From Scyliorhinus canicula (taxonomy: Eukaryota): a stretch of 64,000 bases of DNA. This document shows positions 1 to 64,000 of the stretch, piece by piece (the stretch's first letter is position 1; each line of letters begins with the position of its first letter). The translations under genes and the position numbers were made by a program. The notes beneath the pieces are model-generated. The model ran no database searches. It worked only from the letters and a program-made list of their open reading frames with translations, and was not told the origin of the DNA. The stretch is from the NCBI RefSeq assembly GCF_902713615.1, contig NC_052162.1, positions 124,272,653 to 124,336,652 on the forward strand. The letters are read 5' to 3'.

Positions 1-436
<436 letters not shown>

Positions 437-1154
437 GTTTTGTGTCTCCCTGTATCTCTCCAGGTCAGACAATCCGTTGAAGCCTCGTCCACACACAGAA
501 CACGTGTACGGTCTCTCCCCGCTGTGAATGGTGCGATGTTTTTTCAAGCTGTGTAACTGGTTAAAGCCCTTTCCACAGTCAGTGCTCTGGAACACTCTCA
601 CTCGGGTGTGTGTGTCTCAGTGCTTTTCCAGTCACACGGATGCTTCAAATATTCTGAAATAGACAGAACAAACAAATATTTCTACTGAGAGATTCAAAGA
701 ATCGTGATATTCAGATCCCAAGGAATTGAGTGACTGTCAGATCGAGACGTGACGTTTGAGATTTCTGTCTGTAATTCCTCCTCTTCTAATATCCTGTAAA
801 AGGAATGTACAAACATGATCACTGTCAGTACAGGACAGAAATCAGGAACAGCCAATTCAAGCTTCTATGGAACATTCTTTCCTCTCTCATTCACCACAAG
901 CTGTCAATCTCCATCCATCCCACACCCTCTCTCTATTCTATCCACTCTCTGCTGTATCTAATATTTACCCTCCCAATTATCTTGAAGGTGCTGATTCAGG
1001 CTGATTGACAGATCCATTCAGCCCATTGAGAATACTCAACTAAATATTCAATGGGATCATTGGCCGACCTACCTCAGCACCATTTCCCCACACTATCGCC
1101 CATGTCCCTTGATATCCTCAATATGTAGAAACCTATCAATCTTTGTCTTCAAAT

Positions 1155-1380
1155 GGGCGGCATGGTGGCACAGCGGTTAGCACTGCTGCCTCAAGGCACT
1201 GAGGATCCGGGTTTGATCCCTGCTCCGGGTCACTGTCCATGTGGAGTTTGCATATTCTCCCCATGAATGCGTGGGTCTCACCCTCACAACCCAAAGATGT
1301 GCAGCGTAGGTGGATTGGCCACGCTAAATTGCCCCTCATTTGGAAAAACAAAAGAATTGGGTACTCTACATTTTAAAAAA
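1155..1380 (+). mobile_element. tRNA-derived V-SINE (HE1-like), A-rich-tail subfamily
   Basis: A/B-box-like head, core gggtcactgtc..tggagtttgca..ggtggattggccacgctaaattgccc repeated about 12 times in the window. Confidence 0.8.
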
Positions 1381-1502
1381 GAGAAAACCAAAACCTGTCT
1401 TGAAAATACTTGGTGACTGAGGCTCCCACAACCTCTGGGGTAAAGAATTCCAAAGCTTCAACACATCCTCGAGTGAAGAAATGCCTCCTCATCTCAGCTT
1501 TA

Positions 1503-1852
1503 TAGAACATAGAACAGTACAGCACAGAACAGGCCCTTCGGCCCTCGATGTTGTGCCGAGCAATGATCACCCTACTCAAACCCACGTATCCACCCTATAC
1601 CCATAACCCAACAACCCCCCCCCCCCCCTAACCTTACTTTTGTAAGGACACTACAGGCAATTTAGCATGGCCAATCCACCTAACCCGCACATCTTTGGAC
1701 TGTGGGAGGAAACCGGAGCACCCGGGAGGAAACCCACGCACACACGGGGAGGACGTGCAGACTCCGCACAGACAGTGACCCAGCCGGGAATCGAACCTGG
1801 GACCCTGGAGATGTGAAGCATTTATGCTAACCACCATGCTACCGTGCTGCCC
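1503..1852 (-). mobile_element. V-SINE (HE1-like), CR1-type (atgttct)n tail
   Basis: Full head gggcagcacggtagcatggtggttagc..ggttcgattccc, V core and tail; near-identical to 29842-30188. Confidence 0.85.
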
Positions 1853-2189
1853 AAGAGAGAGCTTTCTCTCCATTCTCTTGCCTGTTCCCAGAACCCTCGA
1901 CTCCTTCGTCAATCAGAAATCTGTCTGGGAGCGGATTATGTGAAGCGGATGCGGGCGTAGCTATTTCCCCGCAGATTCTGGCATCATTCTCCTATAATCA
2001 TTCATTGTAATCATTCACTTCCACAACTTGAACGATCGCCAGAAGATCCTGAAGACGGGTTAGGGAGGTGAGACCTGGCTCCATGAGGGAGTGAGAATTG
2101 TCTTTATTCAGGACTTTTCGGCAGCCATGCAAATGAAGCATCGAGACTTTGTTGAAGTTGGAAGAGAACTAAAGGCTGCCAGTCATGCT

Positions 2190-2500
2190 TTGATAATAAT
2201 AATCTTTTATTGTCACAAGTAGGCTTACACATTAACACTGCAATTAAGTTATTGTTTAAAGCCCCTTATCATCACATTCTGGCGCCTGTTTGGGTCACAG
2301 AGGGAGAATTCAGAATGTCCAAATTACCTAATAGTACGTCTTTCGGGACTTGTGGGAGGAAAGCCGGAGCACTCGGAGGAAACCCACGCAAACATGGGGA
2401 GAACGTGCAGACTCCACACAGACAGTGACCCAAGCCAGGATTCAAACCTGGGACCCTGGCGTTTTGAAGCCATAGTGCTAACCACTATGCTACGGTGCTG
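2190..2500 (-). mobile_element. V-SINE with gtgacaataa..(tta)n tail
   Basis: V core plus the tail shared with the short SINE family at 37915, 40477 and 60335. Confidence 0.75.
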
Positions 2501-3562
2501 CACAATCCAGAAAATTGTATCCAACCAGTCTTTCGATAATCCAACTACTGCCATGGCCTTTGTTAAATCCATGAAGGGCAAGGATTTGGAGGGATGGTTT
2601 GCAGCTCGGACTAACTCAGGCTCTAATCCGAACTCTTTCCCTATCATGGTGTTGTTGTCTGAATTTGTTATCTTTTGTAATAATAATCCCTTATTGCCAC
2701 AAGTAGGCTTCAATGAAGTGACTGTGAAAAGCCCCTAGTCTTTTATCCCGTTGAAGGGAGTTATTATTTTGTGATCGAATGTCTTCTTCTTCTCCTCATA
2801 TTATCTTATTCCAGTTATGGTAAATGTGCTGTGTGCTGATTAGCCTTCATCTTTCTTCGATTATCCGTGTGTTTATCATGGCAGAACTGAGAGGCACCAT
2901 TGCCGAAGGGTGGGTGGTGGTGGATGCAGGTCTTCACGGGTGGGTCTAAAATGTGGGAGGGCCGTTCGATCCCCATTTCCTTGTTGGCCCTTCTTTTCTT
3001 CTCCCCATTTTGGAGAAGGTATCCTGAGGGTAATGACAGTCTGGCCGTGGGGTTAATCCTCTGGGTCCTCAGTCTTACTGAGGAATGTCCCCTTGGATCT
3101 ATTGTGGTCATGATTATTTTGTAGTTTTGTTATTATGGGAGGGTTTCTGTGTTGTTGACTTTATCCTACTCTGGTACAGACGGGGCTTTTATCTGTGAAA
3201 GGAGCAGTTTGGGGAAACTTTGGTGCCTCTGGTGTAAAGTGAGTTGTAGGAGGGGGGTAATGACGGACGCCCGATTGTGACGTGAAAAACTGTTCCTGTT
3301 CTCTCTGTCGTCTAATTAATGGCGGCAGTAATCTTCACATTTTCTCAGGGAATGTACAGGGCATCTATCACCCTATCAGAAGAAAATATATCCTCTCCTT
3401 TCTTGAGAAAGTTGATAGAGCTTTATTGTTGTAAACTCATCTGGATGATGAGGAACACTTTAAATTGATGTTGGATTGGGTGGAGCCATTTTCTTCCCCT
3501 CCGTTTCATTACAGTAAGAAGTCTTACAACACCAGGTTAAAGTCCAACAGGTTTGTTTCAAA

Positions 3563-3597
3563 CACGAGCTTTCGGAGCACGGCTCCTTCTTCAGGTG
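3563..3597 (-). ncRNA. Mirror copy of the minimal hammerhead motif
   Basis: Exact reverse complement of 4364-4398 in the left arm. Confidence 0.7.
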
Positions 3598-4363
3598 AAT
3601 GGAAAGGCTTGTTCCAGAAATGTTTATATAGACACAGTCAGAGATGCCCCGGAATGCGAGCACCTGCAGGCAATCAAATCATCAAAGATGCAGAGAGAGA
3701 GGTAACTCCAGGTTAAAGAGGTGTGAATTGTCCCAAGCCAGTTCAGTCGGTAGGCCTCTGCAAGTCCAGGCTTGTTGGTGGGGGCCGAATGTAATGCGAC
3801 ATGAATCCCAGATCCCGGTTGAGTCCGCATTCATGCGTGCGGAACTTAGCTATAAGTTTTTGCTCAGCAATTTTGCGTTGTCGCGTCTCCTGAAGGCCTC
3901 CTTGTAGAATGCTGACCCGGAGATCAGAGGCTGAATGTCCTTGACTGCTGAAGTGTTCCCCAACTGGAAGGGAACAGGCAGGACTGTTCCCTTCCAGTTG
4001 GGGAACACTTCAGCAGTCAAGGACATTCAGCCTCTGATCTCCGGGTCAGCATTCTACAAGGAGGCCTTCAGGAGACGCGACAACGCAAAATTGCTGAGCA
4101 AAAACTTATAGCTAAGTTCCGCACGCATGAATGCGGACTCAACCGGGATCTGGGATTCATGTCGCATTACATTCGGCCCCCACCAACAAGCCTGGACTTG
4201 CAGAGGCCTACCGACTGAACTGGTTTGGGACAATTCACACCTCTTTAACCTGGAGTTACCTCTCTCTCTGCATCTTTGATGATTTGATTGCCTGCAGGTG
4301 CTCGCATTCCGGGGCATCTCTGACTGTGTCTATATAAACATTTCTGGAACAAGCCTTTCCATT

Positions 4364-4398
4364 CACCTGAAGAAGGAGCCGTGCTCCGAAAGCTCGTG
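4364..4398 (+). ncRNA. Minimal type I hammerhead ribozyme motif of the Penelope pseudo-LTR
   Basis: CAC-CUGAAGA-A-GGAGC(cgu)GCUCC-GAAA-GC-UC-GUG: core boxes, stem II, palindromic AGCU stem III, CAC/GUG stem I. Confidence 0.7.
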
Positions 4399-5104
4399 TT
4401 TGAAACAAACCTGTTGGACTTTAACCTGGTGTTGTAAGACTTCTTACTGTGCTCACCCCAGTCCAACGCCGGCATCTCCACATCATGGCTCCGTTTCATT
4501 AAGTAGCAGGGGTGTGGTAATCCTTATCAATAAAATTATCCCTTTTAAGGTTGAAACGTCCTCCATGTTCAAAGGTGGTAGATCAAAGGTGATCATTTGA
4601 GGTTCGGTGCATGGAGATGTTGCAATGATGAATATTTATGGTCCCCAAATTACTCCCCAGAGTTCATTACAAAGGCTTTTGTGGATTTTGAGAGTTAGCT
4701 TTTGTGGTTGGTGACTTCAACTGCCACTTAAATCCTCCGGTAGACAAGCTCCCGGTTACCAGGAACCACCACCCCACACCCCTTTCTCCTCCCCCTACCA
4801 TATATTTGTCCGATATGAATTTACTGTCCCCTTAAATGTCAGCCATCTCCTGGGGAAAGCAGCCCTTTAATTGTGAACATTAGGAAAGAGACCATCCTTT
4901 TAGCAAGACAAATAAATGTGTCACGCTGAGGGAGCAAAGGGTGTCACTATCTTTCAGACAGCCAGAAGGAGAGACCTGGGCCAAGCTTTGCAGAGTCTGC
5001 ACCCTCCCTGGATTCACTTCCTTTCCCTTCAGTTGCTGGAAGTGACCAATTGAAGGTCAGAATTAGGAAAGAAATGGAAAGGGGGTGAAAAGTGTTTTAC
5101 CCAC

Positions 5105-6061
5105 AGATGTTGGAGTCAGGAGGAGGTTTCAGTCAGTGTGAAGCTCAATCTTCATTCACAAATAAATTAACCTGGTGAGACTTCTTACCGTGCGGCATTC
5201 ACAAAACCGGCGCTCTGATTGGCTGGAAGACCAGAGTCCTTCCGGTTCTCCTACTCTTTTCATTGGTCAATGTCAGCAGAGGGTGTGCACTGTCTTGGAC
5301 ATGCGCAGTCCCAGACCGGGGGAGAGGCGGGGAACACCGAGCGGCTTCTCGGTCTGGTCGGAGCCGTCAGTCGGCTGCCGGGAATCCTTGTCTCAAGGAG
5401 GTGCAGGGCGAGGAGGTAAAAAGAGTGGGGGTGGAGCTCCCGATTCCGGACACCGGACCTGCGCACTGGAACCCTGAGACGTCACCGCGATTCCTCTTGG
5501 CTGTTTCAGGCCTTGCTGCATTGTGACGTCACAGAGGCGGTCCCAGAACGCATGGTCTTTTATGGGACACACTGCGGATTGGCCATCAGCTCAGTGCGTC
5601 CGGCGGTGAAACCCCGCCCACACCTACGTGCGCCTGGTTATCGCTCTCCCCCCCCCCCCCCCACCCATCCCATTGATGGCATTTGGAGATTGACCAATGG
5701 GAACCTACGGAGGACCGGAGGTAATTTGGGCTTCCAGCAAACCAGGAGTGGATAGCACTGTGGCGTCACAGCGCCAGGGTCCCAGGTTCGATTCCCGGCT
5801 GGGTCACTGTCTGTGCGGAGTCTGTACATTCTCCCCATGTCTGTGTGGCTTTCCTCTGGGTGCTCCAGTTTCCTCCCACAATCCAAAGACGTGCAGGTTA
5901 GGTGGATTGGCCATGCTAAATTGCCCTTAGTGACCAAAAAAGGTTAGGCGGGGTTATTGGGTTACAGGGATAGGGTGGAAGTGAGGGCTTAAGTGGGTCG
6001 GTGCTGACCCGATGGGCCGAATGGCCTCCTTCTGCACTGTATGTTCTAAGCCCGCTCCCTG
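5105..6061. promoter_or_regulatory. P1: bidirectional CpG-rich promoter and first exons of ZNF-A (-) and ZNF-B (+)
   Basis: ATTGG boxes, CATGCGCA, perfect CRE TGTGACGTCACA 5522-5533, GC box; leftward donor catct|GTGGGT at 5104, rightward donor cctg|GTGAGC at 6062. Confidence 0.7.
5745..6047 (+). mobile_element. V-SINE inside P1
   Basis: B box ggttcgattccc, V core, atgttct tail. Confidence 0.8.
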
Positions 6062-6784
6062 GTGAGCAGGCCGCGAATCCCCAGGGAAAAGATTTTTACT
6101 CGGCTCCAAAAATCCAGACCTCAGTTCTCACCCTGGAAACTAGGAAAGGTCTTTGTATTTACTACGCTGATGCTCCACCTCTTCAAATCCTCTCTCTGGA
6201 GACTCGGCCTCAAATCCCCGAGGTCAGGGTTTTGTACTTACTGCTCCAGCACTCCACCCTCCGAGTCCACACCCTGGAGGCTAGGTATGGCGAAATAGGT
6301 ATTAGAGACTAGGTATTGGGTAATGGGAGAGAAAAAAATGTTCTCTAGAAATGAGAATTCTCTGTTCTGAATTTCTATCCTGTACTGACTGTGAAGTCTT
6401 CTGTAAACTCCTTTTACAGGATATTAGAAGAGGAGGAATTACAGACAGAAATCTCAAATGTAACGTCTCGATCTGACAGAGTCATCCGATTCCTTGGGAT
6501 CTGAATATCAACGGCCTTTGAATCGAGAAGGGGAAGGAAAAATGTTTGTCCGATCTGTCGGCAACAAAAGATTTTAAATATAATTGTGACTGGAAAAGCA
6601 CCGAGACACACACACCCGAGTGAGAGTGTTCCAGAGCACTGACTGTGGAAAGAGCTTTAACCAGTCACACAGCCTGAAAAAACATCACACCATTCACAGC
6701 GGGGAGAGACCGTACACGTGTCCTGTGTACGGACGAGGCTTCAACTGATATTCTGACCTGAAGAGATTCGAGGAGACCTAAAAC

Positions 6785-7636
6785 ATGGAGAAACCGTGGA
6801 TATGTGGGGATTGTGGGAAGGGATTCAGTGCCCCATCTCAACTGGAGATTCATCGACGCATTCACACAGGGGAGAGGCCGTTCACCTGCTCTGTATGTGA
6901 GAAGGGATTCACTCAGTTATCCCACCTACTTACACACCAGCGAGTTCACAGTGGGGAGAAGCCATTCACCTGCTCTCAGTGTGGGAAGGGATTCAGTGAT
7001 CCATCCGGCCTGCGGTCACACCAGCGCGTTCACACTGGGGAGAGGCCATTCAGCTGCTCTCAGTGCGAGAAGAGATTCAGTGATTCATCCACCCTGCGGA
7101 CACACCGCCGGGTTCACACAAGGGAGAGGCCGTTTAGCTGCTCTCAGTGTGGGAAGGGATTCACTCATTTATCCTATCTGAATGCACACCAGCTAGTTCA
7201 CTCTGGGGTGAGGCCATTCACCTGCTCTCAGTGTCAGAAGGAATTCACTCAGTTATCCCACCTACAGACACACCAGCGGGTTCACACTGGGGAGAAGCCG
7301 TTCACCTGCTCTCAATGTGGGAAGGGATTCAGTCAATTATCCAGCCTGCAGACACACCAGAGGGTTCACACTGGGGAGAAGCCGTTCACCTGCTCTCAAT
7401 GTGGCAAGGGATTCAGTCAGTTATCCAGCCTGCAGAGACACCAGCGAGTTCACACTGGGGAGAAGCCGTTCACCTGCTCTCAGTGTGGAAACAAATTCAC
7501 TGAGTTATCCAGCCTGCAGACACACCAGCGAGTTCACACCGGGGAGAGGCCGTTCACCTGCTCTCGATGTGGGAAGGGATTCACTACATTATCCAGCCTG
7601 CGGAGACATCAGCGAGTTCACACCGGGGAGAGTTAG
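6785..7636 (+). CDS. ZNF-B: 283-aa C2H2 protein, 10 fingers, no effector domain
   Basis: Intact ORF of CxxC..HxxxH units with TGE(K/R)PF linkers; aacATGG; acceptor cttttacag|G at 6419/6420. Confidence 0.92.
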
Positions 7637-7840
7637 CTCAGTTGGCTGGATAGCTGGTTTGTGATGCGTAGCGACTCTGACATCAGGGGTTCAACTCCTG
7701 TACCGGCTGAGGTTATCCATGAAGGCCTCACCTTCTCAGCATTGCCCCTCGCCTGTGGTGTGGTGACCCTCAGATACAATCACCACCAGTCAGCTCACTC
7801 TGTCAAAGGGGAAAGCAGTCTCTGGGACTTTGGTGACTCT
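7626..7840 (+). mobile_element. tRNA-derived SINE supplying the ZNF-B stop codon
   Basis: A box TAGCTCAGTTGG, B box GGTTCAACTCC; same family at 51888-52102 (-) and free-standing at 58997-59192. Confidence 0.8.
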
Positions 7841-7866
7841 TATTTCACACAAATACAACAAACATA

Positions 7867-8270
7867 GATTCCTTTAAGGAGCAAATATCCAACAGGAAAA
7901 GAGATACAACCGTGACTAACAAGAAAAGTTAAAAGTTCCATTCGATCAAAGGAAGGGCCTCATTAAGTGGCCAAAATAGTGTTAACCCTGAGGATTGGGA
8001 ACGTATTTTAGAATTCAGCAAAGGAGGACCAAGAAACTGATCAAGAGAAAATAGAATATGAGAGCAAACTGGCGAGAAACATAAAAAACGACTGGAAAAG
8101 CACCTATAGGAATGTGAAAAGGAAAAGATTAGCAAAGACCAATGTGGGTCCATTCCAGGCAGAGACAGGAGAGTTTATAATGGGGAATAAGGAAATGGCA
8201 GAGAAACTAAACAATGTGTGTCTGTCTTCACGGAGGAAGATACAGAAATTATCCCAAAAACACGAGAGAA
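7867..8270 (+). mobile_element. CR1 LINE fragment downstream of ZNF-B
   Basis: KRKRLAKTNVGP..ETGEFIMGNKEMAEKLN remnant; same piece at about 9605, 39990 and 51860(-). Confidence 0.7.
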
Positions 8271-8339
8271 CCACGAAGCTCAGAGTGCACAGGAGGCCAT
8301 TCTGCCCAACCGGCTCATGCAGCTTCTACTTTTTATGGT

Positions 8340-9600
8340 CCGTGTCCTGCAGAAGAAGCGGCAACCCTGGATCTGTCAAATGGCCTGAATCAGCACCTTC
8401 AGGAGAATTGGGAGGGTGAATATTAGATACAGCAGAGTTAGAATGGAGGGAGAGTGTGTGGGATGGAGATTTACAGATTTTGGGGATGAGAGAGGAAAGA
8501 ATGTTCCAGAGAAACTACAATTGTCTGTTCTGAGTTTCTATCCTGTACTGACAGTGATGTATTTTGTAAATACATCATACCATTGACAGCGAGGAGAGAC
8601 CGTACACGTGTTCTCTGTGTGGGTAAGGCTTCAATTGTCTCATCTAGGGAGACACAAGGAGACCCAAAACATGGAGAAACAGTGGAAATACCGGGATTGT
8701 GGGAAGGGATTCAAAGCCCCATCTGCACTGGAAGCTCATCGGTGCATTCACACTGGGAGAGGCCATTCAGCTGCTCTCAGTGTGGGAAAGGATTCAGTCA
8801 GTCATTCACCCTGCAAACACACCAGAGGGTTCAGACTGGGGAGAGGCCATTGAACTGCTCTCAGTGTGGGAAGAGATTCAATCAATCAGCCAGACTGACG
8901 TCCCACCAGCTACTTCACACAGAGGAGAAGCCGTTCACCTGCTCTTAGTGTGGGAAAGGATTCAGACATTTATCCACCCTGCGGAGACATCATCCAGTTC
9001 ACCCCGGAGAGTGAGCATTCACCTGCTCTCAATGTGGGAAGTGATTGTCAGTCATTCACCCTGCAAACACACCAGAGGGTTCACACTGAGGAGAGGCCAT
9101 TCAGCTGCACTCTGTGGGAAGAGATTCTGTGTTTCCTTCTACCTGCTGAGTCACCAACAAGGTCACAAGGGATTACAGGGGTTGGATTCTGCTGTTATTG
9201 TTTCTGCTCTCAATTACACCCGGAACAGCATTGTGTTCATTCTGTCAGTTGGTCAATGGGGAGGGTCGGAGGGTTTATTTCTGCTGGACTGGCCGGTCTC
9301 ACGACTTTGCTTCCAGTGGGCTGATGCTCTTGAGCGTTGTGGCAAATACTTGGCTTCAAATTTCACAAGGATCACAGAGTGAAAGGGTGTTTGGCAGGTA
9401 GATGACGTATAGTTCCTGTTTCTGTTTGGAACCCCAAAGCATGCAGTTCAGATGAAGATAGGCTATGGTGGTTACATGGTTCTGTCTCAGAAGGAACCTG
9501 TCAAGCTGTGGAGGGGCAAGTTGATTGGGAACTTACATTAAAATGTGTAATGATACACAGGCAATCGCATTTAAGGAATGATCACATATTTACATAAAAT
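8340..9600 (+). pseudogene. ZNF-C pseudogene (middle exon, MEKQW start at 8671, decayed fingers, family 3'UTR)
   Basis: Frameshift near 8755, TAG at 8946-8948, further indels; 3'UTR homologous to ZNF-E and ZNF-G. Confidence 0.85.
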
Positions 9601-9700
9601 ATAGATTCATTTAAGAAACAAAAATCCAACAGGAAAAGTGACGCAACCGTGGTGAACAAGAAAAATTAAAGATTCCATTAGGTCAAAGGAAGAGTCTCAT

Positions 9701-10499
9701 TGATAGATTACAGATTTATTGCTTCACTGATTTATTGGTAACCTTTAAGAATTAATGCAGTATAATTCTTCAATTCAGTATACATACAGACAGAAAAGGG
9801 AATATCCACAAGGCAAAGTCGTTGTTTCAGATAAAAATATGAGAATTGCTGTACAGCAACTTAATATGTGTCAGAATCTAACACTGTTTCAAGAAAAGTT
9901 GCATAGAAGCCCTCATAATGAATAAAGCATTGTTCTACAAATACATCTCGTAATGAAAAAGTATCGGAGCCTTAGCAACACAAACATTTACAAATAGTAG
10001 CAAAGCCTTAGCAACAAGCAATGTTAATGCAGAACACCTTATCTTCAGAGGATTGGTGCACGTGGCGGGAGCATGTAGACATTTAATTAATTTGACAGAC
10101 ATGAATGAATCTTAAGTAATGACCAATGCCTGGATAACAAATCATGCTCCAAGTGACAGAGTTTTTTGAATAAATCAGGAAGCCTCAGCTGAGAATTTGA
10201 AACCAATAAGGGGTTAGACCATTGATAAGAATTTCTTTAAGAATAAAGTTTCTTGATTAAAGTTTGTTCTGTATTCATGCTTTAAGACATTCTGAACCAT
10301 CTATTGATTTCCTAATATTGCCTTATATTTTTGTTTAACTCTCTTTATTATATTTTGATGTATTATTTGATGTGAATTTTGATTTATTTTAATGTAAGAG
10401 AATCAAGGTGGATAATTAGCAATAAAGTTGTATTTTTAGACACCTCCAATCAACCAAATCTTGGGCTCATTTTTGAAGATAAAATAAGAGATCTTATCA
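9701..10499 (+). mobile_element. Solo LTR
   Basis: TGATAGAT..ATCTTATCA termini, 5-bp TSD ctcat (9696-9700, 10500-10504), AATAAA near 10421; splits a CR1 fragment. Confidence 0.75.
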
Positions 10500-11606
10500 C
10501 TCATATCGTTGCCAAAATAAGTGAAACCCCGAGGTTTGGGAACTTGTTTTAGAAGAAACTCATGAAGAGAAAATAGAATATGAGAGCAGACTGTCTAGAA
10601 ACATAAAAAACGACTGGAAAAGCTCCTATAGGAATGTGAAAAGAAAAAGATTAGCAAAGACCAATGTGGGTCCATTCCAGGGAGAGACAGGAGAGTTTAT
10701 AATGGGGAGTAAGGAAATGGCAGAGAAACTAAACAATGTGTGTCTGTCTTCACAGAGGAAGATACAGAAATTGTCCTAAAAACACCAGAGAACCAAGGGA
10801 CCAGTGAGCACGAGGAACTGAAAGAGATTCGTATTAGTGAAAAAGCAGTACTGGAGAAATTAATGTGATTGAAAGTTAATAAATCCCCAAAAGCTGATGC
10901 TCTACATCCCAGAGTGTTGAAAGAGGCGGCTGTAGAGATAGTGGATACATTGGTGATCATCTTTCAAAATTCTGTAGATTCTGGAATGGCCATTCAGCCC
11001 GTCAAGCCTGCTCCACCATTTAATACGATCATGGCTGATCATCCACTTCAATGCCTTTTTCCCCACACTATCCCCATATCCCTTTGTGTTATTGGTATTT
11101 AGAAATCTGTCAGTCTCTGAGGACTTCCGGTGGCGGCGATGTCCGAGTGAGCCGCACATTCGGTGGGCTCTCACTCCGGCGGGCCTGAACAGCTGTTTCC
11201 CCGCGATAGCGGGACCACGGAGGCGGCAGAAAGGCTGCCGGGAATAGAAGAGGAGAGCGGGCTGCAGAAAATGAAAGTGTGGGAGGCCAGCAGGTGAGGA
11301 AGAAAGAGAGAGAGACGGAGGCAAGGAGGAAGCTGACCTGAAGGGTAAGATGGCGGACCCACGGACCTTCCTTCCTCCAGGACAAAGGGAAAAAAAAGTT
11401 TGGAGTTGCTGAGGAGGGACAGCTTGGACCCACTTCAGATGCCCAGGAGGGGGGAAAAATTTAAGGTGCTGGGCAAAGGAAAGCGGCAGCGAAGGCGCTG
11501 AGGAGCGGGCTGCGGCATATGGAACAGCGGGATTCCAGAAGGCAGAAGAAGAAGGAGAAAAAAGGGACAGAGACAAGGACCTGAAGAAAATTACCTGGGA
11601 CCTAAG

Positions 11607-12401
11607 ATGGCGGACACACGGACCCCGGACTCAGCAATCCAGTTGGCGCTGGATAACATGCTCCAGGTAATGAAGTCCAGTTTTGAAGCGCTGAAGCGGG
11701 ACAGCTTGGACCCAATCCAGAAAGCGGTGGATCAGCTGAACCAGAGGATGGACGCCCAGGATGTTAAAGTTAAGGAGCTGGGAGAGGCGGTGGAGGAGCA
11801 GGCGGATGCGCAAACGGTTGCAGCGGTAGAAGTGGACGGCCTGAAAGAGCGGCAGAGAAGACTGCTGGACAGAGTGGAGGAGCTGGAGAATAGAGTCCGC
11901 AGGAACAATCTGAGGATGGTCGGCCTCCCGGAGGGGGCGGAGGGAGCTGATGCTGCAGCGTTTGTAGCAGACCTGCTGAAGCAGCTGATGGGAGCCGAAG
12001 CCTTTCCACGACCGCTGGAGCTGGAGGGGGCACACAGAGTGCAGGCAAGGCAGGGGCGGCCGGGCGGATCCCCCCGCCCGATGGTGATTAGGTTCCACAG
12101 GTTCGTGGACAAGGAGCGGGTGCTGCAGAGGGCATAGAGCGCCAGGAGCAGCACGTGGAACAACAGTGTTCTCCGCATTTATCAGGATCTAAGCCAGGAG
12201 GTGGCTCGGCGGCGAGCAGCCTTTAAGAATGTCAAGGAGGTGCTGTTCAAGAAGCACGTGAAGTTTGGTCTGCTGTTCCCAGCCCGGCTATGGGTCACGC
12301 ACCAGGGTCAACACCACTACTTCTCCGAGCCCGAAGAAGCGATGGATTTTGTGAGGGACCTGGGGCTGGTCCCGAAAGGAGGCCCCAAGGACGCGAGTTA
12401 G
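11607..12401 (+). pseudogene. L1 ORF1p with one in-frame TAG
   Basis: Coiled coil, LENRVRRNNLRMVGLPEG, AHR, IYQDLS..RR, FGLLFPARL; TAG at 12135-12137. Confidence 0.9.
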
Positions 12402-12925
12402 GGCCCGAGGATTTTTGTGGGAAGGAACGCCGAATGTGCCTGGACCGCTGCTCAACGGTTTGCTGGGCCAAAGGGGCCAAGCGGAACATTTGAGACTCTT
12501 TCCTTTGTGCATGGACATTTATGTGCTTTTTCTCTTTTTTCTGTGGTTTTTTTCCCTTTTTATGTTTTTTTTTCCTGTTTGGGCTTTTTGTGCAGCTCGT
12601 GGAAGACACTGGAACCGGCTTGCCCCAGTGGGGGGGGAGGAGGACGGGGGAACAAGGGGAATGGGACAGGAAGGCGCTGGAGTGTTGAGTCACCGGGCTA
12701 GCAGATTGGCTAGTCAAGGAAGTCAGATGGGGGGGGGGGAAGTTACAGCCAGTAGATGGCGGGGGTGGGGGTATCGGGGGATGGGGTTAGGGGAGGGGGG
12801 GGTTGTTCTGCTGACGGGGGAGGGACTTGAAATAGGCACTGGAAAGGAGGTCGAGGGTGGAGGCAGCCAAAGGGCGAGCCAGGAATGGCGCGACGCACGG
12901 GTCAGGCGCCGGCCCGAGAAAGGCT

Positions 12926-15900
12926 ATGGCTGACCGGCGGGGTGGGGGGGGTGGGATGTGCCCCCCGACCAGGCTGATCACCTGGAACGTCAAGGGACTG
13001 AATGGGCCGGTTAAGAGGGCGCGGGTGTTCGCGCACTTGCGGGCCCTGAGGGCGGACGTAATTATGTTGCAGGAGACACATCTGAAAGTGTCAGACCAGA
13101 CCAGGCTAAGGAAGGGCTGGATTAGCCAGGTCTTCCACTCGGACTTGGACTCGAAGTCCAGAGGGGTGGCAATCATGATCAACAAGCGCGTGCAATTTGA
13201 GGCAGAGGGCATATCTGCAGACAGGGGGGGCAGATACCTGATGGTACGGGGCAGACTGGAGGGGAGAAGGGTGGTGCTGGTGAATATATATGCCCCGAAC
13301 TGGGATGACGTGGACTTTATTAAAAGAGTGCTGGGGAAGATCCCGGACTTGGATTCTCGCAAGCTAATAATGGGAGGGGACTTTAACATGGTCCTTGACC
13401 CGACTTTGGATCGGTCGTGTCCCAGAACGGGTAGACTCTCAGCAATGGCAAGGGAGCTGAAAGGGTTTATGGGGCAAATGGGGGCAGTGGACCCCTGGAG
13501 AGAGGGACAGCCAACAGGAAGGGGCTACTCGTTTTACTCGCACGTCCATAAAGTATATTCCAGGATAGATTTCTTTGTAATAAGCAGGGACTGTATGGGG
13601 GAGGTAAAGAACACGGAATACTCAGCAATTACCATTTCAGACCATGCCCCGCATTGGGTGGACCTGCAGTTCGGGGGAGCGAGTTATCAACGCCCGCAAT
13701 GGAGGCTTGATGTGGGACTGCTGTCGGAGGAGGGGATCTGCGAGAGGCTTCGGAAATGTATAAAAAATTACCTGCAGGTGAATGACACTGGGGAGGTCTC
13801 AGCGGCGACCGTGTGGGAGGCGCTAAAGGCAGTAGTTCGGGGGGAGCTGATTTCAATTGGGGCCCACAAAGCCAAGGCAGACCGGGCAGAGATGGATAGA
13901 TTGGTCAGGGAAATGGGCCGGATAGATGAAGAGCACGCGGAGTCCCCGGGGGAGGTTTTACTCAGGGAAAGGCGGAGGCTACAGGCGGAACTGGGGGCAC
14001 TATCCACGAGCAGGGCCGTGGAACAGCTTAGGAAGGCGAGGGGAGTGGTGTACGAGTATGGGGAAAAGGCTAGCAGACTGTTAGCGCAGCAACTCAGGAG
14101 GAGGGAGGCGGCCAGGGAAATAGGTAGAGTGAGGGACGAGGGGGGGCGCAAAGTGGAGGATCCGGCAGAATTGAATAGGGTATTCCGGGACTTCTATCGT
14201 AAGCTGTATACTTCGGAGCCGCCGGAAGAACCGGAGGGGATGAAAAGGTTTCTGGACGGGTTAACATTCCCAACAGTTGGGGGGGGGGCAAGTGGAAGAG
14301 CTGGGCGCCCCGATTAGAGTAGAGGAGGTATTGGGGGGCCTAAAGGCCATGCAGTCGGGGAAGTCCCCGGGGCCGGATGGATACCCAGTAGAGTTTTATA
14401 GGAAGTTCTCTGAGCTGGTGGGCCCGGTCTTGGCGAGGGTTTTCAATGAGGCAAGGGACAGAGGGACCCTGCCGCCGACAATGTCACAAGCCACCATATC
14501 TCTGATATTGAAGCGGGGTAAAGACCCGGAGGTGTGCGGGTCCTACAGGCTAATCTCCCTGATTAATGTAGACGCCAAGCTCCTGGCAAAGGTACTGGCG
14601 GGGGGAATGGAGGACTGTGTACCGGAGGTGATTGGGGAGGATCAAACGGGGTTCGTGAAAGGTCGGCAGCTGGCGGCCAATCTGAGGAGATTGCTCAACG
14701 TGATAATGATGCCCCCGGCGGGTAGAGAGGTGGAGGTAGTGGTGGCAATGGACGCCGAGAAGGCCTTTGACCGGGTGGAGTGGGACTATCTATGGGAGGT
14801 GCTCGGACGGTTTGGGTTCGGGGAGGGATTGGTGGATTGGATCAAATTATTATATCAGGCCCCGAGGGCCAGCGTCAGGACCAACAGAGAAGTGTCGGAG
14901 TACTTTAGGTTGTACCGAGGGACCAGGCAGGGCTGCCCGCTCTCCCCGCTGCTGTTTGCGCTGGCCATAGAGCCGCTGGCGATGGCGCTGAGAGCCGCAG
15001 AGGGTTGGAAGGGGATGGTGAGGGGCGGGGTTGAACACAGGGTTTCTCTTTATGCAGACGACCTGCTCCTGTACGTGTCGGACCCAGTGGCCGGGATGGG
15101 AACTATACTGGGAATGCTGAGGGAGTTCGGTCAGTTCTCAGGATACAAATTAAATACGGTCAAGAGTGAAATGTTTGTGGTCCAGGCAAGGGGCCAGGAG
15201 AACAGATTGAGAGGGCTACCGTTTAGGCTGGTTGAGGAAAATTTCCGGTATTTGGGAATCCAGGTGGCACGAGACTGGGGCAGGCTGCATAAGTTAAATT
15301 TGGCCAGGGTGGTGGAGCAAATGAAGGGAGAGTTTCGGAGATGGGATGCACTCCCGCTGTTGCTGGCAGGGAGGGTGCAGACTGTAAAGATGACAATCCT
15401 CCCTCGATTTTTGTTTATTTTTCAGTGCCTCCCGATCTTTATCCCACAGTCCTTCTTCAAAAGAGTTAACGGGCTGATCATGAGCTTTGTCTGGGCGGGA
15501 AAGTCTCCGCGGGTAAAGAAGGCGATGTTGGAGAGGAACCGCAGCGAGGGAGGGCTGGCTTTGCCGAGTCTGGTCAATTATTACTGGGCGACCAACATCG
15601 CTATGATAAGGAAGTGGATGGTGGGTACGGGGTCTATTTGGGAGCGGGTGGAGGCGGCTTCGTGCAGGGGCTCCAGTTTGGAAGCCCTGGTCACGGCTCC
15701 TCTACCGCTGCCGCCGGCCAAGTACACCACCAGCCCGGTGGTGGCGACCCTGCGGATATGGGGCCAGTGGAGGAGGCATGTGGGGGAGATGGGGGCGTCT
15801 GTCTGGGCGCCAATCTGCGACAACCATCGGTTTGCCCCCGGCAGTATGGATGGGGGGTTCCGAGTATGGCGGCGAGCAGGGGCGGGAAGGGTGGGTGATA

Positions 15901-16718
15901 TGTTCCTGGAAGGGAGCTTCGCGAGTTTGAGGAGCTTGGAGGAGAAATTTGGGGTGGTAAGGGGAAATGATTTTAGATAACTACAGTTGCGGGACTTTGT
16001 TCGTAGACAGGTCCCATCTTTCCCGCGCCTCCCGCCAATGGGGATCCTAGACAGAATAGTCTCTGGGAGGGATGAAGGGGAGGGTAGAGTCTCGGGTATT
16101 TATAAGGTGCTCATGAGGGAGGAAGGGTCCCAGACAGAGGAACTGAAACTTAAATGGGAGGAGGAGCTAGGCGGGGAAATGGAGGATGGGCTGTGGGCAG
16201 AGGCCCTGAGTAGGGTAAACTCGACCGCGACATGTGCTAGGCTCGGGCTGATCCAATTTAAGGTCGTTCACCGGGCCCATATGACGGTGGCTCGGATGAG
16301 CAAATTTTTCGGGATAGAGGACAAATGCGCTAGGTGCGCGGGAGGACCAGCAAACCATGTGCACATGTTTTGGGCATGCCCTGAGCTGAGGGGGTACTGG
16401 GAGGGATTTGCGGGGGTCATGTCCCAGGTGCTAAAAACAAGGGTGGTGATGAGCCCAGGGGTGGCAATTTTTGGGGTTTCGGAAGACCCGGGCGTCCAGG
16501 GGGAGAAAGAGGCCGATGTGCTGGCCTTTGCTTCCCTGATAGCCCGGCGACGAATATTATTGGCGTGGAGGGACTCAAAGCCCCCGAAGACGGAATGGTG
16601 GCTTGCGGACATGTCGAGTTTCCTGGGGATGGAAAAAATCAAGTTCGCCTTGAGGGGTTCTGTGCAGGGGTTCACCCGGAGGTGGCAACCATTTATTGAC
16701 TTCTTTGCGGGAGAGTGA
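12926..16718 (+). pseudogene. L1 ORF2p (APE endonuclease + RT) with one frameshift and one stop
   Basis: TWNVKG, LQETH, GGDFN, SDH; GTRQGCPLSP, YADD, C..C..H..C; frameshift in G run near 14279-14288; TAA at 15978-15980. Confidence 0.92.
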
Positions 16719-16957
16719 GCGTCAGCAGGGGGGGGGTTAGAGTAGAGTAGGAGGGAAAATATGGCGGGTAGTACCGGTGGGAGGGGAGCGGGCTTGTGCA
16801 ATATGTTACGGTGGAAGTATTGAAAGTACGTGGATGTTTGCACATTTTTGCCTTTTTTGCTTCCTTTCTGATGATGTCTGTAACTGTTTATAAAGCCAAA
16901 AACTACCTCAATAAAATTGTTTATTAAAAAAAAAAAGAAGAAATCTGTCAGTCTCTG

Positions 16958-17365
16958 CTTTAAACACACTCAGTGACTGAGCTTCCACAGCCCTCTGGGG
17001 TACAGAATTCCAAAGATTCACAACCCTCTGAGTAAAGAAATGTCTCCTCCGAGACCGGTCCTAAGTGGCTTCCCCCTTATTTTGAAATTGTGTCCCCTGG
17101 TTTCAGACTCCCCAACCCGGGGAAACGTCTCACCTGCACCCAGCCTGTCTATTCCTTTGTGGATTTTGTAAGTTTCAATGAAATCCCCTCTCATTCCTTG
17201 AAACTCCAGAGAAAAGAGGCCTAGTTTCCCCAATCTCTCTTCACAGGACATTCCTGTCAAACCCGGAACAAGTCTGGTGAAACTTTGTTGCTGTCCCTCT
17301 GTGGCAATACCTTTCCTGCAGTAAGGGGAGTAAAACTGCACACATTACTCCAGCTGTGGTCTGAG
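16958..17365 (-). mobile_element. CR1 3' fragment (continues at about 10990-11119)
   Basis: EERL..LGLFSLE..RGD.IETYKI..G.D..TRGHNFKI; homologous to 49000-49620 and 60240-60960. Confidence 0.8.
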
Positions 17366-17369
17366 AATT

Positions 17370-18612
17370 TCATAATGATCAATGTCAAGGCCACTGGACG
17401 GTATTCATTGAGGCACGTTGCCTGGTTCTTCTTTGGCCCTGGTGGTCTTCTTGAAGCAGGTGGGAACCTCAGAACGGAGTAGGGAGAGGTTGAGGATGTC
17501 CGCGAACACACCTACCAATTGGTCAGCGCAGGATCTGGGTGCATGGCAGGGACTCCGTCAGGACCTGTCGCTTTCGAAGGGTTCACTTTCAAGAAGGCCA
17601 ATCTGACTTTGGAGGCTGTGATGGTGGGTATGGGTGTGTCCAAGGCTCCTGGGGCAGTTTGTTGGTTTCCTGCCCGAAATAAGCAGAGAATGCATTGAGT
17701 TTGTCGGGGAGGGCTGCGCTGTTGCTGAAGATTCTACTCGGCTTTACTTTGCACCCATGTTATTTAAGCCGTGCCACAACCAACGAGAGTCCATGTCGTT
17801 AATCTGTGATTCAAGCTTCGTCCGGTATTGTCTCTTGGAGTCCGTGATGGCTTTGCGGAGGTCATACCTCGATCTTTTGATTAGGTCAGGGTCGCCTGTC
17901 TTGAACTCCTCAGACGTGGCCTTCTATAGGGAGTGAATTTCCCGATTAAACCATGGTTTCTGGTTGGGTAACGTACATACTACCTTTTTTGACATACAAT
18001 CTTCTGCACATTTTTTGATGAAGTCTGTGATGGTGCTGGCAAACTCGTTTAGGTTGGCTGCTGAGTTCTTGAATACGGACCAGTCCACTGACTCCAAGCA
18101 GTCATGTAGGAGCTCTTCTGTTGCCTCGGACCAGCATTACACAACCTTCTCCACCGGATTCTCCGCTTAAGTTTCTGCTTGTATGCAGAGAGAAGGAGCG
18201 CCATCCTGTGGTCTGAATTTCCAAAGTGCAGTCAGGAGATGGATTGAGAAGCGTCCTTGATATTTGTGTAGCAGTGGTCAAGGATGTTGGGGCCCCTGTT
18301 GGGACAGGAGATGTGTTGGTGGAATTTTGGCTGTACTCGAGGTTGGCCTGGTTAAAGTACCCGGCCACGATGAACAAGGCCTCCGGGTATTCTGCTTCAT
18401 TGTTATTTATAGCGGTTACAATTCATCAAGCGCCTTCACTTCCGCCTGGGGTGGGATGTAGACCGCTGTGATGATGGTAGAAGTAAACTCTGTGGAAGGT
18501 AGTATGGACGGCACTTCACAGTCGGGTATTCCAGGTCCGGGGAGCAGTAGTTCGCCAGGGTCACCACATCCGAGCACCAGGACGAGTTGATGTGAAGACA
18601 AATCCCTCCACC
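17370..18612 (-). mobile_element. Decayed Rex1/Babar-type LINE fragment
   Basis: GGGICLHINSSWC..CSPDLEY..CRPYYLP, AVYIPPQA, CLNEYRPVALT.IIMK motifs. Confidence 0.65.
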
Positions 18613-18669
18613 CACTCCAGGTTCAATCCTGGATGTGATTAACAGCAGGAATAGCAGCAGAGTGCAACA

Positions 18670-18798
18670 TGTCCTCACTTGTGAACTCTGTGGTGTCTCA
18701 GCATGTTGGATGACTGAGTGAATCCCTTCCCGCAGTGAGAGCAGGTGACTGGTCTCTTTCCAGTGTGGACTCGATGGTGTGTCAACAGGGCAGATTGT
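18670..18798 (-). pseudogene. Relic zinc fingers displaced from the 3' end of ZNF-D
   Basis: [40 protein letters not shown]; joins relic fingers at 27051-27250. Confidence 0.7.
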
Positions 18799-20079
18799 TG
18801 TTGAAAACTCACCACTATTTTTAGAATTCCACCTATACCAAAAAGGTCCGACATTCTAAATGATGAACAGGGATTCTCACTCCCTGACTCTGATGTAGGC
18901 TTCGGTGGGTGCTATTCAGGTCAAACTATGTTTTCAAGTTATCCCCTGGTATACCCCATGCCTTCACAGAAGATTTCATCTACTTACCACTTAGTAGCAT
19001 CGATCTTGGGTCCCGCATTGCTAAGTAAGTAAAGTAGACTTAGGAATAACCACTGTTTCAGGTTCAAACTTTTAAATTATTTTATTATTATATTTTTTCT
19101 TTTAAAATATGCAATCACTGGATCCTTCTGGTTGGTTGAAGGGACCTTCAGGCCCAACTTGACAATCAATCTTCTTTTTAAAATCTGGTCTTCTTTAGAT
19201 GTATTCACTGTTCTGCTTGGTTGCTAGGTTCTATCTTTCCCATGTACCGAGCCGTGAGAGCTGACTCTGCTGACTGTCTCTGAGCTGACTCTGCCTCCTC
19301 TTTAAATTCTGGTCTTCCTTGGATGTATTAGCTGTTTTAGCTCGGCTGCTTTGCTCTGTCCCATGACCGAGCTGACTATAAGCTGACTCTGCTTCTCTTG
19401 TTCCTTCTCTGCCTCTTTCTCAGGTTTATGTATGTTTCTGACAGTTATTAAGTTTTTATGACTTTATTGTAAAGTAACTTTTATTTCACTTGGATTGTAA
19501 AAGGTACCTTTAATCTGAATTTTTCTTTTTTTTAAAAATAATTTTAAATCAAATTTTCACATTTTCACACAAAAGAAAACAGTAACAGAAAATTCAAAGA
19601 ACAAACCCCCCCTCCCCCCATATATACAAAAGAGAAGCAATAAATAAACGCCCGACGTTGGCAAAGATTTAACCCAAAACAAAACCCCCCCCCCCCCGGG
19701 TTGCTGCTGCTGCTGACCTTTTGTTTTTACCGTTCTGCCAGGAGATCTAGGAATGGTTGCCATCTCCTGAAAAACCCTTGCACTGACCCCCTTAGGGCAA
19801 ATTTCACCTTCTCCAATTTAATAAACCCCGCCATATCGTTGACCCAGGCCTCCACGCTTGGGGACCGCGCATCCTTCCACTGAAGAAGAATCCTCCGCCG
19901 GGCTACTAGGGACGCAAAGGCCAGAACACTGGCCTCTTTCGCCTCTTGCACACCCGGCTCCACTGCAACCCCAAATATTGCGAGTCCCCAGCCTGGATTG
20001 ACCCTGGATCCTACAACCCTCGATACCGTCCTTGCTACACCCTTCCAAAACTCCCCTTGCGCTGGGCATGCCCAGAACA

Positions 20080-21260
20080 GAAAGCCATTGACAAGGTGCC
20101 ACACAAAAGGTTGCTGCATAAGATAAAGATGCATGGCATTAAGGGTAAAGTAGTAGCATGGATAGAGGATTGGTTAATTAATAGAAAGCAAAGAGTGGGG
20201 ATTAATGGGTGTTTCTCTGGTTGGCAATCAGTAGCTAGTGGTGTCCCTCAGGGATCCGTGTTGGGCCGACAATTGTTCACAATTTACATGGATGATTTAG
20301 AGTTGGGGACCAAGGGCAATGTGTCCAAGTTTGCAGATGACACTAAAATGAGTGGTAAAGCGAAAAGTGCAGAGGATACTGGAAGTCTGCAGAGAGATTT
20401 GGATAGGTTAAGTGAATGGGCTAGGGTCTGGCAGATGGAATACAATGTTGACAAATGTGAGGTTATCCATTTTGGTAGGAATAACAGCAAACGGGATTAT
20501 TATTTAAACGATAAAATATTAAAGCATGCTGCTGTGCAGAGAGACTTGGGTGTGCTAGTGCATGAGTCACAGAAGTTTTGGTTTACAGGTGCAACAGGTG
20601 ATTAAGAAGGCAAATGGAATTTTGTCCTTCATTGCTAGAGGGATGGAGTTTAAGACTAGGGAGGTTATGTTGCAATTGTATAAGGTGTTAGTGAGGCCAC
20701 ACCTGGAGTATTGTGTTCAGTTTTGGGCTCCTTACTTGAGAAAGGACGTACTGGCACTGGAGGGTGTGCAGAGGAGATTCACTAGGTTAATCCCAGAGCT
20801 GAAGGGGTTGGATTATGAGGAGAGGTTGAGTAGACTGGGACTGTACTCATTGGAATTTAGAAGGATGAGGGGGGATCTTATAGAAACATTTAAAATTATG
20901 AAGGGAATAGATAGGATAAATGCGGGCAGGTTGTTTCCACTGGCGGGTGAAAGCAGAACTAGGGGACATAGCCTCAAAATAAGGGGAAGTAGATTTAGGA
21001 CTGAGTTTAGGAGGAACTTCTTCACCCAAAGGGTTGTGAATCTATGGAATTCCTTGCCCAGTGAAGCAGTTGAGGCTCCTTCATTACATGTTTTTAAGGT
21101 AAAGATAGATAGTTTTTTGAAGAATAAAGGGATTAAGTGTTATGGTGTTTGGGCCGGAAAGTGGAGCTGAGTCCACAAAAGATCAGCCATGATCTCATTG
21201 AATGGCGGAGCAGGCTCGAGGGGCCAGGTGGCCTACTCCTGCTCCTAGTTCTTATGTTCT
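20080..21260 (+). mobile_element. 5'-truncated young CR1 LINE inside L1 ORF2
   Basis: DKVPH..GVPQGSVLG..KFADDTK..LVRPHLEYC; ttcttatgttct tail; interrupts the L1 ANHVHMFWAC motif. Confidence 0.9.
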
Positions 21261-21710
21261 AACATGTGGACATGGTTTGCTGGGCCCCAGAGCATCTAAC
21301 ACAACTGTCCTCACTCCCAAAAAACCGACTCATCCTTGTCCCAGTCATATGAGTCCTATGCAGCACCTTAAACTGTATAAGCCCAAGCCTCGCACATGAA
21401 GAGGAGGAGTTCACCCTTTCCAGGGCATCCGCCCACTTCCCCTCCTCAATCTCCTCACCCAGCTCCTCCTCCCATTTACCTTTCAGCTCCTCCACCGAGG
21501 CCTCGTCTACCTCCTGCATCACCTGGTACGCTTCCGAGATCCTCCCCTCTCCATCCCATACCCCCGAGAGCACCCTGTCCTAGACCCCAGGCGGCGGCAG
21601 CAGGGGGAACCCCGCCACCTGACAAATGCCCTTACTTGCATGTACCTAATGGTGTTCCCCGGGGGGAGCCCAAACTTCCCTTCCAGCTCACCCAGGCTCG
21701 TAAACTTCCC

Positions 21711-21822
21711 ATCTATTCCCGTACCAGCCTCCCCGGACAGGCGCCGGAATGTGGCGACTAGGGGCTTTTCACAGTAACTTCATTGAAGCCTACTCGTGAC
21801 AATAAGCGATTTATTATTTATA
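21711..21822 (+). mobile_element. 5'-truncated short SINE
   Basis: Nearly identical to 37980-38080. Confidence 0.75.
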
Positions 21823-24800
21823 TGAACAGGTCCCCCAGCCTCCTGACACCTGCCCTGTGCCAACTCAGGAACCCGCCATCAATTCTCGCCAGAACAAACC
21901 GGTGGTTCCCCCGTATCGGGGACCCCATCGAGGCCCCCACCTCCCCCCTGTGCAGCCTCCATTGCCCCCAAATTTTGAGGGTCGCTGCCATCACCGGGCT
22001 CGTGGTATACCTTGTTGGAGGGAGCGGCAGCGGCGCCGTTACCAGCGCTCCCAGGCTCGTGCCCACACAGGATGCCATCTCCATCCTCTTCCATGCTGCC
22101 CCCTCCCCGTCCATTACCCACTTACGCACCATCGCTGCGTTGGCAGCCCAATAATACCCACAGAGGCTGGGCAGCACTCCAGAAACACTCTTCTCTCCCT
22201 CGGGGTCCCGTGCGCCCACACAAATCCCGTAATGCTCCTGTTAACCCGCCTGAAAAAGGCCTTTGGGATAAGGATGGGAAGGCACTGGAACAGGAACAGA
22301 AACCTCGGGAGCACCGTCATCTTGACTGACTGCACCCTACCCGTCAGAGACAGCGGCAGCATGTCCCACCTCTTAAACTCCTCCTCCATTTGCTCCACCA
22401 GCCTTGTGAGGTTAAGCTTACGCAAGGCCCCCCAGCTCCTGGCCACCTAAACCCCAAGTACCTGAAGCTCCTCTCCGTCCTTTTCAGTGGGAGCCTCCCA
22501 ATCCCCCCCCCCCCACTCCCGGTCCCGCGAGTGTATCACAAACAGCTTGCTTTTCCCAAAGATAAGCTTATACCCTGAGAAATCCCCAAATTCCCGGAGA
22601 ATCCCCATCACCACCGGCATTCCCCACACCGGGTTCGCCACACACAAGAGGTCGTTCGTGTAGAGCGACTCTCGGTGCTCCTCCCCACCCCGGACCAGCC
22701 CCCTCCAATCCCCTGACTCCCTCAGCGCCATAGCCAGGGGTTCAATTGCCAGCGCAAAAAGTAGGGGGGACAGGGGACACCCCTGCCTCGTCCCTCGGTG
22801 TAGTCGAAAATACTCCGACCTCTTCTTATTCGTGGCCACACTCGCCATCGGGGCCTCATACAACAGTCTCACCCAACTGACAAACCCCTCCCCAAACCCG
22901 AACCTTTCCAGCGCCTCCCACAAGTACCCCCACTCGACCCGATCAAAGGCCTTCTCCGCATCTAGCACCACCACTATCTCTGCCTCCCCTTCTACCGCCG
23001 GCATCATTATAACGTTCAAGACCCTCCGTATATTAGTGTTCAGCTGCCTCCCCTTCACAAACCCCGTTTGATCCTCGTGGATAACCTGCGGCACACAATC
23101 CTCTATCCTCGCGGCTAAGATCTTTGCCAACAACTTGGCGTCTACATTTAAGAGTGAGATCGGCCTGTATGACCCACACTGCAGGAGATCCCTGTCTCGC
23201 TTAAGAATCAAGGAGATCAGCGCCCGAGACATCGTCGGAAGCAAAGACCCCCCCCCCTCCCTTGCCTCGTTAAAAGTCCTAACCAACAGGGGGCCCAGCA
23301 GGTCTGCATACGTCTTGTAAAATTCAACCGGGAACCCATCCGGCCCCGGCTCCTTCCCCGACTGCATGTTCCCTATCCCTTTGACCAGCCCCTCAAGCTC
23401 AACTGGCGCCCCCAGACCCTCCACCCTCGGGAATCTCAGCCGGTCTAAAAAGCGCCCCATCCCCCCTTCTCCGCCGGAGGTTCAGACCGATATAGTCTCT
23501 CATAAAAGTCCTGAAGACCCCATTAATGTCTACCCCACTCCGCACCACATTTCCTCCCTGATCCTTAACACCACCAATCTCCCTAGCTACATCCCGCTTA
23601 CGGAGCTGGTGTGCCAGCATCCTACTCGCCTTCTCCCCATACTCGTACACCGCACCCTGAGCCTTTCTCCATTGAGCCTCCGCCTTTCTGGTGGTCAACA
23701 AGTCAAACTCAGCACGAAGGCTGCGCCGCTCCCTCAGCAATCCCTCCTCCGGGGCCTCCGCGTACCTCCTGTCCACCCTCACCATCTCCCCCACCAATCC
23801 CTCCCTTTCTCTCTGCTCCTCTCTCTCTCTGTGGGCCCGAATGGAGATCAACTCTCCCCGAACCACCACCTTCAGCGCCTCCCAGACCATCCCCACTCGG
23901 ACCTCCCCATTATCGTTGTCCTCTAGATACCTCTCAATACATCCTCGAACCCGCCCCCTCACCACCTCGTCCGCCAGCAGCCCCACCTCCAAGCACCACA
24001 ACGGGGGCTGGTCCCTCTCCTCCCCCAGCTCGAGGTCCACTCAATGCGGGGCATGGTCCGAAATGGCTATCGCAGAGTACTTAGCGTCTACTACCCCCGC
24101 AATCAGCGCCCTACTCAAAACGAAAAAAATGGATCCGGGAGTAGGCCTTATGCACATGGGAGAAGTATGAAAATTCCCTGGCCCTTGGCCTCGCGAATCT
24201 CCATGGATCCACCCCTCCCATCTGGTCCATAAATCCCCTCAACACCTTAGCCGCCGCAGGCCTCCTACCCGTCCTGGAACTGGAGGATCCAAACCGTGTT
24301 GAAATCCCCCCCATTACCAGGCCCCCGCCTCCAAATCTGGAATCCGGCCCAACATGCTCCACATGAAACCTGCATCATCCCAATTTGGGGCGTATACATT
24401 GACCAGCACCACCCGCTCCCCTTGCAGCTTGCCACTCACCATCACATACCTCCCACCACTATCTGCCACCACACTCGACGCCTCAAACGACACCCTCTTC
24501 CCCACCACCCTCCGGTTTTTTGCATCCAGCCCCGAATGAAACACTTGGCCCACCCACCCCTTCCTCAACCTAACCTGATCCGCCACCTTCAGGTGCGTCT
24601 CCTGTAGCATAGCCACGTCCGCCTTCAGCCCCCTCAAATGCACGAACACGCGGGACCGTTTAACCGGCCCATTCAGTCCCCTCACATTCCAGGTGATCAG
24701 CCGGATCGGAGGGCCACCTGCCCCCCTCCCCCGTCGACTAGCTATCACCCTTCCGTAATCCGCCACGTGCCCGCGCCCCCCACTCAGCCCGTTTCCCAGG

Positions 24801-27248
24801 GCGACAGACCCCCATCCCGACCCCCTCTGCACGCTCCAGCTCCTTCTTGGCCATTCCAGCAGCAACCCGGTATCCCCTCCCTCTTCCACCCCATCACCTC
24901 CCCCCCCCCCCCCCCCCCCCAAAGCTAGGGCCCCCCCTAGCTGCGTAACCCCAGTCATTGTACTTCTGTAAGTCAGCTGACTCCTGCTGACCCCGGCTAT
25001 TCCCGCCAACCCAATTACTCTCCCCAGTGACACACACCCATTCCCCCAATGCCGACCCTGCCCCCTGCGTCTCCAGCGCGGGAGAAAAGCCCGCGCCCCC
25101 ATCCCAAGCCCCGCCCCCGACCCAAAACGCGGGAAGACAGGCACATGACCCAACAGGGCCGCGAACCCCACCCAAACCCGCAACCAGTGAAATAATAAAA
25201 GTCCCAACATGATATGATAAAACACCCAAGTAAACAGATAACAGTCCTGAAAAGCAGACAAGAAAAAACGGAACAGCAAAAAAAAACATCGTCCAATAGA
25301 ACCAAAAAGAAAAAAGCGAAAGGATATCAAGGAGGACAAAGCCTCCGGGCTGTGTACAATGTTCCCCAGCCCCCAGTTCAAGTCCAGCTTCTCTGCCTGG
25401 ACAAATGTCCAGGCCTCCTCCGGGGAGTCAAAGTAAAGTTGGCAGTCTTTATAGGTGACCCACAGGCGTGCCGGCTGCAACAGGCCAAACTTGACCCCCT
25501 TCTTGTGGAGCACTACCTTCGCCCGGTTAAACCCAGCCCTTTTCTTTGCCACCTCTGCACTCCAGTCCTGGTAGATCCTGATCTCCGTATTCTCCCACTT
25601 GCTGCTCCTCTCCCTCTTCGCCCAACGAAGCACACATTCACGGTCGACCAAGCGTTGAAAGCGGACCAGCACCGCCCTGGGCGGCTCGTTCGGCCTGGAC
25701 TTCCGCAGCAGCACCCGATGGGCACCCTCCAGCTCCAGGGGTCCCCGGAACGACCCCGCACCCATCAGCGAGTTTAGTATCAGGACCACGTAGGCCCCCA
25801 AATCCGAACCTTCCAGCCCCTCCGGGAGGCCCAAAATCCGCAGATTCATCCAGCGGGAGCGGTTCTCTATCTCCTCCATCCTTGCCAACCATTTCTTTTG
25901 AAGCACCTCGTGCGACTCCACCTTCACCGCCAGGCCCATGAGTTCGTCCTCGTTCTCCGAAGCCTTCTGCTGCAGCTCCCGAATCTCCGCAGCCTGAGCC
26001 GTCTGAGTCGCCCCGAGCCTGTCCAGCGATGCCCTCAACGGCTCCAGGATCTCAGCCTTTAGTTCCAGGAAGGAGCGCAGCAGCAGCTCCTGCTGCTCCC
26101 TCACCCACTGCTGCCATGCTGCCGGTTCCCCACCCGCCGCCATCTTGTCCTTTCTGCCTCGCACCTTCTTCTGCTGCAAAGTTGATTTTCTGGTCGCTCC
26201 ACTCTAGTCCAGCCCATCCACCGGCCGCTGAGCACAGTGGCTGCGTTCCCACCCGGGGAAAAGCCGAATCAGTGCCGTTGCGGGCCCTTAAAAGAGCCCG
26301 AAAGTCCAAAAATAGCGGGAGCTACCGAACGTGCGGCTTAGCTCCGCATCGCTGCAACCGGAAGTCTAATCTGAATTTTTCCAACATGACTTAGTATTCA
26401 TTTTGGGCACGGCCTCAGCCCACAGATCTGATTACATTGTGTCCTTCGTGATGTTCAAAATGCTTTGAATATCAAGAGGGGTGTGAATTTTGGTTCCTGT
26501 CATTTCTATAGTTTTATTATCGAATTGTGTCCCCAGCACATAATTTTGACTTTGATTTGGGTCTAGTTTGTGTTCTTGTAGACAGGTTGTCTCCAGTTTT
26601 TTTAATTGACCTGATGTCAGCAGAGCTTCACATCTATATATTTGTCCCCCAGTCATTCTTTTCTATCTGCTGATTTTACTTCAATGAAGGTGTGAATCAT
26701 TGCTTTTAGCGTAATGCTAAAAATCTACTTGGTTATAACTTGAAAGGTTTACATTTATCACCTAACTCAACTGAAACCCTCATCCATGCTTTTCCAGATG
26801 CTTACTAAGATGGTTAATTTCAATGAAGGTGTGAGCCATTGTTTTTAGCTACATACAAAAATCCTGTTTGTTTGCTAAGCCTGCTTGGGAGAAGGAATCA
26901 GCATTTTATAATCATGCTCTTTGCAGCTGCTGTTAACCATTCATGGGATCTTTCCCTGTATCCTCTCATGTTTCTCTCAGACCAGATATTGCCAGACTTC
27001 CATGTTTCAAATGACACATCTTTCCTAATTTTCAATTACAAGATGAAACACGGAATCTCCTCACACAATCAGAGCAGGTGAATCAAGTGTGAATTCGCTG
27101 GTGTCTCCACAGTGTGGATGATGTTTGAAAAGTCTTTGTGCAGTGAGAGCAATTGAACAGTTTCTCCTCAGTGTGAATGCACTGGTGGGACATCATTACC
27201 TGAGAGCTTTTAAACCCACACCCACTGTCAGAGCATTTAAAGTGTCTC

Positions 27249-28844
27249 TCATTGGTGTGAGTGACATTGTGGCTCAGCAAGTGATGATCGAGTAAATCTT
27301 TTCCCAGTTGGAGAGGTGAATGGGCTCTCCCCGGTGTGACCTCGCTCGTGTTTCATCAGGTTGGATGAGGTTCTAAAGCTCTTTGTGCAGTGAGAGCAGC
27401 TGAACGGTCTCTCCTCAGAGTGAATGCGCTGGTGGGACATTAGTAGCTGAGAGCTTTTGAAACCCCTCCTGCAGTCAGAGCATTTAAAGGGCCTGCTCGC
27501 GGTGTGAGTGACATTGCGTTTCCGCAGGCTGGATAATTCAGTGAATCTCTTATCACACACAGTGCAGCTGAATGGCCTCTCCCCAGTGTGAACTCGTTCG
27601 TGTCTCCGCAGGTTGAAAATGTCAGTGAATCCCTTTTCACACTGAGAGCAGGTGAAAGGCCTCTCCCCAGTGTGAACTCGTTCGTGTCGCCGCAGGCTGC
27701 CAATGTCACTGAATCCCTTTTCACACTGAGAGCAGGTGAATGGCCATTCTCCGGTGTGAACTCTCTGGTGAACCTGCAGGTTGGATAACCGAGTGAATCC
27801 CTTCCCACAGTCAGAGCAGGTGAACGGCCTCTCCCCAGTGTGAACTTGCTGGTGTCTCTGCAGGCCGGATAACTGAGTGAATCCCTTCCCACAGTCAGAG
27901 CAGATGAACGGCCTCTCCCCAGTGTGACCTCGTTCGTGTCTCCGCAGGTTGCCAATGTCAGTGAATCCCTTTTCACACTGAGAGCAGGTGAAAGGCCTCT
28001 CTCCAGTGTGAACTCTCTGGTGCCTCTGCAGTTTGGATAACCGAGTGAATCCCTTCCCACAGTCAGAGCAGGTGAACGGCCTCTCCCCAGTGTGAACCCG
28101 ACGGTGTGTCCGCAGGTTGGATAACTGAGTGAATCCCTTCCCACAGTCAGAGCAGGTGAACGGCCTCTTCCCAGTGTGGACTCGTTCGTGTCTCCGCAGG
28201 TTGCCCAAGGCAGTGAATCTCTTTTCACACTGAGAGCAGGGGAAAGGCCTCTCCCCAGTATGAACTCGTTCGTGTTTCCACAGGTTGCGAATGTCACTGA
28301 ATCCCTTTTCACACTGAGAGCAGGTGAATGGCCTCTCTCCAGTGTGAACTCTCTGGTGGCTCTGCAGGCTGGATAACTGAAGGAATCCCTTCCCACAGTC
28401 AGAGCAGGTGAACGGCCTCTCCCCAGTATGAACTCGTTCGTGTTTCCGCAGGGTGCCAATGTCACTGAATCCCTTTTCACACTGAGAGCAGGTGTAAGGC
28501 CATTCTCCGGTGTGAACTCTCTGGTGTCTCTGCAGGCTGCATATCTGAGTGAATCCCTTCCCACACTGAGAGCAGGTGAACGGCCTCTCCCCAGTGTGAA
28601 CTCTCTGGTGTCCCTGCAGGCTGGATAACTGAGTGAATCCCTTCCCACAGTCAGAGCAGGTGAATGGCCTCTCCCCAGTGTGAACACGTTCGTGTATCCG
28701 CAGGCTGCCAATGATAGTGAATCCCTTTTCACACTGAGAGCAGGTGAAAGGCCTCTCTCCAGTGTGACTGCGTTGATGTATTTCCAGCTGGCATGGGAAT
28801 GTGAATCCCTTCCCACAATCCTCACATTTCCATGGTTTCTCCAT
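27249..28844 (-). CDS. ZNF-D: C2H2 protein, 18 fingers (finger 16 lacks first His)
   Basis: accATGG start at 28844 ([10 protein letters not shown]); open array; terminal frameshift followed by relic fingers; acceptor tttgcag|G with exon start at 29199. Confidence 0.92.
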
Positions 28845-29370
28845 GGTCCGGGTGATCTTGTGTCTCACCGCGTTGGACAGTCAGTTGAAGCCTCGTCCAC
28901 ACACAGAACACCTATACAGTCTCTCCCTGCTGTGAATGGTGTAGTATTTTTTCAGGCTGTGTCACTGGTTATAGCTCTTTCCACAGTCAGTGCTCTGGAA
29001 CACTCTCACTCGGGTGTGTGTGTCTCAGTGCTATTCCAGACACACTGATGTTTAAAATCTCTTGAAGCAGACAGAATAGACAAACTTTTCTCCTTCTAGA
29101 TTCAAAGGCCGATGATCCCAAGAATTGAGTGACTCAGTCAGTTCTTGACGTGATATTTAGTTTGAGATATAGGCCTCGAACTCCTCTCGTTCGAACTTCC
29201 TGCAAACAGATTTTACAATAGTAATCATTGTCAGTACAGGATAGAAACACAGAACAGACAATTCTAGTTTCTATCGAACATTCTTTCCTCTCTCTCTTTC
29301 CCTAAAATGCTCTAAATCTCAATCCCACAGACTCTCCCTCCATTCTCACTCTGCTGTATCTAATATTCAC

Positions 29371-29450
29371 CGTCCCAATTCTCCTGAAGGTGCTGATTCA
29401 GGCTGATTGACAGATCCCTGCTCACTGCTTCCTGTCCTGGACACAGAGAC
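29371..29450 (-). other. Putative 80-nt middle 5'UTR exon of ZNF-D
   Basis: ttttcag|gtctct..gggacg|GTGAAT; homologous blocks at 969-1017 (-) and 8340-8415 (+). Confidence 0.55.
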
Positions 29451-29841
29451 CTGAAAATCTTCATGCAGGCTGACAGACAGATATATGTCGAGATTACTGG
29501 ATGAAAAATGTGTGTAATATACAGACTGTATTCACTTACTTTCCCTCCCAATTTTCCTGAAGGTGCTGATCAACAAATCTAAAGTCGCTAAAACCTGTAC
29601 AAGAGGAGAGAATCTCCATATAAGGACATTTACTGATTAGAGATGGGGAAATCTGTGGAAGAATTTTATTTAGTCATGGAGTGGACATGACAGGGAACCC
29701 ACTGCCCACAAGGGTTGTGGAAGTCCAGATAATCAATAATTTAAAATAAAATAGGATGGTCACTTGAAGAAAATAAACTTGCAGGGGAACAGGGATATCG
29801 AGGGGGAATGTGACTGACTGGATTACTGTGCAGAGAGTCAG

Positions 29842-30188
29842 CATAGACATAGACATAGAAGACATAGAACAGTACAGCACAGACCAGGCCCTTCGGCCCT
29901 CGATGTTGTGCCGAGCAATGATCACCCTACTTAAACCCACGTAACCCGTATACCCGTAACCCAACAATCCCCCCATTAACCTTACACTACGGGCAATTTA
30001 GTATGGCCAATCCACCTAACCCGCACATCTTTGGACTGTGGGAGGAAACCGGAGCACCCGGAGGAAACCCACGCACACACGGGGAGGACGTGCAGACTCC
30101 ACACAGACAGTGACCCAGCCGGGATTCGAACCTGGGACCCTGGAGTTGTGAAGCATTGATGCTAACCACCATGCTACCGTGAGGCCCC
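29842..30188 (-). mobile_element. V-SINE (HE1-like)
   Basis: Near-identical to 1503-1852. Confidence 0.85.
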
Positions 30189-30374
30189 AATTGACTTGAG
30201 ATACCAAATGGATTCTGTCAGTGCTGCAATGACTGTATGACTGGAAATATATAATGTGGGTACAGTACTATATAACAAAACTAGAACTAATAATACATGT
30301 ATTTTATTACAGAACCATCAATAATATATATAATACATACCATATAACATTAGACATATCTCTGTCCGATTTTA

Positions 30375-32010
30375 AATTTTTAAAAATTAATTTACGGGAT
30401 GTGGACAATGCTGGTTAGGCCAGCATTTATTGCCCATCCCCAGTTACCCTTCCAAAGTAGTGGTGAGTTGCCTTCTTAAAACACTGCAATCCTTGAGGTG
30501 TAGGTACATCCCCTGTGCTTTTTTAAAATTTGTTTTTATAAATGTAAAGGACCCAATTCATTTTTTCCAATTAAGGGGCAATTTAGCATGGCCAATCCAC
30601 CTACCCTGCACATCTTTGGGTTTGAGAGCGAAACCCACGCAAACACAGGGAGAATGTGCAAGCTCCACACGGACAGTGACCCAGAGCCAGGATTGAGCCT
30701 GGGACCTCGGCGCCGTGAGGCAGCAGCGCTAACCACTGCTCCACCATGCTGCCCTACATCCCCTGTGCTGTTAGGGAGGGAATTCCAGGAGGTTGCCCCA
30801 GGGACAGTGAAGGAACGGCAATATATTTCCAAGTCAGGGGGGTGTGTAACTTGGAAGCGAACCTCCAGGTGGTGAGGTTCCCAGGTATCTGCTGCTCTTG
30901 TCCTTCTAGATGGTAGTGGTTGTGGGTATGGAAGGTGCTGTCTGAGGAACATTTATGAGTTACTGCAGTGTATCTTGGAGATGGTATACACGGCTGCTAC
31001 TGTTTGTCGGTGGTGGAAGGTTTGAATGTTTGTGGAAGGGGGTGCAATCAATCAGGCTGCTTTGACCTGGATACAGCCAAGCTTCTTGCGTGTTGTTGGA
31101 GCTGCACTCATCCAGCAAAGTGGAGCGTATTCCATTACACTCCTGACTTGTGCTTGTAGATGTCTGGTGGACAGGCTTTGGGGCATCAGGTGGTGTGTTA
31201 CTTGCCGTAGGATTCCTAGCCCTTGATCTGTCCTGGTAGCTACAGTATTAATATGGCCAGTCCTGTTCAGTTTCTGATCAATGGTAACCCCCACGAAGTT
31301 GATTGTGCGGGTTTCAGCGATGGGAATGCCACTGAATGTCAAGGGGTGGTGGTTAGATCCTCTCTTGTCGGAGATGGTCATTGCCTGGCACTTGTGTAGC
31401 ACGAATGTAACTTGCCACTTATCAGCCCAAGTCTGGATATTGTCCAGGTCTTACTGAATTTGGACATGGACTGCTTCATTATCTGAGAAGTTGAGAATGG
31501 TGCTGAACATGTTTGCAGATGTCTGCAAACATCACTTCTCACCTGATGATGGAAGGGAGATCATTGATGAAGCAGCTGAAGATGGTTGGTCCTAGGATAC
31601 TGCCCTGAGGATCTCCTGCAGTGATGTCCTGCAGCTGAGATATTTGACCTCCAATCACCACAACCATCTTCCTTTGTGCCAGGTATGACTCCAACCAGCG
31701 TAGAGTTATCCCCTAATTCCCACTGACTCCAGTTTAGCTGGGGTTCCTTAATTCCATACTCTGTCAAATGCTGCCTTGATGTCAAGGGGAGTCACTCTTA
31801 CCTCCCTTCTGGCATTCAGCTCTTTCGTCCAAGGTTGTAATGAGGTCAGGAGCTGAGTGACTCTGGTGAAATCCAAACTGAGCATCCAGGAGCAGGCTAT
31901 TGCAGAATAAGTGCCACTTAATTGGACCTTTGATGACTCCTTCCATCACTATGCTGATGATCGAGAGTATTTCGACGGGGAAGTAATTGGCTGGGTTGGA
32001 TTTGGCCTGT
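30375..32010 (-). mobile_element. Decayed LINE RT 3' half (clade uncertain) in the ZNF-D intron
   Basis: AAFDRVW, PQGSILGP, GVTIDQKLN..HIN, QVRSVMEY remnants; 3' tail shared with the SINE at 61095. Confidence 0.7.
30520..30754 (-). mobile_element. V-SINE, A-tail subfamily, 15-bp TSD
   Basis: TSD tacatcccctgtgct at 30505-30519 and 30755-30769. Confidence 0.85.
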
Positions 32011-32280
32011 TTACTGTCCCTTAAATGTCAGCCATCTCCTGGGGAAAGCAGCCCTTTAATTGTGAACATTAGGAAAGAAACCATTTTAGCCAGACAAATA
32101 AATGTGTCAAGCTGAGGGAGCAAAGGATGTCAATGTCTTTAAGAGAGTGAGATCTGGGCCAGCCTTTACTGCTCCCTCCCTGGATTCACTTCCTTTCCCT
32201 TCAGTTGCTGCAAGTCATCAATTGAAGGTGAGAATCAGAAAAGAAATGGAAAAAGGGAGAAAAGAAAGTGTTTAACTCAC

Positions 32281-32805
32281 AGATGTTGGAGACAGGAGGA
32301 CGGGTTCAGTCTGTGTGCAGCTCAAGCTGATTCAGGGTTGGAGGAACAACAGCTTTACTCGGCACAAACCTCCATCTCCAGCTTTCGCATTGAGACAATG
32401 GGGGAGCTCTGATTGGCGGAGGGAAGATTCCTTCCGGTTCTCCTACTTCCAATTGGTCACAACTCAGCAGTGTCACCGGAGGTGAGCTCCTTCTGCACAT
32501 GCGCAGAGTCCCCTCTCCCTGAGACATGCGCAGTCCCGGGTCGAGGGAGGGAATCCTCGATAGCCGGAACTGTCAGCCGGTTGCCAGGAAACCTTGTCTC
32601 GTGGATGCGTCGGGGAGGGGGAAAAAATTACGGGGACGGGGCTCCGTATTCGCGCGCGGGGCGGGTGCGCTCAAATGCAGTGACGTCACTGTGGAAGGGA
32701 TTGATTACTATTGGTTGATTTAGAGGACTAGCTGCTTTGTGATGTCACAATGTGGAGGTTGGACAATGAGTTTCAGACTAAAACTTCCTCCTCTGGGCAA
32801 CATCT
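32281..32805. promoter_or_regulatory. P2: promoter module of ZNF-D; rightward first exon orphaned
   Basis: Homologous to P1 and P3; CAGTGACGTCACTG 32678-32691, two CATGCGCA, ATTGG; left donor GTGAGT at 32280; right donor mutated to GGGAGC at 32806. Confidence 0.7.
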
Positions 32806-33092
32806 GGGAGCAAATCAATGTCTCCCCCTTTCAGAAGGTCATAAGATATAGGAGCAGAATTCGACCATTTGACCCATCGACTCTACTCTGACATTCAATC
32901 ATGGCTGATCTCATCCTGGCCTCAACGCCACTGTCCTGAGAGTTCTCCATAACCCTTCAACCCGATTAAAAATCTGTCTAATTCCTCCCTAAATTTACTC
33001 ACTGTCCCAGCTTCACCACACTCTGGGGTAGTTAATTCCACAGATTCACAGCCCATTGAAGAAGCAGCTCCTCCTCAACTCTGTTCTGAATT

Positions 33093-33312
33093 GGGCAGCA
33101 CTGTGACCCAGTGGTTAGCACTGCTGTCTACAGCGCTGAGGACCTGGGTTGATCCCAGTTCCGTGTCACTGTGTGGAATTTGCACTTTCTCCCCGTGTGT
33201 GTAGGTTTCCACCCCACAACCCAAAGATGTGTAGAGTAGGTGGATTGGTCACACTAAATTGCCCCTTAATTGGCAAAAAAAAATTGGATACACTAAATTT
33301 ATTTTAAAATTA
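33093..33312 (+). mobile_element. V-SINE inside a CR1 3' tail (about 32838-33410, -)
   Basis: V core and A-rich tail. Confidence 0.75.
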
Positions 33313-33569
33313 AAACTGTTTTAAATTTGTTACCGCTTATCGTAAGACTATTGCCTCTCATTCTGGAATGCCCCATAAGATGCACCAGCCTCTCCAAGTC
33401 TACTTATACTTTCCGTTTCTTTTCTCATTCTGAGGGGACTTTGGTGACTTGCAGCAACTGAAGAGAAAGGAAGTGAATCCAGTCTGTATGTTCCACACAT
33501 TTTGAGTTCAGTAATATAGACATATTTCCGTCTGGCAGTCTGCATGGAGATTTGCAGGCCTCTCCAACA

Positions 33570-34661
33570 CGGCTGAGGCGAGGGGGGGAATTCGGGCGCG
33601 ATAGCGGCAACCGTCCAGGACTGGCACACCGCTGCAAAGTGGCCTTTCTTGCCACAAGCTTTGCAGGTCGAGGTGCGGGCTGGGCAGCGCTGGCGGGGAT
33701 GCTTCTGCTGACCACAGAAGTAGCAGCGGGGACCCCCAGGGTGCGTGGTGCGGCGAGCAGCGCAGGTGTACTGTGCGGGGGCAGCTGCTGGGGGTGGGGC
33801 GGTTGCGGGATCCACGAGGGGTAGGACGGGTGGGCCAAGGGAGCCAGTTGCGGGGTCCACGAGGGGTAGGAGGGGTGGGCCGAGTGGCTAGCGGGGTAGG
33901 ATCGCGCACCAAGGGAGGCAGCCGTCATTGATAGCGCCAGAGTCTTTGTAGCCGCGAGATCGAGAGCGGCCCCTTCCAGCAGACGTTGCCGGATGGGGTC
34001 CGATGCAAGACCCGTAACAAAGGCATCCCGCATGAGTAGGTCGGAATGTTCTGTGGCTGTGAGGGCCTGGCAGTCGCAGTCTCGTACTAGAGGTATAAGG
34101 GCCCTCCAAAAGTCCTCAATTGACTCACACGGCTGTTGGACGCGAGTAGAGAGTAGATGTCTCTTGAGCAGTTCCATGGCCCGGGCGTAGTCAGGCGCAT
34201 CTCGAATTAGCGGAAACACGCTGGAGCTGAGTCTTGACTAAAGAAGCTGTCATTTCTGAGCCTCTGAAGGTGGAGGGTCCACTGAAGAGATGTCGGCCTC
34301 GAAAACTGCAAGCCAGTGAACAAAGTCTCTCCTGGCGTGTGGCGACTGCGGATCCAGCTGCAGGCGGTCAGGTTTAATCCTGATGTCTATGGTGTAAGGA
34401 AAATCTCACTGTAATAAATTGTGGCTCTAACAATTGTACTCAAAGACTCGAGTGAAGTACAAGAGAGGCGTTATTACAGTGAGATGTCATTCCTCCGGCG
34501 GCAGCTGTAGAATGGCATCTCAGTGAAGCTTACGAATATTTATACAACTCCCTATGGGCGGAGCTAGCCGGCAGGGGCTTACCGGAGAAACCTGTAATAC
34601 AGGTACAGCCATACATCCCCCTACTGCAAACACACATATATACAGTGGTTGGATCACCACA
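33570..34661 (-). mobile_element. gag: Ty3/Gypsy 5' LTR plus decayed gag
   Basis: LTR 34661-34420 TG..CA with TATAAATA; gag DIRIKPDRL..MRDAFVTGL..IRQRLLE and double knuckle CYFCGQQKHPRQRCPA..CKACGKKGHFAAVC. Confidence 0.85.
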
Positions 34662-35519
34662 TGCTGCCCGGCTCAACGCTTTTTCATCAACAATGATTTA
34701 GCCTCTGCAGGAAATTGAGAAAAGAGGCAGCATTGCTCGTTGGCTACACAAGATAGTACTGGTTAGATTCAATGTCTTTATCCAGAAGGTGTGGAACTTC
34801 CTGCCACAGGGACTGGTTGAGGAAAACAGCATGAATGCACTTAGCAAGTTGCAGACACAAGAGAGAAAGGAATAGAAAGACCTGCTGACAGAGAGAAGCG
34901 AAAGGCTCATGGGGAATATATACACTGACACTGGGTACAATGACCTGTTTTTGTGCTGTCTATTGAGTTTCATTCTACTTTGATTCTTTTTACAGGGTAT
35001 TTTCCAAGATGTGTTTTGTGAGAGATGAAGTCACGATAGCCAATAAGTGTGAGCTGTTTTCAAGTTGTTTCCTTTACGTCCTGTACTTTGCCACTAACTT
35101 GCCGACAAAACAGCCTGGCCAGCTGTAACTGTACTGTGTATAAATGTATGTTATTATAACTACTCCTTCAGATGCTTCAGTTTGCTGAAGCATTCACCTG
35201 CATGCTTGTAATAAAGAATCCCAAACTTTCGCCAACTCTGGACTCCAAGTGACATTTGTCCCACAACAACCTGGTGTTAGGAACAAGATCCACTGACGGC
35301 TCTGATTAAAGGAAAGTCCCCGTGGACAGTGTATTATTTGTTTTATACCACCTGTGTTTAATTCAGTCTGACTGACCACTGGGACCTCCAAAGAACCTCA
35401 GCGATCCATTTCTGGTCTGTTTCTTTGATCTCTATTCGATGCAATTTCAATAACTGGACCATTTCACACAGGGAATTGTCAGTTTTATACCAAGGATATG
35501 TTTGAGGCGATGCTGAAGT

Positions 35520-36240
35520 CCCCGTGACTGTGAGGGTTTTGTTGCTGCCGACAAATGAGGAGATAAAGCTGTACGGGAGGCTAAACAGAAAGAGTTTGGC
35601 AGTAGAAGAGAGTTTGGCGTGAGTTCAGAGGTCCCTGATGGGGCTCAGCCAGCATCATCACATCAATGGATCTGCACAGAAAAGGCCCAACCGGATGGAA
35701 CTTACAAGTCCAAGGCGAAGTTAGTGGCTGAGGGATTTGAAAAACCCTTAGGAGACAAGAGGTCAGAGTGGACCCACCCACAGTGGGAAAGGTCAATTTG
35801 ACATTTCTTTGGTCCCTTTCACGACATTTTCTTGGGAATGTAAGTCAAGAAACATAAAAGCTGCAGTTGTGCTGGGGAATCACTTCCCGGGGGCAGGGTT
35901 TCTGCAACGTCCTAAAAATGAGCCAGATGTAGATGGAAGTCTTTGGAAGTTAAATAAGTGTGTCTATGTTTTGAACAATGTTTCCGAGTGTATGGTGCTT
36001 CTCAGTTCGATCCGTTTTGTACAAGTCGGGTTGTCTCCACCTGAAGGCAGAAGCTGCCGTGTTTTATTGGTACCATGGCAGGAAACTCTCAGGCATCTTT
36101 ATGATGCATGCATGTTGATGGCTGCCTATGTGGTGGTGCGAGTGAGTTTCAAAACAATGTTACTGACAGCAACAGAACAACATTTAAGGTTGGAGCCAGG
36201 CTTCTGGGACCTTTAAATAGATTGGATTGGAAATCAGGCA
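35520..36240 (+). mobile_element. Decayed Ty1/Copia-type reverse transcriptase fragment
   Basis: WICTEK..DGTYKSKAKLVAEGFE, NIKAAVVLG, LWKLNKCVYVL resemble Copia KARLVARGF, DIKTAFL.G and L.K..YGL. Confidence 0.6.
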
Positions 36241-36504
36241 GTGTGGGATCTGATTGACTAGGGAAACCAGTCCTTTAACTGTGAACATGAAGAAAGAGAC
36301 CATCCTTTTAGTCAGACAAATAAATGTGTCAAGCTGAGGGAGCAAAGGATGTCAATGTCTTTGAGAGAGACCTGGGCCAAGCTTTCCAGAGTCTGCACCC
36401 TCCCTGGATTCACTTCCTTTCCCTTCAGTTGCTGCAAGTAACCAATTGAATTTCAAAATGAGAAAAGAAATGGAAAGGGGGAGAAAAGAAAGTGTTTTAC
36501 TCCC

Positions 36505-36957
36505 AGATTTTGGAGACAGGAGGGAGTTTGTCTGTGTGAAGCTCAATCTTCAGTCACACAAAACTTGCCGTCTGATTGGCTGGACTCCCAGAGTTCTTCC
36601 GGTCCCCCAAATGTTTCCATTGGTCAATACGTCAGCTGGCAGGTCCGGGGGCGGGCTCTCTCCTGCACATGCGCAGCTTCCCTTCGCCCTTGGACATGAG
36701 CAGTACCGGGTCGCGGGCGGGAGGGAGATCACTGAGCGGCTTCTCGCTCTGGCCGGAGCTGTCAGCCGGTTGCCTGGAAACCTTGTCTGGAGGAGGTGTC
36801 GGGTGAGGAGGAACAATGAGCGGCGCCGAACCTGCGCACTGGAACCAGGAGACGTCACCTCTGAGAAGCTGATTTCTATTGGTTGATTCAGGCAGGGGTC
36901 CATTGTGACGACATAAAACGGAAGTTGGACTAAAACGTCCTCCTGTCTCCAACATCT
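36505..36957. promoter_or_regulatory. P3: promoter module of ZNF-E; leftward first exon orphaned
   Basis: Flanked by inverted copies of the exon1/intron block (about 36262-36545 and 36925-37200); right donor GTGAGT at 36958; left donor mutated to GGGAGT at 36504; ATTGG, CATGCGCA, CGGAAGT. Confidence 0.72.
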
Positions 36958-37319
36958 GTGAGTAAAACACTCCCCCCCCGTTTCCATTTCTTTTCTCGTT
37001 CTGACCTTCAATTGGTCACTTGCAGCAACTGAAGGGAAAGGAAGTGAATCCAGGTCTCTTCTCTCTTAAAGACATTGACATCCTTTGCTCCCTCAGCTTG
37101 ACACATTTATTTGTCTGGCTAAAAGGGTGGTCTCTTTCCTAATGTTCACAATTTAAGGCCTAGTTTTCCCAAGAGATGGCCGACATTTAAGGGAACAGTA
37201 AGTTAATATAGGACAGAGATATGTCTTATGTCCTTACATGATATAGATTAGATATATTGTTTGTAGTTCTGTACTAAATTACATTTAATATTATTTCTAG
37301 TTTTGTAACATAGTACTGT

Positions 37320-37640
37320 AATTAGATTTATTGTCACATGTTCCGAGGTATCGTGAAAAGTATTGTTCTCCGTACAGTGCAGCCAGCTCATTCCATACAT
37401 GAAAAACATAGATCATAAGATAAATACACAATTTAAATACATAGACATTGGGTGAAGCATTCGGAGTGTAGTGCTGCATAGTGGTTAAGATTCATGGAGA
37501 GTTCAGTTCATAAGAGAGTCATTCAGGTGTCTGGTAACAATAGGGAAGAAGCTGTTTTTGAATCTATAAGTTCGTGTTCTCAGACTTTTGTATCTTTTGC
37601 CCAATGGAAGAGGTTGGAAGAGAGAATGACCAGGGTGGGA
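37320..37640 (-). mobile_element. LINE 3' end (Rex/L2-type tail)
   Basis: Tail acaatacttttca..gacaataaatctaa also present at 48300-48490 (+). Confidence 0.55.
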
Positions 37641-37643
37641 TTG

Positions 37644-37910
37644 TTAGGTATGACGTCGCTCGTGTTTGATCAGGTTGGATGAGGTTCTAAAGCTCTTTGT
37701 GCAGTGAGAGCAGCTGAATGGTCTCTCCTCAGAGTGAATGCGCTGGTGGGACATCAGTAACTGGGAACTTTTGAAACCCTTCCTGCAGTCAGAGCATTTA
37801 AAGGGCCCGTTCTTGGTGTGAGTGACATTGTGGTTCAGCAGGCTGGATAATTGAGCAAATCCCTTATCACACACAGAGCAGATGAATGGCCTCTCCCCGG
37901 TGTGAATGCT
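37644..37910 (-). pseudogene. Three-finger ZNF fragment antisense within the ZNF-E intron
   Basis: [35 protein letters not shown] matches ZNF-D fingers 16-18. Confidence 0.85.
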
Positions 37911-37914
37911 CTGT

Positions 37915-38090
37915 AGGGGCTGGTTTAGCTCACTGGGCTAAATCGCTGGCTTTTAAAGCAGGCCAGCAGCACGGTTCGATTCCCGTACCAGCCTCCCCGG
38001 ACAGGCGCCGGAATGTGGCGACTAGGGACTTTTCACAGTAACTTCATTGAAGCCTACTCGTGACAATAAACGATTTTCATTTTTTCATTA
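37915..38090 (+). mobile_element. Short tRNA-derived SINE
   Basis: ggggctggtttagctcactgg..ggttcgattccc head; copies at 40477-40650 (+) and 60335-60517 (-). Confidence 0.8.
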
Positions 38091-38513
38091 TGTTCTTATG
38101 TAACTTCTATGATTCTGTACTGACAGTGATGATTCCTTTTCCAGGATAATAGAAGAGGAGGAATTACAGACAGAAATCTCAAAAATCACGTCTGAGATCT
38201 GTCAGATTCACTGGATTCGTTGGGGCCTGAATATTATTGGCCTTTGAATCTAGAAGGAGAAATGTTTGTCCGATCTGTTAGCTTCAAAAGATTTTAAACA
38301 TCAGTGTGACTGGAAAAGCACCGAGACACACACACACCCGAGTGAGAGTGTTCCAGAGCACTGACTGTGGAAAGAGCTTGAACCAGTTACACAGTCTGAG
38401 AAAAACATTGCACCATTCACAGTGGGGAGAGACCGTACATGCGTTCTCTGTGTGTGAATAAGACTTCAACAGTGTGATTGTCCGACCTGGGCAGACACGA
38501 GGAGACCCAAAGC

Positions 38514-39524
38514 ATGGAGAAACCGTGGAAATGTGGGGACTGCGGGAAGGGATACAGAGCCCCTTCTCTGTTGGAGATTCATCAACGCATTCACACTGGG
38601 GAGAGTCCATTCACCTGCTCTGTGTGTGGGAAGGGATTCAGTCGTGCATGCACCCTGCAGAGACGTCAGCGAGTTCACACTGGGGAGAAGCCATTCACCT
38701 GCTCTCAGTGTGGGAAGGGATTCAGACATTCATCAACCCTGCAGAGACATCAGCGAGTTCACACTGGGGAGAAGCCATTCACCTGCTTTCAGTGTGGGAA
38801 GAGATTCATTCAGTCATACACTCTGCGAACACATGAGAGAATTCACACTGGCGAGAGGCCATTCAACTGCTCTCAGTGTGGGAAGGGATTCTCTCAGTTA
38901 TCGCACCTGCAATCACACCAGCGAGTTCACACTGGGGAGAGGCATTTAACCTGCCGTCAGTGTGGGAAGGAATTCACTCAGTTATCCCACCTGCAGTTAC
39001 ACCAGAAAATTTGCCCTCGGGAGAAGCCATTCATCTGCTCTCAGTGTGGGAAGGGATTCACTCGGTTATCCCACCTTCAGAGTCACCAGCGAGTTCACAC
39101 TGGGGAGAGGCCGTTCACCTGCTCTCAGTGTGGGGAAGGATTCAGTGATTCATCCACCCTACGGAAACATCAGAGAGTCCACACTGGAGAGAGACCATTC
39201 TCCTGCTCTCAGTGTGGGAAGGCATTCAGTGATTCATCTAACCGGAAGAAACATCAGCGACTTCACACTGGGGAGAGGCCATTCACCTGCTCTCAGTGTG
39301 CGAAGGGATTCACTGTGTTATCCAAACTGAAGTCACACCAGCGAGTTCACACCAGGGAGAAGCCATTCACCTGCTCTGTGTGTGGGAAGGGATTCAGACA
39401 GTCATCCAACCTGCTGAGACATCAGCGAGTTCACACTGGGGAGAGGCCATTCACCTGCTCTCAGTGTGGGACAGGATTTTATGATTCATGGCGCCTGCTG
39501 AGACATCAACAATTTCACAAGTGA
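38514..39524 (+). CDS. ZNF-E: 336-aa C2H2 protein, 12 fingers
   Basis: agcATGG start; intact ORF; finger 2 lacks first His, finger 6 is C2HC; acceptor ttttccag|G at 38144/38145. Confidence 0.92.
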
Positions 39525-39989
39525 TTACAGGGGTTGGATTCTGCTGTTATTGTTTCTGTTCTCAAATCCATTCAGGATTATATTTCATTGATTCTATCAG
39601 TTGGCCAATGGGGATGGTCGGATGGTTTCTTTTTGCTGGACTGCTGGTCTCACAATTTGCCTCCAGTAGGCTGATGCTCTTTGAGCTTCGTTGCAATTAC
39701 GTGGTTTCAAATTTCACAAGGATCAAAGCATGAAAGGGTGTTTGGAAGTTAGAACTCGTTTCTTTCCCATTTCTGTTTGGAGTACCCCAATGCATGCCAC
39801 GTTGCCATGAAGATGGGCTCTGGTGGTTACATGGTTTTTAAAAATATCTGGGTGTTTCTGACAGAAGGAAACTGTTGAGGTATGAGGAGCAAGTTGTCTG
39901 TGTGGATTGGTAAATTAGAATAAAAGGTATGATGATAGACAGGCAATCACTAGCTGTTTAGGAATTGTTATGTATTTATATAAAATAAA

Positions 39990-42950
39990 GATTATTTTGA
40001 GCAACAATAATCCAACAGGAAAGATGATGCAACTGTGGCTACAAGAAAAGCTAAAGATTCCATTAGATCAAAGGAAGAGCCTCATAAAGTGGCCAAACTA
40101 TTAGCCTGAGGATTGGGAACATTTTTTAGAATTCAGCAAAGAAGGACCAAGAGACTGATAAAGAGAAAATAAAATATGAGAGCAAATGGGCAACATAAAA
40201 ACTGACTGGAAAAGCTTCTATAGGAATGTGGAAAGGAAATGATTAGCAAAGACCAATGTGGGTCCATTCCAGGCAGAGACAGGAGAGTTTATAATGGGGA
40301 ATAAGGAAATGGCAGAGAAACTAAACAATGTGTGTCTGTCTTCACGGAGGAAGATACAGAAATTGTCCCACAAACACGAGGGAACCAAGGGACGAGTGAC
40401 CACTAGAAACTGACCGAGATTATTATCAGTGAAAAAGTAGTCCTGGAGAAATTAATGTTGTTGAAAGTTAATAAACTGGGGCTTGTTTAGCACAGTGGGC
40501 TAAAAAGCTGGCTTGAAATGCAATAGCAGCAGCGCAGGCTCTATTCCCGTACCAGCCTCCCCTAGCAGCCGCCCGAATGTGGCGACGTGGGACTTTTCAC
40601 AGTAACTTCATTGAAGCCGACTTGTGACAATAAGCGATTATTATTATATTTCCAAAAGCTGATACTCTACATCCCAGAGTGTTGAAAGAAGCGGCTGTAG
40701 AGATAGTGGATACATTGGTGATCATCTTTCAAAATTCTATAGATTCTGGAATGATTTCTGCAGATTGGAAGGTGGTACATGTAACCCCACTATTTAAGGA
40801 GGGAGAGAGAAAACCACAGACCCATTAGCCTGACATCAGTCGGAGAGAAAATGCTACAATCTATTATAAAGGATGTGATAACATACAAATTAGGAGCAGG
40901 AGTAGGCCACTCGGCCCCTCGAGCCTGCTCCACCATTCAATAAGTTGACGGCTCATCTGATTGTAACCTCAACTCCACACAGGCCCCTTAGAAAATAAAT
41001 CCTGGGAGATAGTTATGGGGAATAAGGAAATGGCAGAGGATCTAAAGAGATATTTTGCATCAGTCTTTACTGTGGAAGATATTTGAATATCCCACTAATA
41101 TGAAAGTATACAGGGCAGGAATTAAATTCCACCACTAGAGAAGCAGTCTTGGACAAACTAATGGGGGTAAAGGCAGATAAATCCCCTGGACCTGATTGCT
41201 TGCATCCTAGATCCTAAAATAAATAACTACAGAGAAAGTGGACGCATTAATTGTAATGTTCCAAAAATCCTTGGATTCTGGAGAAGTTACTGGAGGTATG
41301 GGAAATTGCCAATGTCACACCGCTAGTCAAAAAGGAAGTGAGGGGAAAAAGCTGTAAACTGTAGACCAATCACAATAACATTTATTATTGTAAAAGTACC
41401 AACACTTTTGGAAAATCATAATAAAAGCAAGCAGAGTCAGCATGGCTTCATGCAAAGGAAATAGTGTCTGACTAATTTAGCAGAATTCTTCGAGGATGTC
41501 GCAACTAAAGTGGATAGAGGAGAACCAGTAGATGTGTTGTATTTGGATTTCTAGACCGTGTTCAACAAGGTACCTCATAACATATCAGGTCACAAGATAA
41601 GGGCAGCATTGTGGTTAGCACAATTGCTTCACAGCTCCAGGATCCCAGGTTCGATTCCCGGCTTGGGTCACTGTCTGTGCGGAGTTTGCACGTTCTCCCT
41701 GTGGGTGCTCCGGTTTCCACCCACAGTCCAAAGATGTGCGGGTTAGGTGGATTGGCCATGCTAAATTGTCCTTGGTGTCCAAAATTGCCCTGAGTGTTGA
41801 GAGGGGTTACTGGGTTATGGGGATAGGGTGGAGATGTGGGCTTGGGTAGGGTGCTCTTTCCAAGAGCCGGTGCAGACTCGATGGGCCGAATGGCCTCTTT
41901 CTGCACTGTAAATTCTATGATTCTATAAGAGCCCATGGTGCTGGAGGTAGTATATTGACATGGATAGAGAATTGGCTAATGAGCAGGAAACAGTGAGTGG
42001 GGATAAGGGGTTCTTTTTCAGGTTGGAGACCTGTAACCAGTGGGGTTCCACAGGGATCAGTGCTGGGATCGTAACTGTGTACAATTTATATTAACGACTT
42101 GGAGGAAGGAAGCAAACTTACTGTAGCCAAATTTGCAGACGATATAAATATAAGTGGAGAGGCAAGTTGCGAGAGGGATACAGTTTGCAATGAGATATTG
42201 AGAGGTTACGTAAGTGGGCAAAAAGTTGGAAAATGGAGAATAATGTGAGAAAATGTGAAGTTTATTTTGAGAGGGAGAACAAAAGAACAGTATTATTTAA
42301 ATGGCGAAAAGCTGCAGAAAGCTGCAACACAAAGGGACTCGGGGGAACTTGTGCAGGAAACACGGGAAGCTAGCAGACAGGTGCAGCAGGTAATCAGGAA
42401 GCTAATGGAATGTTGGCCCTGATTCCAAGGGGGTTGGAGTATAAGAGTCGGGAAGTCTTGCTGCAACTGGACAAGGTGCTGGTGACACCACATCTGGAGA
42501 ACTGAGAGCAGTTGTGGTCCCTTTTTTTCATAAAAGATGTTACTTCATTGGCGGTGACTCAGAGAACGTTCACGAGCCTGATCCCAGTTATGGAGGGATT
42601 GTCTTCGGGGCAAAGGTTAAACATGTTGGGTCTCTACTCATTGGAATTTGGAAGAATGAGAGGTGATCTCATTGAAACAAACAGGATTCTGATGGAACTT
42701 CACAGGGTAAATGCTGAGAGGATGTTTCCCCTCGAGAGAATCTAAGCCCAGAGGGATCGTCTCAGAATAAAGAGATGTCAATTTAAGATTAAGATGAGGA
42801 GGAAATTCTTCTCTTGAGGATTGAGAGTCTTTGGAACTGTGAGAGTTGAGGGGACAGAGTCCTTGTGTATATTTAAGGCTGAGATAGATTTTTGATCAGT
42901 GAGGGAACCGAGGATTACAGGGAAAGGGCAGGAAAGTGGATGCAAGAAAT
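39990..42950 (+). mobile_element. Composite of decayed CR1 fragments with SINE insertions (40477-40650, 41601-41927)
   Basis: KSPGPD.LHP, QHGF..GK.CLTNL.EFFE, GVPQGSVLG, KFADD, LGLYSLEF remnants. Confidence 0.8.
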
Positions 42951-43354
42951 GTCGGACACGGGGAGAATGTACAAACTCCACACGGACAGTAACCTAGGGC
43001 CGGGAACTAACCTGGTACCTCGGCGCTGTGAGGCAACAGTGCTAACCACTGTGCCACCAGGCTGCCCATTTATCACTGAATTGTTGATGAAGCTTTTCTT
43101 ATGTAATCTTGGAGGCCACCCTGATCTTTGTAATCACTCTCGCTCGAAATAATGGATACATTTATGCTAGTGACTGTGACATGTGAGGAGACTAAAATGG
43201 ACGATACTCGTGTATGTTTGCCTTTTGAAAAATGTAAAATGTTATTATAGAGTATAAGTTGCATGTAATCATAAGAAATGTTTAAAGTTAAAATGTTTTT
43301 AGAAAAATAAAGTAATCGGCGGACATAGCTGGCTCATTTTTTTTAAAGGGGAGA

Positions 43355-44065
43355 TGTGACGATTGGAAGATTTTAGGAAAATTTGATTATAAATGTATTG
43401 GGCAATGTAAAGGTTAAAAGCGTGGGGTTAGAGTGTGATTCACTGCAGTGGTCCTTTTTTTATTTTAAAGAGGGATCCTGTTTTGCAGGACCTGGGTGTT
43501 TTTAGTAGCCAGAAGGTGAAATTGTTAAAGGAATGTGTTTTTCAGTCTGGGCTGATGGACTGTGGTTTGACTGGGAAAGTACTTGTGGAATTAATGTTCT
43601 TTGCAGCCGGCAGAGATCATTTGTTTTCCAGCTTGGGGAGATGAGGTCATTGCTGGGTGGAACCAAGGAAGGCAGAAAGACATTTTAAAAATCTTCAAAG
43701 AGCAGTTTTTGGAGAAAGATTTGGAGAGAGGAGTTGAATTCTGGGTCCACAATTCTCCCACAGTAAGATAGATTGAGAACTGTATCTTTCTTTTCCTGTT
43801 GTTTAATGGGAGATGGAGTAGTGATGTTTAAATGGGTGATTGTAAGCTGTTGTTTTTGGGTATGAAGTTAAAATGTTTAATATTGGAGCCATAATAAAGT
43901 TTTATTTTAAAAATAACCACGCCCTATTTCTTCAAGCGATCACTCCTGGAGCGAATCATTCTTTCTGCACAGTCTGACAAATAAGCCAAAACATTGGGGG
44001 TTTGGTCCAGTATCCCAGCCTCTGTTGGAGTCTGGTCTGCGATCGGAATAGTGACCGATGTAACA
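43355..44065 (+). mobile_element. Probable 3' LTR
   Basis: Polypurine tract aaaggggaga immediately before TGTGAC; AATAAA near 43893; GTAACA end. Confidence 0.5.
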
Positions 44066-44399
44066 ATTGGTTGGAGGCCCATTTCCCAGTCAGTCCTCCA
44101 GCATCTTCCTGTCTCTATTAGTGCGACACCCATGGCAGTTTCCCAACTGGGGCACCGACCCTGTTATTCTGAACTAACTTCAGCCTCAGCTCTGTCTCCT
44201 GCCTGTCATTGATATGAGCAATAGACAGAAAGGTGCCCAAGGAGAAAGTGGGAAGTTCAAACTTGTGGCTTGAAATCAATACTTCATCATTTGTCAGTTA
44301 AATCCGTGTTATTTATACTGGGGTTTTTAATTATTAGATTGAAGCATCAGAGGCAAAGGGTGGGGGGGTTTTAAAGTATAATATTTCCTTTCTAACTGG

Positions 44400-44980
44400 T
44401 GTCCGCCATGGCTCAGCGGGAAACACTATCACCTCTGGATCAGAAGGTTAAGACCCAGTCAGGGACCTGAGGACAAAAAACAGTTCCAACATTCCTGGTC
44501 CCAGCACTGAGGGAGTGCTGCACTGTCAGAACAGCCTTCTTTCAAATAAGATGTTAAACTGAGGCCCTGTCTGCCCCTCTCAGGTGGGTGTAAAAGTTCC
44601 CACAGCCACTATTTTGAGGAAGAGCAGAGGAGTTATCCGGGGTGTCCTGGTCAATATTTAACCTTCGATGATAATGTGGAGATGCTGCCGTTGAACTGGG
44701 GTGAGCCTCAGGTTACCGGAGGAACGAGCTGGTGTTTGAAACAAACCTGTTGGACTTTAACGTGGCGTTGTAACACTTCTTACTGTAACCCTCAATCAAC
44801 ATCACCAAAAACACATCATCTGCTCATTATCACATTGTTGTGTGTGGGATCTTGCTGTGTGTAAATTGGCTGCTGCGTTTCATACATTATAACAGTGATC
44901 GCACTTCGAAAGTAGTTTATTAGCTGGAAAGCATTTTGGGACATCCTGTGATTGTGAAGGCGCTACAGAAATGCAACTTT
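44400..44980 (+). mobile_element. DeuSINE (SacSINE1-like) with a small inverted Penelope remnant (about 44674-44787)
   Basis: Deu-domain-like gtgctgcactgtc..gatgttaaactgaggccctgtctgcccctctcaggtgg..gtgtcctggtcaatattt; the insert matches 4394-4480 in both orientations. Confidence 0.75.
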
Positions 44981-45070
44981 TTAAATTGAAGATTTATGTT
45001 ATCTGCTCTTGTTATCTGGAACTTAATTGATTTCAGCCACCAACAAATTACCATTTAATAAATTCACTTT

Positions 45071-46856
45071 TGACGGACATCCAGTGACGGCGAGCGGGAG
45101 GCAGCCGCACATTGGAGGGCTCCCGTTCGGGAACGGCATTTTCAGGGATTAACGCCCGGTCCCAGGAGCTGCAGAGGCGGCAAAAGCAGGGAGACGGCAC
45201 AGCGAAGAGAAATGTCAAAATCAAGTAAAATGATGGCCGTGAAAAAAGCAGCTGTAAGTCCGTTGGGGAGTGGAAAGATCACCGTGGGGACGGCAAGGAA
45301 AGTGGAGGCTGCAGCACCAGGGGAGGCCGCATTGCTCACGGCTGAAGAAATAACGAAAGCGATGGCCGCGGAACTCGAAAGGCAGTTTACAAAGCACATG
45401 GAGGCGATGAGGAAGGAGATGGTATTGAAAGTGCTGGTGGAGGAGGCGATTGCCCCGGTGATGGTGGTGCTATTGAGTGCAGTGGTGGAGGTGCAGGACC
45501 AAGGCGAGGCGCTGAAGGAAGTGGAAGAGACATTATTGCAGCGCGGTGATCAAATTACCGCGATGGGGAAGGAGATGCGGAAGGTGCTGGAGATCAACAA
45601 GGATCTGCGAGCCAAAATGGACGACTTGGAAAACAGATCCAGGCGACAGAATCTGAGGATTGTGGGTCTTCCTGAAGGAGTTGAAGGGCCAAGGCCGACT
45701 GAGTATTTTGCCACAATGTTGGCGAAGCTATTGGGGGAGGGAGATGAAGGCCTGTACCAAACGGGAGTCAGCCGCCAAGAGTAGTAACTTTGTGTTTTTG
45801 AAGGTACAGCGTGAAGGAGAAGGTCCTGTGCTGGGCAAAGCAGAAGCGGGTGATGCAGTGGGCTGGAGCTGGTATACGCATATATCAGGACTACACAGTG
45901 GAGCTGGCGGAGGCGGGCTGCCTTCAGCCAGGTGAAGAAGGCATTGTACATCAGTAGGGTGCAGTGCGGCATAGTATACCCAGCTAAGTTGAGGGTGATA
46001 ATAGATGCAAGGACTTTTATTTTGGGACGACGGAAGCAGCGGAGGTGTTTGCGAAGGCAGAAGGACTGCGGCTGAATTGAGAAGTGGACATGTATCGATG
46101 TAGCCTCAGGCTGTATTTTTTCACTGCGGTTGGTGTATATGCTAAATGAGCTAACATTGTATATACTTGGATAAGGGAAGAGATGGGACTTTCACTTGCA
46201 ATGATGGATCTTTGGGGCTTGGGTGTGTATGTGGGGTCTGTGTGCTAAAGGGGGTTTCTGGGCTTTCCGAGGGCCGGGCAAGGGGAAAAGGGACCCGGCG
46301 AGGGCCTCCACGCTGGCAGTTTAAGCCAGCCAGTGAACGGAGTTAGAGGGGGGGGGGGGGGGGGGGGGGGCTGCGGCTATCGGAGCCGGGCAGAACAGGT
46401 CCCGATGAGTGTAGCCGGGGTGGAAAGTTTGGGGAGAGGGGAAGGAACAGAGGTTGGAGGGAGGAGTTTTCTGAAAGGAGGTGGAGGGGAGGAGTCGTGT
46501 GTGGGGGGGGGGGTGGAGGGCTCGCAATGCGTGGCTGTCATGTACGGGACTCTTTCGGGGATTGGATGGCAATGAATGTTAGGGGGGGGTGGACTCTATT
46601 GGTCAACAGTGTCCATAGGCGATTCCTGATATTTTTTTTTTGTTTTTTTTTTCCTTGTATTATCCCGCTGTGGGAGGGTTTGTTCTATTTGATGCTTATA
46701 TTGCCAGGAGGGTCGTTGTTTGGGGTGGTGGGAGGATGGGATCGTTGTTGTTGATAAGGGAATTCACTTTGTATTTGTTACCATTTACTGCTTGTGGGTG
46801 GGGTGTAAATTTTGAACAAAATGTGAAAATGGAGAATAAAAATATTTTACAGAAAA
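45071..46856 (+). mobile_element. ORF1-only L1 derivative (HAL1-like)
   Basis: 14-bp TSD aataaattcacttt (45057-45070, 46857-46870); L1-type 5' end; ORF1 from 45212 (LENRSRRQNLRIVGLPEG); AATAAA and A tail; no ORF2 motifs. Confidence 0.75.
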
Positions 46857-47719
46857 AATAAATTCACTTTGGTTCAGACAAGACTTTAACTAATTAAGGC
46901 AAATTCAGAATCCTCTGGATAGTAAATTTTAAAAGTTTATTAAATGAAAAAGGTTTACTGAACAATTTTAAGTCATTAACTTTTCCAACTTCATGTGGGT
47001 GATCAGTCTGTAGCAGCGTAACCCTCTCTGGCTCCTTCTTTGACAGTAATTTCCTTGGAACTCGGCCTCGGGAATCTTCAGTACTTGGCCAAAAAGGAAG
47101 ACCTTCGGAATCTGTACTTTTATCCCCAAAGTGACCATTACCTCACGTCAGAGTTGGGTCTGTTGTAACATGACCATTGGTCACTTTGGTCACTGGATTA
47201 ATTTAATTGGATCCCCAATTACTGACACCAACTTCTCTCATTATCTCAGACAGAAATACAATAGAACTGTTTCATACTATCCCTTTATCTGATTCTATAC
47301 AATCCCTTATTCAGACAGTTTCAAATGTTGAGGCTAATCAGAGCTTGAAGGTCTCTCTTGCCAGTACATTTATCCTCATTTCACATTTTTACATACACAG
47401 CAATTAAGCTTTTACATTTTTACAGCAAATATAAAAAGACTTTTAGTCTTTCACTATAACTACTGATTCATGATGGATTCATTAGCTGCAGTTCGATTAA
47501 GCCTCACTAGGTATTACTGCTACTGCTGGTAGCTAATTAATACAGTAATCTAATTCATACATTTGGTTAATATAGGATACAATAGTTTAAAAAGACAGGT
47601 TGTTGAAGACAATAACTTTCTTTTTTACTAATATTGATCAGGTTGAATAATTAGCTTATTCTTGAGCCAGACTTGGGTAGAATATGATAGCCCGCTACTT
47701 ATTAAATACTTTCTTTGTA

Positions 47720-47950
47720 GGCAGCACGGTGGTGCAGTGATTAGCATTGCTGCCTATGGCGCTGAGGACCCGGGTTCGAATCCCGGCCCTGGGTCACTGT
47801 CCGTGTGGAGTTTGCACATTCTCCCTGTGTCTGCATGGGTTTCACCCCCACAACCCAAAGATGTGCAGGTTAGGTGAATTGGACATGCTAAAGTGCCCCT
47901 AAATTGGAAAAAAAATTATTGGGTACTTTAAATTTATATATATTTTAAAA
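47720..47950 (+). mobile_element. V-SINE, A-tail subfamily, 16-bp TSD
   Basis: TSD aaatactttctttgta at 47704-47719 and 47951-47966. Confidence 0.85.
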
Positions 47951-48929
47951 AAATACTTTCTTTGTATAAACAATTTCTGCTAGCGCTGCAGTTTAGAAAC
48001 ATTTGGGCTTGGACAATCTTAATTTATAAAAGAACAATTCAGCCATTACCATATTATCTGTAATATTGTTTCATGAATTATAATTTAATCAAAGGTCCTT
48101 GTTGAATAATTAACTGTTTTGCTTCCAACATGAAATCAATATGTGATGAACAAAGAAATGTTACATAATCTGTGCAAGACACTAGATGTTAGAGTTTAAA
48201 ATGGCTTCCTTGACTTTATTACTTATATCCATGAATATGGTGCAAAAGTGAATTATAAAATTAATGGATTTCCCAGTCCTGCCTACAGTTTTATACATTA
48301 CAACAATGACTATACTTAGCACTACACTCATTATGCTTCACCCGATGCCTATGTATTTACATTGTGTATTTATTGTATGTCCTTTTTTTTTTCAGGCATG
48401 GAACAATGTGCCTGGACTGTACGCAGAACAATACTTTTCATTGTACCTCAGTACACATAACAATATATCTAAAAGTAAAATCTAAATCTTTTGGAGGTGC
48501 TGTGATACCATAGAAAAGGATTTGTCTTTTTAGATTTTTCTCAAACTTGGGATATATTACAGTTGGTCCCCTCATCAAAAAGATTGACAAAGATTGAAGT
48601 GTAATTTAGAATAATATTTTGATTCTCTGAAATTCTCAATGAAAATCTAAAAACACTATATCCTTAATAATTTGTTTTTAAAACACAGGCAAGTTGTTGT
48701 GATCAGGAGAGCATTACCTGAAAAGGGCGCAAGAAACAGATTCAACTGTTTCTTTCAAAGGGTAATTGGAGAGGTCCTTGAAAAGAAAGTTTCTGGACAA
48801 TGGAATTAATTGATTGGTCTTTCACAGATCTGACATTAGCACGATGGGCCGAATGGACTCCCTCTGTGCGACCTGAGCCTCGTGTGCAGTTAACGTGAGT
48901 GGTAATAGTGGTAAAGGGACCTGGGTATA

Positions 48930-50525
48930 AATGGACCCAGGCGGCCTGTCAATAAGTCACCGAAGGATAACATGCATGTGCAGCAAGTTATTAGGAAGGC
49001 TGATGGGATGTTGGCCTTTATCACAAGAGGATTTGAGTAGAGGAGTAGTGAAGACTTGCTTCAATAGTATAGAACCTTGGTTAGACCGCAGCTGGAGTAC
49101 TGGGTGCAGTTTTACTCCCCATACCTTAGGAAAGGTATTATTGCCACAGAGGGAGGGCAATGAAGGTTCACCAGACTTGTTCCGGGGATGGCCTATGAAG
49201 AGAGATTGGGGAACCTGGGTCTCCAGAATTTTGAAGAATGAGAGGGGATTTCATTGAAACTTACAAAATCCATAAAGGAATAGACAGGAGAGGTGCAGGT
49301 GAGATGTTTCCCCGGGTTGGGGAGTCTGGAACCAGGGGACATAATTTCAAAATAAGGGGGAAGCCACTTACGACCAGTCTCGGAGGAGACATTTCTTTAC
49401 TCAGAGGGTTGTGAATCTTTGGAATTCTCTACCCCAGAGGGCTGTGGGAGCTCAGTCACTGAGTGTGTTTAAAGCAGAGACTGACAGATTTCTAAATCGC
49501 AATAACACAAAGGGATATGGGGACAGTATGGGGAAAAAGGCATTGAAGTGGATGATCAACCATAATCGTATTGAATGGTGGAGCCGGCTCGAAGGGCTGA
49601 ATGGCCAACTCCTGCTCCTGTGTTCCAATGATTCAAAGGTAGGTGGGAAAGTAAATTGTGAAGAGGACATAAGGAGATTATGAAGGGATGTAAATAGGTT
49701 ACGTGAGTAGGAAAAGATCTGGGAAATGGAGAATAATGTGGGAAAATGTGAAATTGTTCATGGTGGCCAGAAGAATAAAAAAGCTTATTATCTAAATGGT
49801 GAGAGATTGCAGAGCTCTGAGACGGAGAGACCTGAGTGTCCAAGAGCATGAATCACAAAAGGCGAGTATACAGGTACAGCAAGTAATTAGGAAAGCTAAT
49901 AGAATGTTATTGTTTATTGTGAGGGGAATTGAATACAAAAGTAGGGAGGTTATGCTTCAGTTATACAGGACATTGGTGAGACCACATCTGGAGCACTGTG
50001 TACAGTATTGCTCTCATTTAAGTAATGATGTCAATGTGTTGGAAGCAGTTCAGAGAGGGTTTACTGGACTCATACCTGGAATAGGAGGCTGGTCTGATGA
50101 GGAATGATTGGACAGGCTGGGCTTGTGTCCGATGGAGTTTAGGTGACTTGATTGAACCGTATAAGATCCTGAGGGGCTTTGACAGGGTGGATGTGGAAAG
50201 GATGTTTCCTCGTGTGGGAGAATATAGAAATTGGAGTCACTTTAAAAGTAACAACTTGCTCATTTAAGAAGATATTTTTCTCTCAAGAGTGTTGTGAGTC
50301 TTTGGAACTCTCTTCTGCAAGGGGCAGTGGAAGCAAAGTCTTTGAATATTTTGAAGACAGAGCTGGATAGATTCTTGCCAAGCAAGGGGGTGAAAGGTTA
50401 TCGGGGGGTCGGGGGTCGGTGAGAATGTGGAATTGAAGTTACAATCAGATCAGCCGTGAACGTATTGAAAGGTGGAGCAGGCTCGAGGGGCCGAGTGGCC
50501 TACTCCTGCTCCTAATTCGTATGTT
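48930..50525 (+). mobile_element. Two tandem decayed CR1 3' fragments
   Basis: Two LVRP.LE..RFT.LIPG tracts, each ending in a cctgctcct tail. Confidence 0.8.
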
Positions 50526-50759
50526 ATCATCCTTTATAATAGATTGTAGCATTTTCCCTCCTACTGATATCAGGCTACGGGTCTGTGGTTCCCTGTTTTC
50601 TCTCTCCCTCCTTAAATAGTAGAGTTACATTTACCACCTTCCAATCTGCAGGAACCATTCCAGAATCTATTGAATTTTGAAAGATGATCACCAATGTATC
50701 CACTATCTCTCCAGCCGCCTCTTTCAACACTCTGGGATGTAGAGCATCAGCTTTTGGGG

Positions 50760-51365
50760 ATTTTGTTTAATAAATATTTTTTGTTGGGTTTTGAACAAGT
50801 AAAAAAATACAGGTATATACCTTGCAAAACACACACACAGACTCTTGGAAATATAACCGGACGGGAGGGGTCTTTCCTCTCCTCTCTTCTATTCTCTCCT
50901 TTTTACAGATCATCTAACTAGGGTGGAGGGGCTAATGCTTTTTACATTTTTTGTGCAGTTGCCTCGACATCGGCCATTGCTCGTTTCCCCTTCTCATTTT
51001 TCTTCGTGTTCTCTCGCCGTTCTGTGGTTGCTGCCACTGTTGTCTTTCCCTGTGCTCCCCCCCCCCCCATTTTTGGTCTCTTCTCTCTTTCCCCTTCTGG
51101 CTCCCCCTTTTTTCATCTCCTCCCTTCACCCCTCCCCACGCCTCCTTCTTCACTGCTGCCTCCCATTCTACCCCCACTACCTCCCTGACCCAGATCCTCC
51201 CTCGCTTTCCTCTTTCTGTCTTGGCCAGGCTCCTTCTCCCTGGCTACGTATCTATTTATGTATTGGACACAAACAGGTCCCAGAACAGTCGGGTGAATGG
51301 CTTCCGTGTTTTATTGAATTCCTATTCCGACCCACGGATGGTGAATTTGATTATCTCCATTTGGA
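50760..51365 (-). mobile_element. L1 3' fragment inside CR1 relic (about 50530-51860, -)
   Basis: EIIKFTIRGS..KPF ORF2 C-terminus, purine-rich 3'UTR, approximate TSD tttgggga. Confidence 0.6.
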
Positions 51366-51887
51366 GAAACTTTGGGGAATTTATTAACTTTCAACCACAT
51401 TAATTTCTCCAGTACTACCTGTTCACTGATACTAATCTCTTTCAGTTCCTCGTGATCACTAGTTCCTTGGTTCTCAGGCCGATTTCTGTATCTTCCTCTG
51501 TGAAGACAGACACACATTGTTTAGTTTCTCTGCCATTTCCTTATTCCCCTTTATAAACTCTCCTGTCTCTGCCTGGAATGGACCCACATTGGTCTTTGCT
51601 AATCTTTTCATTTTCACATTCCTATAGGAGCTTTTCCAGTCGCTTTTTTATGTTTCTCATCAGCTGGATCTCATATTCTATTTTCTGTTTATCAGTTTCT
51701 TCGCCCTCCTTTGCTGAATTCTAAAACAAGTTCCAAATCCTCAGGCTCACTACTATTTGGCCCACTTTATGAGCCTCTTCCTTTGATCCAATGGAATATT
51801 TAACGTTTCTTGTAAGCCACGGTTGTCTCACTTTCGCTGATTTTTGCTCCTTAAAGGAATCTATATTAGTTGCAGATATGTGAAATA

Positions 51888-52102
51888 AGAGTCCCCAAAG
51901 TCCCAGAGGCTGCTTTCCTCTTTGACAGAGTGAACTGACTGGTGGTGATTGAATCTGACAGTCACCACACCACAGTCGAGGGGCAATGTTGAAAAGGTGG
52001 GGCCTTCATGGATAACCTCAGCCGGTACGGGAGTTGAACCCCTGATATTGGAGTCACTGCGCATGACAAACCAGCCATCCAGCCAACTGAGTTAACTCTC
52101 CC
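51888..52102 (-). mobile_element. tRNA-derived SINE supplying the ZNF-F stop codon
   Basis: Paralogous copy of 7626-7840 with the same junction. Confidence 0.8.
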
Positions 52103-53110
52103 CGGTGTGAAGTTGCTGGTGTCTCCGCAGGTTGGATAACGTAGTGAATCCCTTCTCACACTGAGAGCAGGTGAGGGGCCTCTCCCCAGTGTGAACTCGC
52201 TGGTGTGTTTGCAGGCTGGAGAAATTAGTGAATCCCTTCCCACACCGAGAGCAAGTGAATGGCCTCCCCCCAGTGTGAATTCGCTGGTGCTTCCGCAGGC
52301 TGGATAATTGACTGAATTCCTTCCCACACTGAGAGCAGGTGAACGGCTTTTCCCCAGTGTGAACTCGCTGGTGTATTTGTTGGTGGGATAACTGAGTGAA
52401 TCCCTTCCCACACTGAGAGCAGGTGAACGGCTTCTCCCCAGTGTGAATTTGCTTGTGTGAACGCAAGCCAGATGGATCTGTAAATCCCTTCCCACACTGA
52501 GAGCAGGTGAACGGCCTCTCCCCAATGTGAACTCGCTGGTGTGAACGCAAGCCAGATGGATCAGTAAATCCCTTCCCACACTCAGAGCAGGTGAATGGCA
52601 TCTCCCCAGTGTGAACACGCTGGTGTCGCCGCAGGCAGGATAAATGACCAAATCCCTTCCCACATTGAGAGCAAGTAAATGGCTTCTCCCCAGTGTGAAC
52701 TCGTTGGTGTGTTTGTAGGTGGGATAACTGAGTGAATCCCTTCCCACACTGGGAGCAGGTGAACGGCCTCTCCCCAGTGTGAAGCCGCTGGTGTGAACGC
52801 AGGCCAGATGGATCACTGAATCCCTTTCCACACTGAGCGTAGGTGAACGGCTTCTCCCCAGTGTGAACCCGCTGGTGTGTTTGTAGGTGGGATAATTGAG
52901 TGAATCCCTTCCCACACTGGGAGCAGGTGAACGGCCTCTCCCCAGTGTGAACTCGCTGGTGTGACAGCAGGCCGGATAAGTCAGTGAATCCCTTCTCACA
53001 GTGAGAGCACATGAATGGCCTCTCCCCGGTGTGACTGCGTCGATGAATCTCAAGATGAGATGGTGCATTGAATCCTTAATACAGTCCCCACAAAACCATG
53101 GTTTCTCCAT
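52092..53110 (-). pseudogene. ZNF-F: paralog of ZNF-B with a 1-nt deletion in finger 1; 11 fingers open from ATG 53012
   Basis: [12 protein letters not shown] then frameshift near 53074; 306-aa finger ORF 53012-52092; exon start at 53467. Confidence 0.8.
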
Positions 53111-53750
53111 GTTTTGTGTCACCTTGTGTCTCTCCTGGTCAGAAAATCAGTCGGAAGTCTCATCCACACACTGAACACGTGCACGGTCTCTCCCAGCTGT
53201 GGCTTGTGTGATGATTTTTCAGGCTGTGTAGCTGGTTAAAGATCTTTCCACAGTCAGTGCTCTGGAACACTCTTATCGGGTGTGTGTGTCTCAGTGCTTT
53301 TCCAGTCACACTGATGTTTAAAATCTTTTGAGGCTGTCTGATCCGGCAAACATTCCCTTCTGGATTCAAAGGCCGATGATAGTCAGATCCCAAAGAATCT
53401 GGTGACTCTGTCAGATCGAGACGTTATGTTTGAGATTTCTGTCTGTAATTCCTCCTCTTCTCATATCCTGTAAAAGGAGTTTACAAAAGACATCACAGTC
53501 AGTACAGGATAGAAATTCAGAACAGACAATTCTAGTTTCTGGAGAACATTCTTTCCTCTCTCATTCCCCAATACCGAGTCTCTAATGCCTATTTCTCCCT
53601 GTCTTCAGGGAGCGGCAGAGTCTGGGAGCAGTCAGTATAAAGACCTTTCCTCGGGAATTCACCGCCTAGTTTCCAGGGAGTGGACTGAGGGGTCCGGATT
53701 TTCGTAGCTGAAGAAAGAAACCTTTCCTTGGGGATTTACGGCCTACTCAC

Positions 53751-54433
53751 CAGGGTGTGGATTAGGAGCCGGAAATTTAATACCTTCCTCCGGGGATCTG
53801 CGGCCGAGTCTCCAGCCAATGGAATCGGAGCTGGAGGACTGAGAGCTGCCTAGTCCTCCAGCCAATCAGAGTCAATGAGGGGCGGGGCTGTAGGACTCAG
53901 ACAGCCGCTTGGTCCTCCAGCCAATCAGAGTGAATAAGGGGCGGGACTGGAGGACTGAGAGCCGCCTGGTCCTCCAGGCAATCAGAGTGAATGAGGGGCG
54001 GGGTCTAACCTTATTGTGTTCCCGTCCCCATCTTCCACTCACTCAACAAATATTTTGGGCATTAACTTCAGGTCCTGGGAAAGAATTTCCAGAACCAGAA
54101 TCAGGAGTTGACAACTATTCATCAGGGTTTGCGGCTCCACAAAGTATTTCCAAATTCTCCCACCCACTTCGCTCGGGCTTTCCAAAACGAAGTCCCATTA
54201 ATCGGAAAGCGCATGCTCCAAACACCGACAACGCCGCATGCGTCCCAGCGTCGACCGGTAATGCGCATGTGCACTGAAGAGCACACCCAACGACTTCCTG
54301 CTGAGGTATTAACCAATGAAAAGAGTGGACCCAGCGGAAGGACACTGGACTTTCAGCCAATCAGAGCGCTTGCTTTGTGTGACTGGTGATTTAGCTTCAC
54401 ACAGACTGAAATCTCCTCCTGTCTCCAGCATCT
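53751..54433. promoter_or_regulatory. P4: bidirectional promoter and first exons of ZNF-F (-) and ZNF-G (+)
   Basis: Multiple CCAAT and GGGGCGGG boxes, GCGCATGC, CGCATGCG, TGCGCATGTGCA, ACTTCCTG; donors GTGAGT at 53750 (-) and 54434 (+). Confidence 0.75.
53806..54004. repeat. 57-59-bp tandem repeat of a CCAAT + GC-box unit (about 3.5 copies)
   Basis: gtcctccag(c/g)caatcagagt..gggcggg starts at 53853, 53912 and 53969. Confidence 0.85.
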
Positions 54434-54659
54434 GTGAGTAAAACACTTTCTTTTCTCCTCCTTTCCCTTTCTTTTCTCATTCTCACCTTCAATTGGTCAC
54501 TTGCAGCAACTGAAAGGAAAGGAAATGAATCCAGGGAGGGTGCAGACTCTGCAAAGCTTGGCTCAGTTCGCGCTCTCTCTTAAAGACATTGACATCCTTT
54601 GCTTACTCAGCTTGACACATTTATTTGTCTGGTTAAAAGGATGGTACCTTTTATGATTC

Positions 54660-56960
54660 ACCGGACCTGAGATCACCAAGCTCACCTGTCTGCCACACCC
54701 AAGAACAAAACCACACAACCTAGTCCCAGACAGATGTGCCCTGTGCACCACCTTGAACTGAGTCAAGCTGCACCGAACACAGGAGGAGGTCGAGTTGATC
54801 CTGTACAGTCTCACTCCACGCCCCCTCCACAGAAACCAGATCCAATTCCCCCTCCCACTTCCTCCTCACCTCATCCAGTGGAGCTTGCTGTGCAGCCAAG
54901 ATTCGACTGTAGATCTGAAATCCTACCCTCACCCACTTCAGCAAGAGATAGAATCCTAATCATCAGAGAGGGCGGGGGTGCTAAAGGAAACACCGAGATC
55001 GCCTTATGTAGGAAATCACGCATCTGAGAAAATTAGAGCTCGAGAGTTGTAATTTTTCTACCAAAAAATGTTTTCTATCAAAACCAATAAACCTGCCGTT
55101 CACAAACAAGTCACCAAACCTCTCCAGCCCTTCCCTCCAGGACCTAAATCCAAATCTGTAGGCACAAAGCGGTGAGTCCCACAGAGAGGGGCCAAGAACG
55201 ATATCTCATCCATCATGGAGACTGGGTCCGTGCCACCACGCACCCCAACAAAACAGAGCAAAGAGCAAGCTGTAGTCACCGTTGATCAACCTTCCCTATC
55301 CCCCATCTCCCCGCCTCTCATTAAAACCACAACCAAAAGCCCGAAGAACAACCCCAGACCCTGAGCTCAACAATCTTTAACCCCAAACAGAACAAACGCA
55401 CTCAGCCCATTATCTAAAACCGAGACTATGTTAATGAGCTGCAGTTACCCCCACCACTTCGCTCCCATTAACTACCTTCTTCAGCTCGCAGGGCAACTCT
55501 CTCCCGGGGCATATAAAACTGAGTAACCATAACAACCAACTCCCCTCCCCCCGCCTGCACCCAACCTTAAATAAAGGAGCCCCCCCCCCCCCCCAAACAG
55601 TAAAATACAAACTGGTACAAGAAACCCCAACAAGATCCCAAAACCACAATCCCTCTCCAATAACAAGAAGACCCCATATATAATACAAAATATACCCAGC
55701 CTGAGTTTCCTCACAAAAGCGTTGGCATCATCCAGCGCCTCAGAAGTAGTGACCTTTTGAATGAAAACTCACTCGGAGTTGTGCGGGGTAAACCGCCCCA
55801 AACCGAACTTCACATATGTAAAGTGCAGCCTTGGCCTTGATAAATGCCGCCCTCTTTTTTGGCAGCCGCGCCCCCTGATGGGGCCTGATGGGACGGCTCT
55901 CCCATTTGTAGTTACGGTGATCATTCGCCCACCTCAGAACTCGTTCCTTATCCCGGTAACTGTGGAAGCTGACGGTTATTGCCCGAGGTGGCTCTCCTGG
56001 GCGAGGTGGCTGACAGAGCGAGTGATGGGCCTGATCCACCTCGGGAGGGAACAACTGTCCACCCTCCCCACCATCTTCCCAAACATCCTGGACGTGTATT
56101 CAGTCGGGTCCGGGCCCTCCAATCCCTCCGGCAGCCCCATAACGCAAAGTGTTTGTCTCCTGGAGCGATTCTTTAAGTCGCCTACTTTGGCAGAGATTTG
56201 TTATTATCAACCAACAGACCAGCTCAGCCTCTAAAGAGACAATCCACTCACTCTTCATCGAAAGGGTGCCCTGCAACCCTTTACCGTTTCGTCCATTTTT
56301 TCCAATATCAATCGAATAGGAGCTGAGGGCTCCTCGATTGATATTGGGAGATCCTCGGAGATAGTCGGCTGTTGCTAAGATGCCCATGAGCATCTCAACT
56401 GACAACACTATAACTTTCGCTTCGGCAGCAGCCGCCGCTATTTTGTTTCCAATGAGCCTGGAAAAGAATCTGAATCGGATGACGATTCTTTGCTCGCTGG
56501 CTTCTTCAAACTTGGTTTCTTGGACATTAACACAGTATGGGAGCTTTATCCCATTGACAAATTTGAAATATCCCCAAACCCCCTCAAATATCGGGTGAAA
56601 ACGGGCAGCACCGTAGCATTGTGGATAGCACAAATGGGTCACTGTGCGGAGTCTGCACATCCTCCCCGTGTGTGCGTGGGTTTCCTCCCACAGTCCAAAG
56701 ATGTGCAGGTTAGGTGGATTGGCCATGATAAATTGCCATTGGTGTCCAAAATTGCCCTTAGCGTTGGGTGGGGTTACTGGGTTATGGGGGTAGGGTGGAG
56801 GTGTTGACCGTGGGTATGTTTGCTCTTTCCAAGAGCTGGTGCAGACTCGATGGGCCGAATGGCCTCCATCTGCACTGTAAATTCTATGAAACTGTGAAAA
56901 CAAAGTCCCCGGATGAGAGCTGCCTCATATGCGGCCGCTCCCGACATGTCGCAACCGGAG
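54660..56960 (-). mobile_element. Internally deleted, decayed L1 in the ZNF-G intron, with V-SINE 56603-56890
   Basis: L1-type 5' end near 56958; ORF1 remnants AH..PRA..DKERVLRW..YPA.LRV; ORF2 C-terminal QFKVVHRAHL. Confidence 0.75.
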
Positions 56961-57376
56961 ACCCTGTCTGTTCTGAATTTCTGTCCTGTACTGACACTGA
57001 TGTCTTTTGTAAATTGTTTTTCAAGGATATTAGAAAAGGAGGACTGACAGACAGAAATCTCAAACTAAACGTCTCGATCAGACTGGGTCACTTGATTCAT
57101 CAGGGCCTGAACATCATCTGACTTTGAATCTAGAAGGAAAAATGTTTGCCCCGTCTGTCAGCTTGAGAAGATTTTAAACATCAGTGTGACTGGAAAAGCA
57201 CCGAGACACACACACCCGAGTGAGAGTGTTCCAGAGCACTGACTGTGGAAAGAGCTTTAACCAGTTACATAGCCTGAAAAAACATCACACCATTCACAGC
57301 AGGAATAGACCGTTCTGTGTGTGAACAAGGCGTGAACTGATTGTCCGACCTGGAGAGACATAAGGAGACCCAAAAT

Positions 57377-58555
57377 ATGGAGAAACGATGGGAATGTGGG
57401 GACTGTGGGAAGGGATTCAGAGTCCCATCTGCACTGGAGATTCATCGACGCAGTCACACTGGGGAGAGACCATTCACCTGCTCTCAGTGTGAGAAGGGAT
57501 TCACTCAGTATTCTGACCTGCAGACACACCATCGAGTTCACACTGGAGAGAGGCCGTTCACCTGCTCTCAGTGTGAGAAGGGATTCAGTCAGTTATCCAG
57601 TTTGCGGACACATCAGCGAGTCCACACTGGAGAGAGACCGTTCAACTGCTCTCGGTGTGGGAAGGGATTCATTCAGTTGATCAGCCTGCAGATACATGAG
57701 CGAGTTCATACTGGTGAGTGGCCGTTCACCTGCTCTCAGTGTGGGAAGGGATTCATTTCCTCAACCAACCTGCAGATACACCAGCGAGTTCACACTGGGG
57801 AAAGGCCGTTTACCTGCTCTCCATGTGGGAAGGGATTCACTCAGTTATCCCACCTGCAGATACACCAGCGAGTTCACACTGGGGAAAAACCGTTCACCTG
57901 CTCTCAGTGTGAGAAGGGATTCACTCAGTTGATCAGCCTGCAGATACACCAGCGAACTCACACTGGGGAGAGGTCGTTCACCTGCTCTCAGTGTGGGAAG
58001 GGATTCACTCGGTTAGACAACCTGCAGTCACACCAGCGAGTTCACACTGGGGAGAGGCCGTTCACCTGCTCTCAGTGTGGGAAGAGATTCACTCGCTTAT
58101 CCCACCTGCAGAGACACCAAAGAGTTCACACTGGGGAGAAGCCATTCACCTGCTCTCAGCGTGGGAAGGGATTCACTCATATGTCCAGCCTGCAGACACA
58201 CCAGCGAGTTCACACTGGGGAGAGGCCATTCACCTGCTCTCAGTGTGGGAATAGATTCACTTTGTTATCCAACCTGCGGGCACACCGTAGGGTTCACACT
58301 GGGGAGAGGCCATTCGCCTGCTCTCAGTGTGAAAAGGGATTCACTCGGTTATCCAACCTACAGAGACACCAGCGAGTTCACACTGGGGAGAAGCCATTCA
58401 CCTGCTCTCCATGTGGGAAGGGATTCACTCAGTTATCCCATTTGCAGGCACATCAGCGAGTTCACACTGGGGAGAGTTTGTTCACCTGTTGTGAATGTGG
58501 GAAGGGATTCCGTGATTCATCGCACCTGCTGAGACATGAACAAGTTCACAAGTGA
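57377..58555 (+). CDS. ZNF-G: 392-aa C2H2 protein, 14 fingers (one C>R)
   Basis: aatATGG start; intact ORF; acceptor ttttcaag|GATATTAG at 57025/57026. Confidence 0.92.
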
Positions 58556-58996
58556 TTACAGGGGTTGGATTTTGCTGTTATTGTTTATGCTCTGTATTAC
58601 ATCCAGGACTGCATTTTTTGTCATTCTGACAGTTGGTCAATGGGGATGGTTGGAGTGATTCTTCTGCTGGACTGGCCGGTGTCACGACTTTGACTCCAGT
58701 GGGCTGACGTTCTTTGAGCCTTGTTGTGAATCCCTGGTTTCACATTTCACAAGGATCAGAGATTAAAAGTTAGTTTGGAAGTTGGAAGATATTTCCTTCC
58801 CATTTCTGTTTGGATCCCTCTAAAGCATGCCACCTTGCCATGGAGATGGGCAATGGAGGTACATGGTTCTTTTGTTTAATTTATCTCTGTGTTTCTTGCA
58901 GAAGAAAATTATCAAGGTATAGGGCAGGTTATCTGACATGGACTGAGAAACAACATTAAATGGTGTGATGGGAGATGGGCAATAACTAATATTTCT

Positions 58997-59192
58997 GGGG
59001 ATTGGTTAGCTCAGTTGGCTGGATGGCTGGTTTGTGATACTGAGCGACACCAACAGCGTGGGTTCACCTGCCATACCGGCTGAGGTCATCCGTGAAGGCC
59101 CTGCCCCCTCAACATTGCCCCTCGAGTGAGGTGTGGTGACCGTCAGATTAAATCAGCACCAGTCAGCTCTCTCTCTCTCACGCAAAGGGGAA
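58997..59192 (+). mobile_element. tRNA-derived SINE (same family as the stop-codon donors)
   Basis: ggggattggTTAGCTCAGTTGG..ccggctgaggtcatcc..caccagtcagctc. Confidence 0.8.
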
Positions 59193-59606
59193 TGCTCTGA
59201 TGGAATTCTGACAATGTACCAGTCAGTAACAAGGTTAAGATATGGGAGTTATGTATACACAAGACCCAAGGACGGTCGATGAGGGGATCTGGAAGACATC
59301 ATGAGTTCGTGACTAACCCCCTAGCTGTCCATGAGCTGATCACGCAGTTCCCTGCTGCCCAGTAACCACTTTCATTGGATCTACCAGTGTGTAATCTGTA
59401 ATCATTGTGATTGGATTGTGTCCGGCTGAGTTGGGCTGACTAACTATTTGAAATTGTATAAATGATGATGATTCCCTTTGTTCAGTGGCGATGTATCTGC
59501 TTTTACCCAGAGGCTTACTCCCCGCCGGTGTTACAACAATAAACTGTTTGATGTTTGAAGCAGATCTGAATGTCGAGGGATTCTTTTGGATTCATTCCCG
59601 CTCACA
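59193..59606 (+). mobile_element. Probable solo LTR
   Basis: TG..CA, TATAAAT near 59457, AATAAA near 59538, flanking ggaa on both sides. Confidence 0.55.
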
Positions 59607-59609
59607 GGA

Positions 59610-60960
59610 ACATAACCTACTTTTGTATTCAATTCCCCCACAATAAACAATAACATTCTATTAGCTTTCCTAATTACTTGCTGTACCTGTATACTAGCCT
59701 TTTGTGATTCATGCTCTTGGACACCCAGATCCCTCTGAGTCTCAGAGCTCTGCAATCTCTCACCATTTAGATAATAAGCTTTTTTATTCTTCTGGCCAAC
59801 ACGGACAATTTCACATTTTCCTACGTTATTCTCCATTTGGCAGATCTTTTCCCACTCACTTAACCTATCTATATCCCTTTGTAATCTCCTTATGTCCTCT
59901 TCACAATTTACTTTCCTCCCTGTGGGGGCAGCACAAGTGGATAGCACTGTGGCTTCACAGCGCCAGGGTCCCAGGTTCGACTCCCCGCTGGGTCACTGTC
60001 TGTGCGGAGTCTGCATGTTCTCCCCATGTCTGCGTGGGTTTCCTCCGGGTACTCTGGTTTCCTCCCACAGTCCAAAGACATGGTGGTTAGGTGGATTGGC
60101 CATGATAAATTGCCCTTAGTGACCAAAGAAAGGTTAGATGTGGTTATTGGGATAGGGTAGAAGTGAAGGCTTAAGTGCGTTGGTGCAGACTTGATTGGCC
60201 GAATGGCCTCCTGCACTGTGTGTTCTATCTTTGTATCAGAGAAGCAGGCCATTCAGCTCATCAAACCTACTCTCCCATTCAATATAATCATTCACTTCAT
60301 TGCCTTTTTCCCCACACTATCCGCATCTCCTTTTGAAATGAAATGAAAATCACTTATTGTCACAAGTAGGCTTCAATGAAGTTACTGTGAAAAGCCCCTA
60401 GTCGCCACATTCTGGCACCTGTTCCGGGAGGCTGTTATGGGAATCGAACCGTGCTGCTGGCCTGACTTGGTCTGCTTTTAAAGCCAGCGATTTAGCCCAG
60501 TGTGCTAAACCAGCCCCTTGTGTTATTGGGATTTAGAAATCTGTCAGTCGCTGCTTTAAACACACTCAATGACTGAGCTCCCACAGCCCTCTGGGGTAGA
60601 GAATTCCAAAGATTCACAACCCTCTGAGTAAAGAAATGTCTCCTCCGAGACCCGTCCTAAGTGGCTTCCCCCTTATTTTGACATTGTGTCCCCTGGTTCC
60701 AGACTCTCCAACCAGGGGAAACATCTCACCTGCACCAACCCTGTCTATTCCTTTATGGATTTTGTAAGTTTCAATGAGATCACTTCTCATTATTTGAAAC
60801 TCTAGAGAACACAGGTCAGGTTTCCCCAATCTCTCCTCAAAGGGCAGCCCTGCCATCCCTGGAACAAGTCTGGTGAATGTTTGTTGCGCTCCCACTCTGG
60901 CGATAAGGGCAGTAAAACTGTACACAGTCCTCCAGCTGCGGTCTGACCAAGGTTCTGCAC
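59610..60960 (-). mobile_element. CR1 fragments with V-SINE (59925-60230) and short SINE (60335-60517)
   Basis: Inverted paralog of about 49000-49950. Confidence 0.8.
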
Positions 60961-61094
60961 AACAGGTACATTCTGGTCGGTCTCACCACTTTGCTTCCAG
61001 TGGGGCTGATGCTAATTGAGCTTTGGAGTGGACGTTGCTGCTGAAATGGTCTACAAGAGATAATGAAGGACATTTATTTTGTCCTGGATAGTAT

Positions 61095-61460
61095 GGGGGA
61101 GGCGGTGACCTCGTGGTATTGTTGCTGGATTAATAATCCAGAGACCCAGGGTAATGCTCTGGGGTCCCAGGTTCAAATCCCGTCAGGGCAGATGGTGAAA
61201 TTTGAATTCAATAAAAATTTGGAATTAAAAGCCTAATGATGACCATGAAACCATTTTGAACCCATCTGGTTCACTGATGTCCCTCAGGGAAGGAAATCTG
61301 CCCATCCTTACCCAGTCTGGCCCACATGTGACTCCAGACCCACACACATGCGGTTGACTCTTAACTTTCCCCCACTGAAATGTCCCAGCAAGTTTAAGGG
61401 CAATTATGAATGGGCAACAAATTCTGGCCCAGCCAGCGATACCCACATCCCAAGAAATAA
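61095..61460 (+). mobile_element. tRNA-derived SINE
   Basis: B box ggttcaaatccc; tail gggcaacaaattctggcccagccagcgatacccacatccc matches the LINE end near 30390-30440 (-). Confidence 0.7.
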
Positions 61461-62048
61461 TATTTTATCCACCACGACAGGTAGATCTAAAATAAATACA
61501 TTTGTCTCTTGTGCCATATTGTCTTAGGCCAAAGTAGGTTTAATTTTATGGTTTTACCACAGGACTAATGCTGAATGAAAATCTCTGTTACATTTTATTG
61601 CAGGATTTCTTGTAGTTTAATTCTGTCAATGCTGGAGAAATTCTGTGTCTTAAATTGTGTTCACTTTTAAACTAGCAGCAAAGTAGTCACTTTCCTTCAA
61701 ATTCTACAACAGATTTTCTCCATTGGTGTGGGTTTTATTCTCAGTTTCTGTAATGGTGTTGTGGTTATGTCATTTCTGTGACTTTTATTTCTTAGGAACA
61801 TGTAATTTATGAATAGAAAATTGTATTTTGTAATGTGTGTCTTGTTCCTTAAATTTTCACACACCAATCAGCTTTATGGATTTATTTTCTGTGTTCAGTA
61901 GGAATTGCTGTATTAGTTTAGGTTTGTGTACCTTGTGTAATTTCAGTTATTTGTATTTAAGTAACTTGCTTTAGTCATCAGCAGTCACTAAGAAGTTACA
62001 CATGACACCTGAAGATGTATCATCTCAGCATGGTGGCACAATGGTTGT

Positions 62049-63014
62049 TGTATCTTAGGATTTGAATCCAGTTTTGTTTAATTTACAGTTGCCGGTTGTT
62101 GTTGAGACATTGCTGAAACTCAGTAGAAATTCAAGTTAAAAACTTGTCAGGTGCAAATAAGAATTGTTTTATTGAAGTTCATTGGTTACAACTTGAAAAT
62201 GATTTAAAAGGTAGTTTGTAGACAATTTGATTTTCTTCAAAGAATCACAGGAATTATCTTCTGAGACAATAGCCTGAACACAACTTTAAAAGTCAAAGGC
62301 TGAAGTCAAAGTATGAAAATGAAATAGGAATACAGAACTCTTTTCTGATTCTCTTCCTTTACTTTCTCTCTCTCTCTCTCTCTTTCTGTCTTGTTCTCTT
62401 TGTCTCTTTCCTGTCTCTTTCTCTCTGTCTCTTTCTGTCTTTCTTTCTTCTTGTCTTCTTGTCTTTCTGTCTTCTTGTCTAAAATGGTGGCCAAATCATC
62501 CATGGATATACTCTTTCATATCTGTCTTAAGCGATCCGATCACACCCCAATATAATCCTAATTGGTTTAAGCTATATTCAAAACACATTTGATTTGATAA
62601 CAAGCCATCCATCCTCCCAATGCAACGCCTCTTCCAATTGTTGCTTATCTGCAACAATTGAGACGTTAGTCATCTCATCATGCGATTATTCCGAAAATAT
62701 AAATGAAACTGTATTTTGACACAGTCTAAAATGTTTCAGCTTGCATACGTTATGGAATGTGGTTCAGGCTGTTATCACAAGTGGCCAGAAATCAGAACAA
62801 TGGAGCCTTTAATTATACCACCTTAAAACCCATGGGATTTCGCTGCTGCCCTTGAAAGAATGTGATGTTTTTATCAGTGGTTCTGTTTTTCCCAAACACA
62901 TGTCTGAGTTTGGAAGTTGTATATTTCTTTCATTTTAAAACTAGGATTTAATATTTCTGTCTTAAACAGTCTTCTTACCTATATTAAGTGTATTTAAAAT
63001 ACCTGACTTCTACA
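62049..63014 (-). mobile_element. ERV 3' LTR
   Basis: PPT aaaggggcgac abuts TGTAGA at 63014; TGTA..TACA termini; AATAAA near 62173; CT-rich tract 62360-62480. Left boundary uncertain. Confidence 0.65.
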
Positions 63015-63308
63015 GTCGCCCCTTTGATAAATCGAAAGATCAAGTGAGATATATCAGAATAAGATAAAAGATATCATTAAAGCGATAGGATAGGTAAAAG
63101 CGCAAAGAATAATTCATTCATATTGTCATTGCAGATTTAAACAATAGAATGGAAACTTAGTATTGCAACAAGTATTTCAACAATAATCATTAAAATTCTT
63201 AAAGAATCATTATTACAAAATAACAATTAATGAATTAGTCAAATTTGATGCTACAGATTCAGTATTAATAGATTATACAAATAATTGATTGATATTACGG
63301 TTAACATT

Positions 63309-64000
63309 TCAACAAAAGTATTTCACCTCAAATTCATCAATTGGGGGTGCAGTAGGGTTAGTGTGAATCATTCTGACAGTTGGCCCCCTGCGCTTAGCGA
63401 ATAGTTCTTTGATGCACGTAGCACATTGGTATGTCATATAAATGATGAATCCAGCTGCACAGGAGAATAGGATTATTCTCATTATGGACATTCCTGTGTG
63501 TCCAAACCACCCGCAAATTCTATCCCAGAGAGAGAACTTGGGATGGATCAAGTTTTTTGATTTATTTTTGGATATGTAATACCAAATCTTTAACTTCTTC
63601 AGAGTTATCAGGAATGAAAGTGCAACATTCTGCACCAATCAGGGCGCACGTGCCACCGTTTTCGGCTAGCACATAGTCAAGTGCCATTCGATTTTGCAAT
63701 ACCACGGTTCGAATTGTTCGCATTTCGTCAGAGATTTTGTCTAGGGCAGTGGCAGTGTATTCTGCCACATCTTGTATGATGGTTGTTATTTTATTTAACT
63801 CATTCTCCATCCTTACTTCCCAATAGAAAGGAATGATTCTAGCAAAAATTGCATCTCTAAAGGTGATGGAACGTTTTTTTCTTTGAACAGTCATTTCTGA
63901 AATATGCAGAAGATTAGTCACATGACGAATGGCAGGTACCATGTATCCTAAATAGCAAGATCCTGACCAGGATCTTGGGAGCCAGGGATATGCTTTATCA
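63309..64000 (-). pseudogene. env: Gamma-type retroviral envelope (SU end + TM), disrupted before the membrane anchor
   Basis: AYPWLPRSWSGSCYLG, furin site RKKR, ISD LQNRMALDYVLA, CX6CC CALIGAECC; TAA at 63564-63562; hydrophobic anchor in another frame. Confidence 0.9.

Follow-up and report, generated by a model that had tools for sequence, protein, structure and literature searches.

A catshark zinc finger megacluster of head-to-head genes around probable bidirectional promoters, and a hAT transposon that probably carries a piece of it

In the catshark Scyliorhinus canicula, roughly a thousand copies of C2H2 zinc finger (ZNF) genes that encode fingers only are arranged in a cluster that extends for ~16 Mb along contig C17, from about 111 to 127 Mb, and the 64,000-nucleotide stretch of DNA analysed here (the window) is a slice of it. 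The layout of this cluster is real and has been copied many times. Its 5' ends are of three types (alpha, beta, and alpha', a variant of alpha), its cores are of two (alpha/alpha or alpha/alpha', and beta/alpha), and it is the product of ordinary gene duplication of variable-sized pieces. In all likelihood the cores act as bidirectional promoters, either shared or abutting, and a hAT transposon found across the genome carries cargo that most likely came from the alpha cassette of this cluster. Taken as a whole, this explanation (cluster architecture, likely bidirectional cores, duplication in pieces of variable size and capture by a hAT element) is in our view probably correct.

Alpha arms number about 600 in the cluster, and gene leaders about 1000. 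An alpha-arm 25-mer spanning the capture boundary has 602 matches, and 99 among the first 100 exact ones lie at C17:111.2-117.6 Mb; a 29-mer from the leader has 995 matches, with 97 among the first 100 exact ones on C17. Both cassette types (alpha/alpha and beta/alpha) recur only within this ~16-Mb region: every scored match of the P3-like and P4-like cassettes described below is on C17, as are all near-full matches of the beta module, while the 57-bp repeat of the beta module also gives some weak partial matches on other contigs. In the gene model, exon 1 is short and non-coding, the intron measures 0.3-4.3 kb, and a leader and the whole finger open reading frame (ORF) would share a single large exon; exon 1 contains no ATG. 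The finger ORFs of genes B, D, E and G, the four read in frame (the frame submitted for F matched nothing), hit only C2H2-type finger families in Pfam, with no KRAB or other effector domain N-terminal to the fingers and no KRAB, SCAN or FiNZ-type domain seen in these ORFs. They are thus not KRAB-ZNF genes as far as these ORFs go, and additional unannotated exons may exist.

The preliminary description of this DNA had proposed four GC-rich modules (P1 to P4) with a shared exon-1/intron block at five places, and the block is indeed found at all five by a 25-nt motif, BLAST and MAFFT. The motif, which covers the end of exon 1 and the donor, has five matches in the window at ≤3 mismatches (5099-5123, 32275-32299 and 36499-36523 on the minus strand, 36939-36963 and 54415-54439 on the plus strand) and none in 100 shuffles. 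The block is ~300 bp or longer (4799-5160, 32010-32325, 36258-36529, 36933-37225 and 54378-54651), and a sixth, variant stub of it lies at 32783-32815. All eight outward-facing exon-1 ends also lie where they had been placed, with alpha-type ends exactly at 5105, 32281, 36505, 36957, 54433 and 32805 and beta donors at 6061 and 53751; six have GT donors, and GG stands at 32805 and 36505. The distance between the outward ends is 452 bp in P3, 524 bp in P2, 682 bp in P4 and 956 bp in P1 (651 bp if an inserted SINE is removed), which is in all four modules below the 1 kb used for divergent 5' ends of bidirectional promoters, judged on exon-1 ends rather than start sites. The suggestion that the cassettes are near-palindromic fits only P2 and P3, which are alpha/alpha. 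In P1 and P4 an alpha half is joined to a different half, and what had been taken for the shared block on the right of P1 and the left of P4 is instead a second, beta promoter with its own exon 1 and short intron.

From left to right, gene A (minus strand) is cut by the window edge, with exon 2 at 1-793 (leader and start of the C2H2 array, recognised by 84-bp finger repeats and leader alignment), its acceptor AG at 794-795 and a branch point at 833. The alpha arm of P1, which is the start of A's intron 1, covers 4799-5105 on the minus strand, with donor GTGGGT adjoining 5105; the alpha exon 1 and core (5106-5560) are colinear with the P3 core and contain two CCAAT boxes and ETS, NRF1-like and CRE motifs. 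Gene B (plus strand) comes next: its beta promoter and first exon cover 5561-6061, with the donor after 6061, its short beta-type intron 1 covers 6062-6419 and is homologous to 53750-53468, and its exon 2 at 6420-7636 has a leader and a 10-finger ORF (6785-7636). The leader region of B carries stops. A tRNA-type SINE is inserted in B's exon 1 at 5740-6045, and the same repeat occurs again at 56.6-56.9 kb. Gene D (minus strand) has its exon 2, a leader and 16-finger ORF, at 27249-29199 and the start of its intron 1 in the P2 alpha arm at 32010-32281, with donor GTGAGT. The P2 exon 1 and core (32282-32782) contain CCAAT, ETS and NRF1-like sites and a full CRE, TGACGTCA. On the right, on the plus strand, is the alpha' stub (32783-32815), with GG in donor position followed by inserted repeats, and this stub is a recurrent variant arm rather than a one-off truncation.

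P3 is a true inverted repeat, in which arms of 79-110 nt with 90-92% identity flank a 403-bp core; the two short exons 1 and this core cover 36506-36956. Its left alpha arm (36258-36505, minus strand) is an orphan with no gene leftward and GG in donor position, a state also seen in its 96-99% copies. The right alpha arm (36957-37225, plus strand, donor GTGAGT after 36957) is the start of intron 1 of gene E, whose exon 2 with leader and finger ORF is at 38145-39524 (plus strand). At P4, gene F (minus strand) has exon 2 with a leader and finger array at 51962-53467, a short beta-type intron 1 at 53468-53750, and a beta exon 1 and promoter at 53751-54005 containing three 57-bp repeats with CCAAT and GC-box motifs. 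Gene G (plus strand) has an alpha half-core and exon 1 at 54262-54433, the P4 alpha arm as the start of intron 1 at 54434-54651, and exon 2 with a leader and 12-finger ORF at 57026-58555.

The cores have the composition expected of TATA-less, CpG-enriched promoters with ETS, NF-Y and NRF1-type sites. GC content of the modules is 0.53-0.58 versus 0.48 for the window, CpG observed/expected is 0.58-0.69 versus 0.47, and no TATAAA occurs in the modules. The CCAAT, ETS and NRF1-like sites named in the preliminary description are footprinted across copies: motif columns are 0.89 conserved versus 0.67 elsewhere in the core, a value reached by 8 of 10,000 random placements. Genes stand head-to-head around TATA-less, mildly CpG-rich cores of 0.45-0.7 kb with conserved NF-Y (CCAAT), ETS and NRF1-like sites. 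The highest conservation is found at the donor and the first ~110 nt of "intron 1" (0.86-0.91 at +1 to +110, versus 0.53-0.64 in the core). This intronic peak is not predicted by a simple "promoter plus exon 1" model.

For splicing, four of the five acceptors predicted earlier (6420, 38145, 57026 and 53467) are exact, each with a branch-point-like CTGTACTGAC, a pyrimidine tract and AG, while the homologous acceptor of D is at 29200/29199 and not at 29450. All six genes keep the invariant branch-point-like element and AG. The donor GTGAGT is kept in 29 of 51 arms, and about a third of arms have GG or another non-GT donor. None of the predicted junctions, 53751>53467 and 54433>57026 included, is among those listed in a single read-mapping analysis, a listing swamped by a SINE and made from four runs of which three were only guessed to be RNA. 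Reads were mapped at ≥95% identity, at which paralogues can contribute. Over exon 2, the X20 raw reads lie on opposite strands in the two genes flanking P4 (F 7.2 v 0.1; G 0.5 v 101); those over the alpha arm run in G's sense, at low depth and again with possible contributions from paralogues. The cores may drive divergent transcription, and the genes may be spliced at the predicted sites.

As had been proposed, the arrangement that recurs through the cluster is one of ZNF genes placed head-to-head about short CpG-rich cores: at least nine of the cassettes retrieved are flanked on either side by leader and finger exons that face outward. The cassettes sampled across the cluster were chosen for their similarity to P3, which biases the sample to two-sided cores. 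The whole 1079-bp beta/alpha cassette of P4 is present at full length at 11 places on C17 (the window and 10 others, 81-99% identity), every beta module found adjoins an alpha half, and P3-like alpha/alpha cassettes occur at full or near-full length at many C17 sites (78-99%). Two such two-gene units have been copied at 98-99.6% identity, Mb apart; in one the copies (L011, L013 and L018) are 98.9-99.6% alike, and in the other (L022, L023 and L024) about 98% over 3.8 kb. The idea of a fixed, promoter-centred two-gene unit of expansion stands only in part, since head-to-head pairs recur and core halves travel together but unit size varies. A 96% copy at 121.08 Mb begins 1.26 kb left of P3 and carries only P3, gene E and the orphan arm, D and P2 have been copied as a one-gene unit, and in L017, L020 and L021 a 3.2-kb unit, made up of one gene and a whole cassette, is repeated head to tail; because these single-gene units and tandems were copied too, the expansion unit is not fixed. 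Segmental and tandem duplications of varying length would have enlarged the cluster, usually taking along the whole two-sided core and often both genes. Many partners would later have disappeared, and the traces of this would be orphan arms, mutated donors and insertions of SINE, LTR or LINE type.

It had been stated that the proposal would fail if the block were dispersed independently of ZNF genes, like a transposon terminus. This is half the case: about one fifth of all block copies are dispersed genome-wide, but as cargo together with zinc fingers inside a 1.6-kb hAT element, not as its terminus. The element has a perfect 16-nt TIR (CAGTGGCGTGCAGAGG) and an 8-bp TSD (≤1 mismatch) in 16 of 18 copies, which places it in the hAT superfamily, and its copies are 95-98% alike. 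With no transposase, host-gene fragments and transposition as a unit, it is a non-autonomous Pack-TIR element, and it contains no ATG-started ORF of ≥50 aa in cargo orientation. The cargo consists of 395 bp of alpha promoter, exon 1 and intron with four degenerate fingers, in the order and orientation of the gene, with internal deletions and SINE filler. A 25-mer across the cargo junction has 134 matches, on all chromosomes (at least 134 copies), and a 29-mer from the 5' end of the hAT has 1479, so that the cargo line makes up ~1/10 of the family. In an unrooted tree the cargo is one clade (100/100) with a stem of 0.09, set among cluster copies differing by up to 0.3. Midpoint rooting, family size and cargo structure point to capture from the cluster by the hAT: a single alpha half-core together with exon 1, the first 180 nt of intron 1 and four fingers would have been acquired by the element and then carried to at least 134 places.

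The transfer could also have run the other way: a hAT insertion, co-opted before expansion, would then be the ancestor of the cluster's alpha promoter with its exon 1 and the beginning of the intron. Promoters derived from transposable elements are common, and the unrooted tree has hAT and cluster copies on either side of a single branch. We regard this as very improbable, given that homology among cluster copies extends past the cargo both ways (along the arm to +330 and further, and into the second core half), that the cassettes in the window contain no hAT TIR or other hAT-specific sequence, that the cargo keeps the layout of a gene, with deletions and SINE filler inside it, and is present in only a tenth or so of the family, and that divergence is 2-5% between hAT copies but as much as 30% between those of the cluster. 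Even less credible, and close to negligible, is a MITE-like origin, in which the alpha/alpha cassette, with inverted ends of 270 bp, would be mobile in its own right and would have seeded the cluster by transposing. P3 does resemble a 0.9-kb element with long inverted ends, and arms seemed to stop at the same base in three copies in the window; homology nevertheless continues past this apparent end in most copies, the arms inside one cassette are only about 80% alike, cluster-type arms are restricted to one chromosomal region, no target-site duplication could be defined and neighbouring genes were duplicated along.

A more serious alternative is that the modules are relics: the head-to-head order would come from inverted segmental duplication, each gene would have its own promoter half with no co-regulation, and most would be silent pseudogenes. 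Several genes look dead, and the stops in B's leader region, the orphan arms at P2 and P3 and the non-GT donors mean that many cassettes may be relics. The SINE within B's exon 1, the retention of a useless second arm in single-gene duplicates and head-to-tail tandems, the lack of the predicted joints among the junctions listed, and core halves that align separately, one of them alone in the hAT, all fit this reading. Against it, motif islands are footprinted in copies otherwise 67% conserved, beta and alpha halves stay together at 11 places despite identities ranging from 81 to 99%, donor, branch point and acceptor are conserved, and reads over the leaders lie on the expected opposite strands. 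Relics are on balance unlikely as the general explanation, and bidirectional cores, with whatever co-regulation they may provide, are preferred.

Other ZNF megaclusters are known. The human chr19 KRAB-ZNFs and the zebrafish chr4 ZNFs are lineage-specific poly-ZNF megaclusters, mainly head-to-tail. Like the catshark cluster, they gather hundreds of tandemly duplicated genes for C2H2 arrays in a single region, turn over rapidly and include numerous pseudogenes; they differ from it in their effector domains, of which the catshark ORFs tested have none of the KRAB, SCAN or FiNZ type. To our knowledge, a palindromic shared promoter has not been reported as their repeat module. A comparable layout is that of the silkmoth chorion locus, a large single-locus family in which A/B gene pairs, built of genes whose first exon is small and whose second is the major one, are transcribed divergently from a common region of ~330 nt, and in which pairs were amplified as units, with some inverted blocks and interspersed unpaired pseudogenes (PMC4639761). 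The catshark cluster is likewise a single-locus family of tight divergent pairs with a small exon 1 and large exon 2, at ~10 times the scale and with promoters that are predicted; its copied repeat is in part a two-gene unit, as the 98-99.6% copies and the 11 P4 cores show, next to one-gene units and 3.2-kb tandems. Chorion pairs are always heterotypic with a coding exon 1, and their promoters are tissue-specific and driven by TATA, C/EBP and GATA, whereas the catshark genes have a non-coding exon 1, some of their cassettes are homotypic palindromes, and their cores lack TATA and contain CCAAT, ETS and NRF1-like sites. In this the cores resemble vertebrate CpG-island bidirectional promoters, which use GABP/ETS, NF-Y, NRF-1 and YY1 (PMC2077898, PMC3082894), with 5' ends <1 kb apart, no TATA and CpG enrichment. 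Most known examples are isolated pairs of old standing that join housekeeping genes unrelated to each other, while the catshark promoter is repeated hundreds of times between paralogues, with a CpG observed/expected of only 0.58-0.69 and with start sites and factor binding that are predicted. In a survey of animal Pack-TIR elements hAT is the commonest carrier, and multicopy cases are a small proportion, the example given having 3 copies (PMC8277862). The catshark element is of this kind (non-autonomous hAT, TIRs, 8-bp TSDs, host-gene fragments), with at least 134 copies and a cargo of promoter, exon 1, intron start and coding repeats from a multigene family.

Current views are not overturned by these findings, as bidirectional promoters, families amplified in pairs and transposons carrying gene fragments are all known. 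What they provide is a concrete scheme of the repeats that make up a shark ZNF megacluster of ~1000 genes, with 5' ends of three kinds, two-sided cores of two kinds and gene bodies with a single intron. In this cluster the two halves of a core have long been inherited together, and duplicated pieces differ in size. The findings also point to the alpha cassette as the most likely source of the abundant Pack-hAT cargo, and they bring out an unexpectedly constrained stretch just within intron 1. It is a rather remote prospect, suggested by this stretch being the most conserved across about 600 copies and having its own CCAAT and ETS-like sites, that a half-core, exon 1 and the first 110-200 nt of "intron 1" are the real functional unit, a self-contained promoter module maintained by selection. 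If so, the Pack-hAT captured exactly that unit and distributed a promoter of the ZNF cluster across the genome in at least 134 portable copies, which could start transcripts, splice into host genes via the retained donor, or act as decoys tying other loci to the regulation of the cluster.

The cluster in the window is built on modules with two outward-facing exons 1: P1 (5105-6061) lies between genes A and B, P2 (32281-32805) heads D, P3 (36505-36957) heads E, and P4 (53751-54433) lies between F and G. These modules are mildly GC-enriched (GC 0.53-0.58 vs 0.48), as the preliminary description had it, with a CpG observed/expected ratio of 0.58-0.69 vs 0.47. The 25-nt motif at the exon-1 end and donor has five matches in the window at ≤3 mismatches, while 100 shuffles gave none. 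A shared block of at least 300 bp, here called alpha, has this motif as its core; BLAST and MAFFT place the block at 4799-5160, 32010-32325, 36258-36529, 36933-37225 and 54378-54651. All outward exon-1 ends fall at the bases named earlier, but at 32805 and 36505 the donor reads GG, not GT. The modules had also been described as near-palindromic. This is true of P2 and P3, which are alpha/alpha or pair alpha with a variant arm, alpha'; in P3, inverted-repeat arms that are 90-92% alike flank a core (the region between both exons 1) of 403 bp. It is not true of P1 and P4, which are heterotypic: instead of the shared block, P1 has in its right half, and P4 in its left, a second type of 5' end, beta.

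In beta, the donor context is CCCTG followed across the splice site by GTGAGYAGGCCG, and then by a homologous short intron (6062-6419 in B; 53750-53468 in F). The beta promoter of P4 contains three 57-bp repeats with CCAAT and GC boxes. This repeat (53831-54002) has 77-79% matches on the small unplaced contigs C105, C106, C637, C642, C54, C262 and C53, and further ones at the same identity at 130.5-132.9 Mb of C17, the contig that holds the cluster. In P1, a SINE (5740-6045) is inserted into exon 1 of B. The stub on the right of P2 (32783-32815) belongs to alpha', which recurs in fetched genomic loci (L008:2182-2301, L010:1501-1609, L012:1501-1622, L024:1498-1577). The donor position is GG in all alpha' copies seen. 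The leader, which begins finger exon 2, and the finger exons still follow in L010, L012 and L024. The genes at these three loci must rely on a different donor or do without one, so a dead donor alone does not describe alpha'.

Every acceptor has the invariant sequence CTGTACTGAC upstream of it, together with a pyrimidine tract and AG. Of the five acceptors predicted earlier, four are exact (6420, 38145, 57026 and 53467), while the homologous acceptor of D is at 29199 rather than 29450; that of gene A is at 793. The intron stretch just upstream of the D acceptor (29200-29520, minus strand) also occurs in L010 and L024, in their alpha' introns. The TTTTCAG/G near 29450 that had been taken for the acceptor lies inside this stretch and could mark a mini-exon.

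The 84-bp C2H2 finger repeats of the window form seven arrays, at 1-409(-), 6861-7632(+), 8747-9127(+), 27521-28767(-), 38590-39478(+), 52096-53034(-) and 57454-58510(+). For B, D, E and G, whose ORFs were read in frame, Pfam matched finger families alone; the frame submitted for the F ORF gave no Pfam match. Identity gave no signal for A-G and B-F as orthologous partners, the gene bodies all being 80-85% alike. Downstream of B there is a second, shorter finger array (8543-9382, plus strand) that has no promoter cassette and keeps a branch-point/acceptor remnant of its own (8543-8593); it resembles a gene copy that has been truncated. Between B and D are two LINE copies, inverted relative to each other (11100-16800, plus; 21500-26400, minus), which are GC-rich with strong GC skew and have endonuclease (PF03372) and reverse transcriptase (PF00078) ORFs.

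For the P4 pair, reads from three contig runs presumed to be RNA ('RNA?') and one raw oligo-dT run were placed on 53100-57400. Raw-read coverage is on opposite strands, 7.2 v 0.1 in F exon 2 and 0.5 v 101 in G exon 2, figures to which paralogues of ≥95% identity can contribute. The same holds for the alpha-arm reads (the arm being the start of intron 1), which run in the sense of G. Among the joints listed for 53100-57400, which were dominated by a SINE at 56.56-56.99 kb, none of the predicted splice joints was present. The SINE copies at 56556-56987 and 5740-6045 have very high depth in 4/4 runs, up to ~7x10^5 summed contig depth.

The window itself occupies C17:124272653-124336652. In a search of the 4.22-Gb genome, P3-like cassettes scored on C17:111.6-126.8 Mb only, many of them spanning all 921 bp at 78-99%. 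The P4 cassette (1079 bp) is found in full length at 11 places on C17 including the window, the other 10 being 81-99% identical, and an alpha half adjoins every beta module found. A 25-mer from the distal arm has 602 matches (99 of the first 100 exact ones listed are on C17:111.2-117.6 Mb) and a 29-mer from the leader has 995 (C17 holds 97 of the first 100 exact ones listed), which puts the cluster at about a thousand gene copies and ~600 alpha arms. Outside C17, the arm 25-mer occurs exactly at C8:147068256 and the leader 29-mer at C6:206818400, C9:17732134 and C15:25338032; these exact copies could be pieces of the cluster that were translocated, or else small satellite clusters.

The proposal that the two-gene cassette is the unit of expansion captures part of this growth. 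For cluster-wide statistics, 30 loci picked by similarity to P3 were used together with pattern coordinates. In this sample, selected by P3 similarity, at least nine fetched cassettes have outward leader and finger exons within 1.5 kb on either side (L011, L012, L013, L018, L019, L022, L023, L024 and L026). Whole two-gene units have been copied: L011, L013 and L018, which lie as much as 12 Mb from one another, share 98.9-99.6% identity across 3.8 kb, and L022, L023 and L024 are ~98% identical. However, one-gene units and tandems are copied too. In L017, L020 and L021 a 3.2-kb unit, a single gene with an entire cassette, is repeated head to tail, a 96% copy at 121.08 Mb starts 1.26 kb left of P3 and comprises only P3 and E with an orphan arm, and D with P2 plus 760 bp was duplicated as a one-gene unit (94%).

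Dispersal of the block independently of ZNF genes had been named as evidence against such a cassette. Only in form does the observed dispersal count against it: the donor motif has 750 matches on all chromosomes, but the block rides as cargo together with fingers. All of the dispersed sites examined (20/20) sit inside one ~1.62-kb element with 16-nt TIRs (CAGTGGCGTGCAGAGG), an 8-bp target-site duplication in 16/18 copies and 95-98% identity between copies, which makes it a non-autonomous hAT. In gene order, its cargo runs from an alpha half-core through exon 1, the donor, a 180-nt piece of intron 1 and SINE filler to four fingers, which contain one stop and one broken finger. A junction-specific 25-mer has 134 matches and the 5' end of the element 1479, so only a minority of this established hAT family belongs to the cargo line. 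As to direction, the sequences favour capture from the cluster by the hAT: the 19 copies with cargo group in a single clade (100/100) with a stem of 0.09 in an unrooted tree in which cluster copies differ by up to 0.3, cluster homology extends past the cargo at both ends, and no hAT sequence was found flanking the window cassettes. A common outer arm end, as of a transposon terminus, was seen in three window copies and dissolved as more copies were read. About half of the cargo-bearing copies repeat a 108-bp CCAAT-ETS-CCAAT half-core segment in tandem, with one or two additional copies; these carriers (L033, L036-L038, L041, L044-L046 and L048) form a subclade (100/99).

Within the cluster, the two CCAAT, the ETS and the NRF1-like sites are conserved at 0.81-0.98 vs 0.67 in other core columns (20 dereplicated half-cores), a level equalled by 8/10,000 random placements. 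Across 30 dereplicated, diverged arms, conservation unexpectedly peaks inside intron 1 rather than in exon 1 or the core: it is 0.86-0.91 over the donor and first ~110 nt of the intron and 0.73-0.81 out to +200, compared with 0.62-0.76 in exon 1 and 0.53-0.64 in the core. The idea that the conserved arm holds a small RNA was rejected (chance-level Rfam matches only; fold z-score -1.2, not unusual). The alpha arm also has a pyrimidine run able to pair with a purine run ~40 nt away.

The hAT carrier belongs with the Pack-hATs in the survey by Tan et al. (PMC8277862), but its copies far exceed the three of the multicopy example shown there. The nearest analogue of the paired ZNF cluster is the silkmoth chorion locus (PMC4639761). 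The promoter type, known here from sequence features, matches vertebrate bidirectional promoters, and the intron-1 start (36957-37160 and all alpha arms) has its own CCAAT box and ETS-like AGGAAGTGA; this conserved stretch would be the downstream half of the promoter.

What the first reader, a model, noticed from the sequence alone, without database searches (positions are those of the whole stretch)
6420..6787. ZNF 5'UTRs built from dead zinc fingers carry a conserved 11-codon uORF
Seen: the leader in front of each intact-leader gene is a relic of about 3 fingers. In four paralogs the first relic finger forms an equal-length uORF: MFVRSVGNKRF* (6542-6577), MFVRSVSFKRF* (38262-38297), MFAPSVSLRRF* (57142-57177) and MFAGSDSLKRF* (53353-53318, -). 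Start, stop and length are fixed while internal codons vary. ZNF-D has AAG and ZNF-A has ATA at the start position. The following 110 nt (gactggaaaagcac..ccattcacag) look almost invariant by eye although non-coding. Inference: a family-wide translational control cassette made from recycled coding fingers, with per-gene on/off variants. I know of no description of it.
Basis: partly seen in the sequence, partly recalled or inferred. Interest (0 to 1): 0.8.

Follow-up and report, generated by a model that had tools for sequence, protein, structure and literature searches.

The report
Fossil-finger leader: neutral uORF, constrained block
In a catshark zinc-finger gene cluster the 5' leaders are dead zinc fingers; the small upstream reading frame in them drifts as neutral sequence would, but the ~120 bases after it are kept almost unchanged and probably form a regulatory element.

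Summary
The window is Scyliorhinus canicula. It carries six full copies and one deleted copy of a ZNF exon-2 leader (~360 nt) that reads, in frame with the MEKPW start, as about three disabled C2H2 fingers. An 11-codon ATG..TAA uORF sits at the stated coordinates in B, E, G and F.

- The uATG survives in 4 of 6 copies, against about 4.1 expected neutrally. The stop survives in 5 of 6, against about 4.6.
- uORF bases change as fast as intron bases (0.83 substitutions per site) and show no codon periodicity.
- The uORF is kept in a frameshifted pseudogene (F) and is missing from the gene with the longest open frame (D).

The non-neutral feature is the block after the uORF (6578-6700, core 6600-6665).
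- It shows 0.26 (core 0.14) substitutions per site, against 0.66-0.83 in the flanks and 0.58 in the first coding finger (P about 6e-9).
- It has no codon periodicity. It looks relaxed in pseudogene F and is deleted in pseudogene C.
- It folds into a stable three-way junction, but covariation does not support that fold.

Most likely it is a cis-regulatory element made from dead coding sequence. New uATGs are also depleted in the leader (4 against 9.7 expected, P = 0.02).

First readers of this scan noted the same leader at 15 or more other loci of this genome; those notes are unchecked.

The parts
5300..5416 (+). Candidate non-coding exon 1 of gene B, ending at a GAG|GTAAAA donor. It lies in a compact bidirectional promoter shared with gene A.
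   Evidence: Read from the sequence. Homologous promoter and exon-1 regions lie upstream of E and G. TSS and splicing are inferred, not shown.
6383..6419 (+). 3' end of intron 1 of B: branch-point-like TACTGAC, pyrimidine tract and acceptor AG.
   Evidence: TCCTGTACTGA is invariant in all seven copies, and the acceptor AG is kept in the six full copies.
6420..6784 (+). Exon-2 leader of B (365 nt), a fossil of about three C2H2 fingers in frame with the main ATG. In-frame stops are at 6575, 6581, 6587, 6746 and 6779.
   Evidence: Three-frame translations of all six copies; alignment A1.
6542..6577 (+). uORF of B, MFVRSVGNKRF*, the first half of fossil finger 1. Context is AAAATGT; its stop lies 207 nt before the main AUG.
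6578..6700 (+). Constrained block in B: linker plus most of fossil finger 2. The core is 6600-6665 and the 87-nt folding domain is 6584-6670.
6785..7636 (+). Main ORF of B, 283 aa, starting at MEKPW. The ATG lies where a finger linker would have its Gly codon.
   Evidence: This exact product is on record in GCA_902713615.2.
38262..38297 (+). uORF of E, MFVRSVSFKRF*.
38298..38423 (+). Constrained block of E.
57142..57177 (+). uORF of G, MFAPSVSLRRF*. It is not in frame with the main ATG because of an 8-nt deletion downstream.
57178..57300 (+). Constrained block of G, with one substitution against the consensus.
53318..53353 (-). uORF of F, MFAGSDSLKRF*. F is a pseudogene with a frameshift in its first coding finger.
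53196..53317 (-). Block of pseudogene F. It has the most substitutions relative to its flanks, and the fold is lost.
28929..29051 (-). Block of D. D has the longest open frame (531 aa) and AAG instead of a uATG. The block carries one compensatory AU to UA pair and two broken outer-stem pairs.
521..643 (-). Block of A. A has ATA for the uATG and no uORF stop, and its main ORF has a nonsense codon at position 74.
8486..8853 (+). Copy C, a pseudogene. A deletion of about 290 nt fuses the end of intron 1 to the last ~25 nt of the block, and the first finger is frameshifted.

Best explanation
Shown: these are paralogous genes of a catshark poly-zinc-finger family. Their three N-terminal fingers died before the six copies diverged; most disabling stops are shared by five of the six. 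Their start codon now lies in what was a finger linker (QN-MEKPW). The dead fingers form most of a ~360-nt exon-2 leader. The 11-codon uORF is the front half of dead finger 1, closed by a TAA. It was inherited from the common ancestor. It has since been lost at the rate expected for three unconstrained bases, and its codons evolve like intron. The ~120 nt right after it (6578-6700, core 6600-6665) evolve 3-5 times more slowly than the rest of the leader, and more slowly than the first coding finger. There is no codon periodicity, and the finger frame is not kept open across all copies. Inferred: the uORF is a tolerated by-product. It is short, has a purine at -3 but T at +4, and sits about 200 nt before a strong-context main AUG. 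Leaky scanning and reinitiation should therefore leave main-ORF translation largely intact. The block is a cis-regulatory element made from dead coding sequence. It most likely acts in the mRNA leader as a sequence-specific binding platform that can fold into a ~87-nt three-way junction. It would then tune scanning, translation or stability of the family's mRNAs. Its constraint does not depend on the uORF, because it holds in D and A, which lack the uATG.
For: Species and CDS starts. Six copies and alignment. Fossil fingers, shared stops, uORF peptides and contexts. Star-like tree with terminal branches of 0.07-0.18. uATG retention 4 of 6 against about 4.1 expected, computed from the per-lineage substitution counts. 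Substitutions per site summed over six lineages: intron 0.83, 5' leader 0.66, uORF 0.83, block 0.26, core 0.14, 3' leader 0.73, first coding finger 0.58; block depletion P = 6e-9. The depletion holds after removing CpG columns (0.19 against 0.42-0.50) and in nearly all 15 pairs (in B-F the intron end is as conserved). Codon-position counts are 9/11/10 in the uORF and 12/9/11 in the block, against 12/24/31 in the coding finger. Pseudogene F carries 8 of 26 block substitutions against 4 expected (P = 0.04), and C has lost the block. Fold z-scores are -3.2 to -3.8 in B, A, E and G, and weaker on the antisense strand in three of these four. One compensatory pair is seen in D. New uATGs number 4 against 9.7 expected, two of them in F.
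Against: Only six copies from one window were available. No transcript, TSS, Ribo-seq or cross-species DNA could be reached, so '5'UTR' rests on splice-site anatomy and the recorded CDS starts. Power to detect weak selection on the uATG is low. Other first readers report the same uORF elsewhere in the genome, so a census could still show excess retention. The RNA-structure reading is weak: loops are as invariant as stems, substitutions fall in paired and unpaired columns in proportion (12 to 6), and they break pairs more often than they keep them (8 to 3). No Rfam family matches. The domain boundaries for the z-scores were chosen after folding; an arbitrary 133-nt cut gave z = -2.0. A DNA-level role fits the invariance equally well.
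Confidence: 0.5

Rival explanations
1. The uORF and the invariant stretch together form a selected translational-control cassette, and copies without the uATG (D, A) are deliberate 'off' variants.
For: The uATG is the only ATG in the consensus 359-nt leader, and new ATGs are under-represented, so uATGs seem to matter here. All four uATGs have a purine at -3. The uORF stop lies only 6-9 nt before the 5' arm of the predicted outer stem, so a terminating ribosome would open it. D lacks the uATG and also has a disturbed outer stem. Unchecked first-reader notes report the same uORF at other loci.
Against: Retention of ATG (4 of 6) and stop (5 of 6) equals the neutral expectation. The uORF is the fastest-evolving leader segment. 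Pseudogene F keeps it, while D, with the longest open frame, lacks it. Block constraint holds without the uATG. A short uORF about 200 nt upstream of a strong AUG is expected to repress only mildly; this rests on the established scanning and reinitiation rules, not on a test here.
Confidence: 0.15
2. The block works on DNA, not RNA. It is a long binding site for a poly-zinc-finger or other factor, comparable to the ZNF274 motif in human ZNF genes. It would mark the family's genes for common chromatin, transcriptional or splicing control.
For: Invariance covers predicted loops as well as stems and shows no pairing logic. A 60-120 bp footprint fits a many-fingered protein. There is a precedent: the ZNF274 29-mer lies in finger-coding DNA and encodes the linker and H2 helix (PMC2999557). 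The antisense strand of B folds about as well as the sense strand.
Against: Nothing was tested directly. KRAB/TRIM28-type recruitment is not established for sharks; this is my background knowledge, not a test. The distance from the promoter varies from about 1 to 4 kb between copies, while the position within the mRNA is fixed. Relaxation in the ORF-dead copy F fits an mRNA-linked role somewhat better.
Confidence: 0.25
3. The block has no function. It looks invariant because of local gene conversion among the many family members, or because of a mutational cold spot.
For: ZNF clusters are prone to conversion. The block contains a (CA)n run. Every copy differs from the consensus only by private changes, as would happen if each were pulled toward a family consensus.
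Against: Conversion would have to hit the same ~120 nt in six loci while sparing the adjacent leader and the first coding finger. No pair shares derived variants, and no pair is identical. The effect persists without CpG columns. Pseudogene F is relaxed.
Confidence: 0.1
4. The leader is not the 5'UTR of the main transcript. Transcription may start, or splicing may enter, downstream of the uORF. Alternatively the exon may mainly serve as an acceptor for read-through transcripts from upstream genes.
For: No transcript data were available. An NCBI S. canicula model (P0187) ends in a tail homologous to the first ~100 nt of a leader read in another frame, so leader-type exons can be joined to upstream arrays. 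A GTGAG donor-like site (about 6620) and a CACAG acceptor-like site (6696-6700) lie inside the block, and the donor-like site is destroyed in pseudogene F.
Against: A conserved branch point, pyrimidine tract and AG lie at 6383-6419 in the copies. ATG depletion and a deficit of new ATGs run across the whole leader. The conservation peak is not next to the internal AG.
Confidence: 0.1

Closest known systems
Position-conserved, peptide-independent regulatory uORFs (GCN4/ATF4 type)
   Same: A short uORF sits well upstream of the main AUG at a reinitiation-permissive distance. Start, stop and length are shared between copies while the peptide varies.
   Different: Start and stop are not retained above the neutral expectation. 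The uORF is kept in a pseudogene and absent from an intact gene. There is one uORF, not an ordered series, and no translation data exist.
Conserved-peptide uORFs (CPuORFs)
   Same: A small ORF in the leader shared across a gene family.
   Different: The peptide is not conserved. The substitution rate equals that of the intron, and there is no codon periodicity.
Finger-coding sequences with a second, nucleotide-level role in human ZNF genes: the ZNF274 29-mer (PMC2999557) and the zinc-finger coding regions that restrict polyadenylation and export (PMC6242934)
   Same: A family-wide nucleotide element lies in finger-derived sequence, which allows coordinated control of many paralogs.
   Different: Here the finger is dead and lies in the 5' leader, so nothing but the nucleotide-level role can be conserved. 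No binding or export data exist, and the species lacks a documented KRAB/TRIM28 system.
Decay of N-terminal fingers and start-codon relocation in poly-ZNF genes (degenerate fingers)
   Same: Terminal fingers lose their ligands and frame, and the ORF shortens.
   Different: The decayed part has become untranslated leader shared by a whole subfamily, and one sub-segment is afterwards held constant.

Membership tests
Regulatory uORF (position-conserved, peptide-independent) | AUG with an in-frame stop upstream of the main AUG in the leader | tested here: met
   Present in B, E, G and F; absent in A and D. That the exon is 5'UTR is inferred from splice-site anatomy and the recorded CDS starts.
Regulatory uORF (position-conserved, peptide-independent) | Start and stop retained above the neutral expectation | tested here: not met
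   ATG is kept in 4 of 6 against about 4.1 expected, and the stop in 5 of 6 against about 4.6, from the branch lengths and substitution counts. Power is low with six copies.
Regulatory uORF (position-conserved, peptide-independent) | Ribosome occupancy and an effect on main-ORF output | not testable with these tools
   No Ribo-seq or reporter data were available.
Conserved-peptide uORF | Purifying selection on the peptide | tested here: not met
   0.83 substitutions per site, equal to the intron. Codon-position counts are 9/11/10.
Fossil coding sequence turned leader by start-codon relocation | The leader translates in frame with the main ORF into recognisable finger motifs broken by stops that most copies share | tested here: met
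   Copy A reads as finger motifs with intact ligands up to QNMEKPW. The TGA corresponding to 6587 is in 5 of 6 copies, and the TGA corresponding to 6746 is in all but A and G.
Fossil coding sequence turned leader by start-codon relocation | New start codon within former linker codons | tested here: met
   QN-M-EKPW sits where a finger linker has T-G-EKP. MEKPW-start products are on record for B and D and exist in Cetorhinus and Hemiscyllium models.
Structured cis-regulatory 5'UTR RNA element | Folding stability beyond shuffled controls | tested here: met
   z = -3.2 to -3.8 in B, A, E and G; -1.6 in D and -0.9 in F. The copies are about 93% identical, so these values are not independent.
Structured cis-regulatory 5'UTR RNA element | Covariation that preserves the base pairs | tested here: inconclusive
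   One compensatory pair. Substitutions keep 3 pairs and break 8, and paired and unpaired columns are hit in proportion. There is too little variation to decide.
Structured cis-regulatory 5'UTR RNA element | Match to a described RNA family | tested here: not met
   Rfam 15: best hit E = 0.85, far below the gathering score.
ZNF274-type DNA motif in finger-derived sequence | Nucleotide motif conserved beyond coding need across paralogs | tested here: met
   The block is non-coding yet the most conserved segment of the unit.
ZNF274-type DNA motif in finger-derived sequence | Occupancy by a zinc-finger protein with a heterochromatin mark | not testable with these tools
   No chromatin data were available.

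The most novel reading that the evidence does not exclude
The ~120-nt block is the remains of a dead zinc finger kept as a family-wide regulatory switch. It would be an RNA (or DNA) element shared by dozens of dispersed catshark ZNF genes. It may be read together with the uORF that ends 6-9 nt before its outer stem, so that ribosome traffic on the uORF remodels the element and sets translation of the whole family in concert.
Probability: 0.2. Interest if true: 0.7.

Novelty: new member of a known kind. Interest (0 to 1): 0.38.

Why it matters
Large lineage-specific ZNF families are usually studied through their proteins, and little is known about how hundreds of paralogs are regulated together. 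Here the coding role of a finger is gone, so any remaining constraint must act on the nucleotides. That gives a clean case for asking whether finger-derived sequence serves as a shared regulatory handle, as has been suggested for human ZNF genes. The result also shows that a uORF shared by paralogs, with variable codons, is not by itself evidence of selection.

Tried and rejected
- **Protein homology with the first 90 residues of B:** swamped by generic poly-ZNFs.
- **The 52-aa stop-free relic ORF as query:** no candidates.
- **An N-terminal profile limited to short proteins:** found MEKPW-start models in other sharks. Their DNA could not be fetched because the assembly files are too large.
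- **Exact-product look-ups:** B and D gave only the reference genome without DNA. E, G and A are not on record. The cluster look-up was blank. No transcript contigs were obtained.
- **Exact 23-mer of the core against metagenome and prokaryote genome collections:** no matches.
- **Rfam:** nothing.
- **Literature searches for a description of this leader, or of shark ZNF leaders:** nothing relevant.
- **Block coding in any frame:** rejected. There are stops in every frame on both strands in at least four copies, no ATG and no codon periodicity.
- **CpG decay of the flanks as the cause:** rejected.
- **An 81-nt mini-intron inside the block (GTGAG at about 6620 to CACAG at 6700):** considered but untestable here, and the conservation peak does not sit at the acceptor.
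- **Extra GACTGGAAAAGCAC hits (8090, 10612, 51628 and others):** these lie in a LINE-like repeat and share only the 14-mer.
- **miRNA-seed and transcription-factor motif matching by eye:** dropped as uninformative.

Full report
**What is there**

The window contains no N. It belongs to Scyliorhinus canicula: the 283-aa and 531-aa products that start at MEKPW in copies B and D are on record in assembly GCA_902713615.2.

BLASTN of 5900-6900 against the window finds six full copies of the unit 'end of intron 1 + exon-2 leader + first finger':
- A: 891 to 321 (-)
- B: 6322-6900 (+)
- D: 29292 to 28729 (-)
- E: 38134-38628 (+)
- F: 53684 to 52996 (-)
- G: 56967-57492 (+)

There is also a deleted copy, C (8486-8777).

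Upstream of B lies a CCAAT-rich, bidirectional-looking promoter with a GAG|GTAAAA donor at about 5416. Homologous regions lie upstream of E and G. All seven copies share the invariant TCCTGTACTGA (branch-point-like TACTGAC). The six full copies also share a pyrimidine tract and an acceptor AG just before the leader. The two-exon structure with a non-coding exon 1 is therefore plausible, but it is inferred.

**The leader is fossil fingers**

Read in frame with the main ATG, each leader shows about three C2H2 fingers.
- Copy A is the least damaged. It keeps the Cys and His ligands of fingers 1 and 3 and reads straight into QNMEKPW.
- The disabling changes are shared by most copies: the TAA after finger 1's front half (5 of 6), the TGA corresponding to 6587 (5 of 6), Ser for the first Cys of finger 2 (6 of 6), and the TGA corresponding to 6746 in the four copies still in register (A has GGA; G is out of frame there).
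- The start codon sits where a linker normally has Gly.

The N-terminal fingers therefore died before these copies diverged. MEKPW-start models also exist in Cetorhinus and Hemiscyllium, so the arrangement is probably old.

**The uORF**

D has AAG at the start position. A has ATA and also lacks the stop.

Gene status:
- B, D, E and G have long open frames.
- A has a nonsense codon at position 74 followed by further intact fingers.
- F is frameshifted in its first finger.
- C is deleted and frameshifted.

So the uORF is present in three intact genes and one pseudogene. It is absent from one intact gene, D, which has the longest open frame, and from one pseudogene.

The tree of the copies is star-like, with terminal branches of 0.07-0.18. 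From the per-lineage substitution counts outside the block, the chance that three given bases stay untouched is 0.55-0.77 per lineage. That predicts about 4.1 retained ATGs; 4 are observed. For the stop, about 4.6 are predicted and 5 observed.

The uORF columns carry 0.83 substitutions per site summed over the six lineages, the same as the intron end (0.83) and more than the rest of the leader. Codon positions are hit 9/11/10 times, against 12/24/31 in the first coding finger. The caveat is that six copies give little power.

By the established scanning rules, the expected effect is small. The uATGs have a purine at -3 and T at +4. The uORF is 11 codons long. Its stop lies 199-216 nt before a main AUG in strong context (A at -3, G at +4). 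This arrangement allows both leaky scanning and efficient reinitiation.

**The leader does look scanned**

The consensus leader has a single ATG in 359 nt, and that ATG is the uATG. I re-placed each lineage's observed substitutions at random positions with the same starting base. This predicts 9.7 new ATGs across the six lineages. Four are observed (P = 0.022), and two of those are in pseudogene F. ATG density in the leaders is 0-3 per 360 nt. That is below the coding arrays (2.1-3.0) and well below the introns (5-7), which match their shuffles. This is modest evidence that uATGs are selected against here. It makes the one inherited uATG look tolerated rather than protected.

**The block is the real signal**

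Mean pairwise identity is 93% in 6588-6700. It is 80% in the 5' leader, 76% in the uORF, 78% in the 3' leader, 83.5% in the first coding finger and 65% in the intron end. The sliding-window peak reaches 96-98% at 6615-6660.

- Substitutions per site are 0.26 in the block and 0.14 in the core. Of 200 leader substitutions, 32 fall in the block against 68 expected (P = 6e-9).
- The deficit remains after removing every CpG-context column (0.19, core 0.10, against 0.42-0.50).
- It is seen in nearly all 15 pairs; in the closest pair, B-F, the intron end is as conserved.
- The block is not coding. Its finger frame is interrupted in four copies, the other frames and the opposite strand have stops, there is no ATG, and codon positions are hit 12/9/11.
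- Pseudogene F carries 8 of the 26 block substitutions counted in F plus the intact genes, against 4 expected (P = 0.04). C has lost the block altogether.
- Each copy differs from the consensus only by private changes. The adjacent leader and the first coding finger are not homogenised. Local gene conversion is therefore an unlikely cause.

**How the block might work**

The 87-nt domain (6584-6670 in B) folds into the same three-way junction in B, A, E and G. It has a 10-bp outer stem, a 5-bp inner stem and two short hairpins.
- z-scores are -3.2 to -3.8, and the antisense strand is weaker in three of these four copies. The fold is weakened in D (-1.6) and in pseudogene F (-0.9).
- D carries one compensatory AU to UA exchange.
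- Against this, loops are as invariant as stems, substitutions fall 12 to 6 in paired against unpaired columns (the expected share), and they break 8 pairs while keeping 3.
- The copies are too alike for the z-scores to count as independent. An arbitrary 133-nt cut gave only z = -2.0. No Rfam family matches.

What is shown, then, is constraint on the primary sequence.

I rate a sequence-specific element acting in the mRNA leader as the most likely reading. The position is fixed within the mRNA while the distance from the promoter varies. The sense strand folds better. The element is relaxed in a copy whose ORF is dead.

A DNA-level binding site is a serious rival. There is a precedent in human ZNF genes, where the ZNF274 29-mer lies in finger-coding DNA and encodes the linker and H2 helix (PMC2999557). 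RNA-level roles of finger-coding sequence have also been reported (PMC6242934).

**What I could not do**

No DNA from other copies in this genome or from other sharks could be fetched, and no transcript evidence was found. Notes of this scan's first readers describe the same fossil-finger leader, its shared TGA stops and the 11-codon uORF at 15 or more other loci on several chromosomes of this genome. They are unchecked, but they suggest a large dispersed family on which the decisive census can be run.

**Verdict**

The uORF is most likely a neutral leftover. The adjoining block is a genuinely constrained non-coding element of unknown but probably regulatory function. I found no description of it in the literature searches. 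I class it as a new member of a known kind, a lineage-specific conserved leader element, and rate its interest as moderate.

Noticed in passing
window 51962-53110 (-): In pseudogene F the frameshift in finger 1 moves reading into an alternative frame of the finger array. That frame then stays open for about 380 codons, so the ORF list shows a long 'gene' that is not a zinc-finger protein.
   Followed up: partly
P0187 (NCBI model, S. canicula 'zinc finger protein 774-like') against window 697-792 (-): The C-terminal 21 residues of this annotated protein match the first ~100 nt of a leader read in a non-finger frame and end at the same stop (57% identity, E = 1e-6). A leader-type exon is therefore joined behind a finger array in at least one gene model. 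This could be read-through or chimeric splicing between neighbouring ZNF genes.
   Followed up: partly
window 8486-8853 (+): Copy C has a deletion of about 290 nt. It joins the intron just after the branch-point region to the last ~25 nt of the block, directly before the internal CACAG. Its first finger is also frameshifted.
   Followed up: partly
window 5180-5420: A compact bidirectional promoter-like region lies between genes A (-) and B (+). It has CCAAT boxes on both strands and opposed splice donors (ACG|GTAAGA on the minus strand near 5190, GAG|GTAAAA on the plus strand at 5416).
   Followed up: no
window 5747-6048, with copies at 1510-1819, 29926-30154, 41611-41917, 56635-56886 and 59936-60227: A SINE-like repeat of about 300 bp (70-86% identity between copies) lies in the introns and spacers of the cluster.
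   Followed up: no
window 8090-8103, 10612-10625, 51628-51641 and others: The 14-mer that opens the conserved block also occurs in a LINE-like repeat. Similarity does not extend beyond the 14-mer, so it is probably coincidence.
   Followed up: partly
P0126: A 359-bp contig filed under Salmonella enterica encodes a shark-like C2H2 finger array. It is most likely vertebrate contamination of that assembly.
   Followed up: no
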